DNA from: a virus
Virus record (IMG/VR): IMGVR_UViG_3300050821_006049
Strand: one strand, 5' to 3'
Length of the DNA: 64,000 bases
Part shown: one piece after another, positions 1 to 64,000 of the stretch
How the letters are laid out: each line of letters opens with the position of its first letter
How positions within the stretch are numbered: position 1 is the first letter of the stretch
Made by a program: the position numbers and the translations under genes
Notes under the pieces: model-generated
What the model was told of the DNA's origin: nothing
Database searches by the model: none
The model's input: only the letters and a program-made list of their open reading frames with translations

Positions 1-1247
1 GCGGCGGGGTTCAGCGTCAGCACGCCACGGATCACTTCGTCGGCAGAGACAAGATCGCCGATATTCCCCATCAAGCCGCCTCCGAGGTTCTTCCGCCCCT
101 CGAATACAGCCCGATGGATTACGTCTTTCTCGATCGCCTTGAGGGAGCCGTACTCATTCTTCAGAGCCTGATATCCTGGCCCGGTTGCGCCTTCGATCGC
201 TTTGTCCAGGCCAGACCGAAACTGGTTCGCGACCATCGCATCAACCCCGGCACGGCCCGCCGTTTCATAGGTCGGGCTTTTGTAGAATGCCTTGAGAGAC
301 TGGTTGAGATTCTGAATTGCCCTTTGCGCATCCACGGTCGAATACGAGCCCCTGACGGCCAAGCGGCCAGCTTGGTCCTCGGCGTACTTTGCCAACTCGG
401 GATGAAGATCGCGCACGACCGGATCAGCGGCGATTTTCTGCAATTCGCTGGCCGCAGGATGAAGATCGACTCTGGCCCCGGCCTGCCCCGCCGCCCGGGC
501 CATCGCATCGTATTTCTCGAATATCGACTGCTTGGTCTGATCGATCGCATCGCCGAATTGCTCGATCGTCTTCGGCAACTTGCCCGCGGTCTCGCCCTCT
601 TCCCCGACGAACCGCAGCGCCGGCTTGTTGGCGACGATGGAATCAATCGCAGATCTAGCCTGTTGATTGTATTTAGCCAACTCTGGGGCCGTCCCTGCCC
701 TTTCAACGGTCGGCTTGATCGCTCGCTGGTAGGCCGACTTGATGAAGCTGTCGACCTTCCCCGCGCTGTTGCTGGCGATTGCATCGCCCAACCCCCCGGC
801 GGTGAGACCGAACGGCAGAGTGCCGCCCGCCGTCTCCGCCATGCGCTCCGGCGTCGTACTCGGGCGCTTCATTCCGAAAGCGTCCAGCACCTTATCGGTC
901 ATCTCCTGCGGAGACGCTGCATCGGGCCAACCCATGTGCCGCGCGAGAGGCTTGTAGACCGCCGTCGCAAGCTCAGTCAGGCCGGCCGCGCCCGCGCCCG
1001 CGCCCGCCCCTACGGCCGTCCCGATCCCAGGGATAACCGAGCCCGCAGCGGCCCCTATACCCGCGCCCGCCGCGATCGGGGCTAGACCCCGGGTGAACGA
1101 GGCCGCGAGACCGCCCGCTGAGGTCTCCCCTTCCCGCGGCTCACCCGATCCAGCAGCTAGCGTCGGCTTAGCCGGATCAAAAGCCGGCGCATTCCCCGTA
1201 ACGGCCTGTGAGGGCTTGCTGGGGTCGAACGGTGGCGGATCGGCCAT
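1..1247 (-). CDS. Virion internal/ejection-type protein, partial (C-terminus lies left of the window; >=415 aa)
   Basis: Runs off the left edge, so it is absent from the ORF track. My translation of the minus strand from ATG 1245-1247 (TAATG overlap with the upstream stop) stays open to position 3: MADPPPFDPSKPSQAVTGNAPAFDPAKPTLAAGSGEPREGE...GAGIGAAAGSVIPGIGTAVGAGAGAGAAGL...KYNQQARSAIDSIVANKPALRF. The Arg-rich + ORF 114-1085 is its antisense shadow. Role inferred only from position after the lysozyme-domain protein. Confidence 0.55.
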   Translation of the reverse strand, partial: MADPPPFDPSKPSQAVTGNAPAFDPAKPTLAAGSGEPREGETSAGGLAASFTRGLAPIAAGAGIGAAAGSVIPGIGTAVGAGAGAGAAGLTELATAVYKPLARHMGWPDAASPQEMTDKVLDAFGMKRPSTTPERMAETAGGTLPFGLTAGGLGDAIASNSAGKVDSFIKSAYQRAIKPTVERAGTAPELAKYNQQARSAIDSIVANKPALRFVGEEGETAGKLPKTIEQFGDAIDQTKQSIFEKYDAMARAAGQAGARVDLHPAASELQKIAADPVVRDLHPELAKYAEDQAGRLAVRGSYSTVDAQRAIQNLNQSLKAFYKSPTYETAGRAGVDAMVANQFRSGLDKAIEGATGPGYQALKNEYGSLKAIEKDVIHRAVFEGRKNLGGGLMGNIGDLVSADEVIRGVLTLNPA

Positions 1248-3274
1248 TACTGCGATGGGGCGACAGGCTCATATTTGCCGCCCTTCCATGTGTATCGCCA
1301 TCCGTTCTGGATCTGATCGGGATGCCCTTGATCCGAAATTCCGTGACTCTTTACAAAATCGGCAAAACTCTCGCTGGGCTTGCCTCGCATGGTAAATGAC
1401 AACGCTTGCGCCGGGGTCCAAAAAATTGCGTTAGACAATGACTTACGCATAGTCTTGGCGTATTCCTTCTCGTCGTTCGACACCAAATTAGAATGCGATA
1501 GCGCCTCAAGAGCATTATCGGCGCTCTGTCGAATGCGGGCCAATTTGAACAGCGAGACACCTATCGAGTTACCCTCTTGCGGAATGAGCGGGTCCATCGC
1601 TGTCGCCGCCCAATGCCCTCCGTAAACCGGAGACATCAAGATCGAAAGCTCGCGCGATACCCCGGCCATACTCGCCTGCATCAGCGCCGCCTCGTTGCTG
1701 GTTAACTGTCGCGCCAAATCGCCCTTGAGCGCTTCAGGCATGCTAGTGCCGGGGACAACCGACCCAAGCATCCCGGTCGTTGTCCCAACCGGCAAGTTTA
1801 CGGCGTTTTCCAGGTCCGACTGGACCTCTCGCGCCCCGATCTCCTGTCGGACAACCTGCTGACCGGCACGTCCGCCGGCCCCCGCAGCCCCCGGCGAGAC
1901 TTCCCTGATTTGTTGCCCCTCTTCCAATTTGACGGGCTCGCCAGACTGAGAAACAACCCACCCCGGAGAGTCCTTACGCTCGCGGGCAAGAAAAGTGCGA
2001 ACCACGGCCCCGTCTTTATCTAAAACCTGGACGGTCTTACTCGCCTCAAACTCACCACCGCGACCTCCAGCCTGTTGCCGAATTTGATGAACCGCCTCGA
2101 TCTCTTGTTCCGGCGTGAAGTGCTGGCCCGTCTTGACAAAAAACGCCTGATCCATGTCGGCGAAAATCTTTTGCTCGGGCGGCTGTAATTCGCGCTTCAA
2201 ATCAGCGGCGTCGTGCCAGTGCTGGATCTGCGCCTGATTCTTTTCGGCCGCCTGATGTGCCCGATCGAGGGCGATTTCTTCCTGAATCAGCCGAGACATA
2301 TCGCCAGACCCGGCCATCGCCGCCATGCGCTCGTTGCCCAGCGCCGAGAGCATGATCTGGAGTTTCGAGGTCTTCTCGCTCGCGTCCATATGCTCATCGT
2401 AAAGGAGGTCTCGCAGCGACTGATGCTGAAACGAGGCCATCTTCATCATGACATCGGTATGGAACTTCCATGCGTCGTAATTCCGCTGGTACGCCTCCTG
2501 ATCGCCGTTGTTGTATGCGGTCATCGCCGCCGCCCCAGCCGTGAGCGACGCCGTCAAGGGCTGCCGGGTCAGCAGGCCGCCGAGGATGCCGAGAAGCGTC
2601 GCGACACCGCCGAAGCGTTGCGCCATATCGCGCGGGTTGGCCGATGGCGGATTGGCCGAGAGCTCCAGCGCCTTTTCCTGATACTCGGCGGCCTTCTGCT
2701 GCGCCTCGCGCAACGCCTTCATCGTATCGGAGTCACGGCCGCCCGACGCGGCAACACCTTGGAGGATCTTCTCCGTCTCGGCGCTAATGCGGTCAAGGTG
2801 TGCCTGCCGAGATGCCCGGTCCTTCTGCCAGTCGGCAATCATCGGGTCGGCTAGCGCCGCGCCCGGCCGCTCGTACTGAGCAGAGAACGCTTGGCGGGCC
2901 GCATCCGACGGTTCCGAACTCATTACCGCCTCAAGCGCCGGCTTTTCGGTCGTGTTGAGTTCTTGCCACAGGAAATCGAGCTGCTGCTGGGCGGTTGGCG
3001 AGGGGCCATATTGGGCGGTAAGGCGGCGCTGGCGATCGCCGCGCCATTGAGCGAGCCCGATTGCGCCCTGACCGCCGCCGGCCGGATTGAATGCCGTCGG
3101 GTCAAGCCCGCTCTCCCCGGAGAGCGCTTGAGTCACTCCCTGTGCTTGGGCGGGCGTCAGTCCTTTGGACGTGAAATAGCCGATTGCTTGCTGTGGCGAG
3201 ATCGCCCCGCTACCACCACCGCTGCTGCGGGCGGCGCGCGCTATCGGGTCGTCCAGAAGTGCGGCATCAGGCAT
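1247..3274 (-). CDS. Internal virion protein with N-terminal peptidoglycan-hydrolase (phage tail lysozyme-type) domain
   Basis: ORF 1247-3334. Start moved to ATG 3272-3274 (MPDAALLDDP...), 1 nt after the stop of the upstream gene. 'GLTPAQAQGVTQALSGESGLDPTAFNPAGGGQGAIGLAQWRGDRQRRL...QQLDFLWQEL' fits the phage tail lysozyme pattern (ES..fnP..GG.GiaQW..dR). The long helical remainder is typical of podovirus ejection proteins. Confidence 0.7.
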   Translation of the reverse strand: MPDAALLDDPIARAARSSGGGSGAISPQQAIGYFTSKGLTPAQAQGVTQALSGESGLDPTAFNPAGGGQGAIGLAQWRGDRQRRLTAQYGPSPTAQQQLDFLWQELNTTEKPALEAVMSSEPSDAARQAFSAQYERPGAALADPMIADWQKDRASRQAHLDRISAETEKILQGVAASGGRDSDTMKALREAQQKAAEYQEKALELSANPPSANPRDMAQRFGGVATLLGILGGLLTRQPLTASLTAGAAAMTAYNNGDQEAYQRNYDAWKFHTDVMMKMASFQHQSLRDLLYDEHMDASEKTSKLQIMLSALGNERMAAMAGSGDMSRLIQEEIALDRAHQAAEKNQAQIQHWHDAADLKRELQPPEQKIFADMDQAFFVKTGQHFTPEQEIEAVHQIRQQAGGRGGEFEASKTVQVLDKDGAVVRTFLARERKDSPGWVVSQSGEPVKLEEGQQIREVSPGAAGAGGRAGQQVVRQEIGAREVQSDLENAVNLPVGTTTGMLGSVVPGTSMPEALKGDLARQLTSNEAALMQASMAGVSRELSILMSPVYGGHWAATAMDPLIPQEGNSIGVSLFKLARIRQSADNALEALSHSNLVSNDEKEYAKTMRKSLSNAIFWTPAQALSFTMRGKPSESFADFVKSHGISDQGHPDQIQNGWRYTWKGGKYEPVAPSQ

Positions 3275-3275
3275 A

Positions 3276-4694
3276 TCACGCTGCCGGCGCGGGTGCCGTC
3301 GCTGGGCGCAGAGGCCCGGCGAGCGAGCCGGCAAACGCCGCCAAGGCCCGCTGCAAATTCTGATCCTGCTGAATCTGCGAGTTCATCAGATTCGTATAGA
3401 TATTGCTTTCAAGGCCGGTGGCGCTGGTCGCGAGGCCCGCTTCACTGACTCCAGTATTGACCAGTTGGTTGGCGATATCGAATTTCTGCGCCGCAGTTTG
3501 CTGGTCGATATTCCCGACCGCCTCCGCCGCCATCGTCGAGTTGCCAAGGCCCAGCGAAGCGAACTTGGAAAGGGTTGCCGCCTTGGCCGATGCCGCGGCC
3601 TGATCAATCGCCGATTCGGCCCCTGCCGGCAGCGCTCCCGTGTTGACGGCGTTGAGATTCTGGTTCGCCTGCGCCGTCAGCCCGCCCGCCGTATTCGCCA
3701 GATTTCCCGCCGCTGCCGTCAGGTTTCCCTGTTGCGGCAGAGGCTTGTTTCCCATCAGCGCCTCTGCCCCGAGGACGCCCCCGCCCAGCAGCAAGCCAGG
3801 GTTGCCCTTGACGAATGAGGCCGCATTCGAGAGCCAATCCGGCGTCGTCGTCATCCCTGTCCCGACACCCGGCGTGGCGGCATTCGTCGCCGTACCCCCG
3901 ATGCTCGGCGGCGCGCTCAGTAAGGCGTCCGCGCTCGGCGTTCCGAGCCCGGTCGAGACATCCGGCAGCCCGCTCACCGTCGAAGTCGGTAGCGTGGCAG
4001 CGGAAGTGTCGGTAAGCGCTCCAAAGAAATTCGGGGCGCCGGATGCGCCGGAGACCGTAGCCGGCCCGAGCTGGCCAATCGGCAACGCTGACGATGCCCC
4101 GGTAATGTTGCCCAAATCCCCCGCAGAGACATTCGCCGAGCCTGGCCCGGACACTCCGGCCAGCGTCCCGGTCGATGGGATCGAAGTCCCGCCGAGCGAG
4201 GCGGTCAGATTTGGCGCGGACCCGCCGCCGGTTCCCGCCGCCAGCCCAGAAAAGTCGGCTGTCCCACCGGGCGCCGCCGGAGCCCCACCACCACCCGCCA
4301 CAGCTCCGCCAGCGCCCGCGGCTGCGGGCAAACCGCCGACCGAAGTAACTCCGCCCGCGAAATCAGTCGGCGTATTGACCAGCGTCGTGCCGGGGGCGCC
4401 ACCGACACCGCCAACCGCCGGGAGCCCAGCCGTATCGGTCCCAGCGCTCGCCCCACCACTGAACAGAGACGGAGCGATCGCGGCCGTTGCCCCCGACAGC
4501 GCGCCCGATTCCAGCCCTTGCAGTGCCGCCTGGCCTGGTTTCTCTCCCGAGATAAGGCCGCCGCCGAAGCCACCCAATCCGCCGCCGAGTCCGGCACCCA
4601 GGAAGGCCGGGATACCGATCTCCGGCGCGATAAGGCTGCCAAGCAGCCCGCCGCCCGCGCCGAGGAGATCGCCGATCAGCCCCTTGCCGCTCAT
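3276..4694 (-). CDS. Gly/Ala/Thr-rich low-complexity virion protein (internal/ejection protein candidate)
   Basis: 472-aa ORF. MSGKGLIGDLLGAGGGLLGSL... has long G/A/T/S tracts, then an ordered C-terminal ~90 aa (NIDQQTAAQKFDIANQLVNTGVSEAGL). ATGA overlap with the upstream gene at 4691-4694. Confidence 0.6.
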   Translation of the reverse strand: MSGKGLIGDLLGAGGGLLGSLIAPEIGIPAFLGAGLGGGLGGFGGGLISGEKPGQAALQGLESGALSGATAAIAPSLFSGGASAGTDTAGLPAVGGVGGAPGTTLVNTPTDFAGGVTSVGGLPAAAGAGGAVAGGGGAPAAPGGTADFSGLAAGTGGGSAPNLTASLGGTSIPSTGTLAGVSGPGSANVSAGDLGNITGASSALPIGQLGPATVSGASGAPNFFGALTDTSAATLPTSTVSGLPDVSTGLGTPSADALLSAPPSIGGTATNAATPGVGTGMTTTPDWLSNAASFVKGNPGLLLGGGVLGAEALMGNKPLPQQGNLTAAAGNLANTAGGLTAQANQNLNAVNTGALPAGAESAIDQAAASAKAATLSKFASLGLGNSTMAAEAVGNIDQQTAAQKFDIANQLVNTGVSEAGLATSATGLESNIYTNLMNSQIQQDQNLQRALAAFAGSLAGPLRPATAPAPAA

Positions 4695-5320
4695 TTCAGC
4701 AGCGACTTCTCATAAGCGCCAGCAGCCGCATCGTAGCCGATGCGCTTGGCGACCATCTCGGCGTTGACCTGGTCGCACAACTCAAACTTGAATTGCGCGG
4801 CGTTGATAGACCGCGCCCATGCCTCGCCCGCCACGTAGATGCCGATGACCTCCAGCTGCACCTTGCGCGGATCGAGGTCGCGGTCGCGCTTACCGATTAC
4901 CACGAGATCCCAGACGATACCGCGCGGCTCCCAGGGTAATACGTCACAAACAAATATGCCCTGCGCGTTGTCGGTACGCAGATAGCGATACCGGCCGCCG
5001 CGCACCGCGAGCCGAAGGAACGGGACCAAACCCTCGGGTGTAGCGCGGGGATAGCGTTTCTTGATCCGGTCGAGCCCCCACGGCACAAGTTCCTCAATCT
5101 CGCTTTCCATGACCGGGCGGACGGTGTTCTGCTTGACGCCGCCAGACAGCGCGAACTCCCCTTCTGCCTGTTTGAGCGTGTAAAGCGGCGGCGGTTCCGC
5201 AGTCATCCGATCTAGCGTCGGGTTGGGCAATGTCGCCTCAACCTTCTGCGCCGTGATTATTGGATCGATCGGCGGCAGCGGAGCCAGATTTCTGATCATC
5301 CTCGCATGATGCTGAACCAT
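4691..5320 (-). CDS. Hypothetical virion-module protein (209 aa)
   Basis: Uninterrupted ORF in the operon frame pattern, with an ATGA overlap to the downstream gene. No family recognised (…RGGRYRYLRTDNAQGIFVCDVLPWEPRGIVWDLVVIGK…). Confidence 0.55.
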   Translation of the reverse strand: MVQHHARMIRNLAPLPPIDPIITAQKVEATLPNPTLDRMTAEPPPLYTLKQAEGEFALSGGVKQNTVRPVMESEIEELVPWGLDRIKKRYPRATPEGLVPFLRLAVRGGRYRYLRTDNAQGIFVCDVLPWEPRGIVWDLVVIGKRDRDLDPRKVQLEVIGIYVAGEAWARSINAAQFKFELCDQVNAEMVAKRIGYDAAAGAYEKSLLK

Positions 5321-5324
5321 TGTT

Positions 5325-5660
5325 TTACCCCGTCAACGCGATCTGCCACTTGCGGTGTTCGTCCGCGTGCAAAAAGATCCACGACGCTACCTCATCCGGC
5401 TTCTGAAAGTCCAGAACGCTCAAGTCATTGCCGCCGACCCCGAGAATGCCGTTGATCTGGTTGTGTGAAGCCTGATGGTTCAAAAGCCACCCGGTAACAT
5501 CCTCGGTCGGCAGCGGATCGAAGACGTATTGGCTCACCTGAATGTTGAACTTAGCGAGGATCGAGGCGGAAGTATCAATGTGGTCGGCGGCATTCGCCAG
5601 CGCGAACGCCGATATGTCGCCAGGCGTCGCCGGAACCGAGAAGAGGGTAGCTAGGCTCAT
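5325..5660 (-). CDS. Hypothetical virion-module protein (111 aa)
   Basis: Start taken at ATG 5658-5660 (MSLATLFSVPATPGDISAF...), which forms an ATGA overlap with the stop of the 749-aa gene. The first 74 codons of ORF 5325-5882 overlap that gene and were discarded. Confidence 0.5.
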   Translation of the reverse strand: MSLATLFSVPATPGDISAFALANAADHIDTSASILAKFNIQVSQYVFDPLPTEDVTGWLLNHQASHNQINGILGVGGNDLSVLDFQKPDEVASWIFLHADEHRKWQIALTG

Positions 5661-7909
5661 CAAACCCTCAACGACAAATCGCGCAGCATCAAAAGCGCCG
5701 TAATCAGCGCAAAGTCCGCCGAGTTGGAGGTCATCGTGAAGCCCATCGCCTGGCCGGACGGAGCGCTTGCGCTTGACCGCCCCCAAGCAATGCCGCTCGC
5801 CCCGGTAAAAGCGCCCTGTGTGACCGCTACCGATCCACTCTCGCTGTCGATCGTCCAGGTCAGGGTCGTATTCGAGTAGCACTCAAACAGCGCTTGAATG
5901 GCCCAAGCCTGCTTCTGTATTTCGATGCCGGGCTGAATCCATAGCTTCGATTGCAGGCGCTTCGTCAGGTCCACCGATGGCGCCTGGAACAGAGGATAAA
6001 AATTGGCTCCGTCCGTGCCGTAGGCGGTCAAGGTCGAGTTGACCTCCAGGGAGTTGATCAGGAAGATATTTGCCGATTGGCTCCCGGTCCACCAGCGCTT
6101 GCCGTTCCACAACAGGAACCCGGTGCGCAACCCTTCAAACGGATCAACGATCGGGTAAAGCACGCACAAGGTGTCAACGGAGAAGATTTGCGCGACCGCC
6201 GACGACACTTGGTTGAACCCGACAAGCGGGGCCGTGTTGAAAATGCCGTCGAGCTGGGGCGACGCCTTCTGGACCGCGCCGCCGGTAATCACATAGACGC
6301 CCTTGGCGTTCACGAAGGCGATCGACCGGCTATAGGTTGTTACCGAATCATGCCAGCGGGCGCCGATTTGCGGGTCGATGTTGAGGTTCGAAAACGTCGT
6401 GATTGACGGCGTGCCGGAGGTTGTGACCCCGCTGATATAATTGACCGACGAATCGCCGATCAGATAAAGGAACCCGTTCGATTGGCGCAGATGAACATAG
6501 GAGTTCCGCAGAAATGAGTCGGTCGATTGGAACGCCCCGCCGCCGTTGATCCCAAATTCCACCAGAGAGGTCGGCGCGGTGAACAGAATCCGGTTCCCGT
6601 CGGCGATCCATACCCGTCCGACATAGGTCTCGATGTCGGTTCCCTGGACCCCGAAAGGCATCATCTCGATGTGGCCCGCGGCCGGCCCACCCCCGCCGAC
6701 AAACTGGACGACCGGGGCCGGCGAATGCGGATAGCCAAAACCGCCCTGGCTCGGATAATCGAAGACGACACCGATCACTTGGGCGTTCTGAAAAACCACT
6801 CGGCCGCCGGCCCCAGATCCGGTCGAGGCCAAGTAATTTACCGTCGGCGTCGAGGTGTAATCGGAACCGCCGTTGATCATGGTGACGCCGGTAATCACCC
6901 CGCTCTCGATGACCCCCGCGAACACCGCGCTGCCGCCACCGCCGCCAGAAGTCGCGATGGTGACGCCGCCGGTGTAGCCGGAGCCCCCGGAGAGAACCTG
7001 GACGCCGGTGATCACCCCGCCGCTGAGCGAGGTCACGACCGCGACCGCACCCGATCCGCCCGATACCGGAGTAATCGTCAGCAGGGGAATGCTGGTAAAT
7101 CCCGAACCGCCGGAGATCACGGTGATGCTGGTCAGCACGTTGTCGGTGACGATTGCGGTCCCGTAGGCGGTCGTACCGCGACCACCGCCGGAGAAGATCA
7201 TCGCCGCTTGATCACCGAGCGAATAGCCCGATCCCGGAGCGGTGACATTGACCTGGTCAACCAACCCGAATTGCTCTGTCGCGACCGCCGCACCACCGCT
7301 GCCGGTGCCGCCGAAGATGACCGCTACCGAGGGATTGGAGGTGTAGCCGGAACCGGGGTCGTCGATTACCGCGACCGGGCTCAAAGTGCCTGCCTGGAAC
7401 AGATTGGTTCCGTCCCAGATGAAATAGCCGTTGCCGGAATCCGACGTGGTGACGATCAGCAGCACGTTCTCGCCGGCCAGGCCCGCCTGACAGAGCGCCA
7501 CCTGGAACGCTTCCGGTTGAAATGTACCGGGCGGCGCTACCGCCGTTACGGCGCTGCTCACGACATCGACCGCGACGGCGCTCCCGTCATCCAGGAACAG
7601 GATCGCGTAGCTGTTCGATGGCGTGGTGAAGAAGTCGAACTCGACGATGCGACGCCCGAGTGCCCCGGCATTGTAGATAGACGGCCCGAGATCGGGTAGG
7701 CACCGCAGGAAATTATCGCCGATAGGGACCAGATTATCGCACCACGCCATCTCTTCGTCAGCGATCGAGGCGCGGCCGACCTGGGTGTTGAGTGTGGTAA
7801 ACCGCGAGAGCTGGTGCGGACTGATATTGGTCGGCAGGCCGGGAACCGGCGACGGCGAGGCCGGAAGACCGCCGCGCTCGCTCACGTTGACACGGCGAGC
7901 GCGGCGCAT
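5660..7909 (-). CDS. Tail hub / tail-tubular-B-like structural protein with internal GSGYT tandem repeats
   Basis: 749-aa ORF between adaptor-like genes and internal virion proteins. This is the position and size of the large tail tube/nozzle protein of podoviruses. It contains six ~40-aa repeats. Family not verifiable without a search. Confidence 0.6.
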   Translation of the reverse strand: MRRARRVNVSERGGLPASPSPVPGLPTNISPHQLSRFTTLNTQVGRASIADEEMAWCDNLVPIGDNFLRCLPDLGPSIYNAGALGRRIVEFDFFTTPSNSYAILFLDDGSAVAVDVVSSAVTAVAPPGTFQPEAFQVALCQAGLAGENVLLIVTTSDSGNGYFIWDGTNLFQAGTLSPVAVIDDPGSGYTSNPSVAVIFGGTGSGGAAVATEQFGLVDQVNVTAPGSGYSLGDQAAMIFSGGGRGTTAYGTAIVTDNVLTSITVISGGSGFTSIPLLTITPVSGGSGAVAVVTSLSGGVITGVQVLSGGSGYTGGVTIATSGGGGGSAVFAGVIESGVITGVTMINGGSDYTSTPTVNYLASTGSGAGGRVVFQNAQVIGVVFDYPSQGGFGYPHSPAPVVQFVGGGGPAAGHIEMMPFGVQGTDIETYVGRVWIADGNRILFTAPTSLVEFGINGGGAFQSTDSFLRNSYVHLRQSNGFLYLIGDSSVNYISGVTTSGTPSITTFSNLNIDPQIGARWHDSVTTYSRSIAFVNAKGVYVITGGAVQKASPQLDGIFNTAPLVGFNQVSSAVAQIFSVDTLCVLYPIVDPFEGLRTGFLLWNGKRWWTGSQSANIFLINSLEVNSTLTAYGTDGANFYPLFQAPSVDLTKRLQSKLWIQPGIEIQKQAWAIQALFECYSNTTLTWTIDSESGSVAVTQGAFTGASGIAWGRSSASAPSGQAMGFTMTSNSADFALITALLMLRDLSLRV
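6686..7378 (-). repeat. Coding tandem repeat: six ~40-aa units with a G-S-G-Y/F-T/S core
   Basis: Residues ~178-408 of the 749-aa protein. Cores are GSGYT(186), GSGYS(226), GSGFT(268), GSGYT(309), GSDYT(348) and GGFGY(389), each followed by a GGG.G..A run (e.g. 'VLSGGSGYTGGVTIATSGGGGGSAVFAGVIESGVITGV'). One related unit ('ASGAGYASAPGVVL') occurs in the 281-aa protein at 12175-13020. Confidence 0.7.
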
Positions 7910-7983
7910 TCATAGTGGGCGGGCGCGGGAGGCGAGGATACGCCTCGCCGCGACCCTAACCACCAGCCCCAGAGGAGGGCGAG

Positions 7984-8439
7984 ATGGATAGCCACGACAT
8001 TATCGGATGGAGCAAAATTCCGCCAGACGGCGATAGTTCGTTTATTTGCTCGTGCGGCCAGAAAGCCCCACTTTCTGAATGGGGCGCCCACAAAGATGGG
8101 CCGCCTAAATATCCAGAACTGGCTAGGCGTATTGCTCGTGCGATCTGCATGGAAGACGATCCAGATTGCTACGCTCAAGAACTGGTGATAACGCAACCCG
8201 GAGAAAAACCCGAAAGCAAACCTCTTTGGGAATGGCATATTCCAAGAGCATTTGCCGTCCTCTATGCAATCCGGGAGCCAACCGAGGCGATGCGCGCGGC
8301 GGCTCGTAACCGAATTTGGGAATTTTTGTCGGACTACGCAGACTCTCATCCAGACCCGAAAGGCGAACATCCCGAAAGTGCCGAGCGGGTTGCCGCGGAT
8401 GTGTGGCGAGAGATGAGCGCCGCAGCTCTGAAGGAGTGA
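7984..8439 (+). CDS. Hypothetical protein, first gene of an antisense-oriented cassette inside the virion operon
   Basis: 151-aa ORF with a GAGGAGGG RBS just upstream. It lies on the opposite strand to both flanking structural genes. The first ~350 nt are visibly AT-richer. Carries the motif 'REPTEAMRAAARNRIWEF'. Confidence 0.6.
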   Translation: MDSHDIIGWSKIPPDGDSSFICSCGQKAPLSEWGAHKDGPPKYPELARRIARAICMEDDPDCYAQELVITQPGEKPESKPLWEWHIPRAFAVLYAIREPTEAMRAAARNRIWEFLSDYADSHPDPKGEHPESAERVAADVWREMSAAALKE

Positions 8440-8442
8440 GCG

Positions 8443-8757
8443 ATGTCCCAGCAGCCCGAGACCCTGCACCCCGGAACCTACATCAACCCCGACACCGGGG
8501 TCATCATCGCCGTTCGCGGCGGGCCGCCAAAGCCGAAGCCGCCGCCCGTCGTGGTGCTCGCCGCGCAGGCGATGCAACCGGCCTCGCCGACCGGCACGCA
8601 TTGGGATCAGGGGCTTTACCGGGATGCCATGCTTGACATGGCGGCACTCGCCATCGGCGTGCTTCAATACCCGACCGACGCGATGATGGCGGCCTTCCAC
8701 GACGCCACGCCGACGGAGTTCGCAAACGCCATCAGGATCGCGCTGGGGCTCAGTTGA
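8443..8757 (+). CDS. Hypothetical protein, second gene of the antisense cassette
   Basis: 104-aa ORF starting 3 nt after the previous stop. Pro/Lys linker 'GGPPKPKPPPVVV', motif 'YPTDAMMAAFHDATP'. Its 3' end overlaps the convergent gene 8750-9778 by 8 nt. Confidence 0.55.
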   Translation: MSQQPETLHPGTYINPDTGVIIAVRGGPPKPKPPPVVVLAAQAMQPASPTGTHWDQGLYRDAMLDMAALAIGVLQYPTDAMMAAFHDATPTEFANAIRIALGLS

Positions 8758-9778
8758 GCGATCTGCCATACCACGAGCTTACCTTGGATGGCATCGAATA
8801 AGCGCGGGCTCGGCGCATCATATTGGAATACAGACCGCCGGTGCGCTCGTTGTAGTAGGTCGCGGCAAGGTTGAGCACCGCCGGGTCGGCCATCGACATC
8901 ATTGCGAGGAACGCCGCATAGAACGGAACGGCGGCCGTCCACGGCGCGGGGATCAACTCGATGTCGGTGTCGGTCGCAAGGTCCAGCGGCAGGCACAGGC
9001 AATCGAGTTCCACCGGATAAGTCTGGTCCGGGTTTGGATACATATAGACCGAGCCTGCGGCACCCTGGCCGAATTGCGACCACCAAAACGGTGTGTAGAG
9101 AAAGTTTCCGTTTGTGTACGATCGCACGAGAGCCTGGAATTTCGAGAACGACAGGTAATTCCCCACATATCGCACATTGCTCCAGATGACCGCGATCGAC
9201 CGCACCGAAAGGATAGCCGCCGCTCCTGGCAACAATGTCTGGATCGGGATATCGATGAAGTTGATCTTCTCTTGGTTCTCCACGACCTGAGATGTGTATT
9301 CGAGTATCGCGCGACCCTGCGCGCCCGATCCGCTGGCGCCAAAACTCAACTGCTCGATGGTGATCTGCGGCGGGAACATATAGCCCTCGCCTGGATCGAT
9401 GACGGTGTAGCCGGTCACCTGCTGATTGGTCAGCACGGTCTCGACGGTCGGGCGGCGGCCAGGAAGATCGGGTAGAGTGAACAACGCGGAGGGAAAGTCG
9501 GTGTAACCCGAGCCGACGACCGATTGCGTCGCAATGATCGGGTCTCCGTAAATGTCGGTGATCGGCTTCCCGGTTACGTTGTCGATCAAAATCTGATCGG
9601 CCGGCACCACCGCGGAGACGCCTGACGAAATCGGCGTCAGAAAGCGGATACACTCGCCCTCGGCCGCGACTTGCTGGCGGGCGAGGTTGATATAGACATC
9701 AAGATCGAAGAGGTTGAAACGCTCCTGCTTCGGATCGCCGATCAGTCGCTGCACCTGTTGTCGATAGAAGTTCAGCAT
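8750..9778 (-). CDS. Virion structural protein, adaptor/tail-tube-A-like (342 aa), paralogue of 11475-12167
   Basis: Start moved to ATG 9776-9778 (MLNFYRQQVQRLIGDPKQERF...), 1 nt after the stop of the 72-aa gene. Shares N-terminal 'L..DP...........IN.AR.Q.AA...C.R' and C-terminal 'IP.PWT.AVP.(F/Y)AA(F/Y)L' blocks with the 230-aa protein. Central insertion contains GSGYT/GEGY. Confidence 0.6.
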   Translation of the reverse strand: MLNFYRQQVQRLIGDPKQERFNLFDLDVYINLARQQVAAEGECIRFLTPISSGVSAVVPADQILIDNVTGKPITDIYGDPIIATQSVVGSGYTDFPSALFTLPDLPGRRPTVETVLTNQQVTGYTVIDPGEGYMFPPQITIEQLSFGASGSGAQGRAILEYTSQVVENQEKINFIDIPIQTLLPGAAAILSVRSIAVIWSNVRYVGNYLSFSKFQALVRSYTNGNFLYTPFWWSQFGQGAAGSVYMYPNPDQTYPVELDCLCLPLDLATDTDIELIPAPWTAAVPFYAAFLAMMSMADPAVLNLAATYYNERTGGLYSNMMRRARAYSMPSKVSSWYGRSLN

Positions 9779-9779
9779 G

Positions 9780-9998
9780 TCAGTGGTGTGGGGCTTTGGC
9801 GGCGGCGGCCTCGCAGGCCATGCGCTTGTCGTGCATGTCCGCCTGCTTCGCGCCAAACTCCATTCGGCGCGGGTCGGCGGGATTGGCCGCACGCTTAGCG
9901 TAGCTGCCCTCGACCACCTTCATCCCCATGCAGGGGTCAGAGGCAAAGGCCCTAGTAGCAAGAACAATACAAATTAACGTGGCTAAGATAAGGCGCAT
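9780..9998 (-). CDS. Small secreted protein (72 aa)
   Basis: MRLILATLICIVLATRAFA|SDPC... is a typical Sec signal peptide. AT-richer 5' end. Tightly packed between virion genes. Confidence 0.5.
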   Translation of the reverse strand: MRLILATLICIVLATRAFASDPCMGMKVVEGSYAKRAANPADPRRMEFGAKQADMHDKRMACEAAAAKAPHH

Positions 9999-10005
9999 AA
10001 CTACC

Positions 10006-11475
10006 CTAATTGTTACAATTGTACTTAACTAGGTAGTCTCCGGCCGGCAAGACCACCGGAGATGCCCAAAGAAATGCGACGTGGCTTGCCGGCCCGATTG
10101 TATCGTCCGCGCCACGCACGAAAGAATAGACGGTGAACGAGCCGGCATTGAAGCTAGGCCAAACCCCTGGCGACGGTCCGCCAATGGCTAGCGTAAAACT
10201 ACAGAGCCCGTTCAGGCCAGTGTCGCTAACCAAGATCGACGGGAAGCTCAGATAGAATGACCCAGTCGCCGCAGCGCTTGCCCCAGCCAGAATGTCAACC
10301 TTCCCAGCATATGGACCAGAGCCGTCTACAACCGAAACCGTTACGTTGCCGGTCGGCGAGGGAGAAGTTAGGGGGCATCCCACGTTACCGGCGACGCAGG
10401 GCGTGTTATAGCTATCGTCGCTGGCGTTGTTGATGCGCCCGCCGCTATAAAGAAAGCCAGTCCCACCCCCTCCTGGCCATTGCGGTGATTGCGTCAGGTA
10501 GAAAAGAAGCTGGCCGCCGTATTTTACTTGATACTCGTCGGTTACGACGGCGGTTCCCTGGAAAATGTTGGCCGGATTGATCTGGGTGATCGACGCCTCG
10601 ACATAGAACAGCGTCCCGAGCGTGGGGTTGCCGACAAAATTCAGATGGCCCGCGGATATCAGGCTGGACGCCCCCGAGCCGGAGACGGAGAGGAATGTCG
10701 CGTTGCCCGAGACGTTCTGATCGGCCCAAATCCCAAGATTGGAGCCGGAATTTTCGTTGTGCCAGATAGCAACGGTAGCCGGTCCCCAGGTGTTGCCGGC
10801 CAAGAGGTTGAGGGTGCCGCCGATCTGGACGAAGCCGGTTGAGCTACATCCCGATCCCGTGCCGCTGATCAGCGCCATGTTCATGATCGCCACCGTGGCG
10901 TGATCGCCGACGCCGATGGTGGCGCAGTCAGCGCTACCGCCGTTCCAATTCTCGGTGCCGCCGCCGTCGAAGATCAACTGCCCGCTATCTTGGACGGCAG
11001 GCGGGGCAATGGTCGGGTTGGGAAAGGAGTTGGCGCTTCCGAGCAACGGGCTGTTTACAAAGACGCTCTCATTCCACGTATTCGTCCCGCCAGCCAGCGC
11101 GTGAATTATGATATTCCCGCCCGCGGCGTTGAACAGAAAGGCGGAATTGACCGCTTGCGCCTTGGTCAAGCATGGCTGAGCGATGTAGATGCATAAATTC
11201 GTGCCGGAGCCCGGCGACCCACCATCATTTCCGAGCTGCGAGATGTAAAGATTGATCGGATTGCTGGTCAGGCCAAAGGCTCGGATATCGAGGACGCTGG
11301 AGAAGTACGGGCACCTGACCGTGGCGCCGCCTTGCGAGCACGGGACATATTCCGTGCCGAGGAGAGGCAGCAGTGCCGGCGCCAAGCATTGGATGCAGAT
11401 GCCGGATTGGGACAGCGCCACACCGCCGAAGCCCACCGCCATCATGGCGACCAAGGCCAGCAGGAATTTGCGCAT
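10006..11475 (-). CDS. Signal-peptide-bearing beta-helix-like protein (489 aa) inside the virion module
   Basis: Start at ATG 11473-11475 (ATGA overlap with the upstream stop): MRKFLLALVAMMAVGFGGVALS|QSGICIQCLAPALLPLLGTEYVPCSQGGATVRCP. The rest is G/N/S/T-rich with repetitive beta-strand-like segments (…NIIIHALAGGTNTWNESVFV…GNATFLSVSGSGASSLISAGHLNFVGN…), as in tailspike or pectate-lyase-type folds (inference). Confidence 0.6.
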   Translation of the reverse strand: MRKFLLALVAMMAVGFGGVALSQSGICIQCLAPALLPLLGTEYVPCSQGGATVRCPYFSSVLDIRAFGLTSNPINLYISQLGNDGGSPGSGTNLCIYIAQPCLTKAQAVNSAFLFNAAGGNIIIHALAGGTNTWNESVFVNSPLLGSANSFPNPTIAPPAVQDSGQLIFDGGGTENWNGGSADCATIGVGDHATVAIMNMALISGTGSGCSSTGFVQIGGTLNLLAGNTWGPATVAIWHNENSGSNLGIWADQNVSGNATFLSVSGSGASSLISAGHLNFVGNPTLGTLFYVEASITQINPANIFQGTAVVTDEYQVKYGGQLLFYLTQSPQWPGGGGTGFLYSGGRINNASDDSYNTPCVAGNVGCPLTSPSPTGNVTVSVVDGSGPYAGKVDILAGASAAATGSFYLSFPSILVSDTGLNGLCSFTLAIGGPSPGVWPSFNAGSFTVYSFVRGADDTIGPASHVAFLWASPVVLPAGDYLVKYNCNN

Positions 11476-12167
11476 CAGCGGCCTCCGGCTGAGGGGCCGA
11501 ACCCGGTATTTACGATCTTCGATGCGGCCTCGCGCGAAGCCCCGCCGCCGGGCGAGTAGAGCGGCAGCACGGTCGAGACGACCGCTCGCGTCCCCCACGA
11601 CATAAACTCGCCCCAGCGCTGCAAAAGGGCGAGCGCATCGGCGGTGCGCTGCTTGTCCTGATAGAGCAGGTACGCCGCAAAATACGGCACCGCTTCGGTC
11701 CAAGGATACGGGATGGCCTCGGGCGTCGTGTCATCGACCAAAATGACCGGACGGCCGATCAGGTCGAAACTCAGCGGATAGATGTTATCCGGGACGGGAT
11801 CGACGGAGATGGAGCCGAGCGGCCCCGGCTCTTGGATCGACCACATATTCGGGGCGCCGTGTGCCAAGGTTCGATAGGCAACGAACCACTCCCAAGGCCG
11901 ATACGCAAACTGCGCGCCTGAGATAAAACCTATCTGAGCGGTGAGGGCGCCTTGAACCCCGGTCTCGACCGAAAGGCCGGCAAGTGGATAAACCGCGCCC
12001 CCGACCGTCGTCGAGACGGCTCCAGTGTATCGAACGCAATGCGTGGCGGCGGCGATCTGACCGCGGCCAGCGTTGATCGCGGTGTCGACCTCCTGCGTCG
12101 AATAGACGGCGTTGGTAGGATCGTCCAGCAGCCTCAGCGTGACGATTTCATACGCGGTGAGCGCCAT
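11475..12167 (-). CDS. Virion structural protein, adaptor-like (230 aa), paralogue of 8750-9778
   Basis: MALTAYEIVTLRLLDDPTNAVYSTQEVDTAINAGRGQIAAATHCVRY...IPYPWTEAVPYFAAYLLYQ. Conserved N- and C-terminal blocks are shared with the 342-aa protein. Confidence 0.6.
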   Translation of the reverse strand: MALTAYEIVTLRLLDDPTNAVYSTQEVDTAINAGRGQIAAATHCVRYTGAVSTTVGGAVYPLAGLSVETGVQGALTAQIGFISGAQFAYRPWEWFVAYRTLAHGAPNMWSIQEPGPLGSISVDPVPDNIYPLSFDLIGRPVILVDDTTPEAIPYPWTEAVPYFAAYLLYQDKQRTADALALLQRWGEFMSWGTRAVVSTVLPLYSPGGGASREAASKIVNTGFGPSAGGR

Positions 12168-12174
12168 CGGATCA

Positions 12175-13020
12175 TCAGGAGATGCCGCCGAGCGCCTGAA
12201 TCCACACCGTCGCGGAAGTGCCGTCAGCCGCCACCAATGTAGAGGTCGCGGTCGCGACCGCCGTATTGGTGCCGGCCACCGTCATCGTCGGCGCCGAAGC
12301 GACATGATCGCCGGGCAGAACCATGATCATCGCGGTGATAGTACCGGCAGCCGCTGCAAGCGGAATGGTGATCGACGGGATTGTGATCGTGCCGATATTC
12401 GGATCGTTCGGGTTCGGGATCAGCACGACACCCGGCGCCGACGCATACCCGGCACCGGAGGCCTGCACGGTGATCGCGTTGACCGCGCCGCCGGAGACCG
12501 TCGCCAGGGCCGTTGCCTGGATGCCGCCGGCGGGCGGGGCCTGTATCCACACCGTTGGCGGCAAAACCCAATTGGTGCCGCCGGTGACGCCGTTCTTGTC
12601 GGTGCCGATTACCGGAGTACCCATCTTTCCGTCGACCAGCACCCGCCAGGTCGAGCCGCCGGTCCCAGCGGTGACGCTCGCATTGCCCTGCGTGTAGCCG
12701 GTGTTGGTGCCGCCGATCGTCAACGTCGGTTGCGGAATGCCGGAAAGGTTGGCGACCCGGAAATTCTGCCCGTCCGAAACGACCTCGTGATAGGCGATCG
12801 TCGTGGTGAGCGGCTGCCAGGTGGTCGAGACCGGGTCAAGGAATTGGATGTAAGTGCCGGCCGGGGTGACGATGCCCCATTTGCCCGGCGGCAGATTGAA
12901 GGTCTCGCCCGGCGTCATATAGACTTGGTTCGACCAAGCGGCCGAACTCAGGCCGGGCGGCAGCGGAACCGGATACGGATTAGCGGGATAAGGTAGCGCG
13001 ATTCCCGGCCCTCCAATCAT
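12175..13020 (-). CDS. Second shell/virion protein after the major capsid gene (decoration/cement-type candidate)
   Basis: 281-aa ORF whose ATG overlaps the capsid gene stop. Beta-rich and Pro/Thr/Gly-rich, with one 'GAGYASAPGVVL' unit. A capsid accessory protein follows the MCP in epsilon15/BPP-1-like phages (established). The assignment here is positional. Confidence 0.5.
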   Translation of the reverse strand: MIGGPGIALPYPANPYPVPLPPGLSSAAWSNQVYMTPGETFNLPPGKWGIVTPAGTYIQFLDPVSTTWQPLTTTIAYHEVVSDGQNFRVANLSGIPQPTLTIGGTNTGYTQGNASVTAGTGGSTWRVLVDGKMGTPVIGTDKNGVTGGTNWVLPPTVWIQAPPAGGIQATALATVSGGAVNAITVQASGAGYASAPGVVLIPNPNDPNIGTITIPSITIPLAAAAGTITAMIMVLPGDHVASAPTMTVAGTNTAVATATSTLVAADGTSATVWIQALGGIS

Positions 13021-14024
13021 CAGAATGCTCCTCCGGTCAGCCCGGTAAAGATCGCGCCCGTCGAGGGCTTAGAGGTGATCACATTCTCGCCGAGGATCAT
13101 CACGCCGACCTGGGCGAGCTGGCCGAGCGGGATCAGCGAATAGAAGCCGGAGAAATCGAAACTCGCATCCTCGGATATGTACATCGAGGTGTATTTGCTG
13201 TTCGACATGATCACCGTGCCTTTGGGGCACCAGTGATCGAGATAGAACGGCACGCCGTTGATGTTGAGGTTCGGGAAGCCGGAGCGCGCGTTCGTGTCCA
13301 TCGAGTATGCCCCGCCGGGGCGGACGAACATCGTCTCGGTCCCGATGAACTGCGCGGCCAAGGTGGCGTAGTCCGACGGCGACATGATCACGTAGTCAGG
13401 AGCCTCGCCGCCAGCGAGGTCGGTCACCTGGATCAGATAAGACGACCAAGCGGCGCGCGAATTGACCAGCGGCGCAGATGTGGTGCTGGCGAAATAATTG
13501 CCCTGCCAGAACTGGTTGCCGGATTGTAGCCGGTTGATCCCGCCGTAAGTCGCAACGTTGGTCCCGTTATCGAACGCCTCGATAAAGCCGGACGGCATCA
13601 AGGGACTGTTGGAATTATTCGTAAACAGCACCGAGGCGAGCTGCTGAACCGTCGTCGCGTAGACATCGTTCATGCGAACGTCGAGGATCGGCACGATCGT
13701 CTCGGTCGACTGCAACAGCGCCTCGCCCAGCACCAGCGGTACGGGAACGGTGAAATACGCCGTGTTGAACTGAGACGGCTGGACGCCGGGGATCACCTGC
13801 GGCTTGTTGAAGTTGCCGGCATAGGAGGTCCACGCCCCCTGCACCATCGGCTGCCCCTGCACCGGAATGGTAATCTGGTTGAGACCGCCGGCGGAGCGCT
13901 GCGCCGAGCCCATCAGCATGAACAGCGACGGAGCGGCAAAGTAAATGTTCCGAACGACAACGGGGACGAACGCTCTGCGTGTGAGGCCAACCAATTCGTT
14001 AAATATACCCCCGCTTGAGGGCAC
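13020..14024 (-). CDS. Major capsid protein (HK97-fold candidate)
   Basis: 334-aa ORF after the scaffold (+HNH) and before the accessory shell protein. Size, position and sequence character fit (MPSSGGIFNELVGLTRRAF…GVPFYLDHWCPKGTVIMSNSKYTSMYISEDASFDF…). Family not verifiable without a search. Confidence 0.65.
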   Translation of the reverse strand: MPSSGGIFNELVGLTRRAFVPVVVRNIYFAAPSLFMLMGSAQRSAGGLNQITIPVQGQPMVQGAWTSYAGNFNKPQVIPGVQPSQFNTAYFTVPVPLVLGEALLQSTETIVPILDVRMNDVYATTVQQLASVLFTNNSNSPLMPSGFIEAFDNGTNVATYGGINRLQSGNQFWQGNYFASTTSAPLVNSRAAWSSYLIQVTDLAGGEAPDYVIMSPSDYATLAAQFIGTETMFVRPGGAYSMDTNARSGFPNLNINGVPFYLDHWCPKGTVIMSNSKYTSMYISEDASFDFSGFYSLIPLGQLAQVGVMILGENVITSKPSTGAIFTGLTGGAF

Positions 14025-14052
14025 TACACCTGTTCCAGGGATCGGAATTGGA

Positions 14053-14661
14053 CTACCCTCCTATTGACAGGTAGCCAAGCGCCGTGTCGGCTATACTTAG
14101 CATTCCTGGAAGTTGCCCATATTCTGCTAATAAAGACCGGCAGAACTCGATCTTGTCTTCTACTCTCTGCCCACACGGCTGAGATGTGTTCCACAGTTCC
14201 AGATTCGCTGGATCGTTATTCAAACGATTGCCGTCTTTGTGATGGACATTTTCGTAACGAAGCAGGGGACGGCCCAAACGCTGCTCCATAACTTGGCGAT
14301 GCTCTAGAATCCTTTTGCCGCCACCATTCTTAAACGCCCGATACCCTTCGCCGGTGACATATCCAGACCGCTTTGCGTCGGCAGCGCACGCTCTCGAGCA
14401 ATACCGCGCATTATATTGAAACCCACGGGAACGCCCGCGTTCGTCAACACGCTTACGGCTAGCGGTCTTGCCGCAATGCCCGCAAATGAATTCTGGCGGC
14501 AAACTCAGGCGGATCGAAATCCCAGCACATTCTCGGGAACAATACAGGGGATCTCTCTGATGCTGTTTCCGATACGCAGTTAAATAGGACTCCTTCTTGA
14601 AGAAGTCCCCGCCACAGCGGCGGCACTGGAAGGTGTAGATCCTGGCGGCTGGAGAGCCCAT
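14053..14661 (-). CDS. HNH endonuclease with N-terminal zinc-ribbon repeats (homing-endonuclease-like insertion)
   Basis: 'YENVHHKDGNRLNNDPANLELW' is a classic HNH core. N-terminal CxxC pairs are 'FQCRRCGG', 'YCSRECAG', 'ICGHCGK', 'YCSRACAAD'. Visibly lower GC than neighbours. Sits between the scaffold and capsid genes. Confidence 0.85.
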   Translation of the reverse strand: MGSPAARIYTFQCRRCGGDFFKKESYLTAYRKQHQRDPLYCSRECAGISIRLSLPPEFICGHCGKTASRKRVDERGRSRGFQYNARYCSRACAADAKRSGYVTGEGYRAFKNGGGKRILEHRQVMEQRLGRPLLRYENVHHKDGNRLNNDPANLELWNTSQPCGQRVEDKIEFCRSLLAEYGQLPGMLSIADTALGYLSIGG

Positions 14662-14664
14662 CCC

Positions 14665-15294
14665 TTATGCCGCCCATTCGCGGAGGTTGCCGTTAGCCTT
14701 ATCAGCGACGAATTTTGTGATCATCTGGCTCTTGTATTTCGCCGGATCTTTCATCAACAGCGAATGATCAACTTCGGCCTCGCTCGGATTGAACCAGTTC
14801 AGATCCTTGCCGGCGTATGATTGGGCGATCGGCGATGGGGCGGGCATCTGCGAGCGCACATAGGCCGATGCCACGTCGTAATCGCCGATGCCGCGCTCGC
14901 GCATAAGGTCTTCGATCCTGGCGATGCCGTCCTCGTCCCACCCTTCCTCGCGCAACCGCTTGTGCGCCGAGGTAATGGTGTTCTTGACGCGCCGCTCCTG
15001 AGCCTCCTGCTTCTCTTTCTCGCGCTCTTCCTGCTCGCGCTTGCGGTCTTCGTCGTAGCGCGCTTCAAGGGCGGCGATCTTGTCGAGAAGCGGCCGGGAC
15101 GCGGCCTCCGCTGTGTCGATTTCCGGCAGGGCCACATCGGGGAAATGCTTTTTGACGAGCTTCAGCGCCTCCAGCCGATCCGGGCTTTCGAGGATCTTGC
15201 CGAAGACCTTCTGGAAATTCTCGGCGGTCGGATAGCGTTGCGCCAGAGTGCGCAACTGATTCAGCTCGGAGTCGTCGATCTCGACCAGCGGCAT
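14665..15294 (-). CDS. Scaffolding protein candidate
   Basis: 209 aa, highly charged and helical ('YDEDRKREQEEREKEKQEAQERRVKN'). Located upstream of the capsid gene. Confidence 0.55.
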   Translation of the reverse strand: MPLVEIDDSELNQLRTLAQRYPTAENFQKVFGKILESPDRLEALKLVKKHFPDVALPEIDTAEAASRPLLDKIAALEARYDEDRKREQEEREKEKQEAQERRVKNTITSAHKRLREEGWDEDGIARIEDLMRERGIGDYDVASAYVRSQMPAPSPIAQSYAGKDLNWFNPSEAEVDHSLLMKDPAKYKSQMITKFVADKANGNLREWAA

Positions 15295-15296
15295 GA

Positions 15297-15467
15297 TCAG
15301 GCGCCCTTCGATCCGCCGACGTGACGAATCGTCAGGTCATTTTTTGAGACCGACGGCATGTGCGACTTGCGCGCGCCGATGTCCTGTTTCTCGAAATCCT
15401 GGCTGACGATGCGCGAATCCGATTTCGGCACCGTCTTCGTGGGATTATGGAATACGTCGGTGCTCAT
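15297..15467 (-). CDS. Small hypothetical protein (56 aa)
   Basis: Below the ORF-track cutoff. My translation is MSTDVFHNPTKTVPKSDSRIVSQDFEKQDIGARKSHMPSVSKNDLTIRHVGGSKGA. ATGA overlap with the upstream stop (15464-15467). Ends 2 nt before the scaffold ATG. Confidence 0.35.
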   Translation of the reverse strand: MSTDVFHNPTKTVPKSDSRIVSQDFEKQDIGARKSHMPSVSKNDLTIRHVGGSKGA

Positions 15468-15706
15468 GACTTATCTCCTGGAGCCGGGGTCTTCCCCACG
15501 GCCATGTTGCCGGAAGCCGCCGGCGCATCGGACTTCGCTGGCGCGGACTTCGCCTCTTCTCCCGTCGCCATATCGATAACCTTCACATCGATAACTTCGG
15601 GATCGTCGGGCAGCGCTTTCATCGCCGCCACTGCCGCCGCCATGTCCTCATGGCCGAAACAGGTGATCGATCCCTTGCGGTGAACGGCGAGGCAGAATGC
15701 CGACAT
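15464..15706 (-). CDS. Small hypothetical protein (80 aa)
   Basis: ORF fits the coupled operon spacing. No family recognised. Confidence 0.4.
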   Translation of the reverse strand: MSAFCLAVHRKGSITCFGHEDMAAAVAAMKALPDDPEVIDVKVIDMATGEEAKSAPAKSDAPAASGNMAVGKTPAPGDKS

Positions 15707-15709
15707 TCA

Positions 15710-16132
15710 TCATCCTCCTGGCGCGGGCGGAGCGGCGCCGCCTGGGGGAGCGCCCCCGGCGCCTCCGCCCTGCGCGGCGGCGAGTTGGGCGAGGAGCGGC
15801 GATATCTGCCGACGCTCCATCAAGAATTGTTCCATGCCGGCATTCTGCGCGCCCGGCGTGACCGAACTGGCGAGTTCCGGCAGTTTTGCGAGGAGATCCA
15901 TTGCCTTGCGAACCGCTTCCGAGGGCTTGGTTCCAAAACCAAGCCCCGGAAGGGCTTTAGCAAGCATGTCATACGCGCCCTTCACCAGAGCCATGCCGGA
16001 CGCTTCGGCGCCGCGATTGGGGGTCGGCATCGTAACCGGGGAGGAACCGAACGGGGGCTGACCCGGAGAGGTGCCGGCTCCCGCGACGGGAAGCGGCGGT
16101 GTTTGCGGCCCTGATGGAAGGAGCGGCGGCAT
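15710..16132 (-). CDS. Hypothetical head-module protein (140 aa), Pro/Gly-rich termini
   Basis: MPPLLPSGPQTPPLPVAG… with a central helical core 'ALVKGAYDMLAKALPGLGFGTKPSEAVRKAMDLLAKLPE'. Preceded by a 13-codon ORF with a strong RBS. Confidence 0.45.
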   Translation of the reverse strand: MPPLLPSGPQTPPLPVAGAGTSPGQPPFGSSPVTMPTPNRGAEASGMALVKGAYDMLAKALPGLGFGTKPSEAVRKAMDLLAKLPELASSVTPGAQNAGMEQFLMERRQISPLLAQLAAAQGGGAGGAPPGGAAPPAPGG

Positions 16133-16196
16133 CTGTCTTTAGTGGCGCTTGCCGCGCCGGCCGCGACGCTGTTCGTACATCGCCTTGCTCCTCTAG

Positions 16197-16293
16197 GGTT
16201 GCAGTCGGCTATTTAGCCTGAGGGTTCCTCGTTCCCCCCACCCGGCCTAGCCGGAGGAGCACATGGCCCCAGCCTAAACAGTCGATTGCAACC
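16197..16293. promoter_or_regulatory. Inverted repeat GGTTGCAGTCG / CGATTGCAACC upstream of the AlpA-like gene
   Basis: Arms at 16197-16207 and 16283-16293, 10/11 complementary, in the non-coding gap between the minus-strand 140-aa gene and the plus-strand cassette. Confidence 0.35.
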
Positions 16294-16349
16294 GTCGTCG
16301 GCGAACGCCATTGCCAGCAACAATCAAATTTGATACACAGTCGCCCGCG

Positions 16350-16538
16350 ATGAGCGGCGATCACGATTGGCTCTGTACCAAGGAAGCGGCTCAGATGTGC
16401 GCCGTCTCGGCAGCGCAGATGTGGCGGATGCGAAAGCGCTATAACGGGCCTTCGTTTCACCGGCTCGGCGGCAAGGTCATGTACAGACGATCGGATATCG
16501 AGGAATGGATCGACCGGATGCGGGTCGCATGTGAGTGA
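16350..16538 (+). CDS. AlpA/excisionase-family (HTH_17-like) DNA-binding protein
   Basis: 'LCTKEAAQMCAVSAAQMWRMRKRYNGPSFHRLGGKVMYRRSDIEEWI' matches the AlpA/Xis-type HTH pattern. The ORF track begins at a TTG (16311), so I prefer ATG 16350. Opposite strand to the surrounding head genes. Confidence 0.65.
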   Translation: MSGDHDWLCTKEAAQMCAVSAAQMWRMRKRYNGPSFHRLGGKVMYRRSDIEEWIDRMRVACE

Positions 16539-16768
16539 TGCCGACTGAAATGCAGAAGGTACGCTCGTCGCATGTATGGGAGGTCGGCTACGATCCAGAG
16601 CAGGCAGTGCTGTCGGTGCGCTACCACCCGACACTGAGCCACCCGGCGGGGCGGGTGATCGAATACCTCGGCGTAGACGCACAGACTGCCGCCCGAGTCC
16701 TTGCCGCGCCCAGCACAGGCACGGCACTTCACGATTTCGTCAAGGGCGTATTCGAGTTCCGCGGCTAG
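16535..16768 (+). CDS. KTSC-domain protein
   Basis: 'SSHVWEVGYDPEQAVLSVRY…GRVIEYLGVDAQTAARVLAAPSTGTALHDFVKGVFEF' follows the KTSC pattern (S..i..vgYD.....L.V.F..G..Y.Y..V......l..A.S.G). ATGA overlap with the AlpA-like gene. Confidence 0.65.
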   Translation: MMPTEMQKVRSSHVWEVGYDPEQAVLSVRYHPTLSHPAGRVIEYLGVDAQTAARVLAAPSTGTALHDFVKGVFEFRG

Positions 16769-17214
16769 ATCTGCTCGACTTGGATCTCGCCACCGGCGCT
16801 GTCGCCCCAGCCGATCGCGAGCCTTACCGCCTCGAAGGGAGTCGCCCCCGCTAGCATCGCTCCCATTAGGAAGTCCCCGTGCGCGCCGGCGACATAGTAT
16901 CTGGCATGGTGCGCGCGGTAAGGCCGGAAATCGTACTCGACCAAAAACACATCGTCACACAACGGCCCGATCAGCAGGCCGCCAAAATCATCCTTGTCAA
17001 CAGCCGCCGGCTTGGTTTCGGACAGGCCACCGCTCTCCAGCCACTTGGCACAATACTCGATATCGCAGGACCGCCCCCAGGCCGCGAACAACCGGCCGTC
17101 GCCAAGGCGATAAATCTTCTTCACAAAGCCGTGGATGATCTGGCTGTTCGACTTCCACACGGCCGAGTCGGCCGCTAGCTCGCCATGCTCGACCGAGTAG
17201 GCTATGACTGTCAT
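16765..17214 (-). CDS. HslV/proteasome-beta-like Ntn-hydrolase peptidase
   Basis: 149 aa. Begins MT-VIAY, giving Thr2 as a candidate N-terminal nucleophile. 'GFVKKIYRL' compares with HslV 'GNVKKVRRL', and 'YVAGAHGDF' sits at the G-S-G loop position. Colinear with HslV as I recall it. Its stop shares a palindromic CTAG with the convergent KTSC gene. Confidence 0.65.
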   Translation of the reverse strand: MTVIAYSVEHGELAADSAVWKSNSQIIHGFVKKIYRLGDGRLFAAWGRSCDIEYCAKWLESGGLSETKPAAVDKDDFGGLLIGPLCDDVFLVEYDFRPYRAHHARYYVAGAHGDFLMGAMLAGATPFEAVRLAIGWGDSAGGEIQVEQI

Positions 17215-17510
17215 TTGGCGCTCGGCCGCGAGGCCGCCGCTGACATTACAGTGGCCCTTGACCTCGGCAGTACATTTAGGGGCGGCTGCTTTCGGAACTC
17301 ATTCTGCTCGGACCAACGCCACCACTCCCACCAGCGCGGCCGCGTGTAACCGAAGCGAAGAGCGCTCTCTAACGCGGCCTGAAATGCCGACTCCGGGCTA
17401 TCGTGCCCCTTGCTAGTCACGACTAGTGTTCCGCCTGGCCGGTCGTGCCACGTAAAGATCCAACCCCAGGTCGGTTTTCCCCATATATCGGAATGGTCCG
17501 AAACCATCAT
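17211..17510 (-). CDS. Trp-rich hypothetical protein (99 aa)
   Basis: ORF between the portal and the peptidase, with an ATGA overlap downstream. 'GYTRPRWWEWWRW' motif. Confidence 0.45.
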   Translation of the reverse strand: MMVSDHSDIWGKPTWGWIFTWHDRPGGTLVVTSKGHDSPESAFQAALESALRFGYTRPRWWEWWRWSEQNEFRKQPPLNVLPRSRATVMSAAASRPSAK

Positions 17511-17514
17511 CCAT

Positions 17515-19209
17515 CTACCCCCTGTGATGCGCCGGCGCTCGGCCGGTCATAGCCTCGACCCGCTCTTGCGGCGGCAGGCTGGAAAGGAATTTCTGTTTCG
17601 CCGCTTCGCGGGCCTGGAGCTTTTCCTTGAGCATGTCGCGGTTCGGCACCGGCAACAGGTCCAGCAGATCCTCGCCGTCGATCGCCCCGGCCTTGAACAA
17701 GAATGCCGCCGTGGTGGCGTGATCCTGCTCATAGATCGGCGACGACGAATGCGAATCGACCAGCACGCGCGCGTCCGGCGGGAGCTGCGATAGATAAAAG
17801 TCGGTCTTGTGCTCAGGGTCTTCGTAGTTGGTCCAGTGCGCGCGGGCGTCCTTGGCCGCCATCAGCCACATCATTTTCTCGGCGAATTGGGCGACTTGCT
17901 CCTCGGCCCGCAGCGCCCGGTCGCGCAACCGCGGCGAGGCGGTACGGACGAGACCCTGAAAATGCGATCCCGCCCTCACCCCCGGCTCGCCCTTGCCCGA
18001 CAGCACATTGTCGAAACCGGCGATCGAATCGAAAAACCCGTCAATCACCTTGATTTCGTCGAAGGCATGGGCCGGCAGTTCCGGCGTCAGGTCTTCGACC
18101 TTGGCGCCGGGCATGGCTTCGGCAATCCAGCCATCGTTCTTCAACTGATCATAGCGCTCGTCGTTCATCCCCGAGAACCCGACGAAGGCGCGGATGCGGT
18201 CGTATTGCAGCGACATGATCCGCTTCACATCCTCGATCCGATCGCGCAGCAGGCTTTGCAGCTTGATCAAATCGGCGAGTTCGGAGCGGCCCCAGACGTA
18301 GCCGGCTTGCGGGTTTGCCTGGACGATCTGATAGGGGTGGTCGTGCGGGATGAACATATTGTCGCGGATCATCCGCGGGGCCAGGATGATGTCGGGGTCG
18401 ACGATCTGGATCGTCGTGTAGTCGCCGGTCTCGTCGTTGACCACGTAGATTTCGTGCATCGTGATCAGGCCGGCGGCCACGTCCGGCGACAGCAGCGCCG
18501 AGGACGGAGCCGGGGAAAGCTGCACGAAGCCGCCAGAGCCAGTGGTTGGCTGATCGGGTGTCCCGATGATCGGCGCGGTGCCAGCGAGGATCACCTGATG
18601 GATGTAGGTGTCGCCCTCCTCCAGCGCCGAGCGGCGGCGGGCATAACCGCGGGCGCGCTTGAACAGTTCCTTGGCGTCCGAGCGGTGCGAGATGCGGCGC
18701 CATAGCTCTTGCTCGGTGATATAGGCGGTCTCGGTGATTGCCTCCTGCTGATCAAGGCCGTTCACATCCTCGCGGTAGACGCCCATGTTCCACGGCATCA
18801 CCAAACGCCCCACCGGGCCGTCGTGTCCCCAGATCAGCTTCAGGAAGCATGAGCCGTGCGGCAGGCACTCGAATACCGCCTGCCCGAACAGGTCGGCGAA
18901 GCCCCGGCGGGCAAACTCTCGGGTTAGAAAGCGGCCGGCGACCCGGCCGCGCTTGGTCCATTCGGGGCCGTAATCATTTTCGTACTCGACAAAGAGCCGC
19001 AGATCGGCCGGCGCGAACAAGTTGGACGCAAGCTTGTCGCAATGCACGATCAGCTTGTTGTAGATCGCCTGACTGCCGGAATCGTTGCCGGTGTAGAGCC
19101 ACATCTTCTGAGTGCGGGCCAGCGCCTGGCGGGCGGACGCCGAAACCCGGCACTGGTCGACCAGATCCTTGGTCCACTGCGGCAGCTTGGCGGGCGACGG
19201 GAGGATCAT
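17515..19209 (-). CDS. Portal protein
   Basis: 564-aa ORF downstream of the TerL block. Size and position are typical of a portal. Acidic/helical C-terminus. No search possible. Confidence 0.7.
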   Translation of the reverse strand: MILPSPAKLPQWTKDLVDQCRVSASARQALARTQKMWLYTGNDSGSQAIYNKLIVHCDKLASNLFAPADLRLFVEYENDYGPEWTKRGRVAGRFLTREFARRGFADLFGQAVFECLPHGSCFLKLIWGHDGPVGRLVMPWNMGVYREDVNGLDQQEAITETAYITEQELWRRISHRSDAKELFKRARGYARRRSALEEGDTYIHQVILAGTAPIIGTPDQPTTGSGGFVQLSPAPSSALLSPDVAAGLITMHEIYVVNDETGDYTTIQIVDPDIILAPRMIRDNMFIPHDHPYQIVQANPQAGYVWGRSELADLIKLQSLLRDRIEDVKRIMSLQYDRIRAFVGFSGMNDERYDQLKNDGWIAEAMPGAKVEDLTPELPAHAFDEIKVIDGFFDSIAGFDNVLSGKGEPGVRAGSHFQGLVRTASPRLRDRALRAEEQVAQFAEKMMWLMAAKDARAHWTNYEDPEHKTDFYLSQLPPDARVLVDSHSSSPIYEQDHATTAAFLFKAGAIDGEDLLDLLPVPNRDMLKEKLQAREAAKQKFLSSLPPQERVEAMTGRAPAHHRG

Positions 19210-19466
19210 GCGAGGCCGAGTTTCTTGCGGGCGGTGGCTTCCATGGTTCCGAAGTCCCTAGTGATTTCGCCGAGCCGCAGGATCGCCGCATCGTTCGGCC
19301 GCTCGGGAAACACATAGGCCGCAGCCATCAGCCCGTAGCGGACAAAGGAGGTGAACGACACGCCGTCAGCGCGAGGTTTATGAAGCACCCCGCGCAATTC
19401 ACCGACTGCCACCACATCGCCTTCCGGCAATCCAATCACATGCGCGTCGGGGGGATGGAAAATCAC
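19206..19466 (-). CDS. Hypothetical protein (86 aa)
   Basis: ORF with ATGA overlaps at both ends. Confidence 0.45.
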   Translation of the reverse strand: MIFHPPDAHVIGLPEGDVVAVGELRGVLHKPRADGVSFTSFVRYGLMAAAYVFPERPNDAAILRLGEITRDFGTMEATARKKLGLA

Positions 19467-19681
19467 CGCCGCCTCGGCTGCGCCGGCAAGGCGTGATTGA
19501 CCTCGACATAGGCAGCGTGCGGCGGATCACCTTCAAGGACGATCGTGGCACCGGCAGGCGGCTTCGGCCAATAAACCCCCGGCAGTTTCGGCGACCAGAA
19601 TTGCGGCTCGCCGGACCCGCCGACTTGGGCGGCCAATTGCTGCAATGCGGCGGGGGGTAATTGCTGCAAGATCCGCTTCAT
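19463..19681 (-). CDS. Hypothetical protein (72 aa)
   Basis: Start moved to ATG 19679-19681 (MKRILQQLPPAALQQL…), forming an ATGA overlap with the upstream stop. The upstream part of ORF 19463-19855 is Arg/Gly-rich shadow. Confidence 0.4.
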   Translation of the reverse strand: MKRILQQLPPAALQQLAAQVGGSGEPQFWSPKLPGVYWPKPPAGATIVLEGDPPHAAYVEVNHALPAQPRRR

Positions 19682-20226
19682 CACCCCCTCACATACGGCT
19701 TCGCCATCGGGTGCGCCACGTTGTTCTGCACTTCGCCCTGATGCTTGGGCTGAATAGCGCTGAGCGCGATATGCCCCGGCCCGGTAAAGCTGGCTCCGGC
19801 CGCCGGCCCCGGCATGGCCGGGGCCACCCGCGCTCCTGCCATGCCGCCGCCCCATCCCATGTAATTGACCCCGATATTGTTCTTGGCTTCCTGCGCGAAA
19901 TTGGTCACCACATTCATCGGCACCTTGGCCGCGACATCGCCCTCCCGCTGGCGATCGTTCATGTCGGTGATTTTCAGGTAAGGCGCGTCAAGCGCTTGGG
20001 CTCGGGCAGCAGAAGATTCCTCCAGCGCCCGGTAGGTTCCGTCCGTCGCGCGAGCGATGGCCGAGCCGCCGATCGCGACTTTCGCCGGAACCGGCTCCAG
20101 CTCTTCGTCACCAAAGTCGACGCCGCAATTCACACAAAAGCGCGGCGGGCCGTCGCCGCGCTCCTGCAACAGCTCGAACCGCCGGTCGCAATCAGGACAT
20201 AAGTAAGTTCTGAAAACTAGCGCCAC
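19681..20226 (-). CDS. Zinc-ribbon protein (about 181 aa)
   Basis: 'YLCPDCDRRFE…PRFCVNCG' is a CxxC…CxxC ribbon. GTG 20224-20226 lies 1 nt after the TerL stop. The alternative ATG 20268 would overlap TerL by 41 nt. Confidence 0.5.
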   Translation of the reverse strand: MALVFRTYLCPDCDRRFELLQERGDGPPRFCVNCGVDFGDEELEPVPAKVAIGGSAIARATDGTYRALEESSAARAQALDAPYLKITDMNDRQREGDVAAKVPMNVVTNFAQEAKNNIGVNYMGWGGGMAGARVAPAMPGPAAGASFTGPGHIALSAIQPKHQGEVQNNVAHPMAKPYVRG

Positions 20227-20227
20227 G

Positions 20228-22141
20228 TCACCACGCCCACCGTCCTTGCCGGCGAGCGCGGCGCGCATCGTCCCTGCGCTGGCGCTCCGCCATGCGGAAA
20301 TGGTTCTGCATCACATATGTCATATAATCCGGCCCGGCGCCATGCTCGTCCTCGGCATCGCGGGCGGTCTCGATGGCAAAAGTCCGGCCCGAAGCCTCCA
20401 ACTCGGCCCGCTCGAAATCGATCCACACCCGAGTCCCAAGCGCCAACGCCACCGCGCGATCGTCCTTGGCGTTGCCGTCGGCCTCGATCTGCATCCCCTT
20501 GCGCACCAGCTTTTTCATCTCGGCCAGCGCCGGAACCGAGTTCACCACGAGGTTGCCCATCATGTAGTGATCGCCCATAGAGTTCATAAGTACCGGCTTA
20601 TTGAACGCTGTAGTTTTCCATTGTATGCTCCACGAGCCTGATATAGCGTCCGGCCTGTGAAACAGATACTGGCTGACATTGGCGAGCGGCGAGGGAGGGC
20701 GGCGACCGTCCTGAGGGTCGTCCGCCTCATCGTCTTGGCGAGGCGCGACAAGCTTGCCGGTGTCCAGTAAGGTCTTGAGGTGGCGGAACTCGGTCATCAC
20801 CGCTTCGCCGGGACCGTTGATCTCCAGGATATAGCGGCAATTGCCATACCAGCCGCAGAGGTCGGCGAGAACCCAGGTAAACTGGAACGGCTGCATGTTG
20901 CGCACCGCGAACTCGGCGACTTGGACTAGCCGGTCGGCGTAGAGGCGGACGACTTGCAGGCAGAAACGGTCGGCGGTGTCGCTCGACGCATAGGCAGGAT
21001 CGGCGGCGACGACGTAGCGCCCGTTGGGGTGGGGCGGCTGCCACACCTTCAGTTGGGCGAGCCTGGCCACATCGACCTGATGCCGCCGCAACGCCAGGAA
21101 ATTGTCCCCGAAATAGTAAGTGTACGCCTTGAACAGTTGCTCCTGCGCCACCTTCATCGACTGATCAAGGGTCCGTCCCGGCAGAAAAGGCGAGCCCGAC
21201 ATGCGGAAGGCTTCTTCGGCATAAGACGGAAACTCGACCTCGATAATCTCGCCCTTACCCTCGTCGATCTCGCCGCTATCGGCGCGGCGTTGCGGGTCTT
21301 TGCGGTGACGATACCATGCCCACTGCTCCAAGGTGATCGTCCAGTCATAGGTTTCCTTGACGATCTTCGCGGTCTCGACCTCATCATCAGACAGGCGGTC
21401 GTAGCCGTAACGCTGGAACAGCGGCGTGCCCTTTGGGATCAGGTACTCGTCATGCTGCCACCAGCCGATAAACACCGCCCGCTTGGTCAGGTCGTCGGAG
21501 ATGGAATCCTGCCACGCATTCTCAAAAAGGTTATAGCCATGCGCCGTAGACTCGACGACGTAGAGCCGCCACGGATAGGTGTCCGACAGCGAGGACATCA
21601 GCGATTCCCAGCCCTCGACATCGCCATATTGCGCGGTCTCGGTCGAGTGCATGAAGTTCAGCGCTCGCGACCGGCCCAGCGCGCCCTTGCGCTTCTGGGT
21701 GCCGGCCACAAGGTAGTCGATCATCGAACCATTCTCGAACACCAGACCGTTGCGGTTGTGCTTGCGGATCGGCAGCGGATGCGATTTCGGCAGATAATCG
21801 AGGATCTCGGTGACCAACAGCCGCAGCTTCTCCTTGTTGGGGTCGTTGTCGGTGACTAAGGCGCCTTGCAGCCCCGGATAGAGGGCGCACCAGAACAGGT
21901 CGAGCAACAGGGTTAGAGTGGTGATCCCGAGCTGCCGGGCCTTTAGGATCACAAACCAGTGAATGCCGTTGGCAAGCCCATCGAAAATCTGGTCGAGCGC
22001 GTAACGCTGCGCTCGATAGGGGTCGATGATAGTCGGACCCGAGTTCTTAGAGACGATGGTGACGTGTTTTAGGAAGTCGTAGAAGGCTTCCTCGAAGGCG
22101 TCGCGGTGGAACCGGGTCGTCGACGGGACTACTGCGGACAT
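20228..22141 (-). CDS. terL: Terminase large subunit
   Basis: 637 aa. N-terminal ATPase has a Walker-A-like 'ILKARQLGITTLT' and a 'GALVTDND' Walker-B-like segment. The C-terminal nuclease half has an acidic 'YVVAADPAYASSD'. Overall layout is typical of TerL. Confidence 0.88.
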   Translation of the reverse strand: MSAVVPSTTRFHRDAFEEAFYDFLKHVTIVSKNSGPTIIDPYRAQRYALDQIFDGLANGIHWFVILKARQLGITTLTLLLDLFWCALYPGLQGALVTDNDPNKEKLRLLVTEILDYLPKSHPLPIRKHNRNGLVFENGSMIDYLVAGTQKRKGALGRSRALNFMHSTETAQYGDVEGWESLMSSLSDTYPWRLYVVESTAHGYNLFENAWQDSISDDLTKRAVFIGWWQHDEYLIPKGTPLFQRYGYDRLSDDEVETAKIVKETYDWTITLEQWAWYRHRKDPQRRADSGEIDEGKGEIIEVEFPSYAEEAFRMSGSPFLPGRTLDQSMKVAQEQLFKAYTYYFGDNFLALRRHQVDVARLAQLKVWQPPHPNGRYVVAADPAYASSDTADRFCLQVVRLYADRLVQVAEFAVRNMQPFQFTWVLADLCGWYGNCRYILEINGPGEAVMTEFRHLKTLLDTGKLVAPRQDDEADDPQDGRRPPSPLANVSQYLFHRPDAISGSWSIQWKTTAFNKPVLMNSMGDHYMMGNLVVNSVPALAEMKKLVRKGMQIEADGNAKDDRAVALALGTRVWIDFERAELEASGRTFAIETARDAEDEHGAGPDYMTYVMQNHFRMAERQRRDDARRARRQGRWAW

Positions 22142-22431
22142 TAGCGGAGAAAGGTCCAGAAACGGTTTCGTGACCCCGGCGGTCCCGAATTAGGGCGGAA
22201 GCGCCGGATAATGCGGCGACGAGGCACGTTCAAATGCCTCCAGGACGCCGTTCTGCGGCTTGCCGACCAGCCAGGCACAGCCGTCCTAAGCATCCTACGC
22301 AATTCCCACGGATTGCTCGCGGCGCTCTCGATCAGCGAGCAATAATCATCCACCCCCACCACCATGAATTCCGGGGCCTCACCGCCCGCATGTTCCGTTA
22401 TCGACCGCAGCAGACCGGACATCTCGCCCAT
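22141..22431 (-). CDS. Hypothetical protein upstream of TerL (96 aa; small-terminase position, unverified)
   Basis: Stop overlaps the TerL ATG (TAATG). The N-terminal half looks ordinary and the C-terminal half is very Arg-rich (…RRTASWRHLNVPRRRIIRRFRP…). Confidence 0.4.
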   Translation of the reverse strand: MGEMSGLLRSITEHAGGEAPEFMVVGVDDYCSLIESAASNPWELRRMLRTAVPGWSASRRTASWRHLNVPRRRIIRRFRPNSGPPGSRNRFWTFLR

Positions 22432-23057
22432 CAGCGCAAGCCCAAATTCCAGGTCTGCAATCCGAGCGGCGCAAACCCCTGCGGCCCCAAAGGGGCGTCG
22501 GTACGGTACTCATACCCCTCCAACATCGCGGCAGCCTTGTCCAGCGTCGCCGCCTGGCCTTCGATCGCCGCCAGTTGCCGGCGGGCGTCAGATAGCCGGG
22601 CGCGCATGATGGCGCCGACGCGGTCGGGCTTGCCCTTCGGTGCCCTGAAACGCGCGGCCACGGCTTCGTATTTCTCGACGATTACCCGGATCTGCCCGCA
22701 CTTGGCATCAAGTGCGCCACGCTGTTTGGCGATGTCCAGTCGTGCCAGGGCCAGTACATTCACCCGCGACAGGTCTTGCATCGCCGCCTGGATCGCGGCA
22801 TCGAGCGCTCGAGCCAGTATGTCGAGCACTGCCGCCAATTCCCTGTCGGCGTTCGCCGCGCCCTCATCTCCGGTTTCGTCGTAGCGGCGGCGGCGGTCGG
22901 GGTCGGCCAGCACCGCTTTGGCGTGCGCCAGCCGCTCGAACTCGGCGCGGTCACCACCATGATCGGGATGCGCCTTCTTCGCCCGCCGGCGATAGGCTCG
23001 GCCGATCTCTGCGGCGGTGGCGGACGGCGCAACACCAAGTTCGTCATACAAGGTCAT
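22431..23057 (-). CDS. J-domain (DnaJ-like) protein with coiled-coil C-terminus
   Basis: Start at ATG 23055-23057. 'LYDELGVAPSATAAEIGRAYRRRAKKAHPDHGGDRAEFERLAHAKAVLADPDRRRRYDETG' contains the HPD tripeptide and J-domain helices. Confidence 0.85.
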   Translation of the reverse strand: MTLYDELGVAPSATAAEIGRAYRRRAKKAHPDHGGDRAEFERLAHAKAVLADPDRRRRYDETGDEGAANADRELAAVLDILARALDAAIQAAMQDLSRVNVLALARLDIAKQRGALDAKCGQIRVIVEKYEAVAARFRAPKGKPDRVGAIMRARLSDARRQLAAIEGQAATLDKAAAMLEGYEYRTDAPLGPQGFAPLGLQTWNLGLR

Positions 23058-23308
23058 GAACCTGTGATCTTTTCCGAAAACAATTCGGCGGGAAGGCGAA
23101 GACACATCCAGCCGTCACTGTTGGTCCTGATTGCCCCCGGCTCAGCCAATATCTCGATGAAGCCGCTTCCGTCTGGCTCGAACTCTATCCGATAGGATAT
23201 TAGCAAATTATATGGCGGATGATCACCCACCGAAGGAGCCCAACTGATCTCCCCATGGGAGATTGGGACCACCACTTTCATTGGCCTCTCCTTCTCGGTA
23301 TCCATCAT
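23054..23308 (-). CDS. Hypothetical protein (84 aa)
   Basis: ORF with ATGA overlaps at both ends. No family recognised. Confidence 0.45.
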   Translation of the reverse strand: MMDTEKERPMKVVVPISHGEISWAPSVGDHPPYNLLISYRIEFEPDGSGFIEILAEPGAIRTNSDGWMCLRLPAELFSEKITGS

Positions 23309-23439
23309 AAAACCCTACTACAGAGATATCCCGCGGTCACCGCCGCCAGCATGCCCGTAACCGGCAGGTGCAGCGGGAACGACAGCACAGCCTCGATGCA
23401 GATCACGAGGAAGACGGCGCGGGCCGCCCGGTCATTCAT
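23305..23439 (-). CDS. Small hydrophobic peptide (44 aa), possibly a detached C-terminal helix of the Wzy-like protein
   Basis: My translation is MNDRAARAVFLVICIEAVLSFPLHLPVTGMLAAVTAGYLCSRVL. ATGA overlaps at both ends. Below the ORF-track cutoff. Confidence 0.3.
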   Translation of the reverse strand: MNDRAARAVFLVICIEAVLSFPLHLPVTGMLAAVTAGYLCSRVL

Positions 23440-24326
23440 TGCTTCCTCCGCCAGATCAGCACCGGGATTGCCAGCAACGGCAGCGCGCCGATGCCCAACT
23501 CGTAAGCTGCCTGCAAGGAGTCGCTATGGGCATACACCAGCACCGGGTTGCGCGCCGCGAACGAGCCGATGCCATGGCCAAACGGAGTGATGGCGGTAAG
23601 GGTATCGGCCCACAGCACGATGCGGAACAGCGCATCGGCCGCTTTCTCCCGGCCCATCAACAGCAAGAGCCCGAGGCCGGCCACAAGGGTAGCAGCCATC
23701 CCCATTAGCCGCCAGCGCCACCGCATAGGCAAGCCGTAAAGGAGCCCGACAGCAGCGGCGAACAACGCGACCCGCGAACCGCACAGCAGGAGCGGAATCA
23801 ACAATACCGCCGTCATCGTATACCGATGCTGAAGGATCGCCCACACCAGCACGGGGGCCACGGTTTCCGCCAGCACGTCTCGGTTATAGAATAGCCCTGC
23901 CGGCGGGGCACTCTGCGGGATGCCGGACCAGCCCAAAGCTTGCGGAACGCACAGCAGCGCCGAAACCATCAAACCAACCGCGAAGAAGGCCATGACGAGG
24001 TCGAACGACCGTGCCCCTACGATGCCGGCCCCGGCCACGAACGCCACCGCCAAAATCCCCATCTGAGAGAGTTGCTGCAACGCACCAAGCCGGTCGGGAG
24101 CCCATGCGATCGACATCGCCGCGTAGATCAGCCCAGCCACCAGATATACCCAGGCTCGACCGCAGCGCCAGGCGGCCCAAGAAGACACCACCGTCAGCGG
24201 CAATCCAACCGCCAGAACCAACCAACGCGGCATTATCATACCACCCGCCGGGAACCACGCCACCGTGACCAAGAATGCTACCGCGCCCAAACCTAAACCG
24301 TGATCGTCGCATCGACGATCATCCAC
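23436..24326 (-). CDS. O-antigen ligase/polymerase-like (Wzy_C-type) polytopic membrane protein
   Basis: Multiple hydrophobic helices. 'GLFYNRDVLAE', 'LCGSRVALFAAAVGLL' and 'GHGIGSFAARNPVLVYAHSDSLQAAYELGIGA' follow the Wzy_C/O-antigen-ligase pattern (G.f.N.N, SR.a, G.G.gsf….aHn..Lq…E.G). The start is uncertain: GTG 24326 chosen, ATG 24239 or the ORF-track start 24476 are also possible. Confidence 0.65.
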   Translation of the reverse strand: MDDRRCDDHGLGLGAVAFLVTVAWFPAGGMIMPRWLVLAVGLPLTVVSSWAAWRCGRAWVYLVAGLIYAAMSIAWAPDRLGALQQLSQMGILAVAFVAGAGIVGARSFDLVMAFFAVGLMVSALLCVPQALGWSGIPQSAPPAGLFYNRDVLAETVAPVLVWAILQHRYTMTAVLLIPLLLCGSRVALFAAAVGLLYGLPMRWRWRLMGMAATLVAGLGLLLLMGREKAADALFRIVLWADTLTAITPFGHGIGSFAARNPVLVYAHSDSLQAAYELGIGALPLLAIPVLIWRRKQ

Positions 24327-24402
24327 GCCATGATCGGGGGCCGACGGCCCAGCCAGTCGCGAGGCCCCAGCAAACGCCAGCGCCTTGGCTACGAATGCCA
24401 GA

Positions 24403-24666
24403 TCATCCCAGCGGGAGATGCAGCGCGTTCCCAAGCCAGCACAGCGCCTCCGCGCCGAGCAGTGCCGAGGCCACAATGATCAATAGACTCAGAGCCCGAT
24501 CAACCCGCCGTACCACCGTCCAGCGATCCAGGCCAGCCAGCTTATATCGGATAACCGGGAAGCGGCACATGAACTCCCGGCTAAGCGCCTCATGATCAAT
24601 TATGCCCTGAACGGGGCGAGCAAGAAGGGGGGTGTTCGGCTCAGCCCGGTCGACCCCCTTGGTCAT
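24403..24666 (-). CDS. Hypothetical protein with C-terminal TM helix (87 aa)
   Basis: Last 87 codons of ORF 24403-25170, starting at ATG 24664-24666 (ATGA overlap with the PEP-CTERM gene stop): MTKGVDRAEPNTPLL…ALSLLIIVASALLGAEALCWLG. Confidence 0.35.
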   Translation of the reverse strand: MTKGVDRAEPNTPLLARPVQGIIDHEALSREFMCRFPVIRYKLAGLDRWTVVRRVDRALSLLIIVASALLGAEALCWLGNALHLPLG

Positions 24667-25310
24667 GGGCCACCGAGGCCGACGGAGCTGCCGCGCCGGT
24701 TGCGATTCAGCCAGCCCCACAGCGCCAGCAAGCCGAAGGCGAGCAAGCCGAGAGTTTGCGGCTCGGGCAGCGGCGCGCCCAGATCCACGATCTCGCCCGA
24801 GGACCACGTCAGACCAGCATCGGTGTCCCAATTTTCCAGGGTCAGCGCCGTCGTCTCGGCAATCATGTCGAGTTCGGCGAGGCCCGAGGTGTTGTACGAC
24901 CCGAGAAAGTCTGCGTCGCCGGTCGCGACGTACTTGAATTCGCCGACGATGTGCGGGTTGGTAGAGCCGTTGTTGAGATTGGTCCAGTCGACCGTACCGC
25001 TGATGTGATCGCCATCGCCAAATAGGATGCTCAGCGTCTCGCCCGGCATGGTCTGAGAAATTACCGGGAAGACCCCGCCCGCCCCCGGCCCGGTCGCCAG
25101 CGCCTCGGGGCCGAACGAGGCGACCCCGACATCGCTTTGGAACAGCGCCGACTCGTGATATGGCGCGCACGACATCGCCAAGGGATGACTGCTCCCCGTC
25201 CCGGCGAGGTCGCAGGCGGCGACCGGGCTGTTGCCCAAAGTAATCTGGTCGGCATGGGCCGAGGTGATGGTCAGCGCCGCAAAGCCTGCGGCCAGGATCA
25301 TTTCGCGCAT
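24663..25310 (-). CDS. Secreted PEP-CTERM-domain protein
   Basis: Signal peptide MREMILAAGFAALTITSAHA|DQ. The C-terminus 'PLPEPQTLGLLAFGLLALWGWLNRNRR' has P-E-P, a TM helix and a basic cluster, which is the PEP-CTERM sorting signal. Confidence 0.8.
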   Translation of the reverse strand: MREMILAAGFAALTITSAHADQITLGNSPVAACDLAGTGSSHPLAMSCAPYHESALFQSDVGVASFGPEALATGPGAGGVFPVISQTMPGETLSILFGDGDHISGTVDWTNLNNGSTNPHIVGEFKYVATGDADFLGSYNTSGLAELDMIAETTALTLENWDTDAGLTWSSGEIVDLGAPLPEPQTLGLLAFGLLALWGWLNRNRRGSSVGLGGP

Positions 25311-25320
25311 GTCGGTTCCC

Positions 25321-25767
25321 CTAGAAGTTGCAGTGGCCGCTCAGGAACACAGCGGTCCCAGCGGGAATTACGTCTGCAAGATTGAAGTCGATATAGACCA
25401 GACGCTGCCCGTTGACCACTGCCGAGCCGCCGCCCTGAAACTCGGGGCCGATCGCAGGAGACCCGGCGCCTGGCCAGCCGACGCTACCCACCTGCGGCGC
25501 GAAATCACAGTGCTCCGAGAAAGCTGGGCCGAACCCCGGTAGGAAGAACGCCACCGAGGGGCGAAGAGTCTTGCCATCGCCCCAGAGCCGTAGCGTGTAG
25601 ACCCCGGCTCCCGTTGACGGAGCGGGCGACATATCGACCTGCCGCCAGCCAGGACAATCGCCGACACCGGACCCGCCGGGAGGGGCATTGCCGGGACATC
25701 CGGCGTGGGCCGCGCCAGAAGCCGCGAGCACCAAGGCGAGCGCGGTAGAGGTGAGCGCGTGCTTCAT
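25321..25767 (-). CDS. Secreted Cys-containing protein (148 aa)
   Basis: MKHALTSTALALVLAASGAAHA|GCPGN… is a signal peptide. Four Cys in the mature part. No family recognised. Confidence 0.55.
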   Translation of the reverse strand: MKHALTSTALALVLAASGAAHAGCPGNAPPGGSGVGDCPGWRQVDMSPAPSTGAGVYTLRLWGDGKTLRPSVAFFLPGFGPAFSEHCDFAPQVGSVGWPGAGSPAIGPEFQGGGSAVVNGQRLVYIDFNLADVIPAGTAVFLSGHCNF

Positions 25768-26153
25768 GTTGGTTCCTTTCCGAGGGACCGAATACCGTCA
25801 GCAATGTCTTTGGCCAAATCGGTGGCCAGCTTTTCGGGTGTGACGAATTTTATCTCAATCTCAATGCCATCTAACAGAGCCGCGCCCCCGTCGGCGATCT
25901 TAGCGCATTCCTCGATCGCCTCGCGCCGAGCCGCGGCCAGTAATGCGAGGGGGCTGATTTCGCGACCAGTTCGCCAATATGGCCCCGCAAGCGCGATCCA
26001 TTTCTCGCGCTCCGCGAGCCGGCCTTCCTCGCGCGCGTCGGCGAATTGATTAGCCAAGTCCATGATCACCAACGCCGACGCCACCGTGCAAGATGCTTTA
26101 AGCCAAGCTACGGCCATCTCGCGGTCTCGATCGGTTACGACAAGTGTGCCCAT
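25764..26153 (-). CDS. Hypothetical protein (129 aa)
   Basis: ORF with an ATGA overlap downstream. '…AARREAIEECAKIADGGAALL…' helical protein. Confidence 0.5.
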   Translation of the reverse strand: MGTLVVTDRDREMAVAWLKASCTVASALVIMDLANQFADAREEGRLAEREKWIALAGPYWRTGREISPLALLAAARREAIEECAKIADGGAALLDGIEIEIKFVTPEKLATDLAKDIADGIRSLGKEPT

Positions 26154-26680
26154 CTCTCGCCCTTCATAATCTTGAGAACGTGACCACGGGTAACGCCGAG
26201 CGATGCGGCCAGTGATTCAGCCTGACTTAGGGGTGATGACCGTATTTTCCGCACGTCATCGTCAGTGAGCGTGCTTTGTGAATTGGCAGATCCTTTGTGA
26301 TTTCCAAATAATCCTTTGTTGATGCAATCGGCAATATTATCGCGGTTCGTCCCTACGAATAGGTGATCTGGGTTTATGCACAACTTGTTATCGCATTTGT
26401 GACACACGAACATTCCTGCGGGGATGTCGCCCTTGAATTCCAAGTACGACGCCCGGTGAGTAGATTCCGAATGTCTTGTGCCATCTGACGCTGAACCGAT
26501 GGTTATAGACCCATATCCGTTCTTTGTGGCCCCCGTCCAATTCCAGCAGCCGACATTATCTATGTCGATATGCCGAAGTAGGCGATTTTTTACTGGTGCC
26601 GCCTTAGGGCCGCCGACCCACCAATGCTCAGCCATGGCCGTCATCGCCTCCAATGGTAGCTGCTGGATCAAGGCAAACAA
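26135..26680 (-). CDS. HNH_3-type homing endonuclease with C-terminal HTH-like tail
   Basis: 'CWNWTGATKNGYGSI…THRASYLEFKGDIPAGMFVCHKCDNKLCINPDHLFVGTNRDN' is the classic HNH_3 signature. Visibly AT-richer than its flanks. The start could be ATG 26644 or 26635. Confidence 0.85.
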   Translation of the reverse strand: MFALIQQLPLEAMTAMAEHWWVGGPKAAPVKNRLLRHIDIDNVGCWNWTGATKNGYGSITIGSASDGTRHSESTHRASYLEFKGDIPAGMFVCHKCDNKLCINPDHLFVGTNRDNIADCINKGLFGNHKGSANSQSTLTDDDVRKIRSSPLSQAESLAASLGVTRGHVLKIMKGERWAHLS

Positions 26681-26858
26681 CTGCCCGCTGGAATGAAGGC
26701 CTGGAGCGGTTCAGCATGCTCGCCCGCGACATCGCGTCGAATTTACCCTGAGCTTCGGCAGCCGATCTGGCGCGCACAATTGTCATGCCAGAAAGGGTCC
26801 ATGCCACGGCGTAATCGCCGTATAGCGTCTGGACCTTTGGCGCGGCCGGCTCAGCCAC
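26628..26858 (-). CDS. Hypothetical protein (76 aa), 3' end possibly disrupted by the HNH insertion
   Basis: GTG start in a GTGGCTGA overlap. The N-terminal 45 aa look ordinary (…VQTLYGDYAVAWTLSGMTIVRARSAAEAQGKFDAM…) and the tail overlaps the HNH 5' end. Confidence 0.3.
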   Translation of the reverse strand: MAEPAAPKVQTLYGDYAVAWTLSGMTIVRARSAAEAQGKFDAMSRASMLNRSRPSFQRAVVCLDPAATIGGDDGHG

Positions 26859-26915
26859 GACTGTCCCTCACATGCGCCACAATCGCCAGGCCAAGACCTA
26901 TAAGCACCGGGATAA

Positions 26916-27155
26916 TCAGCTCGAGCACGGCTTCCACCCCGCATTCCGCTCCGGCTCGGGACATGCCGGGCACAAGTGACGATTGCCGCCGCAGTCTTTC
27001 CACCCAAGATCGACCGCCCAACCCGGTAGCGCTCGACTAACCGTGCGTCTCTCAAGGTCCAGATCCTGACCGCAGCCATCGCATCGGACAAACTGCGCAC
27101 GCGGGCCGCAATAAAATTCCAGCCCATCTACGATGGCGCGGACGGACTCAGCCAC
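26916..27155 (-). CDS. Small zinc-ribbon protein (about 79 aa)
   Basis: GTG 27153-27155 in a GTGGCTGA overlap with the upstream stop. 'FVRCDGCGQDL…NRHLCPACPEPE' has two CxxC pairs. Confidence 0.35.
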   Translation of the reverse strand: MAESVRAIVDGLEFYCGPRAQFVRCDGCGQDLDLERRTVSRALPGWAVDLGWKDCGGNRHLCPACPEPERNAGWKPCSS

Positions 27156-27657
27156 GGCGCATTCCAGCGTCACCGGCGCGCTCCGGCTCGTCCTCGGACG
27201 CCGATCGGTAGCCAGGAGGGCGGTCAATCTCATCCATTGCAAGAATAATGTCGTGAAGCCCAGGTCTCGCCATACTTCGAATATCTGCTTCGGTCCATCC
27301 GTCATCTTCGAGACCGCCGCGCCACTTACGACAGGCATTGATCAACCGTTTAACAGATTCTGAAATGGCATCCCGAGCCTGGACCGACGGGCTCCGGTCG
27401 CTCGGCTCTGAGACAGAGAGGGGCACAAGCTCCGCACGGCGGGCGCGCTCCATCGCAGACCAAATGGCACCAACAAGCTCCTCCGAGCCGGCTTGGCCTT
27501 GAAGGCGGTCAGCTATATGGACGCGCCCCCACAATTCTAAACGACCAGCCTCGATCATCGCCGGCGTCACCGCGATCTCCTCCACCGGAACCTCGGCGCC
27601 GGAAACCAAGTCCACCAACTGGCCGGCCAATCGCATGTTTGGCACATCACTAGTCAT
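27148..27657 (-). CDS. Hypothetical protein (169 aa) with 'VTPAMIEAGRLELW' motif
   Basis: Start at ATG 27655-27657 (MTSDVPNMRLAGQLV…), with an ATGA overlap to the upstream stop. Confidence 0.45.
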   Translation of the reverse strand: MTSDVPNMRLAGQLVDLVSGAEVPVEEIAVTPAMIEAGRLELWGRVHIADRLQGQAGSEELVGAIWSAMERARRAELVPLSVSEPSDRSPSVQARDAISESVKRLINACRKWRGGLEDDGWTEADIRSMARPGLHDIILAMDEIDRPPGYRSASEDEPERAGDAGMRRG

Positions 27658-27848
27658 CGCTTCTGCCCCGGCGGGGAGGCAGTTAATAACTCCGCCCGAT
27701 GCTCGTCCTCGATGCGAGGCCGCCATACGACAAGAGCCGCATCTATGCGCGCGATGTGCTCATCCACCAAATCGGCCAACGCACACGTCCGATCACTCTG
27801 CTGGCAGACCAGCAACATCCGGATGCTCTCAAGAACCAGGGTATTCAT
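27654..27848 (-). CDS. Hypothetical protein (64 aa), partial paralogue of 27845-28144
   Basis: C-terminus '…RIEDEHRAELLTASPPGQKR' parallels '…YEDEHRAELVAA…APAGQKR' of the upstream gene. The DNA repeats are listed in the findings. Confidence 0.4.
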   Translation of the reverse strand: MNTLVLESIRMLLVCQQSDRTCALADLVDEHIARIDAALVVWRPRIEDEHRAELLTASPPGQKR

Positions 27849-28144
27849 CGCTTCTGCCCCGCCGGGGCGACGGTGAATGTATGGGCATGGCCTCCGGCTC
27901 CGCGCTCGTCAGCCAGCGCCTTCTCCGCCGCCAGCCGGTCCCGCTCAGCCGCAACCAACTCCGCCCGATGCTCGTCCTCGTAAGCCTTGAGCGACGCCGT
28001 GAATTGCGCAAAGGCCGCGTTCACCGCAGCCTCAGCCTTCGTCATCGCGGGGTTAGGCGCAGGGGCCGGAGGCTGCTGGGCAACAGCCGTACCCCACGCC
28101 AACCCAACCAGCGCCGAAACGAATAGCAGGCCAGGGAGCCTCAT
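27845..28144 (-). CDS. Secreted coiled-coil protein (99 aa)
   Basis: MRLPGLLFVSALVGLAWGTAVA|QQPPAPAP… is a signal peptide followed by a helical region. Confidence 0.5.
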   Translation of the reverse strand: MRLPGLLFVSALVGLAWGTAVAQQPPAPAPNPAMTKAEAAVNAAFAQFTASLKAYEDEHRAELVAAERDRLAAEKALADERGAGGHAHTFTVAPAGQKR

Positions 28145-28458
28145 CCTTCCACCTCATGCTCGAAATTGCACACACGATCGAACCGCTTCAGCGCGTCGCG
28201 GATAATCACCTCAATCCGCTCTCCAGGCCCCAGTCCAGCATAGCTGCGATGCGCCAGATACTCCCGCCACTCGGCCACATCCATCGTCAGCGTGATCGCC
28301 AGCGGCACACCCTCCAAAGCCGTCCGGTCAACCGTGACACGCGCTTGCGGACGGCTTTGCATCGTCGAGGGGGTCACATTCTGCATCCCACCAACCGGCA
28401 GAGCCGGCAACGCCCGCAGCAAACTCTCTACCCCAACCGACGTGAAACTGTCAGGCAT
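28141..28458 (-). CDS. Hypothetical protein (105 aa)
   Basis: Start at ATG 28456-28458 (MPDSFTSVGVESLLRAL…). ATGA overlap downstream. Confidence 0.45.
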   Translation of the reverse strand: MPDSFTSVGVESLLRALPALPVGGMQNVTPSTMQSRPQARVTVDRTALEGVPLAITLTMDVAEWREYLAHRSYAGLGPGERIEVIIRDALKRFDRVCNFEHEVEG

Positions 28459-28609
28459 CGGAAGCCTCCGGCGGCTCTTCGTCGTAGACGAACGCCTCGA
28501 ATTCTCGGGCGCGATCAACAATGCCGCTCGGGTCACCCTGCACAGAAATCGCCAACTCCAAGAGTCTAGCCCTGACCTCAAGTCTAGCCGCTTGCGCCCT
28601 CTCACCCAT
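28451..28609 (-). CDS. Small hypothetical protein (52 aa)
   Basis: My translation is MGERAQAARLEVRARLLELAISVQGDPSGIVDRAREFEAFVYDEEPPEASDA. ATGCCTGA overlap with the next gene. Below the ORF-track cutoff. Confidence 0.3.
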   Translation of the reverse strand: MGERAQAARLEVRARLLELAISVQGDPSGIVDRAREFEAFVYDEEPPEASDA

Positions 28610-28814
28610 CGCCCACCTCAAGAGCCTCAATCTCGCTCAGCGCACGGTCCAGCAATACCCGCAACGCCGCGCTCCGACTCGTCGGAACCTGTAACCCACC
28701 ACGAAACCGATCCAACCTCGCCGTCAGCCCGGGCGGCAACCGCAAGTCCAGCCGGTCCCAATCCTCAGTATGCCGCGACTGTGCCCTCATGTCGGGACGC
28801 ATACCGACAAACAC
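28602..28814 (-). CDS. Ribbon-helix-helix (CopG/Arc-like) regulator, first gene of the long minus-strand operon
   Basis: 'DRLDLRLPPGLTARLDRF…SRSAALRVLLDRAL' has a beta-strand plus two helices, the RHH pattern. The track start is a GTG. ATGs at 28802 and 28790 are alternatives. Confidence 0.55.
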   Translation of the reverse strand: MFVGMRPDMRAQSRHTEDWDRLDLRLPPGLTARLDRFRGGLQVPTSRSAALRVLLDRALSEIEALEVGDG

Positions 28815-29191
28815 CGGAACATGTCAAGAAAATTCTCCTGGGGCAGGAAGGTTGGGGTAGCCTCGATCCCCTCAGCCCCGCGTCCCTTGACGTTCGCGGG
28901 GAGCCTTGAGCGCGATCAGGAAAAGTGGGTGGCAGGGCTGGCGTGGCCCCGCTACATCTTGTGTTTCAACCGCTCAAGCGCCGGCACAACTAATGCGTAA
29001 CCGCCATCACCCAATGATATCAACGGCATACGATGTCGCATAAGGCCCATTATGGAAAATGAGAACATATCAGGCACTCATCTATTAGTTGCTACCTAAG
29101 CGCCGGTTTCTGAGAGGCGGACTACGCTAAGGCTTTGATTCTTTCGCCCTTACCGTCATATTTCTGTCCATGGACTTGGTGGGCTAGCCGT

Positions 29192-29641
29192 ATGGCTAAG
29201 CGCAAGCATCATTCTCAGGCAGATGTGGATGCGTTCCGTCTGATGCTGCAACGCGTATACGGCCCGAACTGGCTAAAGCTGGCGGCGAACCTATACGGGA
29301 TCAGCGCCGAGCAAATGAGGCATTGGGTTTACGGTAAGCGCCCAATGCCCTCTAACGTATGGTGGGTATGGTATTCGCGGAGAGGCGTGATTGCTCAGCA
29401 GCTCGACGATCAGCAGCGGATCATACGGTTACGCGTGGATCGGGAGCATGATGCTCGGTTGCAAGCTTTCTTTGAGGCTCGGCATTTGGTGTATTCGAAG
29501 CTTCCTCCTGAGGATGTCGCTCGGCGGCCTGAGAAGGTCCAGCGGCCGCGAGTGCTGGTGATACAGGAGGATGGCGAGTTTGCGGCGAAGGATGTTCCTG
29601 CGGTTGTGAGTGCGGATCAGCCGTACAAGCTTCGTCGGTAG
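29192..29641 (+). CDS. Putative HTH DNA-binding protein (149 aa)
   Basis: Start at ATG 29192 (MAKRKHHSQADV…). 'LAANLYGISAEQMRHWVYGKRPMP' resembles a Cro/YdaS-type HTH. Divergent from the RHH operon across an AT-richer gap. Confidence 0.5.
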   Translation: MAKRKHHSQADVDAFRLMLQRVYGPNWLKLAANLYGISAEQMRHWVYGKRPMPSNVWWVWYSRRGVIAQQLDDQQRIIRLRVDREHDARLQAFFEARHLVYSKLPPEDVARRPEKVQRPRVLVIQEDGEFAAKDVPAVVSADQPYKLRR

Positions 29642-29802
29642 GTTCGTTCCGGCTTGGTTCCTTCGTTTCCGCGCACGTTTCGGGAACGTGCCGACAAGTT
29701 CCCTACTGCGTTCTGCGGCTAGTTTCCGGTGGCATGCCCGAGATTGCGCGGTGTCAGTCCTCTGATTAAATTGTGCATTGTCAAGCAGAGGAGATAACGC
29801 AT

Positions 29803-30276
29803 ATGGCACGCAAACAGTTCATCGCCACCACGAAACCGGCGTTGATTGACCGCTATCTTGAAATCGTCGAATGGGCTCGGCAGCGCTACACTGGCGCAAA
29901 CGGTCGGCTGGTGATTAGCAAGGGCGGTCATCCGGCGACTTATTCCAGGATCGAAGATGCGGCAGCGCGGCGTTATTTGTTTGGCAGCCGCCAAGCCTGT
30001 CAGCAAGGGAGAACGGAAATGACGATGCACGAATATCCGACCCGTGGTTACAGTCTTGAAACACCATCGTTAGCGGAAACTGCCCTGACCGGCTGGCTAG
30101 CGACTGCACACTTTCAACGTCTCAACCATCGGTATGATGTCCGCTTTTCGCGGCAAGGCGTATTCGTTCTACGGGATGGCGCGTCGGTTGCTTGGCACAA
30201 TGTTCCTTATGTTGCTCAGAAGGTGGCGCACAAGGTAGCGGACTTTCTGAAGTCAGCGTATGGCGTAGCGGCCTGA
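29803..30276 (+). CDS. Hypothetical protein (157 aa)
   Basis: Start at ATG 29803 (MARKQFIATTKPAL…) preceded by GAGGAGA. Followed by an intrinsic terminator. Confidence 0.45.
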   Translation: MARKQFIATTKPALIDRYLEIVEWARQRYTGANGRLVISKGGHPATYSRIEDAAARRYLFGSRQACQQGRTEMTMHEYPTRGYSLETPSLAETALTGWLATAHFQRLNHRYDVRFSRQGVFVLRDGASVAWHNVPYVAQKVAHKVADFLKSAYGVAA

Positions 30277-30313
30277 CGCCACGAATGGTCACGATTGTAT
30301 GTCTCAGGCAACG

Positions 30314-30336
30314 GGGCCGCTTCGGCGGCCTTTTTG
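30314..30336 (+). terminator. Rho-independent terminator
   Basis: GGCCGC-TTCG-GCGGCC stem-loop (30315-30330) followed by TTTTT (30331-35), 38 nt after the stop at 30276. Confidence 0.65.
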
Positions 30337-30691
30337 CTGTGCGCTGGCCTCGATGCCAGGTACATCGTGATCATCTCGGGTTGGCTTGCCATTAGGGGCT
30401 AGCCAGCCTCGCTGGTCGCGAGGGGTTCGCTGTCGCTCATAGAGCCAAGGGGGTTTTGGGAATCATCGCCCGATTTGACGCGCGCGCATGCGAGCCAAGG
30501 GCGGGGCCACGGCGAGGATCGGAACCTCGCACACCGAATCGTCTGTCGATGCCCCTGCCGCGAACTGCGCGGCTTACCGGGCGCACGTCGCGACTATCGG
30601 TCTTATCCAGGCGGGGTCGAGCGGCGTCCCCTACTGCCGGCTGGGTCGGGCTTTGCGGCAATCGAGGCCGCTATGATCTTGTGCCAATTCA

Positions 30692-30952
30692 TCAAGTGAG
30701 CACGTCCGAGTCATGCCAATCAAGAACATTCCCGGATTTCCAGCGATGGCCTTGACCAAAGCACCTTTGAGAACAATAACTTTTCCCCCAGCGTAGCGGC
30801 TTACCGCACGCTCGACACTCTAATTTCTGAGGATTTCCGGTTTGAATGCCGGCTAATCGCTTCAGCAGGTCAGAAGTAGTCCCGATCTTTTTTACGCCAT
30901 CGGCAGTGCCGATAACATAAATAACCGCTTGACGAGCGGGCGGGTGCGCCAT
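30692..30952 (-). CDS. Truncated GIY-YIG/T5orf172-like domain fused to a zinc ribbon (86 aa)
   Basis: 'VIYVIGTADGVKKIGTTSDLLKRLAGIQTGNPQKLE' is the first half of the T5orf172/MUG113 pattern. It is then replaced by 'CRACGKPLRWGKSYCSQRC'. Start taken at ATG 30950-30952. Confidence 0.45.
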   Translation of the reverse strand: MAHPPARQAVIYVIGTADGVKKIGTTSDLLKRLAGIQTGNPQKLECRACGKPLRWGKSYCSQRCFGQGHRWKSGNVLDWHDSDVLT

Positions 30953-31197
30953 TATGAGGGTTGCCTTGCGAACTTGATACACTCGCAACCGCTTAACCGG
31001 AGCAACCCAGCCGGTCAAGCAAAATCCGACCCTCCCCTGCGGATTGGCGCCCGGCTCCGGCCGGGCGTTTCCGCGCTATCCGAATCGCCATATCAGGAAG
31101 CAAAGGGCACCGGCGCCCGAGACAATCGCGCCTGCAATGATGCCTCCGATTGGCCCCGACCGCAGATTCCAGAAATGCCATGGCGGCGGGAAACGGC

Positions 31198-31926
31198 TCA
31201 CAGCAGCTTCTCGAGCTCGGCGATCCTGGCGCGGCGCTTGCGGAACTCATATAAACGCTTATTCAGTTCCAGCCATTGGAATGCGGCGATTCGCTTGTCG
31301 ACTGATAGCAGCTTTTCGACCGAATCGGCGAGATAGCCCGCGTGCTCAATCGCAAAATCCTTCTCGTCGCGGCCTAGATGGTCGGTTGTGATAAGCTTTT
31401 GCAGTTCCTTAATCCTGGCGCGGACCAGAGGATCGCGAATCGCCGACGGCATGCGGGCTAGGATGTCGGCAGGAAGTGGACGTGTGCCGACTTCGATCTG
31501 TGCCACAAAGGGCTGCCCCACGCCGACTAGCTCGGCCAGTTGGGCTTGCGTTAGGCCGGCAGCTTTGCGGGCGCCGCGGATTGCCTCGTTTTCCATGCCG
31601 AGCCTCAAAGAACGCATGCCCCGAAGAATTGCGGCTTCATAAGCCTCTGGCTCCCGTTTGGGCATGCGCCGAGCGCGCGCGTCATCGAGTGTTACGGACA
31701 ACATCGCATCTGAATATTGAAACCATTCTCCCCGGATACGTTCTTGGGAAAAAAAGCGATGTAAGGCAGCCTCGTCCAAACGATCAGCCTCGGGAATTTC
31801 GCGGATCAGGCGCAAATCCATGAAATGCCCGGTTTGAAACTGTTTAATACGGCCGTTGACGTTATTCGCGGCCCAACCGATCTTGACTGGTCCATCTGAG
31901 TCTGCCTGAAGGAAATAGACTGCCAT
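31198..31926 (-). CDS. GIY-YIG/T5orf172-domain + XRE-type HTH fusion protein (repressor candidate)
   Basis: N-terminus 'VYFLQADSDGPVKIGWAANNVNGRIKQFQTGHFMDLRLI…EAALHRFFSQERIRGEWFQ' is a complete T5orf172/MUG113 pattern. The middle 'AGLTQAQLAELVGVGQPFVAQIEVGTRPLP' is an XRE HTH. Helical C-terminus. Confidence 0.8.
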   Translation of the reverse strand: MAVYFLQADSDGPVKIGWAANNVNGRIKQFQTGHFMDLRLIREIPEADRLDEAALHRFFSQERIRGEWFQYSDAMLSVTLDDARARRMPKREPEAYEAAILRGMRSLRLGMENEAIRGARKAAGLTQAQLAELVGVGQPFVAQIEVGTRPLPADILARMPSAIRDPLVRARIKELQKLITTDHLGRDEKDFAIEHAGYLADSVEKLLSVDKRIAAFQWLELNKRLYEFRKRRARIAELEKLL

Positions 31927-31937
31927 TTCGCGGATCT

Positions 31938-32138
31938 TTAGGGTTTCGCGTTTGCGGCGAGTACTGCAGCGGAACGGACATATGCAGTCACGCTGAGACC
32001 CCGGGCTTCAGCCGCCCGGGAGATCTGGTCATAATGCTCAGGCTTCACCCACACGTGAATATCCCGAAGTTTCGGCTTGCACCTGGGCCATTCGTGCCAT
32101 TCGCCGCACACGGGGCAGAGAATTTCCTTGGCTTCCAT
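31938..32138 (-). CDS. Small zinc-ribbon/RHH-like protein (66 aa)
   Basis: Start at ATG 32136-32138 (MEAKEILCPVCGEWHEWPRC…). C-terminal 'ISRAAEARGLSVTAYVRSAAVLAA' resembles RHH/MobC-type tails. Confidence 0.45.
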   Translation of the reverse strand: MEAKEILCPVCGEWHEWPRCKPKLRDIHVWVKPEHYDQISRAAEARGLSVTAYVRSAAVLAANAKP

Positions 32139-32188
32139 GCCTATAGATATATAGGACAAATTTTCCTGCCACAACCCTATTTTTAGGC

Positions 32189-32217
32189 TTGACGCCATGA
32201 GCGGGCGCGCATATATT
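32189..32217 (+). promoter_or_regulatory. Sigma-70-like promoter TTGACG-N17-TATATT
   Basis: TTGACG at 32189-32194, a 17-nt spacer, then TATATT at 32212-32217. It sits 43 nt upstream of ATG 32260, which has a GAGGGAG RBS. Confidence 0.55.
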
Positions 32218-32259
32218 CCGATCTGTCAGCAGAGACAACCCCCAGCGAGGGAGAACGAG

Positions 32260-32511
32260 ATGACGTTCAAAACCATACACGAAGATGCTCGTAAGGCGAT
32301 TTTGGAGGCAAACGGAGCCGCAAGCGACACAGGTATCCCGCAAGTTGTCGGCTATGTGCAAGGGATGGGCTGGACGTATTACGATCCCCGGCATCCCGCG
32401 CCGGTCAAGTGTGTTCCCGAGATGCTTTGCTTCGCGCTCGGTAAAATCCCACTGCCGTTGACCGATGCTGGTTTCGACGTGCTGTTCAGCGCGCTCGCGA
32501 GCGTCGCATGA
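32260..32511 (+). CDS. Hypothetical protein (83 aa)
   Basis: ATG 32260 with a GAGGGAG RBS (MTFKTIHEDARKAILEANG…). Confidence 0.5.
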   Translation: MTFKTIHEDARKAILEANGAASDTGIPQVVGYVQGMGWTYYDPRHPAPVKCVPEMLCFALGKIPLPLTDAGFDVLFSALASVA

Positions 32512-32750
32512 AACCGTCGGCGTGCTCAGGCTGCAAATTCTGGTCCGAGATGATCGCGCAGTCGGTCGGAGGCGGACCCGTCGAGGCTTGGTGTCTCAAC
32601 GATCTGTCGCCGCATCGCAATCGGTACGTTTACCGAGGCTGCGAGCATCGAGTCGAGGGCGTTCCTGTCGACATGCCGGCAAAACACTCCTTCGACGGGC
32701 TCGGCGATATATTCACGCTCGACGAGTACAACCAAGCGAGCCGCGAATAA
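32508..32750 (+). CDS. Cys-rich small protein (80 aa)
   Basis: ATGA overlap. 'CSGCKFWSE…AWCLND…YRGCEH'. Confidence 0.45.
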   Translation: MKPSACSGCKFWSEMIAQSVGGGPVEAWCLNDLSPHRNRYVYRGCEHRVEGVPVDMPAKHSFDGLGDIFTLDEYNQASRE

Positions 32751-32839
32751 TTCTCAACGTCCTGGATAGCGTGCGCACGCGACAAGGGGCTCATCCGCGG
32801 CCCTTTCCTGGACGCCCCAGCGGAGAGGAGCGGAGAACG

Positions 32840-32998
32840 ATGCTAGTTTGGATGTTGTTTATTTATCACGTCGATACCCACGCGCTCGTTGAGCGCGTGT
32901 CGTATCCGTTCCCTACCGAGTCAGAATGCAAGTCAGCGGGAGAGGCGGAAGCGCAGGACGGCATTACCTATGCCGTTTGCCGCCCATCCAAGCCATGA
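32840..32998 (+). CDS. Small hypothetical protein (52 aa)
   Basis: ATG 32840 after GGAGAGGAGCGGAGA (MLVWMLFIYHVDTHALVERVSYPFPTESECK…). Its stop overlaps the next ATG. Confidence 0.35.
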   Translation: MLVWMLFIYHVDTHALVERVSYPFPTESECKSAGEAEAQDGITYAVCRPSKP

Positions 32999-33573
32999 CC
33001 CCCGCGACTCGCCGCTCTGTTTTCGGCCTCGGCGCCAGCCTCGCGCTTGTCAGCGCAGCCTCCGCCCGCGCCGCACCAATCGCCAGCGACCTCGACGGCT
33101 TCCGCATGGGCACGATTGGCTGCAAGGTATGGCCCCCCGAGGACGGCAAGACGACCTACCCAAACTTTACCTACGCCGTAGGCATGTACCCAGAGTGTAA
33201 GACCTTCGACGGCTGGATCTGTTCGCCCTTCGCCCGCGGCGAGCACTTCATCAAGCAGTACGACGACACCTATCTCGCTGGTCAACTGTTCTGCGACATC
33301 CACCTCGGCGGTCCCCGGTGCGTCAAAATGGGGATTTGGCTAACTTTACCGGGCACTACAACGCCACTCAACATGGCGTCAGAGGGCATGCCCGGCGGCG
33401 TACCTGGCGACGATATCACCTTCACCATCTCGTGGCGGCATATATGCCGCGGCCCCGCCGGCCGCTACGGCGCGCAGGTCTACGTCATGGCCTTCGAGCC
33501 GACGGATTTCATCTTCGACGGCGCCTGCGGGATGCTGATCGAGGAAATCCGCCTCCCGAGGATGCAGACATGA
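32995..33573 (+). CDS. Tat-signal secreted Cys-rich protein (192 aa)
   Basis: MTPATRRSVFGLGASLALVSAASARA|AP carries the twin-arginine motif T-R-R-x-V-F, an h-region and AxA. The mature part has 8 Cys. No family recognised. Confidence 0.6.
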   Translation: MTPATRRSVFGLGASLALVSAASARAAPIASDLDGFRMGTIGCKVWPPEDGKTTYPNFTYAVGMYPECKTFDGWICSPFARGEHFIKQYDDTYLAGQLFCDIHLGGPRCVKMGIWLTLPGTTTPLNMASEGMPGGVPGDDITFTISWRHICRGPAGRYGAQVYVMAFEPTDFIFDGACGMLIEEIRLPRMQT

Positions 33574-33761
33574 CCCTGACCAAAACAGACTTAGAGTTTA
33601 TCCATCAGCGCTTATCAGGGGAAATGATGACATATCTAAGTTATATGGCGCTAGGCAACCTAAGGGCCGGCCACGAAACATCATAATGAATATTTAATGG
33701 GTCTGTCTGATCGGCCGGAAGAAACTATCAAAGCTATATCTAATCCACCAGTACAGTCGCC

Positions 33762-33914
33762 ATGATCGACACGTCTGAAATAGCTAAATTCCGAGAAGGA
33801 ATCTTCTCCCTACTCAATTGGGCATGGCCCCATAAATCAGAAGTCGATCCTGACACGGCCAAGCTGGCAGAATTTCTCGCGGCGAAATTGCGAATTTGGG
33901 ACAGCCAGAAATGA
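33762..33914 (+). CDS. Small hypothetical protein (50 aa) in an AT-richer island
   Basis: My translation is MIDTSEIAKFREGIFSLLNWAWPHKSEVDPDTAKLAEFLAAKLRIWDSQK. Below the ORF-track cutoff. Confidence 0.3.
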   Translation: MIDTSEIAKFREGIFSLLNWAWPHKSEVDPDTAKLAEFLAAKLRIWDSQK

Positions 33915-33951
33915 CGACAGTCACAGCAGCTATGACCCCGAGGATGCAGAT

Positions 33952-34185
33952 ATGAAAATAACACATGCCAAATCGACGGTATTCGGGCGCAAATGGGACC
34001 AACGTCATCGGCGTCAGCTTGGCATAGGGATTGCGTGTGAACCTTGGTCCTCGCTGGTTGTTTGTCGACGCCGGCTTCCGAAGGTATCGCGTGACAGAAT
34101 GTCGCAGGCGGTCTATTTTGCGGAACCGTTACATCTCTTGAGAGAGATGGCGGTTAAGTTCGCGGCATGGCAGCTACGACCGTGA
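33952..34185 (+). CDS. Hypothetical protein (77 aa)
   Basis: ORF-track entry only. Basic and of uncertain coding quality. Confidence 0.25.
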   Translation: MKITHAKSTVFGRKWDQRHRRQLGIGIACEPWSSLVVCRRRLPKVSRDRMSQAVYFAEPLHLLREMAVKFAAWQLRP

Positions 34186-34631
34186 GCCTCTACCGTAAGG
34201 GAAACGCGACGGGAGCGAAGCTTGACGGGCTTCGCAATGGTGACGCCGAAATTTACACGGATCCCGCATCGATGCTGATTTTCACGCTTAAAGCGCGAAG
34301 GCTGATCAATCAAGCCGTGAATGCGTTCGGCAACGACCATCAACGACTGGTGTGGCGCACATGGGCAAGCGCTCATCCTGACATACGACGGGGGCCGGCT
34401 GATCCCTATGATGACGGGGCCGGTGCGCTGTCTCCCGAAGTCGCAACTGTAGCCCGGTCGGTTCTGAATCAGCTCTTTGATGCTACACAACGTCGTCTAG
34501 GATCGTCGAGTTTGTCGGAAGACGATATAGCAGATATCAGTAACGACCTAGCATTTATTCGCTCTGTGGTGAAAACCCTTAATCGCCATGCACCCCTTGA
34601 AGCTTCAATCGGCCAGGGAGTTTCTGTCTAA
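34167..34631 (+). CDS. Hypothetical protein (154 aa)
   Basis: ORF with ordinary composition (…LIFTLKARRLINQAVNAFGNDHQRLVWRTWAS…). No family recognised. Confidence 0.45.
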   Translation: MAATTVSLYRKGNATGAKLDGLRNGDAEIYTDPASMLIFTLKARRLINQAVNAFGNDHQRLVWRTWASAHPDIRRGPADPYDDGAGALSPEVATVARSVLNQLFDATQRRLGSSSLSEDDIADISNDLAFIRSVVKTLNRHAPLEASIGQGVSV

Positions 34632-34715
34632 TTAGTCTGCGATCTTCCACCGCGTCGCGCGCCCTGGGCCGCCCGATCCGCTCAACCTTGCTCTTTGTGC
34701 GGCAACGAGCGCTAG

Positions 34716-34964
34716 TCATCGTCCCCCTCCTGGCTGCTCGACTTTTATATCAACCGTGATTTTGCCCTTCAGCTTGTACGCGAATCGCAAATTATAGGCC
34801 GCCGCATGCAGCCAGTCGGCGGCTTCCTCTAACGTCCAGAGCTGGCCATCGTCTGGCAGGCTTTGGAATAGACCTTCGATCAACGGATGGCGGGGCGGAC
34901 CCTCGCCGCCTCCGCCGCCTTTCCCGCTGCCACCGCGATTGTGGGCAGATGATTCTTCCGGCAT
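34716..34964 (-). CDS. Hypothetical protein (82 aa)
   Basis: Gly-rich N-terminus, then '…LWTLEEAADWLHAAAYNLRFAYKLKGKITVDIK…'. Confidence 0.4.
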   Translation of the reverse strand: MPEESSAHNRGGSGKGGGGGEGPPRHPLIEGLFQSLPDDGQLWTLEEAADWLHAAAYNLRFAYKLKGKITVDIKVEQPGGGR

Positions 34965-35175
34965 TGGCTCCCCCGCGCGCTAAGTTGGGAAAGAGCGGCC
35001 CGCTGGTCGGCACTCTCTAAGGCGGAACCGGGTCACTGTTGACGCAGCGCCCGGCTCCTAAGACCGCAACAACGGATTGGCCCCGCAGTCGCGATCCTCA
35101 GATGGAATATAGCCTGTTGACGCCGGCTTTTCCATCTTCGCGAGCGAAGGCCGATCCCTCGCAAGGATTGGCCCC

Positions 35176-35433
35176 TTGTCGCAGCACTTCCTTATTTCCC
35201 CAGCAGCGCGGACGCTATCGCTCCGTGACATCATGCGGATGAGCGACGAAGACGCGCACGCGCGCTTCGTCGCTATTCGGTTCGCGGCAAACAACGGCGC
35301 GCCGTTTTGCCCGAGCTGCGGCGCGATCAAGGTCTACACGCTTGCCGAGACTCCGGTTCGCTGGAAATGCTCGGGTTGCCGTAGCAAGTTCAGCGTGACC
35401 AGCGGAACCCTGTTCCATTCCCGCAAGCTGCCG
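35176..35433 (+). pseudogene. IS1595-family transposase, N-terminal remnant only
   Basis: 'MSQHFLISPAARTLSLRDIMRMSDEDAHARFVAIRFAANNGAPFCPSCGAIKVYTL…WKCSGCRSKFSVTSGTLFHSRKLP' is the IS1595 zinc-ribbon N-terminal domain. The reading frame degenerates right after 'SRKLP' and no DDE domain follows. Confidence 0.75.
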
Positions 35434-35486
35434 AGCGGGCCGAAATCCTGTTTGAGATCGGCGAGGCTGAGAAGCGGATCGCCCGG

Positions 35487-35834
35487 TTGCAGGCCGAGCT
35501 TGTCCATCTCGACGCCGTGCTCCGGATGTTCCGGCCCGACTTCAAGATCGAGGGACTCCCCGTGCGGCATCGCCGGCCAACGAAATCGCCTTACTTCGTG
35601 CACGGCGAGATGACGAAGCGCATCTTCGACGCGATGCGGTCCAGCGGCACCGTGACCAGTTTTGAGGTCGCGGCTCAGGCAATGCGCGACAAGGGGCTTG
35701 ATCCTGAGAACGATAAGCCGACGCGGACGGACTTCGTGCGCCGAGTCTCGCTGGCGCTCGGCGATATGCAGCGCAAGGGCAAGGTCGAGAAGATCGGCCG
35801 GGGGCGGGCGATGCGGTGGAAACTTATAAGTTAA
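35487..35834 (+). CDS. 5'-truncated hypothetical gene abutting the IS remnant
   Basis: The track ORF starts at a TTG. The same frame is protein-like further upstream (…AAERAEILFEIGEAEKRIARLQAELVHLDAVLRMF…) back to ~35430 with no start codon, so the native N-terminus appears deleted. Confidence 0.45.
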   Translation: MQAELVHLDAVLRMFRPDFKIEGLPVRHRRPTKSPYFVHGEMTKRIFDAMRSSGTVTSFEVAAQAMRDKGLDPENDKPTRTDFVRRVSLALGDMQRKGKVEKIGRGRAMRWKLIS

Positions 35835-36115
35835 CTAAGCGCTTTCGCGATCACGCCCTTGACATCTTCGCTCGGAACATGGAGGTGATCCGCTATGATG
35901 CCACAAAGACGATCTAGGCGGATCGGCCATGCATTTCGCCTAAATCCGATAATTGTCGCACCGCATGGATGATCGTCGGCAAGGGCATATCGCAGCTCTA
36001 TCCCGCCCTGCCGCCCTTCTCCCTCTGCAGGAACGGGTGTGCCCAGCGCGACGTGAAGTACGTCGACCCCGCGGTCGTATGCCGCTATCAACGGCGGACG
36101 TTTGGCGGTAGCCAT
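35831..36115 (-). CDS. DUF2283-like small protein (antitoxin-like partner)
   Basis: 'YDRGVDVLHVALGTPVPAEGEGRQGGIELRYALADDHPCGATIIGF' follows the DUF2283 pattern (YD.e.D.lyi.l…e…g…d..g.ivGiei). Confidence 0.5.
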   Translation of the reverse strand: MATAKRPPLIAAYDRGVDVLHVALGTPVPAEGEGRQGGIELRYALADDHPCGATIIGFRRNAWPIRLDRLCGIIADHLHVPSEDVKGVIAKALS

Positions 36116-36393
36116 AATACGGACTGCCCGGTTAAGTCCCGGAAATCTCGTCGGTACCCCATGGAATCGACAAGGGCTTGTTCCGGATTTACGATCACGG
36201 CGAACGGTGACTGTGATCCTGGGCTCCTTTCTCCTTGGTTAATGAAGACAATGTTTCGTGGATCGCTTGTTCCCGCACAGACTACATGCGGCTCCTGCAA
36301 CGTCCCGACGATTACATCTTCTAGCGACTCTAGCTCGGGACGGTAAGCCAGATGCGTCTCCCAGGTGGTTGTCAGCAAAGTCACTTGCGGCAA
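36088..36393 (-). CDS. Barnase-EndoU-ColicinE5/D-RelE-like nuclease-fold candidate (toxin-like, 101 aa)
   Basis: TTG start. 'TWETHLAYRPELESLEDVIVGTLQEPHVVCAGTSDPRNIVFINQG' resembles the 'H…hPe……i..tl..Pd.V…d..n…f' pattern of that family. Overlaps the DUF2283-like gene by 28 nt. Confidence 0.4.
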   Translation of the reverse strand: MPQVTLLTTTWETHLAYRPELESLEDVIVGTLQEPHVVCAGTSDPRNIVFINQGERSPGSQSPFAVIVNPEQALVDSMGYRRDFRDLTGQSVLWLPPNVRR

Positions 36394-36725
36394 CCCGGGA
36401 AGGTCTGGAGAAGCCTTTGAGTCAATTGCGCTTCAAGATGGCTTGCTGCGTCATCGGCTTGCCCTTGGGAACGTCGAGCTTGCCTCCCTGCGCTCGCGGC
36501 CATGCGATTGCCCCTATCCCTTGTGCCTCGCCAACGATAATCTAAGCTTGGGCGCGCTGTCTACCGGAGCGATCTGGTCCCATCTGCGCCCGGACGACGA
36601 GAATGATGTAATAGCAGCTTATAGTAGGCAACCATCAGCAGTTGACGCATTATAAGGCGATTCACCATATCCAGGTACTATAAAATGCGTAAAACTGGAT
36701 CCCCCAGAGGAGGAAGTTTGAGATT

Positions 36726-37040
36726 ATGACAGGTTCCGGTCACTTCTGGCTGGTCTACGTCGTCGCGCTTCTCGCCAGCGCCGCTGCTTATGATAAATCC
36801 GGATGGCTTAAAGATCACATGGCCGGGATTGTTGCGGAGCAATGCGGCAAGTCTCCCCATAAAGACGAGATTGCGGGTGATGTCGGGACGCAGCCGTCGC
36901 TTGCCGTGAATATCTGCGTCGCAGGTATGCCGTGCGGCGATAAGACCGATAAACAGACTTTAAGGACCGCCTACCAGTACTGCGAAGGGGGTGTTGGTTG
37001 GGCAGGTATGCGACAATGGATGTTTTACTATACCCGGTAA
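36726..37040 (+). CDS. N-terminally membrane-anchored Cys-rich protein (104 aa), first gene of the endolysin module
   Basis: GAGGAGGA RBS. MTGSGHFWLVYVVALLASAAAYDKSGW… has one TM/signal-anchor. Five Cys. Confidence 0.45.
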   Translation: MTGSGHFWLVYVVALLASAAAYDKSGWLKDHMAGIVAEQCGKSPHKDEIAGDVGTQPSLAVNICVAGMPCGDKTDKQTLRTAYQYCEGGVGWAGMRQWMFYYTR

Positions 37041-37188
37041 GTACCTCGACCCCGTTTGTCCCAAGATCGTTGATCGTTGGCTGAAGAGCGACTGGCGAAT
37101 GGAGGACGAGCTTGCCGAGATCGCCCGCAAGAAGGAAGAGATCGCGGACGCCAAGGCGTTCGTTGAGGCCGTGGCGAAGCAGAAATGA
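36991..37188 (+). CDS. Small hypothetical protein (65 aa)
   Basis: ORF-track entry. Helical charged C-terminus (…EDELAEIARKKEEIADAKAFVEAVAKQK). Overlaps the previous gene by 50 nt, so the start is uncertain. Confidence 0.3.
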   Translation: MLVGQVCDNGCFTIPGKYLDPVCPKIVDRWLKSDWRMEDELAEIARKKEEIADAKAFVEAVAKQK

Positions 37189-37189
37189 A

Positions 37190-37411
37190 ATGCCCGAACG
37201 CCTCAAGCTGAGCGCCTTCGACTCCGAGGATGAGCGGCGGCGCTGGAAGATCATCCGCCTTGATATGGTAAACGGCGGCGAAGTTCCGGGCCTGATAATA
37301 GCGGCAACCAAGGAAACCGGCCTGTGCCTCATGCAGACCAGCGCTGACGAAGCTTCCCAACAGGAATACAACTTCGGCCCCAACGGGCTGCGCATCGTGA
37401 GGGTGGGATGA
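37190..37411 (+). CDS. Small hypothetical protein (73 aa)
   Basis: ATG 37190, 1 nt after the previous stop (MPERLKLSAFDSEDERRRWKIIRLDMVNGG…). ATGA overlap with the endolysin. Confidence 0.4.
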   Translation: MPERLKLSAFDSEDERRRWKIIRLDMVNGGEVPGLIIAATKETGLCLMQTSADEASQQEYNFGPNGLRIVRVG

Positions 37412-38007
37412 TGATTGACGTGGTGCTTGACCTCTCCCATTGGCAATCGCCCGTCAACTTCGCGGCTGTGGAGGCAAGCGGCGTGCTCGCCGTAATCTTG
37501 AAGGCGACGCAAGGCGCGAGTTGGGTGGACTTTACCTTTATCGAGCGCAGCTCCGCCGCCCGAGCTGCTGGTTTGCTAGTGGGCGCCTATCACTTCGCCG
37601 ACGCATCGGACCCATGCGCTCAGGTTGGCAATTTCTTGGGTATAGCCGGCTCTATGCCTCGGTTGGCCATCGACATCGAAGCGAATGGCATGGGGGACAC
37701 GGTCTCGATCGCGCAAGCCGCCGAGCTGGTAGCCCGCCTGCAAATGGCTACCGGGAAGCTCCCGCTTGTCTACATGGGGCGATGGGGACCGACCGGCGAT
37801 GGTGCCGGTCTACCAAATTCGGTTCTGACTCGCTGTCCGCTGTGGCTGCCGGAGTATGGTCCTAACCCAGTCCCGCCAGATGGGTGGGATATGTGGACTC
37901 TGTGGCAATACACATCGAGCGGCGATTGCCCTGGGGTCGGCGGTATCTGTGACCGAAGTCAGTTCAGCGGGACTGCCGACGATCTTGCGGCGTGGTGGGC
38001 AACCTAA
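37408..38007 (+). CDS. GH25 muramidase (endolysin)
   Basis: 'DLSHWQSPVNFAAVEASGVLAVILKATQGASWVDFTF…AGLLVGAYHFA…LAIDIE' matches the glycoside hydrolase family 25 lysozyme signature (D.SHWQ, KATEG, GAYHF, lD.E). Confidence 0.9.
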   Translation: MMIDVVLDLSHWQSPVNFAAVEASGVLAVILKATQGASWVDFTFIERSSAARAAGLLVGAYHFADASDPCAQVGNFLGIAGSMPRLAIDIEANGMGDTVSIAQAAELVARLQMATGKLPLVYMGRWGPTGDGAGLPNSVLTRCPLWLPEYGPNPVPPDGWDMWTLWQYTSSGDCPGVGGICDRSQFSGTADDLAAWWAT

Positions 38008-38548
38008 TCGCCGATGCCGGCCTGACAAACAGCGGTCCCGGCCCACGCCGCGAGGCCGCTATGGGGTCAATCAGCGCTTCGGCGTAAACCAGCACGGCAA
38101 GTGCATCAGCCTCATCTTCGGTCACCGGAGCCCATCCGTAGCGCTCGCATACGCGGCGGGTCGCGGCTTTCTTCGCCTCCCGCCCACCCCACCGGGCCTG
38201 CCCGGTGAAGTGCTTTGCGACCGAGGCCGTGTCTACCTCGCGACACTTCGCCCCCCAATTGTGCGCCACCATCTGAGCGATCATGGCCAGGCCGTAGAGC
38301 CGGCGGATGGTGGCGTTGTTGACCGAGATCGCGCCGCGCGGAATAAACGGCGCCTCAAAGACGGCCCAATCCGGCCCCCCGCACTCGCCCATGATGGCGT
38401 CCAGCCAGTCGTGGAACAAGACGCCCACTTTGCCGTCATCGTCCCCCGGTTTGCCGAATCGTTTGTGCCGCCACACGGGCCGCTCGCCCGGCAGCGCGAA
38501 CGCCGCACCCGTCGTGGTAGCTATGTCGAGCGCGAGGATGCCGGGCAA
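37964..38548 (-). CDS. ruvC: RuvC-like Holliday-junction resolvase
   Basis: 'ILALDIATTTGAAF', '…VFEAPF…' and 'TEDEADALAVLVYA' are the acidic catalytic motifs of phage RuvC-type resolvases. TTG 38546-38548, 1 nt after the gapR-like stop, is preferred over ATG 38638. The 3' end overlaps the convergent endolysin by 44 nt. Confidence 0.7.
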   Translation of the reverse strand: MPGILALDIATTTGAAFALPGERPVWRHKRFGKPGDDDGKVGVLFHDWLDAIMGECGGPDWAVFEAPFIPRGAISVNNATIRRLYGLAMIAQMVAHNWGAKCREVDTASVAKHFTGQARWGGREAKKAATRRVCERYGWAPVTEDEADALAVLVYAEALIDPIAASRRGPGPLFVRPASAIRLPTTPQDRRQSR

Positions 38549-38549
38549 T

Positions 38550-39017
38550 TTAAGCGATCGGCGGCAGATCGCCTTCGAGATGAGCCTGAGAAGCCGCGCG
38601 AAGCGCTTCAGCTGCCCTCGTCGGGACGTTACGAACAATGGCCGCCTGCCCGAGAGGAAGATCAGAAAGCATGCCCAGCGCCTGTTTGTAGATATCGATC
38701 ATATCCTGCTCGGCCTGCAAATCGTCCGCATCACGGCGGCGCACCGCGATCACCTTGCGGATGATCTTGTTCTCAAAGCCCGCATCCTTGGCCGCTTTGT
38801 AAATTTCCTTGATCTTTTCCGAAAGATCGCGGCGGACCTCTTCTGCGCCCTCGATTTCCTCGACGAAGCCAGCGAGCCGCTTGGCCGCATTATCGCCGAG
38901 GCGGCCGTTCTCGATGACCGAGACCGGGCCGGTATCCGAGCCGTTATCCTTCCGGGGCCGGCCACGTCCGCGCTTCGGCCCTACTTCGTCAACCAGTCGC
39001 CTTGCCATCTTCTGCAC
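38550..39017 (-). CDS. gapR: GapR/DUF2312-family nucleoid-associated DNA-binding protein homologue
   Basis: 'RLAGFVEEIEGAEEVRRDLSEKIKEIYKAAKDAGFENKIIRKVIAVRRRDADDLQAEQDMIDIYKQALGM' is colinear with Caulobacter GapR as I recall it ('…[28 protein letters not shown]…EEDAILDLYLSAIG'). It also has an N-terminal AT-hook-like 'KRGRGRPRK'. Confidence 0.8.
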   Translation of the reverse strand: MQKMARRLVDEVGPKRGRGRPRKDNGSDTGPVSVIENGRLGDNAAKRLAGFVEEIEGAEEVRRDLSEKIKEIYKAAKDAGFENKIIRKVIAVRRRDADDLQAEQDMIDIYKQALGMLSDLPLGQAAIVRNVPTRAAEALRAASQAHLEGDLPPIA

Positions 39018-39231
39018 CGTTTGTGATAGGGAACCTTCCCATTGCGTCCTCGATCCGAAATGCCGTGCGGAGCGTAATGCTCGGCTGGCCCTTCTCGAAA
39101 ACGCGATCGAAATCGATGCGCCGGATCATGCTCTCTTGCAGCCCGGCTCGTCTGGCGAACTCGTAGTCGGAAATGCCGGTCGCCCGCTTATAGGCGACGA
39201 CAGCGGCAACGAATTGCTCGACGATTTTCAT
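38989..39231 (-). CDS. HTH (XRE/Cro-CI-like) regulator (80 aa)
   Basis: 'ISDYEFARRAGLQESMIRRI' is an HTH. Divergent from the early rightward operon. A -10-like TATTTA lies only 7 nt before the ATG, so the mRNA is possibly leaderless. Confidence 0.6.
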   Translation of the reverse strand: MKIVEQFVAAVVAYKRATGISDYEFARRAGLQESMIRRIDFDRVFEKGQPSITLRTAFRIEDAMGRFPITNGAEDGKATG

Positions 39232-39237
39232 CTGCGC

Positions 39238-39310
39238 CTAAATATGCCGATAATTTTCTGAAATCAACGATTTTGTGATTGACTCGCGGCGGCGCTATCG
39301 GCATATTTAG
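39238..39310. promoter_or_regulatory. Operator/promoter switch: perfect 15-bp inverted repeat flanking back-to-back promoters
   Basis: CTAAATATGCCGATA (39238-39252) and TATCGGCATATTTAG (39296-39310). The rightward promoter is TTGACT (39279-84)-N17-CATATT (39302-07). The leftward promoter is TTGATT (rc of 39262-67)-N17-TATTTA (rc of 39239-44). Each -10 lies inside one repeat arm. Confidence 0.6.
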
Positions 39311-39442
39311 CGCATGCCTCTCTCCCCTCTCCTCACGGGCTCGTCGGCGGCCCTGGAACCCAAGCTGACCTTCGCGGGAAGAGAGGCGGTCATACCCGTT
39401 GCGGAGGGCGGCGAGCCGACAACTTTCCCGAGGGAGTGATCG

Positions 39443-39703
39443 ATGAACCCGGGGGCCAAGGCGGCAAGTATGAGTGCTCGCGCCAAGTTGGCCGAGATTG
39501 AAGGATGTCCGCTCGGGAAGCCCCTCACAGAGCTAGATGTGGAAGACGCGAAGGCCGAATTTTATACGGCGCTTGGCAAATTTCTCGGCCAAGTCAACGC
39601 CACCAGAATGCAGCACATCAACGCGCATAATCAGCTTGAAGACCTGATCGCGGACGCGACCGCGCGCCAGCTCCGCGAGCTGGAGGGAAACGATGGTGGA
39701 TGA
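39443..39703 (+). CDS. Early hypothetical protein (86 aa)
   Basis: First ORF of the rightward operon, preceded by GAGGGAG. Helical (…KAEFYTALGKFLGQVNATRMQHINAHNQLEDLIADATARQLRELE). Confidence 0.5.
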   Translation: MNPGAKAASMSARAKLAEIEGCPLGKPLTELDVEDAKAEFYTALGKFLGQVNATRMQHINAHNQLEDLIADATARQLRELEGNDGG

Positions 39704-39942
39704 CGGCGGCATTATCTGGGCTGCCGTCTTCAATTGTGCTGTCGGCCTGCGATGGGGAGCGGGCGTGCTCGGCGAGGCCGTCAATGAGTTTCGGCGCTCT
39801 TGGGATAGGCTGCATTTCCCCGGAGACTACGAAGACGACAAGGAATCTGAGAATGCGTGCTGACACACTCGTGAACTGGTTCCTGGCCTGCTGCATCGCG
39901 CTCGCGGCGGGGATGTTCGTCGGAGGGATGCTGGCGCTGTGA
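39700..39942 (+). CDS. Hypothetical protein with C-terminal TM helix (80 aa)
   Basis: ATGA overlap with the previous stop and GTGA overlap with the next start support this frame over the alternative ATG 39693 frame. C-terminus 'LVNWFLACCIALAAGMFVGGMLAL'. Confidence 0.35.
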   Translation: MTAALSGLPSSIVLSACDGERACSARPSMSFGALGIGCISPETTKTTRNLRMRADTLVNWFLACCIALAAGMFVGGMLAL

Positions 39943-40106
39943 GCACGATAGGAGCTGGGGAAGAGGATGTAACCGTGCCGCGTTGGGCGCTCCAATTCGT
40001 AATGGATCACGCCGATTTCTGGGATGAGGGACCGCGGGGAGAGGGATGGCGCTCAGCCGCAATGGAGCAGGCCACCAATGCGTTGGAGGAAGCCTTAAAG
40101 CCATGA
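39939..40106 (+). CDS. Small hypothetical protein (55 aa)
   Basis: GTG start. My translation is VSTIGAGEEDVTVPRWALQFVMDHADFWDEGPRGEGWRSAAMEQATNALEEALKP. ATGA overlap with the exonuclease gene. Confidence 0.35.
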   Translation: MSTIGAGEEDVTVPRWALQFVMDHADFWDEGPRGEGWRSAAMEQATNALEEALKP

Positions 40107-41002
40107 GTGCCCAAAAAAGCATGCAGTTTTACCACAGCATCAAGGCACTGTCTGCGTCGGGCGTCGAGACGCTGGCAAATGACTGCGCTTGGCGATTCTG
40201 GCAAGAAAGCCCGTGGAACCCGAATTTAGTTCCTAAGCATGCCAATGTGTTCGATGTGGGCTCGGCTGCGCATCTGGCCGTGCTTGAGCCTGAGCAATAC
40301 GATGCTCGCGTCGTCGAGGTGCATCACCCGGATTACAAGACCAAGGCAGCGCAGGAGCTCCGCGACGGAGCCTATGAGGCCGGCAAGGTGCCCATCCTCG
40401 ACAAGGAAAAGCCGGTCATCGTCAAAATAGCCGAGGCAATTTTCGAGCGCGCCGGCAGCTATTTCACCGGCGGCGAGGCTGAGGTGTCGCTGACGTGGGA
40501 TTGGGACGGAGTGCCGTGCAAGGCAAGGCCCGATTATCTGATCCGGGAGCGCGGGCTGATCGTTGACCTCAAGACGACGACGACATGCAATCCGCAGGCC
40601 ATCGCCCGCAAAGCTTGGAATGAAGGATGGGCGAGCCGCGTCGTCTGGTACAAGGAAGCGGCGATGGCCATTCCTGGAGCTCGTCCGGGATGGTCTGGGC
40701 TCGGACGTGGCCCGCGCTATATCTTCGTCGTCATCGAGGTTAAGCCGCCGCACCTGATCCAGCTTTTTGAGTTGGATGAACGCGCGGAGGCGTGGGGCCA
40801 GCAGATCGTGCGCCGCGGGCTGCGCCTGTTCCGAGAGTGCATGGCGAAGGGCGAGTGGCCGGCGTATGGGGATGGCGTGCAGAAGCTCAGCTTGCCAGCT
40901 TGGAGTGAGTACCAGCTTGCGGACCGCGAGCAAGCCGGCGAGTTCTCGACGCGGCCGACTAAAGAACAGATCGCCCGATCAACAGAGTGGTTGGAGCCAT
41001 GA
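40103..41002 (+). CDS. PD-(D/E)XK exonuclease (RecE/exodeoxyribonuclease VIII-like)
   Basis: Start at ATG 40103 (MSAQKSMQFYHSIKALSASG…). 'GSAAHLAVLEPEQY' and 'KARPDYLIRERGLIVDLKTTTTCNP…' match the PDDEXK-like exonuclease pattern (G.a.H..vLEP; aRpDyl…ivDlKTt). Confidence 0.75.
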   Translation: MSAQKSMQFYHSIKALSASGVETLANDCAWRFWQESPWNPNLVPKHANVFDVGSAAHLAVLEPEQYDARVVEVHHPDYKTKAAQELRDGAYEAGKVPILDKEKPVIVKIAEAIFERAGSYFTGGEAEVSLTWDWDGVPCKARPDYLIRERGLIVDLKTTTTCNPQAIARKAWNEGWASRVVWYKEAAMAIPGARPGWSGLGRGPRYIFVVIEVKPPHLIQLFELDERAEAWGQQIVRRGLRLFRECMAKGEWPAYGDGVQKLSLPAWSEYQLADREQAGEFSTRPTKEQIARSTEWLEP

Positions 41003-41169
41003 GCGAAATCAAAACCCCGGAGCAAGTAGCCTCTATGCGTGCTGAATGGGACCGATGGCTTGCAGTGCATCGTCCCACGATTGAGGAATTAAATTCTCTC
41101 ATCGAATGGGCTATGTCGAAAAAGCACGAAGCGTCCAAGCGTCTTACGGGCCGCTGGTATCGGCCATGA
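40999..41169 (+). CDS. Small hypothetical protein (56 aa)
   Basis: ATGA overlaps at both ends. MSEIKTPEQVASMRAEWDRWLAVHRPTIEELNSLIEWAM…. Confidence 0.4.
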   Translation: MSEIKTPEQVASMRAEWDRWLAVHRPTIEELNSLIEWAMSKKHEASKRLTGRWYRP

Positions 41170-42551
41170 GCATCGTCACCTTCGCGCCGGCTGCTCGGCT
41201 GGGCTCGCACATCATCGTCACGGCCTATGGGGTGTCGGGCTGCGGCAAGACGCTGAGTTTGTTGCTGCTCGGGCGCGGACTTGCCGGGCCAAACGGCAAG
41301 CTCGGCATGATCGACACCGAAACCGGCCGTGGCCGGATCTATGCCGCCCGCGTGCCTGGCGGGTATCTCTACGGCGAGCTCACCCCACCGTTCACACCAG
41401 AACGCTACATTGAGGCAATCGACGACGCAGAGAAAGCTGGAGTGGAAGTCCTAGTTCTGGACTCCGGTTCGCACGAATGGGAAGGGTTCGGCGGCATTCT
41501 GGAGATCGCCGACGCTGGAGAGAACCGGGAAGGCAAGCCGCTAGAAGGCTTGGTGAAATGGAGTCGTCCCAAGGCGCGCCACAAGAAGTACGTGAACCGG
41601 CTCCTCAACAGCCACATGCACCTGCTGATCGGACTCCGAGCCAAAGAGAAGATGAAGCAGTACACGTCCAAGGACGTGCCGCTACCGGCTGGTGTACGCG
41701 TAGGCGATATCATTTCTGAGGGGTTTACGCCGATACAAGACAAGCGCTTCATCTTTGAGACGACCGTGCAGCTTTTTCTGCCGCTCGGGTCGCGCGCCGA
41801 CCTTGGCAAGCCCGTCGTCGAGAAATGCCCCGAGGATCTGTGGGCGGCGTTCCCTGACGGCGAGCAGATCAGCGAGAAGACGGGCGAACTAATCAGACAG
41901 TGGGTAGCCGGAGGCGAGCCCGTCGACAAGGAGCTGCTCACCTTGCGGCGCCAGGCCGAGGAAGCGGCCGGAAAGGGCGTCGAGGCGATGAAAGCGCATT
42001 GGCACAAGCTCGGTCGCGCTACGCAAGCGCGATTGGTTGATCAGATGGATAATCTCCGCAGCATCGCCGAGAGCGCGGATGCAGAACATGGTGCGCCACC
42101 GTCTCATAGCGAAGACGGCCAACCGGCCAACCGGCCGCAAATGTGTTCGGACGATTCGGGGGAAGAGATTCGAACCGGCGCACCAGACATTCCGGCCGCT
42201 ACGGAGGCCGCCGGCGAGCCTCCGGTCCCGGAGCGCCCGCAGGAGCCCAAAGCCGGCTCCTCGCAACCAGCGGCCAGCGCCGCAGAGGACGCAAGCCCTT
42301 TGGACGGCTCGGGCGGGAACTCTACTACTGGTGAAATCACACCGCCGCGTCTCAACGGCCAAGCCGACTATCGAGGCTGGCGCGCGCGATTCGATCGGGC
42401 AGCTACTCAATGTCGTGATCGTGCCGAGTTGGCGGCGCTGACCGGCGAGAACTTCCACCACATCGAGGCCTACAACGTCGCGCTCCCGCGCCTCGCCCCG
42501 GCTTTCGCTGCGGCCCGAACCAAGCGCATGGAGGAGTTGCCCGATGCTTAA
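41166..42551 (+). CDS. AAA_24/Sak4-like RecA-fold ATPase with long acidic/Pro-rich C-terminal extension
   Basis: Start at ATG 41166. Walker A 'YGVSGCGKTLS', then 'GKLGMIDTETG' and 'VLVLDSGSHEW' (Walker B-like). The ~200-aa disordered region (…PPSHSEDGQPANRPQ…PPVPERPQEPKAGSS…) is followed by a small C-terminal domain. Confidence 0.75.
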   Translation: MSIVTFAPAARLGSHIIVTAYGVSGCGKTLSLLLLGRGLAGPNGKLGMIDTETGRGRIYAARVPGGYLYGELTPPFTPERYIEAIDDAEKAGVEVLVLDSGSHEWEGFGGILEIADAGENREGKPLEGLVKWSRPKARHKKYVNRLLNSHMHLLIGLRAKEKMKQYTSKDVPLPAGVRVGDIISEGFTPIQDKRFIFETTVQLFLPLGSRADLGKPVVEKCPEDLWAAFPDGEQISEKTGELIRQWVAGGEPVDKELLTLRRQAEEAAGKGVEAMKAHWHKLGRATQARLVDQMDNLRSIAESADAEHGAPPSHSEDGQPANRPQMCSDDSGEEIRTGAPDIPAATEAAGEPPVPERPQEPKAGSSQPAASAAEDASPLDGSGGNSTTGEITPPRLNGQADYRGWRARFDRAATQCRDRAELAALTGENFHHIEAYNVALPRLAPAFAAARTKRMEELPDA

Positions 42552-42723
42552 AATGAGACATTGTTGGAATTGCGGGAAAGAAATGGGGATGCTCGATGAT
42601 CGTGTCTTTGATCGTCGCGATACTTGCGGCTCACGCGAATGCGAACGGGCGGCGCGTGACGAAGATCGACGTGAGCGCGAGGAAGAGCATGAACAACTTG
42701 ACCGAGACCGCGGGTGGCGATGA
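42544..42723 (+). CDS. Small zinc-ribbon protein (59 aa)
   Basis: My translation is MLKMRHCWNCGKEMGMLDDRVFDRRDTCGSRECERAARDEDRRERE…. CxxC…CxxxxC arrangement. Overlaps neighbouring genes at both ends. Confidence 0.4.
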   Translation: MLKMRHCWNCGKEMGMLDDRVFDRRDTCGSRECERAARDEDRREREEEHEQLDRDRGWR

Positions 42724-42899
42724 GTAACATTCGCATCTGCCCTGAGTGCAATGGGGAAAAGGTCGTTGAGTACGAAAGCCGCCGCCCATCGCCGCCAAGT
42801 GGGCGGTTTGAAACTTGGCTAGATACCTGTCCGCTCTGTGACGGAGAGGGCGAGATTACAGTCGAGCCGATCGGAATGGAGGAGTTGTCCGATGGATGA
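42720..42899 (+). CDS. DnaJ CR-type zinc-finger miniprotein (59 aa)
   Basis: 'CPECNGEK…CPLCDGEG' gives two CxxCxGxG-type motifs, i.e. one DnaJ-type zinc centre. ATGA overlap upstream. Confidence 0.6.
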   Translation: MSNIRICPECNGEKVVEYESRRPSPPSGRFETWLDTCPLCDGEGEITVEPIGMEELSDG

Positions 42900-43062
42900 A
42901 ATCCTGGATGGAATCCGTACCTGTCCTGAATGCAAGGGGGAAGGTTTTATCGAATTTGAGATTGCACCGCCGACATCTAGTCCTTGGCCGGAAGTGGCCG
43001 TCAAGTGCTGCCCGACATGTGGTGGCGCGGGCGAAATAGAGGAGGAGTTGCCAGATGGCTGA
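42892..43062 (+). CDS. DnaJ CR-type zinc-finger miniprotein (56 aa), tandem paralogue
   Basis: 'CPECKGEG…CPTCGGAG'. The C-terminus 'EEELPDG' parallels 'MEELSDG' of the preceding gene. Confidence 0.6.
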   Translation: MDEILDGIRTCPECKGEGFIEFEIAPPTSSPWPEVAVKCCPTCGGAGEIEEELPDG

Positions 43063-43525
43063 GAATGCGGAGCTTTACCGCGCGCTGAAAGCTGCCCGCG
43101 ATCGTCATCGCGACATCCAAGACGAACTGGACAGGCATATAGCCGAGATCCGCCAGCAGTTCGCGGAGAGGCTTGCCGAGGCGGCGGCGGCAGTATCAAG
43201 CGCAGAGCGCGGCATAGACGAGGCGAAGTCCGCCGCGGGAGTGCTCGCGAACGCCGACATGCCTACGCACCTGCTATACGAGTGGAAACGAGACCGCAGA
43301 TCACTCTACGAGCTCACCGGGCGCAAAGGCCGGTACGAGGTCCGCACGTTGGAATCGCAGTTCGCCTCTACTCCTCATGGCGTCTCAATGGGCGAACGGT
43401 TTATCCGGCTGCTGAAAAAAGACGGAACACCTAGCCTACGGCACGAGTGGCTGGGTACTTGGCGAGGGAAATGGCTGCCGGAGGGCGAAGACCCGAACCA
43501 TGAGAAGGACGCCGCCGCCGAGTGA
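43055..43525 (+). CDS. Hypothetical protein (156 aa), last gene of the rightward early operon
   Basis: Helical N-terminus, then '…LYEWKRDRRSLYELTGRKGRYEVRTLESQF…'. No family recognised. Confidence 0.45.
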   Translation: MAENAELYRALKAARDRHRDIQDELDRHIAEIRQQFAERLAEAAAAVSSAERGIDEAKSAAGVLANADMPTHLLYEWKRDRRSLYELTGRKGRYEVRTLESQFASTPHGVSMGERFIRLLKKDGTPSLRHEWLGTWRGKWLPEGEDPNHEKDAAAE

Positions 43526-43538
43526 CCGCCCACCGCGA

Positions 43539-44855
43539 TCAGTGCGGCGCTCGCCATTCATCGAAAACAAAGCAGTGTTGATCGTAGTCCCAGCGAATCG
43601 GGATCGCTGTCCCGTCCTTTCCCCAATTTGACTTGCTGACAGTCAGGAGCCGGTTTCCTTTCGGCCCCTCGGGGATCATCCGCTTCTCGTCCTTCGACCA
43701 GACCATAGGGCGTTCCAGATGTAGATGCGTCCTGGCCTTCGCGCGCCATTGCTGCGATCCCCCGTACTGCGTGGCCGGCGTATTAGATCCCCCGCTCGGC
43801 TTTGGCGGATGCGTTGTCAAAAGCACGCAGGCATTGTTGTCACGCGCCCACTCCGTAAGAAACAACATTGTCGCCCGCGCAACGCGAGGCCGGTATGGAT
43901 CGCCGTTCATCATGTCGTCGCGGGTATCGAAGATGACGAGCTGGCGTCCTTCTAAATAGCCGTGCGCGATCAGCCAGCGCCAAAGCTGGGTCGGTTTGCA
44001 GCGCTCATTGCGCTGATCAAAATCAAGGAGCCAACTGTCGAGGCCATAGCGCGACGAGTAGTCGATCTGGTTTTCAAGATCGCCGGGCCGCAGACCGCGG
44101 GAGGACAGCAGCTTGTCCCGACGCCACAGCACCGTGTGCTCGGGGTCTTCGCAGAACCAAGCGAATGAGCGAACAGGATTCGCCAGTTGTTGCCCGACCC
44201 AAGCCTGCCCGGTCGCGGCGGCGATCATCAAGTCCAGCAGCAGGTAGGATTTCCCGCTGCCCTCGGCCCCGCTGAACAAACAGACGGCTCCCAGCGGCAG
44301 GACATCCGGGACCAGCCATTGCTCGGCTGGCAGATCCTTCAGATGTCCGCTGGCGAGGCTGCGGACGTTGAGGGCCTCATTTTGCTCGTGGATGGCGTGA
44401 AGGTAGCGGACCTCGTTTGGCTCGGCCGCGAGAAGCTGTCTCTCATGGTCATCATCGGCGACCTTAATGGGGTCGATGAGACGGCGCTTTTGCCAAGCGA
44501 TCGCAAGTTGATTTATCGCGGCAAGGTGATTGCGACGGCCGGCCTCATCCGGGTCGAGCTTCTCGACGCCGAGCTTGACACAAGCATCGACGAAGCTGAT
44601 GCGCTCGATCTTCTGGACAAATGAAATGGAATCTCCGCTTTCCCCGCAGGAGAAGCACTTAAACCCGATCGGCCAAACAACGAATGACGGATGTTTCTCC
44701 TGATGGAACGGGCAAAGGCCGACCGCGTACTTGGTTTTATAGGTCAGCGGGACGTAGCGGGAGATTATCGTGCGGGCATCGGTCTGTTTGAGGGCCGCTA
44801 GGTCGAACAACTCGGCGGTGTGGTTGTGGTGCGGCCGACGGACCTGCTCGCTCAT
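43539..44855 (-). CDS. Primase-type CHC2 zinc finger fused to RecA-fold (AAA_25/RepA-like) ATPase
   Basis: Start at ATG 44853-44855 (MSEQVRRPHH…). 'CPFHQEKHPSFVVWPIGFKCFSCGESGDSISFV' is a zf-CHC2. 'VCLFSGAEGSGKSYLLLDL' is a Walker A, and 'LVIFDTRDD' is Walker B-like. Confidence 0.75.
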   Translation of the reverse strand: MSEQVRRPHHNHTAELFDLAALKQTDARTIISRYVPLTYKTKYAVGLCPFHQEKHPSFVVWPIGFKCFSCGESGDSISFVQKIERISFVDACVKLGVEKLDPDEAGRRNHLAAINQLAIAWQKRRLIDPIKVADDDHERQLLAAEPNEVRYLHAIHEQNEALNVRSLASGHLKDLPAEQWLVPDVLPLGAVCLFSGAEGSGKSYLLLDLMIAAATGQAWVGQQLANPVRSFAWFCEDPEHTVLWRRDKLLSSRGLRPGDLENQIDYSSRYGLDSWLLDFDQRNERCKPTQLWRWLIAHGYLEGRQLVIFDTRDDMMNGDPYRPRVARATMLFLTEWARDNNACVLLTTHPPKPSGGSNTPATQYGGSQQWRAKARTHLHLERPMVWSKDEKRMIPEGPKGNRLLTVSKSNWGKDGTAIPIRWDYDQHCFVFDEWRAPH

Positions 44856-44886
44856 GGCCGATAGCACCGCGCGATATGGCTCGGCC

Positions 44887-45135
44887 TCATTTGCCGGCGA
44901 GATGCTCGGCACACCAGCGCCGGTGCTTCGCTGCCGGATGCTCGTGCGTCGTAACGTAGGACCAGAGAACGCGCCGACCAAATTCGGACCCGGTGAGCCC
45001 CCTAGCCTCGGCATCTTCTGTAATCCGCTCAAGCTGGCGATCCGTCAGCATTATTTGCAGACAGGAGCGCAGGCCCTTATCGAGACGGCCAGCCTTGAAT
45101 TGTGGGGATGGTTTGGATATATCAGTTCGCGACAT
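44887..45135 (-). CDS. RHH/MobC-like small regulator (82 aa)
   Basis: Start at ATG 45133-45135 with a GGAGGAAG RBS. 'CLQIMLTDRQLERITEDAEARGLTGSEFGRRVL' has a beta-strand plus helix, the RHH pattern. Confidence 0.5.
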   Translation of the reverse strand: MSRTDISKPSPQFKAGRLDKGLRSCLQIMLTDRQLERITEDAEARGLTGSEFGRRVLWSYVTTHEHPAAKHRRWCAEHLAGK

Positions 45136-45172
45136 CGCTTCCTCCGGTGCAAGGAACGGTGTCAAAGAATCG

Positions 45173-45204
45173 GGCTCCGCAGTTTGCCGCTGCGGGGCCT
45201 TTTT
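45173..45204 (+). terminator. Intrinsic terminator readable on the + strand
   Basis: GGCTCCGCAG-TTTGCCG-CTGCGGGGCC (10-bp stem with one G-U) followed by TTTTT (45200-04). No + strand gene ends here. It lies just beyond the start of the minus-strand RHH/primase operon. Confidence 0.5.
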
Positions 45205-45265
45205 CGTTGGCGAGGGCTAGCCTACGCCCGCGATTTCGGCAGCGTCAAGCCGGTTGTGGCGCGGA

Positions 45266-45556
45266 TCACTCGCTGTCTAGAGGCGGTAGAGGCGGCGGTA
45301 CAAAATATCGCAGCGGACCTGAGACGCGAGGGTTTTTCTGAGCTTCCTTCATTGCCAGAAATACCGAAACAAGAACTTCATCCCATAGAAGAAACCCCCG
45401 GGCACCAGTAAACTCTGACCACACAGATTCAATCTCGTTTCGTCCCGCCTCAATCATTTCCTTGGTAACGGAAGAGGTAAGAGTGCACCTCGGTAGCGGG
45501 GCCACTACCACCGCCTCCACAACCAACTGGACAACTTCCCAAATACAAAGGCACAC
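45266..45556 (-). CDS. Hypothetical protein with 'VTKEMIEAGRNEIESVW' motif
   Basis: ORF-track entry. The N-terminal 25 aa are dubious, so the true start may be internal. AT-richer region. Confidence 0.35.
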   Translation of the reverse strand: MCLCIWEVVQLVVEAVVVAPLPRCTLTSSVTKEMIEAGRNEIESVWSEFTGARGFLLWDEVLVSVFLAMKEAQKNPRVSGPLRYFVPPPLPPLDSE

Positions 45557-45790
45557 GGGTGGGGATGGGTCATCTGCTCATTTACTTGAATGTCACCCTC
45601 GATCCGCAAGTGTATACAATTCTTGAAGTCAACCATTGAGGGACTCGCGCCGAAATCTGACCTCTCACTAAAACCAATTTCGGTTTCCCGCGACGCAGCG
45701 TGCTGGTCGCAATCCGCCTCGGGAGCTCGCTGGCTTGTCTCTGTTCTGCTACTCGAATCGGTCATGGGGTCTAGGTCCGGAGGTATGGCA

Positions 45791-45818
45791 GAAAAAGAAA
45801 GCGCCCGCAAGGGGCGCT
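45791..45818 (-). terminator. Rho-independent terminator ending the 18-kb minus-strand operon
   Basis: AGCGCCC-GCAAG-GGGCGCT (45800-45818). On the minus strand it is followed by TTTCTTTTTC (rc of 45791-45800). It sits 30 nt after the stop at 45848. Confidence 0.65.
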
Positions 45819-45847
45819 AGTTTGGGGGAGAAACTGAACGGGGATGG

Positions 45848-46480
45848 TTAGCTGCCGCTGACCTCGCTGTACTGCATCGGCGCGACAAACGTTTCTGGCG
45901 GCGCGACGCCAGTGATGTTGACGGTGACGGCGGCTCCTACGATCGGAGCCTGTACCCCTAACGGGTCTGTCCAAGTGCCAAAGGTCGTAATGCTCTCGGT
46001 CGGTGCCGACGCGGGGGCCAGGAAACTGAATGTAACGCCATCGGCATTGAGGGTAACGCCGAGATCCGAGGCGTTGGCCTCGCCGATCGGCACAGACCAA
46101 GTGATCTGGCTGCCGGGGAAAACTTGGGGCGGGGTCGAGGAATCGACACACTGAACGCCGTCGGATGCGCCGCCGGCAGTCAGGTTGATTGAGGTAACAA
46201 TAGCCATAGTGCTGGCGCTCCTATACACGAGAGGAGGAACCGGCGGGATTGCCGGGTTCAGATCCGCCTCGATTTGCGTGTCGGCCGCGTCGATCGCGTC
46301 GAAGCGGGTCTTCAAATATGCTTTGAGGTCGGCGATCTGCTGGCTGAGTTCGGTCAGCAGGCCCAAGCCCGCCGCCGTGTCCACTTGCAGCGCATTCTGA
46401 ATCTGCTTCACGTCCTGTAAAATTTGCAGGACATCGGGCGGCTGAGGCGTCGGGCGAAACGGGAAGCGAGACTTAGCCAT
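45848..46480 (-). CDS. Coiled-coil + beta-sandwich protein (210 aa), last gene of the operon
   Basis: Helical N-terminus (…ILQDVKQIQNALQVDTAAGLGLLTELSQQIADLKAYLKTRFDAID…) and beta-rich C-terminus (…ITWSVPIGEANASDLGVTLNADGVTFSFLAP…). No signal peptide. Confidence 0.55.
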   Translation of the reverse strand: MAKSRFPFRPTPQPPDVLQILQDVKQIQNALQVDTAAGLGLLTELSQQIADLKAYLKTRFDAIDAADTQIEADLNPAIPPVPPLVYRSASTMAIVTSINLTAGGASDGVQCVDSSTPPQVFPGSQITWSVPIGEANASDLGVTLNADGVTFSFLAPASAPTESITTFGTWTDPLGVQAPIVGAAVTVNITGVAPPETFVAPMQYSEVSGS

Positions 46481-46530
46481 GGCCTCTAATTACCACAGGG
46501 ATTGTGACAGTTGATAGAGGGGGAAACTAC

Positions 46531-46785
46531 CTACGGCTGGTGCGGCGGCGTCGGCCCTACACGCATAGTCGGCGGCGGGGCAGGAGCAGGCACGGGATTG
46601 ACGATCGGTGCCGGGGGAGTCACTTCGGCCCAAGGTGGATGCATGAAGAGGCCCGCAACCAAGGAGGCGGCGCCTGCGCCAGCGGCCATGACGGCCGTGT
46701 GGGCCGGGAAGACTGGAGCGAAGATCCCTAGCACGCCAGACACAGCCGTGAACGCCAACGTTCCCCACTTGAGAACATTTCCCAT
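46531..46785 (-). CDS. Small membrane protein (84 aa)
   Basis: Start at ATG 46783-46785 (MGNVLKWGTLAFTAVSGVLGIFAPVFPAHTAVMAAGAGAASLVAGLFM…). Two hydrophobic helices and a Pro-rich tail. Confidence 0.5.
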   Translation of the reverse strand: MGNVLKWGTLAFTAVSGVLGIFAPVFPAHTAVMAAGAGAASLVAGLFMHPPWAEVTPPAPIVNPVPAPAPPPTMRVGPTPPHQP

Positions 46786-46937
46786 CAGAGCCTCCCGTGT
46801 CCGACGAGCAGCCAGATGATGAGCACGACCAGCAAGATTCCGCCGATGCCAATCCCGCCGCCCCATCCGTACTGGCGGTATCCGAAGCCGCCGCCGAATA
46901 TCAGCAGCAGCACGATGACGATGATGATCAGGTCCAA
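46785..46937 (-). CDS. DUF3309-like small membrane peptide (50 aa)
   Basis: TTG start 8 nt after AGGAG. My translation is (M)DLIIIVIVLLLIFGGGFGYRQYGWGGGIGIGGILLVVLIIWLLVGHGRL, the DUF3309-like pattern (TM - GyG/W-G-G - TM). TGATG overlap with the next gene. Confidence 0.5.
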   Translation of the reverse strand: MDLIIIVIVLLLIFGGGFGYRQYGWGGGIGIGGILLVVLIIWLLVGHGRL

Positions 46938-47020
46938 GGTCAGGACTCCTCAGTGCCGAGCACAAGCAGGATCAGCCATAGCACAAATACGATGCCCTAG
47001 CGTGATCCAGCCTGCGGTCG

Positions 47021-47212
47021 TCATTCGGGAGCCGCGCTGCCGTCGATCGGCCCGCGCCCGGCCTGCTCAGGATGAGACCCTGGCGGCGGCTCTATCTTGA
47101 TCCCCGGCTCATGCTGGTAGACGCCGCCGTCGCGGATGTAGACTGTGATCCCGAGTGCCCATGCCACAGCCTTAGCCTTCCGCAGCACCGCTTCGTCAGG
47201 AGTTTCGGTCAT
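47021..47212 (-). CDS. Small hypothetical protein (63 aa)
   Basis: ATG 47210-47212 with an ATGA overlap. MTETPDEAVLRKAKAVAWALGITVYIRDGGVYQHEPG…. Confidence 0.4.
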   Translation of the reverse strand: MTETPDEAVLRKAKAVAWALGITVYIRDGGVYQHEPGIKIEPPPGSHPEQAGRGPIDGSAAPE

Positions 47213-47616
47213 AGCCCACCGAGCGGGACGCGCAGCCCCAGCATTTGAAGCTGCAAGATGATCGGCAGGATCACCGGCGCGCACGGCCCTGCGGCCACGC
47301 CCTGCGCCAGCCTGTATCGCTCGACCAGCACGGCGAGCCCATCGCCCGTTGGATCGGGAGAGGCCATCACAGCGCCACCCAGCGCACCCCAGCACTGCGC
47401 TCCGGCTGCATCACCGCTCTTGGTCGCGATGACCCCGGCGTTGGCTACGTCGGTTGCGGTGAACTGCTGAAGCTGCGAGCAGGCCGAGAAAGCGATGGTC
47501 GCGATGATGGCGAGCCGTTTTGCGGCTGATCGGGTTACTTTCCGCCATCCTTTGCGCGTCCATTTCCACGCCACCCCTTCGGCATCGTAGAAACGATCTT
47601 GAGTGAGACGCTTCAT
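47209..47616 (-). CDS. Lipoprotein-like protein (135 aa)
   Basis: 'RLAIIATIAFSAC|SQ' is a lipobox-like F-S-A-C after a hydrophobic segment, preceded by an unusually long basic N-region. Confidence 0.45.
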   Translation of the reverse strand: MKRLTQDRFYDAEGVAWKWTRKGWRKVTRSAAKRLAIIATIAFSACSQLQQFTATDVANAGVIATKSGDAAGAQCWGALGGAVMASPDPTGDGLAVLVERYRLAQGVAAGPCAPVILPIILQLQMLGLRVPLGGL

Positions 47617-47795
47617 AGCCCCGGCACTCCGTCCTCGAGGTCAGCGAACGTCGGGCGCGGCCCGAACGAGTGCAGAGCCTCGTGTAGCCCGCGAATGGCG
47701 GCGGCGTGGTCGCCATGGAAGCCTACCGTATCAGGGTAGGCTTGGGCCAACAGCCGCGCGCAAGCGACGAGGAGCTGGAGTTCGTAGGGGTCCAC
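47613..47795 (-). CDS. Small hypothetical protein (60 aa)
   Basis: ORF with an ATGA overlap downstream. Confidence 0.35.
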   Translation of the reverse strand: MDPYELQLLVACARLLAQAYPDTVGFHGDHAAAIRGLHEALHSFGPRPTFADLEDGVPGL

Positions 47796-47846
47796 ATCTC
47801 GCCCTTCGATTATCTGCCGTCCCTTAGCACAACCGCCATGCGACTG

Positions 47847-48152
47847 TCAAAGTCTCGCCAGGAGATGGAAATGCTCGATCAGCACCACGCCGGCTGTCGC
47901 TGCACCTAGCATCCACGCGACCCGGATCGTGATCTTCGCGACAGACGCCTGGAGATCGATCAGGGCCGAACTTAGCTGGGCCGCCGCCGCTTCCTGCCGC
48001 CGCTCGACCGCCTCGATGCTGAGCTTGACTTCCTGAAACATGGCCCTCGTGCGCTCCCGATCTTCCATGCACATCCGCTCGTGTGCGGCGAGGAGCGCTT
48101 GGGTGCCGAACATGAAAACCATGCCTTCCATGATACGGAGGCAAACGCTCAC
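47847..48152 (-). CDS. Coiled-coil protein with C-terminal TM helix (about 94-101 aa)
   Basis: '…RERTRAMFQEVKLSIEAVERRQEAAAAQLSSALIDLQASVAKITIRVAWMLGAATAGVVLIEHF'. Internal ATGs at 48131 and 48122 are alternative starts. Confidence 0.45.
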   Translation of the reverse strand: MSVCLRIMEGMVFMFGTQALLAAHERMCMEDRERTRAMFQEVKLSIEAVERRQEAAAAQLSSALIDLQASVAKITIRVAWMLGAATAGVVLIEHFHLLARL

Positions 48153-48255
48153 TCAATGTGAACCACTTCACACTACCGAGCGTCATTTCTGCGTCCTTTT
48201 TTCCAGCACGGAACCGTATCACGAGGCCAGAAGCCCAGCAAATCGCGTATCGCGG

Positions 48256-48567
48256 CTATGTTTGAGGTGGGTTGCGCTGATCTTCGGCCGCCGTAGCGGC
48301 CCGCGCCTCGCCAATCTCGATACCACGCAGCTCACCTCGTGCATCAGCGGCCGCCTCGGCCTTGGAAACAAGCGAATTGGTGGCAACATGAACCTCTTCG
48401 ACCTTGGCCGCCACATGCTGAATTTCGGTTACCGCCGCCTGGGCATGCGCCGCAGCCTCGCGCGACGCCGCTACAGTCTCTCGCCGGGCAAGGATCGTAT
48501 TCCAGATGCCGTAGAGCACGCCGAGCGCGGTAATGCCCTGGAACAGGACTAGAAGCCAGCTCTGCAT
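48256..48567 (-). CDS. N-terminal TM + coiled-coil protein (103 aa)
   Basis: MQSWLLVLFQGITALGVLYGIWNTILARR… is followed by Ala-rich helices. It directly follows the 1301-aa gene. Confidence 0.5.
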   Translation of the reverse strand: MQSWLLVLFQGITALGVLYGIWNTILARRETVAASREAAAHAQAAVTEIQHVAAKVEEVHVATNSLVSKAEAAADARGELRGIEIGEARAATAAEDQRNPPQT

Positions 48568-48577
48568 CGCGGCCCCA

Positions 48578-51500
48578 TCAGAAATGATTGTCCGCGCCCC
48601 ACTGAACCTGCCCGTCGCTGTAGGTCGTGCTTAGCGGGGTTACATAAGGCGTCAGTTGGGTGATTGCCGTGTTCGCGTCGGTGCTAGTCCCGAGGACGCC
48701 GTTGAGCGCCTTGCGCCATTGCGCGGTGGCATACATCTCAGCCTCTTCCTCACCGTTCACGGCAGGATTGCGCCAGTCACCGGACGATGCCGCCGGACAA
48801 CTCGCATTAGCTATCGTCGCCACCCCAAAATCGGCGGTGATGTTCCAGGTCACGTAGGTTGTGCCGCCGGTGCAAACACCGCCCGAGATCGTTGGTTGTG
48901 TCGTGCTCAGTTGGCCAAATGCCGCGCCAGAAGCGTCCATGCAAAGCCAAAGCCATTGCCCATCGGTCACCTGTGGGGTCGAGGACGGTGGCCATCCCGA
49001 CAGCCCTTGGCTGGAGTCGCTCGGGCTCGTCTGATCGTGCCAATCAACGTCGGCGATGCTCATCCGCGTGCCGGACGCCAGCCGAGTTGTCGAGAAGATC
49101 GGATAGACCCACGGCCAACTCGCCGACACCACGATGCGGTCATTGATCGAGATTCCTGGCCCGGTCACCGGAGACGAGATCGAGATCGTCAGCCCCGAGG
49201 CAGGCGCGGTGACATAGGTCGGCCATGTAAGGGCGGTTGGATTGTCGAGATCCTTGATCACCCATCCCGTCGTTATCGGCCCGCTTTGCGGTGAGGTGAC
49301 GCTAGACAGCGGGATCGAAGTGCCTCCGGGTGACACCGGCGCGGTCGCCGTCGGCGTGAATGACCACGCTCCGGTGTTGCCGGCGGTTTCCAGCGACGCC
49401 GAGACGGTCGATGAACCATTTTCGGTGTGGATCGTATTATCGCCGGAGATTGGGCCATTCCCACGCTGGGGCGTTCCGGTGACCGTCGTCGCGTCCCATC
49501 CCGGTTGGGGCGATACATAAGGCGCGGTCTGGTGGGTGGTCGCATTTGCCCATTTGATTACATAGGCAACATTGTTGTAGGCGCAGGTATTGATAGCCGG
49601 GTTCTTGACCAAGTAGTTGTCCAGGAAATTGCGCGCAAAACCAGTGAGGTTGGCGTCGTTGCCGTTATCGAACATCACCGCCTCGTCGGTGTTCATGCCC
49701 CAATACAGTTGCATGAATAATGTATCAATTATTGACGAATTGTTCGGAACCGTAGTCCTGTAATCCTCCGGCGTCGCCTGATCGCCGTTGGCGGTATTGT
49801 CATAATACTTGGGGAACGGCCACACCGAAGCCCCCGCCGCCGCATCCCAGAAATTGCCGGTGCCTATGAAACTGTAGAAAGCGTAATTCATCGCGTAGTT
49901 GGTGGCAACGACGTGCTTGTAGTATTGGATAGAGGGCTCGTTCGGCGGCCCGAGATATGCCACCGGCACAGTCACATTTGCCCACCACGAGTTTTGCCGC
50001 GGAATGCTGCTGCTCATCCCTTGCGCATCATATCTCGTTCCGCCGAATGACAGAGATCGCGTGTTTCCATCGGTATTGGATGGCCCTAACGCCACCCCAT
50101 TCGCTTCGTCGATCCAATTCTCCAAGATGTACCGCTCAGCCTCGACCAAATAAATGCCGTGCTGGAACTCAGGCCAGTGCGATGTGTCGCCGTATCCGTC
50201 GTTATTCTCGATCTGTGTATTGGCCAGGGCCGGCTGGGCGGTAGTCGGAGACGGGACATCGCCCTGCCACATAAAATCATTGGGATAGCTAGCTGCCTTG
50301 TTGTACTGATCCATCACGAAATCCCAGGTATTGGAGTCCGTGAACGCCGCTGGCGGGGTATATCCGCTGCCTGAGTTGAAGTAATTTAACGGCAGTCCCG
50401 TGTCATCGTACCGCGGTCCATCCATCATGCCTGCCGTTGATTCGGCGGCAACTCTCATGTTTGCTAGATAGCTAACGCCGCCGTCGCTCGCACCGCCTTC
50501 GGCTGCCTGATACCAGTATGCCCAAGGCGATCCCATTGGCCCAAGGCCAATATGCCCAGAACCACCCGACCCAAATCCTGTCGTTGCGTCGGTCCCGCCA
50601 TGCTCATAGGGCGCATAGAGGTTCGTGTAATAAGGCGAGCCGAATGTCCCCGTCGTCGTCGTAAGCACGGCCGGACTGACCGTGATTGTGTTATTCAGCG
50701 GCAGAGCCGCCCGCGCGGCGTGGATGAAGGCGAGGTCGGCTGAGGCTGGGGAGACGACTACCTGCGCGAGAGCTTGGCTGTTCGGTGTGCTGTAAGTTCC
50801 TGTCGTCGTCGGCAACCACACTGGCCGGCCGGTTGCTCCGATCGCGCAGGCCTCGCATGGATCGAGCGCCGCCCACGAGCCGTTGACCTGCTGCTGGATC
50901 GCACACCATTTGTTATTTGAGCCGCCCTGCGCACAGCCGATGATCTCGGTCGAGCCGTTCTTGAAGTCGGCGTCGTAGACGACGTTCGGCCAGCCATTGT
51001 GGTTTTTATAGACTGAATTATCGGTAGTAATTACCGGCTTGATCGCATATAGACCGGTAGGTCCGGTCCACGCCTCGATGGTGAAGCGGAACCGCTCCCA
51101 GGCATCTTTGGTGCCGCTTACGTTGTCGCGGTATGCGCCGATGCCTCGATACGCCTTCACAGTCGGGCCGGAGGTGTAGACGCACAGGGCCGGGGTGGAC
51201 GTGGCCGATATCGGACCCGCTGCTAACGTACCCTGGATCGTCCATGTCGTGCCGCTGCCAGCCGTGATTATCGCAAGGTTGGTTCCGTCATCGACCATCT
51301 GTCCGATCGAGACCACGCCCGTCACGCTCGAAACCGTCATCGTCGAGCCGGAAAACGACTCCGTGAAGGCGGCTGCCCCTGGCATCGACGCACAACTCGA
51401 TGGATCGGTCGAGCCATAGGCGTTGAGGATCGTATCAATGTCGGCGGTCATCGCCCCGGAGCCGACCGCCGAAAAGCCACCGCCAGCCTTGATGATATTG

Positions 51501-52483
51501 ACGCCGGTTATGACATTGGAGCCATTCACGGTGACCGTGAAGGCCCCGTTGCTGGTTCCCCCGTGGATCGTGTAGCCAAATGCGAGAGTATCGCCGGAGG
51601 TAATATTCGCGGCGGCGTTGGCGGACATCGTTACCGTCTTTGCGCTGCTATTAAACGACAAAACCGTCGTGTTGTCCGGGATCGAGCTCGGATTCGTTAC
51701 GTCGATGATAGTGATTTGCTGGGGGTTGTTGAAAATGTACTGTGGCGGGACAGGGAGGCTGGAGAAAGTCAGGACCGCGCTACCTGACGATGTAGTCGTA
51801 CTGACAGACGCTTGGTAATTCGATGGTGTGATGCAATTCGCGCTACCCGACGTGCAGTTGAAGCCGAGCAAGCCTTGTGGAGCCGCCGCGGTCGTAGGCT
51901 GGTTCCTGACATACCCGCCAGAGATCGCGCCACCTGACACATAGAAACCGGGATAGGCCCCGTACCAGACTGATGGTCCCTGCGGACCCTGCTTCGTATA
52001 GGAACCGTTCATGTTGCTCAGCACGACCTTGAAGTCGCTCGCAGCAGCGATCGTGGCTGGAGTCACTGAGGATGATGTAGGGAAGCTGCCGGCCTGAACT
52101 GAAAAAGTAACTTGCTGACTGGCTCCCGACGCCATCTGTGGCACAAAGCCCGAGAACGGGCAGAACCTCAACGATCCGTCTGGCCAGAACGAGCACTGCT
52201 GGCTGTCGATCTGGGCGCTCGCGAGAGTAACGCCGCCGACCTTGGCAACCACGATATCACCGGATGGGACCGCGCCGGGCGGATACATCGTGCCGATATG
52301 CGTCGCGACCATCGTCGTGCCAGCGATCGTCGGCGTCGTCGCGCTGGCGATGTTCTTGACCGTCTGAGAGAAAACCACGCCAGACGACACAGAAGACGCC
52401 GCGCCGTGGCTCCCCAGCCGGAAGTGCGCCGACGCCGGAAGGCACAGCGTCAGCATGACGACGAGAAGACGCAGTATCAGCAT
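48578..52483 (-). CDS. Very large secreted protein (1301 aa): beta-rich N-terminal half, Trp/Tyr-rich central enzyme-like region
   Basis: Start at ATG 52481-52483: MLILRLLVVMLTLCLPASA|HFRLGSHGAASS. The central segment '…HWPEFQHGIYLVEAERYILENWIDEANG…SWWANVTVPVAYLG…FWDAAAGASVWPFPKYYD…' suggests a polysaccharide-active (lyase/hydrolase-like) domain, by inference only. Confidence 0.6.
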   Translation of the reverse strand: MLILRLLVVMLTLCLPASAHFRLGSHGAASSVSSGVVFSQTVKNIASATTPTIAGTTMVATHIGTMYPPGAVPSGDIVVAKVGGVTLASAQIDSQQCSFWPDGSLRFCPFSGFVPQMASGASQQVTFSVQAGSFPTSSSVTPATIAAASDFKVVLSNMNGSYTKQGPQGPSVWYGAYPGFYVSGGAISGGYVRNQPTTAAAPQGLLGFNCTSGSANCITPSNYQASVSTTTSSGSAVLTFSSLPVPPQYIFNNPQQITIIDVTNPSSIPDNTTVLSFNSSAKTVTMSANAAANITSGDTLAFGYTIHGGTSNGAFTVTVNGSNVITGVNIIKAGGGFSAVGSGAMTADIDTILNAYGSTDPSSCASMPGAAAFTESFSGSTMTVSSVTGVVSIGQMVDDGTNLAIITAGSGTTWTIQGTLAAGPISATSTPALCVYTSGPTVKAYRGIGAYRDNVSGTKDAWERFRFTIEAWTGPTGLYAIKPVITTDNSVYKNHNGWPNVVYDADFKNGSTEIIGCAQGGSNNKWCAIQQQVNGSWAALDPCEACAIGATGRPVWLPTTTGTYSTPNSQALAQVVVSPASADLAFIHAARAALPLNNTITVSPAVLTTTTGTFGSPYYTNLYAPYEHGGTDATTGFGSGGSGHIGLGPMGSPWAYWYQAAEGGASDGGVSYLANMRVAAESTAGMMDGPRYDDTGLPLNYFNSGSGYTPPAAFTDSNTWDFVMDQYNKAASYPNDFMWQGDVPSPTTAQPALANTQIENNDGYGDTSHWPEFQHGIYLVEAERYILENWIDEANGVALGPSNTDGNTRSLSFGGTRYDAQGMSSSIPRQNSWWANVTVPVAYLGPPNEPSIQYYKHVVATNYAMNYAFYSFIGTGNFWDAAAGASVWPFPKYYDNTANGDQATPEDYRTTVPNNSSIIDTLFMQLYWGMNTDEAVMFDNGNDANLTGFARNFLDNYLVKNPAINTCAYNNVAYVIKWANATTHQTAPYVSPQPGWDATTVTGTPQRGNGPISGDNTIHTENGSSTVSASLETAGNTGAWSFTPTATAPVSPGGTSIPLSSVTSPQSGPITTGWVIKDLDNPTALTWPTYVTAPASGLTISISSPVTGPGISINDRIVVSASWPWVYPIFSTTRLASGTRMSIADVDWHDQTSPSDSSQGLSGWPPSSTPQVTDGQWLWLCMDASGAAFGQLSTTQPTISGGVCTGGTTYVTWNITADFGVATIANASCPAASSGDWRNPAVNGEEEAEMYATAQWRKALNGVLGTSTDANTAITQLTPYVTPLSTTYSDGQVQWGADNHF

Positions 52484-54213
52484 GTTCCGCTGATCCCATA
52501 GGTCCATTGATCGAACAGGCACAGTGCCTGCCGCTGTGACGAGCTTGCTACTGTCGATGAGACTGCTGATGGGCCAGGGATGAAGCCCTGATCAGACCCG
52601 CCACCATACGTCATCCCAAACCCGAGAGGTATTTTCAGGCTTGCGTTCAGAAGCGTTCCTGTCGTCTCGGTTCCGTCAATCTTTAGTGTCGAACCATTCG
52701 TTGTTGAGCCGTTCAGTGTGCAGATCATGCTATGCAGGACACCGCCGGCTGCTGTCGATTCGCTGATCGTTCCGCCGCCGCCCGCACCTGGTCCGACGTA
52801 GCAGCTAGAGCCGCCCCCGTTCGTGAACGAGAGCTGAGCGATTGGATTGGATACGCCATTCGAGGAATTGAGGGCAACCACCGGGCCGCCGAACACACCA
52901 GTATTTTCCTCCGCATCTATCCATAGCGTCCCGGTCGTGCCGCTGCCATTGTACGCGGTGGGGTTCCACATGCCCCGATCAGTGCTGTTGCTGTTCGTCG
53001 GCGAGACCCGGGTGCCGTCAAATGCGTCGAAAAAGATAACTGGCTTCCGAGTAGTTATGCCCGCTCCGGTTGCCTGACCCCAGGTCGGCATGCAATTTGT
53101 CGGAGCGGTAACAATGCAGCCTGGACTGTTGCCGCTCTGATCGTAGGCAAGGTTGAGGTAACAGATTGACGTGTCACAGTCGCTCGCCAGCGTATTGTAA
53201 TCCATGTCGCCGTTAGTGAGCGCATTGATTGTGAAGAACTGGCCATCGCCCTCGCGCTGCACGAGCCAAATCGGATTTCCAGCCGTCGCATAAGCTGCGC
53301 TGATAGCATAGGGGCCAGTCCAGACAGGCCAAGTCATGCCCGTCGCACCGTTCGGGTAGGTCGCATCTCCTGGCCCAACATAAGCTCCCTGAGAGATATG
53401 GACATCAGCGACGAAAGACGATCCAGACGTTCCGATCATTCCCGTACCGACACCAGCCGCAGTCGCGGTGATATGGCAATTCGCTCCGCCTGCACCAGCG
53501 TTCGGCACGGTGTACGACGAGCTGAAAATCAGGTTGCTGCCCGAGATCGAGATGCCGGAAGCAGTACAAGCCGCATCGGCCCCGAGCGTGTAGGTCACGG
53601 CCGGTGGAGATCCAGCACCGCCGCAATGCGTCCAGCATATTGTGGTCGAAAGCGGCACCGTCTCGCCGACACCAGTCGTGTACTGAACGAAAAGCGGCCC
53701 AAAAGCGGTAAAGGTCGGGTTCCGCACCATGATCGAGAACGGCTGCGTAAACGACGCGCCGACCGGCGGAGTAGCCTTTACACAGATATAACTATGAGTC
53801 GGCGAGGCAGGATCAGCCTGTCCATAAATTTGAGCGGTACTGATGACGTTTAAGTTCGCGAGATCAACCGGGTCTGGACCGGAAGTGATAACCTGAAAGT
53901 CGTTGCTTGATGCACTGCATGAAATAGGAACGCTGCCATCCGAGGACGCGCCTGAATTGACCATAGAAAACGTGCAGCCGACGCAAGCCCCGCCGCCCGT
54001 CACCTTGGCGGTCAACGGGCCGATGACATGGCCGCTCGCTGCGCTCACTGGCAGGTTTTCGTTCCCGAGCTGAACCGAGATAACGTTGGTTGCGCCGCCT
54101 CCAGAGCCCTGACCGCCATGCGATGCCAGTCTGAAATGCGCCGCGACTGGCAGAGCATTCAGCGCGAGCGCAGCGGCCAAGATAATAGTGGCTATGAACT
54201 TAAATGCTGGCAT
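52477..54213 (-). CDS. Secreted protein (578 aa): Ig-like N-terminal region + GH54-like/concanavalin-like C-terminal domain
   Basis: MPAFKFIATIILAAALALNALPVAA|HFRLASHGGQGSGGG. The C-terminal 'IWLVQREGDGQFFTINALT…DCDTSICYLNLAYDQSGNSPG' parallels the GH54-like paralogues downstream. Confidence 0.6.
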   Translation of the reverse strand: MPAFKFIATIILAAALALNALPVAAHFRLASHGGQGSGGGATNVISVQLGNENLPVSAASGHVIGPLTAKVTGGGACVGCTFSMVNSGASSDGSVPISCSASSNDFQVITSGPDPVDLANLNVISTAQIYGQADPASPTHSYICVKATPPVGASFTQPFSIMVRNPTFTAFGPLFVQYTTGVGETVPLSTTICWTHCGGAGSPPAVTYTLGADAACTASGISISGSNLIFSSSYTVPNAGAGGANCHITATAAGVGTGMIGTSGSSFVADVHISQGAYVGPGDATYPNGATGMTWPVWTGPYAISAAYATAGNPIWLVQREGDGQFFTINALTNGDMDYNTLASDCDTSICYLNLAYDQSGNSPGCIVTAPTNCMPTWGQATGAGITTRKPVIFFDAFDGTRVSPTNSNSTDRGMWNPTAYNGSGTTGTLWIDAEENTGVFGGPVVALNSSNGVSNPIAQLSFTNGGGSSCYVGPGAGGGGTISESTAAGGVLHSMICTLNGSTTNGSTLKIDGTETTGTLLNASLKIPLGFGMTYGGGSDQGFIPGPSAVSSTVASSSQRQALCLFDQWTYGISGTC

Positions 54214-55252
54214 AAAAGTTCGTCAGGTAAGTGTAGATCGCTGTAGGCAATCCACCAACAGCCGACACGTCATTGGAAGTAACCGCCATATCGCGGAACC
54301 AGTACGGTCCGCACGAGGTCAAATCACCGGAGCATCCAAGATTCACTCGGCTTTGGGTGTTGATCGTTTGAAGAGGAGTAAAATTAGTGTCGCCCTGGAT
54401 GTTGTTGAACCAATCGTTTATTAGATTGGTGCCGCCGCTGTAGGTGATGACCCCAACGCCCGAGACAGGAGTGCTGTTCACAAAGGTTCGTCCTCCTCCT
54501 CCGCCACCCTCGTCGTCATAGTTGTAGTTTGTTGATCCCGCAGGGACTGGACTGCCAGTGAACCAGAACTGCGCTAACATCGATCCGCTGACAATGGGGA
54601 TCGGCCGCGTCGGATTGGAACCGCTTCCATTTTCACCGAAACCAAACTGGCCACAGCACAGCGATCCATAAGTGCTGTTCGTGTAAAATATCAGGCTCTT
54701 CGCGGCAGCGCCTGCGACGGCCGAGCATCCAAACCCGGTCAACCATCCCGTTGTAGCGCCGACTGTACCGTTGCTGACCGTGGTTTGGATGATGACCGGG
54801 AACCCGTCAGCGAGCCATGTTTTGAAAGGGGGGCGCTTGTTCGTCTCAAGCGCTAGCAGATTACACGTCCCCTTCTGATCGTAGAGATCGGTGAACGTAC
54901 AATCGTTGTACTGAGTGTAAGTCGCCGTCGTTGTGGTCGTGCCACCATTGGCGAGACAGAAAGTCGTCGCAGCGGACACGTTGACGACGAAATTACTCCC
55001 GGTATAGCTGGCCTCGAAGACCGCGCTATCACTCGTCCGAGTAAGTTGAAACGGATCGGTGTTCGTCGAGTTAAGACGATGCGTGACGGACCACGCGTAA
55101 ACGCAGGGTACATTCGTCTGCGAACAGAGGTCGCTATAAGCAACCGCGCCGTTACCACCGCCTCGCAGCAGCAACGCCTCCGCCGGGTCAACGGCGGAAC
55201 ATATAATCGCTGCAACCAGCGCGATAAAGAGAGCAGAGACAGTACGGGTCAT
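54200..55252 (-). CDS. Secreted GH54-like (alpha-L-arabinofuranosidase-B catalytic-domain-like) protein, paralogue A
   Basis: MTRTVSALFIALVAAIICSAVDPAEA|LLLRGGGNG. 'PCVYAWSVTHRL…PFQLTRTSD', 'FCLANGG…CTFTDLYDQKGTCNLL', 'LCCGQFGFGENGSG' and 'LGCSGDLTSCGPYWFRDMAV' are colinear with fungal AbfB blocks as I recall them. 11 Cys. Confidence 0.55.
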   Translation of the reverse strand: MTRTVSALFIALVAAIICSAVDPAEALLLRGGGNGAVAYSDLCSQTNVPCVYAWSVTHRLNSTNTDPFQLTRTSDSAVFEASYTGSNFVVNVSAATTFCLANGGTTTTTATYTQYNDCTFTDLYDQKGTCNLLALETNKRPPFKTWLADGFPVIIQTTVSNGTVGATTGWLTGFGCSAVAGAAAKSLIFYTNSTYGSLCCGQFGFGENGSGSNPTRPIPIVSGSMLAQFWFTGSPVPAGSTNYNYDDEGGGGGGRTFVNSTPVSGVGVITYSGGTNLINDWFNNIQGDTNFTPLQTINTQSRVNLGCSGDLTSCGPYWFRDMAVTSNDVSAVGGLPTAIYTYLTNFYASI

Positions 55253-56313
55253 CGCAATGCGTTGTAAATTTGTGACGGCAAACCAGCGGTCAACGACGCA
55301 TCGATGTTAAGTATTGCCATCCCCCTAAAATAGTTGTTGTTACACAGCGTATAATCACCAGAGCAGCCAATAACTATCCCGTCCTGAGTGTTGACCGTAG
55401 TAAATGGGGCACAGTTAGCTGGCCCCGTCTGTGAATTATTGTACCAAATGTTTGAGCCGCCAGCAGTAGAGCTATAGGTGATAACTCCAGTAACGTCTAT
55501 TGTCGGAGATGTAGAAAATGGAGAGCCGGCAACACACAACGCGCCGCCCTCAATATCCGTATCATAATCAGAAAAGCCTCCACTTACAAAGAACTCGGTA
55601 TTCATCGCCGAGCCAGAAGGAACGTTGCCGGGCGCTGGGTTGGTCTCAATTCTCCCATATTCACCGCTGGCATGAGTGACATCTCCATAGAAGGCGTTGC
55701 TTCCTCTACCTATTAAGGTTCTGGCGGCGCCACCATCGGCCAACGTACAGCCGTTGCTGAAGAGGTATTTAGCCGCCGGACTGGTATATGGGACCGCAGG
55801 CGATCCAGCTATGCCAGTCCCCGGTGTGATAATAGCCAGCGTTCCATCACTCGTGCGAACCTGAACGAGCGGCGCGTGAGCCGTCGCGCTGGTCAGATTA
55901 TAAGGCGCGCCAGCTATCAGATCGCAGCCCATTCCTGTTTGATTATAAATGGTTGTGTAAGTGCAATCATTATACTGAGTACTATAGGTTTGGGCTGTCG
56001 TAGTGCCCCCGTTCCCAACGCAAAATGCTGTTACCGCGCTAACATTAACCGAGAAAGTGCCTCCAATATAGCTGCCGTTAAGCGTCGCGCTGTCACTAAT
56101 GCGAGTAAGTTTGAATGGCACGGCATTCGAGCTTACTCGACGCTGGTTCAGGTCATAGGCGTAGATACATGATCCGGCGATAAAGGACTGTGAGCAAAAA
56201 TCAGTGTATCCAGCCGCCCCGCCCTTCAGTAACAGCCCTAACGCCGGAGCGACAGAGAAAGACAGCGCCACAGCGACAAGGAGTGATCCTATCCCAAGAA
56301 TGGAACGCATCAC
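55249..56313 (-). CDS. Secreted GH54-like protein, paralogue B
   Basis: MMRSILGIGSLLVAVALSFSVAPALG|LLLKGGAAG. 'SCIYAYDLNQRR…PFKLTRISD', 'FCVGNGG…CTYTTIYNQTGMGCDL', 'IGCSGDYTLCNNNYFRGMAI'. Clear paralogue of 54200-55252. Confidence 0.55.
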   Translation of the reverse strand: MMRSILGIGSLLVAVALSFSVAPALGLLLKGGAAGYTDFCSQSFIAGSCIYAYDLNQRRVSSNAVPFKLTRISDSATLNGSYIGGTFSVNVSAVTAFCVGNGGTTTAQTYSTQYNDCTYTTIYNQTGMGCDLIAGAPYNLTSATAHAPLVQVRTSDGTLAIITPGTGIAGSPAVPYTSPAAKYLFSNGCTLADGGAARTLIGRGSNAFYGDVTHASGEYGRIETNPAPGNVPSGSAMNTEFFVSGGFSDYDTDIEGGALCVAGSPFSTSPTIDVTGVITYSSTAGGSNIWYNNSQTGPANCAPFTTVNTQDGIVIGCSGDYTLCNNNYFRGMAILNIDASLTAGLPSQIYNALR

Positions 56314-56314
56314 T

Positions 56315-57997
56315 TCACTGTACCGAAAACTTCATGACCCGACCCGCCTCGGTCGTCCAGGTAGAGCCTCCATTCGAGCTAAAGCTTTCGACGCCACCCG
56401 AATAAGCGCCGGTGTCGTTATAGGCGAATGTGTATCCTCCTGCCGTATTTGTGGGGCTGCTGAACGCCACCGCATACTCAGTCCCCGCTATTAGCGACAG
56501 AGAACTGAACGTGAAGGTGACACGCTGTGGTGCCCACGAGAATGCGGCCGACGCAAGCGTTTGCGTGGCGAGAGCGCTTCCAGTGGGATGGTGCGACCCG
56601 TCAACTGCGAATAGTGTGGCAGTGAGCCCCGCCGTCGGCCCCGTGCAGCCGGTGTTGACTTTGCATAGCCGGTTGGCTTGGCCCGTCGTCAACACGAAAT
56701 TGATTGATGATAGGTTCGTAGGGGCAGTAAAACTCTGAGCCCTTTGATAAGGCGGCGACAAATCTCCTTCCCCAAGGTCCGCGCTTTGGGTCGAGCCTTG
56801 TTCCCAATATGCTACTCCAGACAGACCCTCCGAGCCTGTCTGCGCCCCCGCCCAATATGGGGTCGGCACGGGGCCGGCGGGCAGCGTGATGCTATTCGAT
56901 GGGGCGCATGTGATCGCGTTGAGAGCGCTGCCGGTGAATGCGAAGACGGCCCAATAGATATTGTTAAGTGCCTGATTCCCGAGGCCCGGTGTGGTGCCAC
57001 TGAGAGCTTGCGCCCATCTATCCGGCAGGTATAGCACCTGGGTTCCTGGGATGGCAGTGGGTGTCCCCCCGCCGTTTTGGCCGGAGCAAGAATTTGAGTT
57101 TAGTGCAGTGATCCCGGACCATGCAGACAGCGGAGAGGTCGAGCTGATGTAGTCGGTCGCCGCGATGAAGTATTCCGCAAGAGGTCCGTATGTGATGTAG
57201 TATGTGCTGCCAACCACGAACAACCCGACACCTTCGCCGGTCACACCAGTATCAAAGTCGCTCCCCGTCGCGTCGGTGAATGACGAGTTCAGCTCCTGCG
57301 CAAAGATATGCCGGCCGCTATTGTTGTTTGAGTAGGCAATCCACGCATTCCCTGATCCATCTATCGCCAGAGAATAATCCCCGTTCGCGTTCGCCGATCC
57401 GCCGTGACCGAGATGCGCTGGCGCAGTTGCGGCCGCGCAGCCATTGCTGGTCATCTGGGCTACGCTAGCACAGGTCCATACCATATAGCTTTGGTTCGTG
57501 CCCTGAGCGCCATTAATCCAGATGACATAGTTATTATTCGCGGCGTTGAATAATATGACGGTGTTGTAGCATCCCGGAAACACAATCGGCGAGGTAGCTG
57601 TCGGACTGCAATTAGCAGCCACCGGAGACCCGGTCGGGTCGAAGGGCTGGCCGAGGAACTGGAATTGTGGATTGCCGTTAGCGTCTGCCCACACTTGGTA
57701 GATGTTAACGCCGCAATACACCCCGTTATTCTGTATGCTCTGGCCGCATCCGTTGGCGTCGCCATACAGATAAGCAGTAGTGCCGACTTGCAAGATGCGG
57801 GCGTCGCTTACATCGATAGAGTTCCCATTTATGTCGAATTGGTGGATCTGGGTACTGGTGAGAGATGACACGTAATTGTGTATCGTGGCGGCGTGATATG
57901 TAGATCCACCTCCAGACGCGCGCGTCAGCAACAACGCCGACGCCGGAGCGACGGCGAGGCACAGCAGCGCAGCTAGGAGCCATCGGCACAGCATCAT
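56315..57997 (-). CDS. Secreted GH43-like beta-propeller candidate + C-terminal beta-sandwich (560 aa)
   Basis: MMLCRWLLAALLCLAVAPASA|LLLTRASGGG. Blade-like repeats 'ARILQVGTTAYLYGD', 'NIYQVWADANGNPQFQFLG', 'NTVILFNAANNNYVIWING', 'DYSLAIDGSGNAWIAYSN', 'GEGVGLFVVGSTYYITYG' and 'LYLPDRW' resemble GH43/five-bladed-propeller patterns (inference). Confidence 0.5.
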   Translation of the reverse strand: MMLCRWLLAALLCLAVAPASALLLTRASGGGSTYHAATIHNYVSSLTSTQIHQFDINGNSIDVSDARILQVGTTAYLYGDANGCGQSIQNNGVYCGVNIYQVWADANGNPQFQFLGQPFDPTGSPVAANCSPTATSPIVFPGCYNTVILFNAANNNYVIWINGAQGTNQSYMVWTCASVAQMTSNGCAAATAPAHLGHGGSANANGDYSLAIDGSGNAWIAYSNNNSGRHIFAQELNSSFTDATGSDFDTGVTGEGVGLFVVGSTYYITYGPLAEYFIAATDYISSTSPLSAWSGITALNSNSCSGQNGGGTPTAIPGTQVLYLPDRWAQALSGTTPGLGNQALNNIYWAVFAFTGSALNAITCAPSNSITLPAGPVPTPYWAGAQTGSEGLSGVAYWEQGSTQSADLGEGDLSPPYQRAQSFTAPTNLSSINFVLTTGQANRLCKVNTGCTGPTAGLTATLFAVDGSHHPTGSALATQTLASAAFSWAPQRVTFTFSSLSLIAGTEYAVAFSSPTNTAGGYTFAYNDTGAYSGGVESFSSNGGSTWTTEAGRVMKFSVQ

Positions 57998-58962
57998 TCA
58001 CCGCGAAGTCGTCGGATCGCGTCCTTGCGCTGACGCAGCCAGCGTTCGGCCGTAGCCACGCCGCCAAGCCCGACAGTCAGCGGCGCGAGGATCATCGCCT
58101 TGCTTGTCGCCGTACCAGTGGGCGGTGTGCTGGCTGGTTGTTCAAGCACGTCATAAACGACATCAATAGGCCATCGCAGCAGTGAATAAGGATTTGCATT
58201 CAGATAAGCATGTTCCCCAGCCGTTAAAAATCTGTTGCCCCATGCATAAGCAACGGTCGCCACCATGCTGCCTGTTCGAGTACTGCTCTGAAACTCTTGA
58301 AGAGTAAACTGCCCATTGGCATTCCAGTTCGCGAGTGGAGACACCATTACCGACGGGCTCCCTTGGAGCACCTGCTGGATACCATTCACATAAAGCGAAG
58401 GAAGCGCGCCTGAAACGAACGACGCTCCGGCCGAAACCATAGATCCCACAACCGGCACCGTTGTCCCCGCAGGCAACGCTGTGGTTGTGGTGTTAGTTGG
58501 GTATGCAACACCAATAACACTGTCGGACGGAGCTGGTTGATCGGGAGCAGCCAGTAGAGCAAGCTGAAGAAAGTTCGTCGTATTTATATAGAAACCAAAC
58601 ATCTGGGCGGGCGCAGTGCCAGTATTTATAGGCCCCCACTTTCCTCGGATGAACAGCGACACCGCGCCTGTTGGCGGGTTAGCTACAAAATTCGCTGGAA
58701 GCCCAGATGTGTTTGCCTGGCCCAAGATGCCATTAAGGCCTGGCCCCTCTGGAGTGTTCACGTTATATGAGTTTGCGTTGCGGCGTACCGTTAGATCCAG
58801 TAGCCCCGGAACAGCTAAATTTGTCATTGTGCTGCCAGGGAAGGCGGCCGGATAAAACGCAGCCAATAGTCCTTTCGCTAATGGATGAGAACGCGCAACT
58901 ACCGGGATTGTGCCCGTCATCGCGCGTCGAGAGATCGACGCGTATCCGGTAAGAAAAGCCAT
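57994..58962 (-). CDS. LamG/concanavalin-like jelly-roll candidate with C-terminal hydrophobic-basic tail (322 aa); no signal peptide
   Basis: Start at ATG 58960-58962 (MAFLTGYASISRRAMTG…), after the upstream stop at 58970. '…GAVSLFIRGKWGP…SMVSAGASFVSGALPSLYVNG…' is LamG-like. The tail is 'AMILAPLTVGLGGVATAERWLRQRKDAIRRLRGE'. Confidence 0.5.
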   Translation of the reverse strand: MAFLTGYASISRRAMTGTIPVVARSHPLAKGLLAAFYPAAFPGSTMTNLAVPGLLDLTVRRNANSYNVNTPEGPGLNGILGQANTSGLPANFVANPPTGAVSLFIRGKWGPINTGTAPAQMFGFYINTTNFLQLALLAAPDQPAPSDSVIGVAYPTNTTTTALPAGTTVPVVGSMVSAGASFVSGALPSLYVNGIQQVLQGSPSVMVSPLANWNANGQFTLQEFQSSTRTGSMVATVAYAWGNRFLTAGEHAYLNANPYSLLRWPIDVVYDVLEQPASTPPTGTATSKAMILAPLTVGLGGVATAERWLRQRKDAIRRLRGE

Positions 58963-58969
58963 CAGAGGA

Positions 58970-59530
58970 CTAATTGTTGAGGTTGATGTTGTAGGTGCGA
59001 TAGAGCAGAGTGTTGTTGCCGCCAGTCGCGCTGAGCGCAGCACCAGAACTATTAAAGACAGCGATCCGAAAACTGCCGGGCGGAATGATAATGCCGGTGC
59101 ATGTTCCTGCCAGAGTCGTGGTCGCACCCGCCGTCTCTTGTGGCATAGAGCAGACGAGTCCGGCCGCAGGCGCTCGGGTGATCGTCGCGCCAGAAGCCAT
59201 TTCACCAGTTCCATAGGTCGTGCCGTTGCTATTCAGCGGCATCAGATAGACGCCGATATACGCCCCGGCAGGAGGGGTGGCGCTGCCTACCGTCCATACG
59301 CCGCCTAAATCCATGAACTGGTCTTGCGCGGTTTGGTTAGTGATATCGGCGGCACTCGAAAGGACAGTGCTGCCGTTGGCAAGCGAAGTCATGTCGCCCG
59401 AGGCCATGACCGCAGTCCATGTGTACCCAACGCCGTTACCGGCGGTCCATGCCGAACGCGCCGCAGCGTGTGCTCCTTGCGCAGCAATCAGCGCAAAAAC
59501 GCCGGCAAGCAGAAGTCTTTTCAGCATCAC
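58970..59530 (-). CDS. Secreted beta-sandwich protein (186 aa)
   Basis: MMLKRLLLAGVFALIAAQGAHA|AARSAW…. '…PPAGAYIGVYLMPLNSNGTTYGTGE…GSFRIAVFNSSGAALSATGGNNTLLYRTYNINLNN' looks like a jelly-roll, receptor-binding-tip-like character (inference). Confidence 0.55.
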   Translation of the reverse strand: MMLKRLLLAGVFALIAAQGAHAAARSAWTAGNGVGYTWTAVMASGDMTSLANGSTVLSSAADITNQTAQDQFMDLGGVWTVGSATPPAGAYIGVYLMPLNSNGTTYGTGEMASGATITRAPAAGLVCSMPQETAGATTTLAGTCTGIIIPPGSFRIAVFNSSGAALSATGGNNTLLYRTYNINLNN

Positions 59531-59537
59531 CTTACCC

Positions 59538-62447
59538 TCAGTTAACTATTAAGTAATTCACGCAAGCCGGGTTGGTCGCGAGCGTCGCCGGAACCTGGAT
59601 TGTAAAACTGGTTGCCGCTGTTCTCGCGGTCACGACCGGCTGAACGAGAGTTGCGAGCGTCGTGTTACAAGTCGTCGCTGATATCGTCGCGCTTTCGTCG
59701 ATCGTCAGCAAAATTTCGCTCGCCGCCGTCACAGCCGTCGTATTGACGACAAGAGTAGGGTTCACACCCGTTGGCACCGCCACGCTTCCAGCTCTTGCCG
59801 AGACGCACACGGCAGGTGAGGCCCCATTAGAGCAATTAGTCGCCGTCGCTCCAGTCGGTGCGCCGCCCACGCATTGGGCTGTAGCTGAGGCCGAGTCCAC
59901 TGCGCAAGAGAAAGTCGTCACCGCCCCGGCAGTCGGATTAAGCGCCATAGTCGTGGGATTATAGCCAGACGCGAGAGCAAGGGTCCGGCCGCCAGTCCCA
60001 TCCTGGGTAACCTCAAAAGTCATAATCTGATTTGTTGACGCGATCTGACCCGTCGGAAATCCGAGGGTTCGGTTCGCGGTGATCGTAACTGTTTGGACGC
60101 CTCCGCAGGAGGCCGCCACGGCGATGGTCGCGGCGTCTGTTAATGGGCAAGGAGCCGACGCTGCCTGAGTGTACTTGAACGTGCCGGTTTGTGTGGTCGC
60201 GCCCGAGATTGTGTGCGCGCCGCTTAGCGTGCCCGACAGCGCAGCGCCATTAATTGTCGGCGTGGTTAGAGTCTTGTTGGTCAGAGTCTGGGTATCGGTC
60301 GTCCCGACGATGGTTCCGGCCGGAGCGGCGACACTCGATGTCAACGTAGTCGAGCTGCCGGCGATCGGGATTTGGCCAGTGGTCAAGCCCGAGATGCCGG
60401 AGCTTCCGGTGCCGCCGTTCGGAAAGCATTGCCAGTTGGTGCCATCAGTTATCAAAGTGACGGGCGTGGCGACGCCGCTGAAGGTCGTAGCCCCCGCGCC
60501 GCAGCCACCGTAGAAGGTTGCCGTCCCGCCTACGGTGGTGATCGAGTAAGTGTGTGTGCCGTCATACCCAAAGTTGTATGAATTGCTGCCCGCAGCACCG
60601 GGATTGGGCGCGGTATAGACCACCGAAGCCGCAGTCGCGGTCAGCATATAATTGCTGTCGTTGGTACTGCTCGCGACACAATTGGAGTTCAGAGTGCAAC
60701 TCGTAGTCCGGGCCGCGTAGAAGGGCGGCTGGATGAATATCGAACTGCCATTGGTAACGGTCTGGGTGCCAGGGTTATAGGTCGATGCTGTGTTGCCGAT
60801 GCCCGGCGTGGCCAGCGTGATCGTCGTCCCTCCACTGCAAGCACCCGAAGACGCTGCCAGTACATTCCCGCTGGTCAGCCCGAGGCACTGCGTCTGAGTG
60901 CCTGTGAGCGTCCCGCTGAAGACCGGGACGCCAGAGAAAGTCGGGGAGCCAGCTAGAGTGCCGGAGAGGGTCGCCCCGGCAATTGTCGGAGTCGTCAGCG
61001 AAGGGCTCGTCCCGAAAACCAGCGCGCCAGACCCGGTCTCACCCGTTACGGCCGCCGCTAAGTTCGCCGAAGAAGGCGTCGCCAGAAATGTCAGAACACC
61101 AGTGCCGGGGACCACCGTGCCGGAGAGGGTTGTTCCAGACGCCCAGATACCAAACGAACCGTTTGTGATGCTCCCGGACGGGTTAAGGGTGCCACTGCCT
61201 GCTGGCGTCTGCCACGTCATATCGTCGCGCAGGAATGTCGTCCCCGTCTGCGTTGCCGGTTGCGGCACTGACAGCGCCCCGACATATTCGCCGGCGCTAT
61301 CCGCTGCGATCGCAATATCTTGGTAGGAGCCTAGCTTGATCGATGCTAACCCGTTCAGGGTGCTGGTCGTGACGTTCAACGTGGAAGTCTGATGCTCAGT
61401 GAAAGCGTCGAGCCCGAAGCCCGTACCAAGCGATCCGGTCGATTGCGCCAGGGTCATCGTGGTCGGCGAGGCGTTGGTCGCCAAGACGAGCTGGCCGGCA
61501 TTGGCCGCGACCAGCGCGACCGTGCTTGTGCTGATGACGGTCGGGACGATCGGACACGCCGATGGGGCCGTCATCACACCAGACGCCGCGCAGAGCGAAC
61601 CCGTCAGCGAAGCCGGAACCTCCGTCGCCATGATCGCGCCAGAGCCGGATGCAACGAGCGACGCTCCGGTTCCGACAACCATCGCCGCTGTCGTGTTTGT
61701 GCTAGAGGTCAAGGCGCTGAAAGCGGCCGACCCGCCGCTGCCGTTTGACGCCGCGGTGATCAGGCCCTTGGCATTGACCGTGATGTTGGCGTTGGTAAAG
61801 CTTCCGACATTAGAGTTGACCGTCGCAAAAGTGGCGACGGCTCCGCTCGTGGTCAAATCGCCCGACAGGTTCCCGGCGGCGGTCACCAGTCCTTTGCCGT
61901 TCACGGTCTCTGCCGCAAAAGTCCCGACATTGCCGTTGACTGTCGCGAGCGTGCCGACCCCGGTCGAGCCGAGCAGCGTGAAGTCGCCAGTGACAGTCAC
62001 CCCGGCGACTGCCGTTCCGGCTCCCGGATAGCCAGCGATCTGATTCAGCGTACCGCTACCGACGGTGCCCGAACCTCCTGTCGCGGCGGCGGGAGCCCAC
62101 GCCAATCCGTTCCACGCCAAAACGTTTGTCGACGCCGGAGCAGCCGCCGATACCGGGCGCCCCTGCAACCCGACCACCGACGTTAAGAACGAGCCCGATC
62201 CAGGGGTTGTCACATCTCCGGTGAAGGCCGGGATACTGGCGTTGAAAAAGGTCGAAAGCTGAGAAGCGCTGGCCGACTTGGTTGGCGTGGAGGAGCTGCA
62301 ACCGCCGGTGGCGCAATCGGCGAATAGATCGGTCGAGAGGACGCTTCCGACCGGCACCAACTGGCTGATGTAGGAGTTCGATCCCGCAAACCCCGCGCAC
62401 GGGAGCAGCGAAACAGCCAAGAACGCCAGCGCCCGTAGGAATTTCAT
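59538..62447 (-). CDS. Secreted tail-fibre-like protein (969 aa), Thr/Gly/Ser/Ala-rich with fibre-type repeats
   Basis: [21 protein letters not shown]|[47 protein letters not shown]. Repeats are '[21 protein letters not shown]' / '[23 protein letters not shown]' and '[23 protein letters not shown]' / '[23 protein letters not shown]'. Confidence 0.65.
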
Positions 62448-62448
62448 T

Positions 62449-62811
62449 TTAGTTCACCAAAAGACAGCTAGAGGTATCCCCTCCGACGAGAACGCAGCTT
62501 GTCGTATCACCGCCGGTCAGCAACACACCCGGCGTGCTTCCCCCACCACCGCAGGCCGTGCAATTCGGCAGGCCCGTCGTCGGGTCATAGCCGCTGACGC
62601 ATCCGGTAGGGGGCACGCATTGTACGGGCGAGAGGCCGCGCGCCAGCGGGCAGGCAACGGTAGCGCCCCCTTGCGCGCAAGGCACAAGCTCGTTCCCGGT
62701 GAGCGGCATATGCGCCCTAGGGAGACATTGGATGCAGACCCCGTTGGGGTTTTGCGCGAAGGCAGCCCCGGCGCTCGCGAGGAATATCAGGATGAGCGCG
62801 AGGCGTCGCAT
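62449..62811 (-). CDS. Secreted Cys-rich small protein (120 aa) sharing the CIQCL…QGGATV.CP motif with 10006-11475
   Basis: [19 protein letters not shown]|[36 protein letters not shown]…. 12 Cys in total. Its stop lies 1 nt before the fibre gene ATG. Confidence 0.6.
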
Positions 62812-63195
62812 TCAGCCCACGAGATATTTGTAGAACGAGATATCGAGGACCGGGCTACCCGTCGCCGGGATGAAGTCGATCCGTCCGAGATTCCCCTGAT
62901 AGGTGAAGGTCGTCCCTGTTAAAACCAGCATGCCGACACTTGAGGTCGGCGCCGTACCATCATCTCGCCAGCGCACATTCTGCGTCTCGACCGTGATCAT
63001 CGCGACGACAGCGCCGTCGGGGATGCCGCCGGAGCAAGCGGTTAGCAACGTCGCCCCGCTGAGAGTGAGCTGACAGAAGCCAAGGGGGATGAGCGAGGTT
63101 GGTTGCGTGGGTAATTGCGCCCGCGCCGGTGAGATCCCGAATAGGATAAGAGCAAGAACCAGAACGCAGCGACGGATCACGGCTTGCCCCACCAT
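62812..63195 (-). CDS. Secreted beta-sandwich protein (about 122-127 aa)
   Basis: ATG 63193-63195 (MVGQAVIRRCVLVLALILFGISPARA|QLP…) or GTG 63178-63180 (GTGA overlap). The His/Arg-rich upstream part of ORF 62812-63411 was discarded. Confidence 0.5.
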   Translation of the reverse strand: MVGQAVIRRCVLVLALILFGISPARAQLPTQPTSLIPLGFCQLTLSGATLLTACSGGIPDGAVVAMITVETQNVRWRDDGTAPTSSVGMLVLTGTTFTYQGNLGRIDFIPATGSPVLDISFYKYLVG

Positions 63196-63560
63196 GCGTT
63201 GCCACGCGCCACATAAAGGTCTGTTCCGATGCCGGTGGTGTCCGCCAAAGTGGCCCCGCCGTTGATCGTGGTGCCGGTCGCCGCCGTGAGGGTCACGGTG
63301 CCCGCTGCCGCCGCGAACACATGGACGGTCCATCCCATCGGGAAGAGGGCGTTTGGCACCGGCAGGGTCACGGTCTCGGCGCCGGTGTTTTGAAACACCA
63401 GCAGTTTGCATTGATCGTTCGGAGACAGGGTGTAGGCCGTCTCGGCAGCTGGATGCGTGGTCGCGTGCTGGGAATAATCGGGGCAGTATGCCGCCTGCGC
63501 CAACGCCAATCCCGGCATCAGCGCCAAGGCCGCCGCCAGGAGGAACTTACGGGCAATCAT
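63177..63560 (-). CDS. Secreted beta-sandwich protein (127 aa)
   Basis: MIARKFLLAAALALMPGLALA|QAAYCPDY…. ATGA overlap with the upstream small basic protein gene. Confidence 0.55.
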   Translation of the reverse strand: MIARKFLLAAALALMPGLALAQAAYCPDYSQHATTHPAAETAYTLSPNDQCKLLVFQNTGAETVTLPVPNALFPMGWTVHVFAAAAGTVTLTAATGTTINGGATLADTTGIGTDLYVARGNAWWGKP

Positions 63561-63742
63561 GATTTTCTCCTTGCTTTGGTCTTTCGGCCTTGCCCGCTTT
63601 CGGACATGCCGATAGCGATAGCTTGCGACCGGCTCTTTACGGGGGAGCCGGAACTGGATTTGAGGGCTCCGGTTTTGTACTCGTGCATGACCGCATGCAT
63701 CTTCGACTGCTTCCCGGCCTTGGTGCGTGGCTTGGATTTCAT
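63557..63742 (-). CDS. Small basic protein of the DUF6496-like family (61 aa)
   Basis: 'SKMHAVMHEYKTGALKSSSGSPVKSRSQAIAIGMSESG' matches the '…VMHEFK.GELKSG.G.KVK.R.QAIAIALSEA…' pattern common in alphaproteobacteria, as I recall it. Confidence 0.6.
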   Translation of the reverse strand: MKSKPRTKAGKQSKMHAVMHEYKTGALKSSSGSPVKSRSQAIAIGMSESGQGRKTKARRKS

Positions 63743-63882
63743 TGCGCGCCTCGCCCGGACGGCACCGGCTTCTCGCTTGGGGGGCGCTTATCGACGACCC
63801 TCTTGCCGATCTGCGTCGCCAAATTGACTGTCGCGTCTCCGGCGCTCGACCACAGGGTCCCCGATGTGTCTTTCTGCATCAT
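63739..63882 (-). CDS. Small hypothetical protein (47 aa)
   Basis: My translation is MMQKDTSGTLWSSAGDATVNLATQIGKRVVDKRPPSEKPVPSGRGAQ. GAGGAGGGG RBS. ATGA overlaps at both ends. Below the ORF-track cutoff. Confidence 0.35.
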   Translation of the reverse strand: MMQKDTSGTLWSSAGDATVNLATQIGKRVVDKRPPSEKPVPSGRGAQ

Positions 63883-64000
63883 CCCCTCCTCAAGCTGAGC
63901 CAGACCGCAGGCAAGACCGCGACACCGCCGTAGATCGCCAGTTCGGCGAGCTGATAGGCATCGGGTCGCGGGAGCATCGCGCGGGCCAGCACGAAAGCCC
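63879..64000 (-). CDS. 3' end of a membrane-protein gene entering from the right edge (partial)
   Basis: The minus-strand frame is open from the window edge: …AFVLARAMLPRPDAYQLAELAIYGGVAVLPAVWLSLRRG*. Its stop overlaps the next ATG. Confidence 0.3.
   Translation of the reverse strand, partial: AFVLARAMLPRPDAYQLAELAIYGGVAVLPAVWLSLRRG

Follow-up and report, generated by a model that had tools for sequence, protein, structure and literature searches.

A late operon of putatively Sec-exported fibre- and glycanase-like proteins in a podovirus-like phage

Background

We present a podovirus-like phage that apparently routes a whole fibre and sugar-cutting toolkit to the periplasm of its host: judging from the N-termini of the encoded proteins, nearly the entire fibre/glycanase locus, which at ~18 kb accounts for 27% of the genome, would pass through the host export machinery. 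Tail fibres and tailspikes set the host range of tailed phages, and their textbook route is one of folding and assembly in the cytoplasm; those of the model tailed phages carry no Sec signals. A first-pass annotation of this DNA had described an operon of signal-bearing fibre- or glycanase-like proteins with a shared motif at the predicted cleavage site and had offered three explanations, namely an exported battery of depolymerases or adhesins, a novel module for sorting or anchoring at the N-terminus, and an island of chromosomal glycanase genes bordering a prophage. It had also held this organization to be undescribed, and our full-text literature searches likewise turned up no account of signal-bearing fibre modules.

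A complete phage genome with the cluster at the fibre locus

The window, i.e. the whole stretch of 64,000 nucleotides that was analysed (IMG/VR record IMGVR_UViG_3300050821_006049), is a rotated version of the ENA contig k141_5349627 (65,420 bp). The alignment has two offsets, which add up to 65,279 (65,420 minus 141) and indicate that this MEGAHIT contig is circular; its source is thus a complete circular phage genome of ~65.3 kb, which looks like that of a podovirus. The gene order runs from TerL, the portal and the major capsid protein through an SU10-like adaptor, p749, an ejection protein with a lysozyme domain and a 600-aa protein to a set of small genes, followed by the eleven genes of the cluster (G1 to G11) and genes for membrane proteins and lipoproteins. 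The cluster is hence flanked by ejection proteins on one side and lysis-like genes on the other, which is the fibre locus of podophages.

This setting bears directly on the proposal of a chromosomal glycanase island beside a prophage, and on the related one that the genes are lysogen-expressed morons for surface conversion. Secreted proteins with CAZyme-like domains are a usual feature of bacterial genomes, and the GC3 of G5-G10 (0.50-0.65) is below that of the core phage genes (0.79-0.81), which points to their horizontal acquisition. However, the genome is that of a circular phage, and homologous clusters were recovered from five other contigs, all of them phage, making six independent phage contexts when its own is counted; the comparison of gene neighbourhoods, as the earlier annotation had advised, thus led to phage contigs in every case recovered. 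A pattern scan for the G8/G9 family across 185,579 species genomes returned zero matches. Moreover, the genes are translationally coupled within a late operon, and promoter-like or terminator-like sites within 45-64 kb show no excess over the shuffled expectation; a terminator-like GC hairpin with a T-run (45800..45818, minus strand) closes the late transcription unit. We consequently regard the island explanation as refuted and that of morons as barely credible. Lysogenic conversion and receptor decoys, two roles earlier suggested for the battery, likewise find no support: the genes form part of the late operon and lack separate promoters.

Organization of the cluster

All eleven ORFs are present on the minus strand from 63560 down to 48578, and their abutting or overlapping junctions are as had been described, with ATGA at 57994-57997 and 55249-55252, an ATG...TAA overlap at 54200-54213 and ATGCTGA at 52477-52483. 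Additionally, G1 shares 19 nt with G2, the stop of G2 abuts the start of G3, and 1 nt separates the stop of G3 from the start of G4. The interval first given for the operon, 45848-63560, contains more than G1-G11, as eight other small genes occupy 45848-48577. A public gene caller was concordant for nine of the eleven genes; it missed G3 and placed the start of G8 13 codons further downstream. The family alignment favours the long form of G8, and G3 can be considered real on account of its signal, its 10 cysteines and its alignment with the N-terminus of another signal-bearing protein, p489 (49% identical over 57 aa, E 1e-11).

The cluster opens with three small genes (all cysteine counts are for the part after the predicted cut). 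G1 (63177..63560, minus strand, as are all that follow; 127 aa) has the signal MIARKFLLAAALALMPGLALA, with the cut before QA, two cysteines and weak PHROG matches (phrog_21978, E 6e-6). The signal of G2 (62812..63195; 127 aa) ends in SPARA, with the cut before QL, and the protein has two mature cysteines and one in the signal, while G3 (62449..62811; 120 aa) combines its signal with a Cys-rich N-module paralogous to that of p489. These are followed by the 969-aa fibre G4 (59538..62447; 21-residue signal, cut before GS; 18 cysteines), G5 (58970..59527; 185 aa; a signal and one cysteine pair) and G6 (57994..58962; 322 aa), the sole member with neither signal nor cysteine. In the remaining five the signal is followed by a related short motif: LLLTRASGGG in the orphan G7 (56315..57997; 560 aa; 10 cysteines), LLLKGGAAG in G8 (55249..56310; 353 aa; 10 cysteines), which has a GH54-like family domain, LLLRGGGNG in G9 (54200..55252; 350 aa; 10 cysteines), whose domain was modelled as GH54-like, HFRLASHGG in G10 (52477..54213; 578 aa; 16 cysteines), with a C-terminal domain linked to PF09206, and HFRLGSHG in the orphan G11 (48578..52483; 1301 aa; 14 cysteines).

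Directly before the cluster lies a gene for a 61-aa basic DUF6496 protein (63557..63742, minus strand); in the related phage contigs L105 and L111 the DUF6496 gene and the fibre gene have one small gene between them. Directly after G11 comes a 103-aa protein (48256..48567, minus strand) with an N-terminal membrane helix, which is holin-like by position only. Further downstream, a protein with a lipobox (..IAFSAC..; 47209..47616, minus strand) is a candidate spanin or exclusion lipoprotein; a family search with it gave no match, and similar genes are found after the cluster in L105 and L108 and upstream of it in L112.

N-termini with the features of Sec signals

We scanned the proteins with a rule that asks for an n-region of net positive charge, a core of 8-20 uncharged residues whose Kyte-Doolittle hydropathy averages 1.6 or more, and small side chains at positions -3 and -1. 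In agreement with the claim of signals in ten of the eleven genes, G1-G5 and G7-G11 were flagged and G6 was not. Beyond the interval first described, the scan also picked out p489 (10006..11475; 12 mature cysteines) and the small p72 (9780..9998; two mature cysteines), both on the minus strand and part of one insertion between p230 and the SU10-like adaptor; p489 is not at the corresponding place in the relatives. None of the 27 other proteins of the structural module was flagged, and in a six-frame set of 241 ORFs (80 aa or longer) just three others fell in the same score range, two of which resemble genuine secreted-protein genes. Across 24 family members the properties of the signal are kept even as the sequences of the hydrophobic core have diverged, with A/V/S/G at -3, A/G at -1 and proline at -4 in half of them (12/24). 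The N-termini are therefore predicted, by these rules, to be type I (Sec/SPase I) signals.

Other sorting classes were also considered. None of G1-G11 has a cysteine at +1 as in lipoprotein (SPase II) signals, the lipobox being confined to the downstream gene at 47209-47616. The Tat motif is absent from all eleven, the RR pairs of G2 (IRRC) and G3 (MRRL) being of the wrong motif or spacing, and a Tat-like SRRSFL signal was seen only in the G10 homologue P0025. Their translations are also devoid of the PEP-CTERM arrangement, in which a PEP motif and a membrane helix precede a basic tail. Elsewhere in the genome, an ORF at 24663-25310 encodes a protein with a signal and a PEP-CTERM tail, an instance of host sorting being used by another gene.

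Phage proteins that remain tethered to the inner membrane by an uncleaved signal-anchor offer a further alternative, under which the domains of the cluster proteins would be periplasmic and be freed by membrane depolarization. SAR endolysins and the T4 RI antiholin are phage precedents for such a tether (PMC6116005), the hydrophobic LLL or HFRL after the A-x-A site could extend the helix, and the core of G8 is rich in glycine, serine and alanine. Against this, the cores of G7, G10 and G11 are leucine-rich, a textbook -3/-1 site is present in every family member, the cysteine parity described below is even in five of twelve proteins only when the cysteine of the signal is left out, and Pfam and PHROG searches detected no muralytic domain in the cluster proteins. 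We hence consider a tether of this kind highly improbable.

Covariation of cysteines with the signals

The mature parts had been described as Cys-rich, with 11-12 cysteines in several; this is true of several proteins (10-18), although the counts after the cut range from 2 to 18. A more telling feature is that the mature cysteine count is even in all twelve signal-bearing proteins of the window, in five of them with the signal's own cysteine excluded. Likewise, the count is even in 17/17 full-length homologues and in 29 of 33 proteins with signals from other viral loci. In contrast, signal-less structural proteins have 0.59% cysteine with mixed parity. A homologue of G5 in the phage contig L106, with 65% identity, has in-frame stops just upstream and consequently no signal, and glycine and valine take the place of both G5 cysteines. 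The even mature counts, the conservation of signal properties and this joint loss of signal and cysteine pair argue that export is real, and we consider it very probable that the cluster proteins are Sec substrates; the pattern further suggests that disulfides form in the mature proteins.

The same observations weigh on the possibility that the N-termini are not export signals at all, with the fibres being made in the cytoplasm, the hydrophobic helix serving in trimerization or tail insertion, and disulfides forming after release. This is the textbook expectation for tailed phages; moreover, the L106 homologue of G5 shows that signal-less versions exist, and alternative starts are sometimes called, as in the case of G8. 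However, an architecture of n-region, core and A-x-A maintained in 24 proteins despite their sequence divergence, together with the cysteine parity and the paired loss in L106, is at odds with such a role. Further, residues 1-37 of the G9 model are unpacked against the domain, and a cationic N-terminus followed by a long leucine-rich stretch would engage Sec or SRP anyway. Hence, we judge this possibility highly improbable.

Fibre repeats and GH54-like domains

The description of these proteins as fibre-like or carbohydrate-active gained support from sequence for G4 and from a modelled fold for G9; G7 and G11 remain orphans. A tail-fibre repeat of the generic phage type makes up residues ~150-250 of G4; it matches 92 stretches of viral contigs (80 loci kept), with identities reaching 93%, and towards its C-terminus the protein shares 55% identity with the L105 fibre. 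These repeats, and a location in the late operon downstream of the genes for tail and ejection proteins, mark G4 as fibre-like; on visual comparison only, its sequence after the signal resembles the N-termini of signal-less fibres.

A structural model of G9 (pLDDT 76, pTM 0.78) takes a GH54-like fold. In Foldseek searches its best PDB match was the GH54 arabinofuranosidase 1wd3 (E 4e-13, TM 0.60), the top five matches all belonged to GH54 (TMq 0.59-0.62, E 4e-13 to 6e-12), and a solved cyanopodophage tailspike, 9vyh_p, was also matched (E 2e-7). PF09206 matches 5 of 13 members of the family to which G9 and its paralogue G8 belong (best E 8.5e-6), though G8 and G9 themselves have no match at E 0.1. 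Distant homologues of the G10 C-terminal domain score above the 25-bit cut-off of PF09206, but only over profile positions ~11-96, and an hhalign comparison of G10 with the G8/9 profile was negative. The family has an invariant D246-x-E248 and D310 (G9 numbering), which are candidate equivalents of the GH54 catalytic nucleophile E221 and acid/base D297 (cf. the title of entry 6sxr). In its fold and the Cys-rich character of a secreted enzyme, G9 is like the GH54 alpha-L-arabinofuranosidase B (PF09206; 1wd3, 2d43, 6sxr); unlike it, the phage protein has no arabinose-binding C-terminal domain, shares only ~17% identity and occurs in a phage, and its enzymatic activity is putative. We obtained no Pfam, PHROG or PDB match to a virion anchor domain in the cluster proteins, and in G8 and G9 only ~12 residues lie between the cut and the enzyme-type domain, which suggests the build of a secreted enzyme rather than of an anchored spike.

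A shared motif after the cut and the relatives of the cluster

The motif at the predicted cut had been ascribed to the five largest proteins; it is indeed present in five, G7-G11, but these are not the five largest, as the 969-aa G4 lacks it. In the form x-[FL]-[LFR]-x-G-G-G-G it follows the cut in 24 proteins whose mature parts fall into three unrelated families, in addition to the orphan G7, and the N-modules are shuffled among families, with the G7 signal being nearly identical to those of P0004 and P0007. This recurrence lends a measure of support to the earlier suggestion that the N-termini form a new module for sorting or anchoring.

Clusters of the same signal-bearing kind are found in the related phage contigs L105, L108 and L111, the last including a signal-bearing pectate-lyase-type beta-helix protein. 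G6 is kept beside G5-like genes in L105, L106 and L111; in L106, a different podophage type, G8/9-like, G5-like and G6-like genes occur together, and in L108 the fibre gene is followed by neither a G5-like nor a G6-like gene. At the fibre locus of unrelated uncultivated viral contigs (L083, L060, L072, L049 and L062), we likewise observed signal-bearing Cys-rich fibre clusters, and in L062 the sole fibre-like gene after the nozzle has a signal.

Alternatively, the proteins would be exported in the same way but constitute the true receptor-binding apparatus, assembling in the periplasm and docking onto fibreless, cytoplasm-built particles via the x-[FL]-[LFR]-x-GGGG tag once the cell bursts or the holin breaches the inner membrane. 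In its favour, the genes lie where podophages canonically encode fibres, in a genome in which we found no other fibre gene; G4 has repeats of the ordinary fibre type and, by eye, a fibre-like N-terminus after its signal, and G9 matches a tailspike. A common N-module is mounted on different enzyme domains, as in multi-spike phages, and the G8/9-, G5- and G6-like genes co-travel into the L106 podophage type. P22 tailspikes and T4 fibres can join particles in vitro, and canonical holin lesions pass big complexes. Nevertheless, we know of no precedent for such a route, and full-text literature searches yielded none. Furthermore, G8 and G9 lack an anchor domain, docking would be needed within seconds around lysis, no partner protein is common to all motif-bearing contigs (L108, for one, has no G5- or G6-like gene downstream of its fibre gene), and the lysis system was not recognized by family search. 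We therefore hold docking of periplasm-matured fibres to be possible though doubtful. Its generalization, under which tailed phages of several uncultivated lineages finish their virions across the membrane by export, periplasmic pre-assembly and docking at lysis, is offered more tentatively still; if true, it would explain the recurrence of signal-bearing Cys-rich clusters at the fibre locus.

A proposed course of export and release

With confidence that is about evenly divided, we favour the reading that the cluster is a Sec-exported, periplasm-matured fibre/glycanase module that is released at lysis and not built into the particle. Of the three original explanations, the phage-linked exported battery is thus the best supported, given the phage context, the signals kept in property, the cysteine parity, the GH54-like folds and the fibre repeats. 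We posit that the genes would be transcribed late, as a continuation of the structural operon, and that cleavable type I signals on ten of the eleven proteins and on the two more of the head-tail module would direct their unfolded translocation into the periplasm of a Gram-negative host. There, the signals would be cut after the A-x-A site, usually with proline at about -4, and the proteins would fold with disulfide bonds. The exported set would comprise the 969-aa fibre, the GH54-like domain of G9, its paralogue G8, the PF09206-linked C-terminal domain of G10 and the orphans. These would leave the cell only through lysis, whereupon the stable oxidized proteins may bind or cut the surface polysaccharide of hosts, and we slightly prefer to see them as free or loosely bound rather than as cytoplasm-built parts of the particle.

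Several points run counter to this off-particle reading. It would leave the 322-aa G6 and the nozzle-like p749 as the sole candidate receptor binders, and 18 kb is a large outlay for non-structural helpers. Besides the cluster's position and the ordinary fibre repeats of G4, the conserved mature N-terminal motif on unrelated domains would be needless for free enzymes and suggests a common partner.

Comparison with known systems

The multi-spike modules of Klebsiella phage PhiK64-1 and of the E. coli phages G7C and CBA120 use N-terminal anchors of at least 100 aa. They resemble the present cluster in their tandem glycan-active genes at the fibre locus, with a common N-module, a variable enzyme domain and cassette exchange by recombination, but they lack signals and join the particle while still in the cytoplasm, and the common module of G7-G11 is instead a Sec signal, ~8 residues and a glycine linker. 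The envelope proteins encoded by phage morons (Bor and Lom of lambda, Llp of T5, Cor) are the products of small solitary genes, which often have a promoter to themselves. These too are phage-encoded, with a signal or lipoprotein signal and a destination in the host envelope; unlike the cluster proteins, they function in exclusion or serum resistance, are not fibre- or enzyme-like and are not part of a coupled late operon.

Sec export is also the route of certain lysis proteins, namely the signal-peptide endolysin Lys44 of phage fOg44, the SAR endolysins and T4 RI (PMC6116005). As is proposed for the cluster, these phage proteins are made late, pass through the Sec system of the host and stay outside the cytoplasm until lysis; in contrast, they are single muralytic or regulatory proteins, whereas the present set comprises 10 to 12 genes with no muralytic domain. 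Pantoea stewartii WceF is a tailspike-like protein with a cleavable N-terminal signal that acts on the bacterium's own exopolysaccharide (PMC7949094). It provides a parallel as an exported tailspike-like glycan-modifying enzyme, but is encoded by a single gene of a chromosomal EPS operon and has a Tat signal and a beta-helix fold.

Conclusions

Disulfide-stabilized phage glycanases with their own export signals would be attractive enzymes in practice. If the cluster encodes a free arsenal, large secreted enzyme sets may lie hidden from virion-centred annotation, with a bearing on the prediction of host range, the mining of depolymerases and the movement of phages in EPS-rich soil biofilms. If, on the other hand, virions are completed across the membrane, this would represent a new assembly route for the Caudoviricetes.

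Genome architecture and the fibre locus

The eleven genes G1-G11 run on the minus strand from 63560 down to 48578 (11 of 11 on that strand, with neighbours abutting or overlapping) and code for proteins of 127, 127, 120, 969, 185, 322, 560, 353, 350, 578 and 1301 aa. The junctions reported in the first-pass annotation are borne out, namely ATGA at 57994-57997 and at 55249-55252, an ATG..TAA overlap at 54200-54213 and ATGCTGA at 52477-52483. Of the operon interval that it had proposed, 45848-63560, the part at 48578-63560 corresponds to the eleven genes, and 45848-48577 comprises eight small genes outside the eleven. The late unit closes at a terminator-like hairpin at 45818-45800; across 45-64 kb, promoter-like and terminator-like sites show no excess over the shuffled expectation.

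An exact-protein look-up located G7 on the 65,420-bp ENA metagenome contig ERZ27253777:k141_5349627, and a second look-up led to the other half of the same contig. The window maps to it with two offsets, +41,827 and -23,452, which together span 65,279, i.e. 65,420 less 141. Such offsets are those expected of a circular MEGAHIT contig whose ends overlap by 141 bp, and we conclude that the window represents a complete circular genome in rotated form. From 64000 round to 1, the window omits 1,279 bp of this genome, inside genes for 600-aa, 86-aa and 195-aa proteins; the ends of the source contig meet at 23593/23594, a joint crossed by the ORF at 23436-24476.

In minus-strand order, a DnaJ-domain protein comes first, followed by the large terminase (20228-22141), a 564-aa portal candidate assigned by position alone without a family match, an HNH endonuclease (14053-14661, minus strand) directly upstream of the capsid gene, the major capsid protein (13020-14024), the 281-aa and 230-aa proteins p281 and p230, an SU10-type adaptor (8750-9778), a 749-aa nozzle-like structural protein (5660-7909), the 472-aa protein p472 and a 675-aa protein with a phage tail lysozyme domain (1247-3274). 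The 600-aa protein, four small genes including one for a DUF6496 protein, G1-G11, and finally membrane and lipobox proteins complete the series. Small opposite-strand genes interrupt the structural operon at about 16300-16770 and 7980-8760; these code for a KTSC domain, an HTH_17 domain and two proteins of unknown function. The overall order is that of a T7-like or SU10-like podophage, in which G1-G11 occupy the place of the tail fibre gene. The circular genome, the podophage gene order and the position of the cluster at the fibre locus refute the earlier suggestion of a chromosomal glycanase island abutting a prophage, and we regard any chromosomal or lysogenic-conversion island as exceedingly improbable. 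The G5-G10 region has a G+C content of 0.54-0.57 (2-kb windows, 54000-60000), below that of the core phage genes, and a GC3 of 0.50-0.65 versus 0.79-0.81 in the capsid and terminase genes, a composition that would fit recent horizontal acquisition of these cassettes. PHROGs detected no holin, endolysin or spanin downstream of G11, and the putative 'lysis cassette' there is so labelled solely from its membrane and lipobox features.

Predicted signal peptides and cysteine content

Signal peptides were predicted by a rule with three requirements: an n-region of net positive charge, an uncharged core 8-20 residues long whose hydropathy averages at least 1.6, and small residues at both -3 and -1. 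By this rule G1-G5 and G7-G11 are positive and G6 is negative. The 27 other proteins of the terminase-to-ejection module are negative with the exception of the 489-aa p489 (10006-11475, minus strand) and the 72-aa p72 (9780-9998, minus strand). These two genes interrupt the head-tail module as an insertion (9780-11475) flanked by p230 and the SU10-like adaptor, where the relatives L019 and L002 show no gap; at its N-terminus p489 is a paralogue of G3, and the two have in common the signal and a Cys-rich N-module (57 aa, 49% identity, E 1e-11). When 241 six-frame ORFs of 80 aa or more were scored as a control, just three others reached the same range, and two of them (25321-25767 and 27845-28144) look like genuine secreted-protein genes.

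Three independent lines of evidence render these signals credible. First, the property is conserved without the sequence. The G8/G9 family has 11 homologues and G11 has 5, and an exhaustive HMMER search recovered 37 for G10. In 24 proteins of these families aligned at the predicted cleavage site the hydrophobic cores vary freely, while all 24 carry A or G at position -1, 21 carry A or V and three S or G at position -3, and 12 carry Pro at position -4. Set beside such a cleavage-site pattern, the notion that the hydrophobic segments persist as uncleaved membrane tethers appears unlikely. Second, the predicted mature parts of G1-G5, G7-G11, p489 and p72 contain 2, 2, 10, 18, 2, 10, 10, 10, 16, 14, 12 and 2 cysteines, an even number in 12 of 12. 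G2, G4, G9, G11 and p72 each carry one further Cys inside the signal, and their mature count is even only when it is left out. Full-length homologues likewise have even counts (17/17), G6, the sole cluster member without a signal, has no Cys at all, and structural proteins without signals contain 0.59% Cys with mixed parity. Third, signal and cysteines covary: a G5 homologue on the contig L106 (11060-11557), 65% identical over the mature part, starts where mature G5 starts, with stop codons just upstream, and the only Cys pair of G5 and of its signal-bearing homologue on the contig L111 is replaced in it by Gly and Val. The same L106 protein has gained a different pair, NCIC, near its C-terminus. 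Given these three lines, non-functional signals are an explanation about as improbable as a tether.

We consider the first-pass observation of a signal-bearing cluster to be real and well above chance, and its proteins very probably pass through Sec, undergo cleavage and fold oxidatively in the periplasm, as far as can be judged from sequence. Certain other readings of the termini were set aside: double-glycine leaders lack hydrophobicity, the elements of type IV pilin signals come in the reversed order, and the alternating pattern of a C-terminal beta-signal for outer-membrane insertion is absent from the end of G11 (..DNHF).

Identity of the mature proteins

Pfam, PHROGs and NCBIfam returned nothing usable for G1-G11 except weak PHROG matches for G1, and G4, G7, G11 and the G8/9 profile had no match when searched by sequence against the PDB. 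G8 and G9 are paralogues (38% identity). An AlphaFold model of G9 from a 13-sequence alignment (pLDDT 76, pTM 0.78), in which residues 1-37 are unpacked against the domain, retrieved GH54 alpha-L-arabinofuranosidase entries as its best five PDB matches (1wd3, E 4e-13, TM 0.60), the sixth being the cyanopodophage tailspike 9vyh_p (E 2e-7). PF09206 matches five of 13 family members (best E 8.5e-6). In the family alignment, D-x-E and a later D are invariant, and the conserved Cys pairs include a vicinal CC, features that we take to be those of GH54 as well. Distant signal-bearing homologues of about 300 aa of the C-terminal half of G10 match PF09206 above its cut-off; direct hhalign comparisons with the G8/9 profile were negative for G10 and for G6. 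The latter, which lacks both signal and Cys, has conserved counterparts adjoining G5-like genes in three other contigs.

G4, the 969-aa fibre, contains at residues ~150-250 a fibre repeat matching 92 stretches on viral contigs. Two signal-bearing proteins resemble it in other parts: one of 759 aa in the contig L105 shares 55% identity with the C-terminal 430 residues of G4, and one of 791 aa in the contig L108 shares 73% with residues 238-413. For G7 a word-index homologue search returned G7 alone, and an AlphaFold model of the C-terminal 742 aa of G11 reached a pLDDT of just 32, with no fold despite homologues. G7 might conceivably be a GH43-like propeller and G11 an alpha/alpha-toroid lyase, leads to which we give no weight.

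A motif following the predicted cleavage site

Directly after the predicted cut stands LLL[TKR]..GG in G7-G9 and HFRL.SHG in G10 and G11. Homologues display, among others, SLLRGGGG, LLGHGGGG, FLLRAAPG, RFLPGGG, RIFPAGG, RFFFAGGF and DFRLGGHGG, and the 24-protein alignment gives the consensus x-[FL]-[LFR]-[LRP]-G-G-G-G. The motif is common to three unrelated mature families and the orphan G7. N-modules are exchanged between families: the signal of G7 is near-identical to those of the G8/9-like homologues P0004 and P0007, and in the fragment P0053 a signal of G11 type is followed by a continuation of G10 type. The G10 homologue P0025 has a Tat-type signal, MISRRSFLFAAALAVLPASAGA, instead of a Sec-type one and lacks the post-cleavage motif, which implies that the G10 family is able to switch export route.

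The shared N-terminal motif renders plausible the earlier suggestion of a sorting or anchoring module, and it is one of the points that speak for the main rival reading, in which the exported proteins are the true receptor-binding apparatus and dock on particles after the inner membrane is breached. It is further favoured by the position at the canonical fibre locus, by the finding of no other fibre gene and by the movement of the G8/9-G5-G6 module between phage types. In G8 and G9, the enzyme-type domain has its first conserved residue about 12 residues after the cut, leaving no space for a conventional virion-anchor domain. In light of the secreted-enzyme build of G8/G9, the lack of an anchor domain and the lack of a known precedent for assembly across a membrane, we slightly favour free or loosely bound, disulfide-stabilised enzymes or adhesins acting on host polysaccharide. 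This full statement has, in our estimate, an even chance of being correct, and docking is a distinctly more tentative proposition. Of the three first-pass proposals, that of a phage-linked exported battery is the best supported. The exported proteins would get outside the cell only at lysis.

Distribution among phages

All homologue contexts recovered are phage contigs. The 88-kb L105 has the order DUF6496, a 94-aa protein, the 759-aa fibre, a 188-aa G5-like, a 332-aa G6-like and a 343-aa G8/9-like protein, and a lipoprotein, with signals on all cluster products except the G6-like one. L108 has a comparable signal-bearing cluster, as does L111, whose cluster includes a signal-bearing 783-aa pectate-lyase-type beta-helix protein; the L111 G8/9-like gene is apparently signal-less, at a place where the contig has frameshifts. 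G8/9-like genes also occur in other podophage types, L106 and L112, the former additionally with G5-like and G6-like genes. In the tail region of each of L019, L008 and L110, which are relatives at the capsid level, one or two ORFs bear a signal. Near the ejection-protein genes of L105 lies a gene for a bacterial HORMA-domain protein (PF18138; 18329-18964, minus strand).

A G8/9 pattern scan of 185,579 species genomes recovered no relative, and the G8/9 profile had no match in viral and genome collections. Among 50,697 phage records, megablast of the 17.7-kb region gave no match, and tblastn of G9, G4 and the G4 repeat gave none either. In the same records the capsid protein matched two uncultured 'Bacteriophage sp.' entries alone (30-33% identity); hence, the collection holds no cultured relative and no virion proteome for comparison. 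For the lysozyme-domain protein no viral relatives were found, and the only relative found for the 600-aa protein is in a distant low-GC phage, whose 966-aa fibre lacks a signal.

Among 57 complete IMG/VR ORFs with the G4 fibre repeat, 17 are flagged by the signal rule, and about 14 of these have, by inspection, a canonical signal at the first start codon. In several unrelated contigs such signal-bearing ORFs follow immediately on baseplate or nozzle genes, as clusters at the fibre locus: 349, 1489, 693 and 200 aa in L083; 168, 811 and 2562 aa in L060; 1187 and 770 aa in L072; and 232 and 855 aa in L049. Together with L062, L070, L069 and L077, these make eight unrelated uncultivated phage contigs of 36% to 57% GC, with myovirus-like and podovirus-like gene orders, bearing fibre-repeat proteins with canonical signals at the fibre locus, often clustered. 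Across the signal-bearing proteins of unrelated and related loci the mature Cys count is even in 29 of 33, three of the four exceptions being in two low-GC contigs; counts in the GC-richer contigs (51-57% GC) are mostly even.

Host and envelope-sorting genes

The gene at 24663-25310 (minus strand) codes for a protein with a signal and a canonical PEP-CTERM tail (LPEPQT, a membrane helix and RNRRG), matching TIGR02595 at its cut-off, which suggests that the phage uses host envelope sorting outside the cluster too. Its neighbours, just upstream of the DnaJ and terminase genes, are a signal-bearing 148-aa ORF (25321-25767, minus strand) and a multi-pass membrane protein (23436-24476, minus strand) with a weak match to the O-antigen ligase-like Wzy_C. 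This gene group suggests possible remodelling of the cell surface by the phage, and, from the PEP-CTERM gene, the host is most likely a Gram-negative bacterium possessing an exosortase. The MAG bins of relatives, a 57-kb contig in a Terriglobia MAG and a 3.8-kb contig in a Mycobacterium MAG, provide a weak host assignment.

In the window (47209-47616, minus strand), in L105 (11029-11319) and in L108 (12859-13203), the fibre cluster is followed closely by a small lipobox gene; in L112 (1611-1952) such a gene is placed nearby on the upstream side. Its product could be an outer-membrane spanin or, alternatively, a receptor-blocking lipoprotein of the kind of T5 Llp, whose gene similarly adjoins a receptor-binding gene.

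Conclusions

The known relatives in kind of this cluster are phage depolymerase and fibre modules on one hand and Sec-exported late phage proteins on the other. A full-text literature search returned signal-peptide or SAR endolysins, secreted morons and the Tat-exported tailspike-like WceF, and no description of signal-bearing fibre modules. Judging by their predicted signals, signal-bearing fibre proteins extend well beyond the window. If docking on particles at lysis proves true, it would be categorically new.
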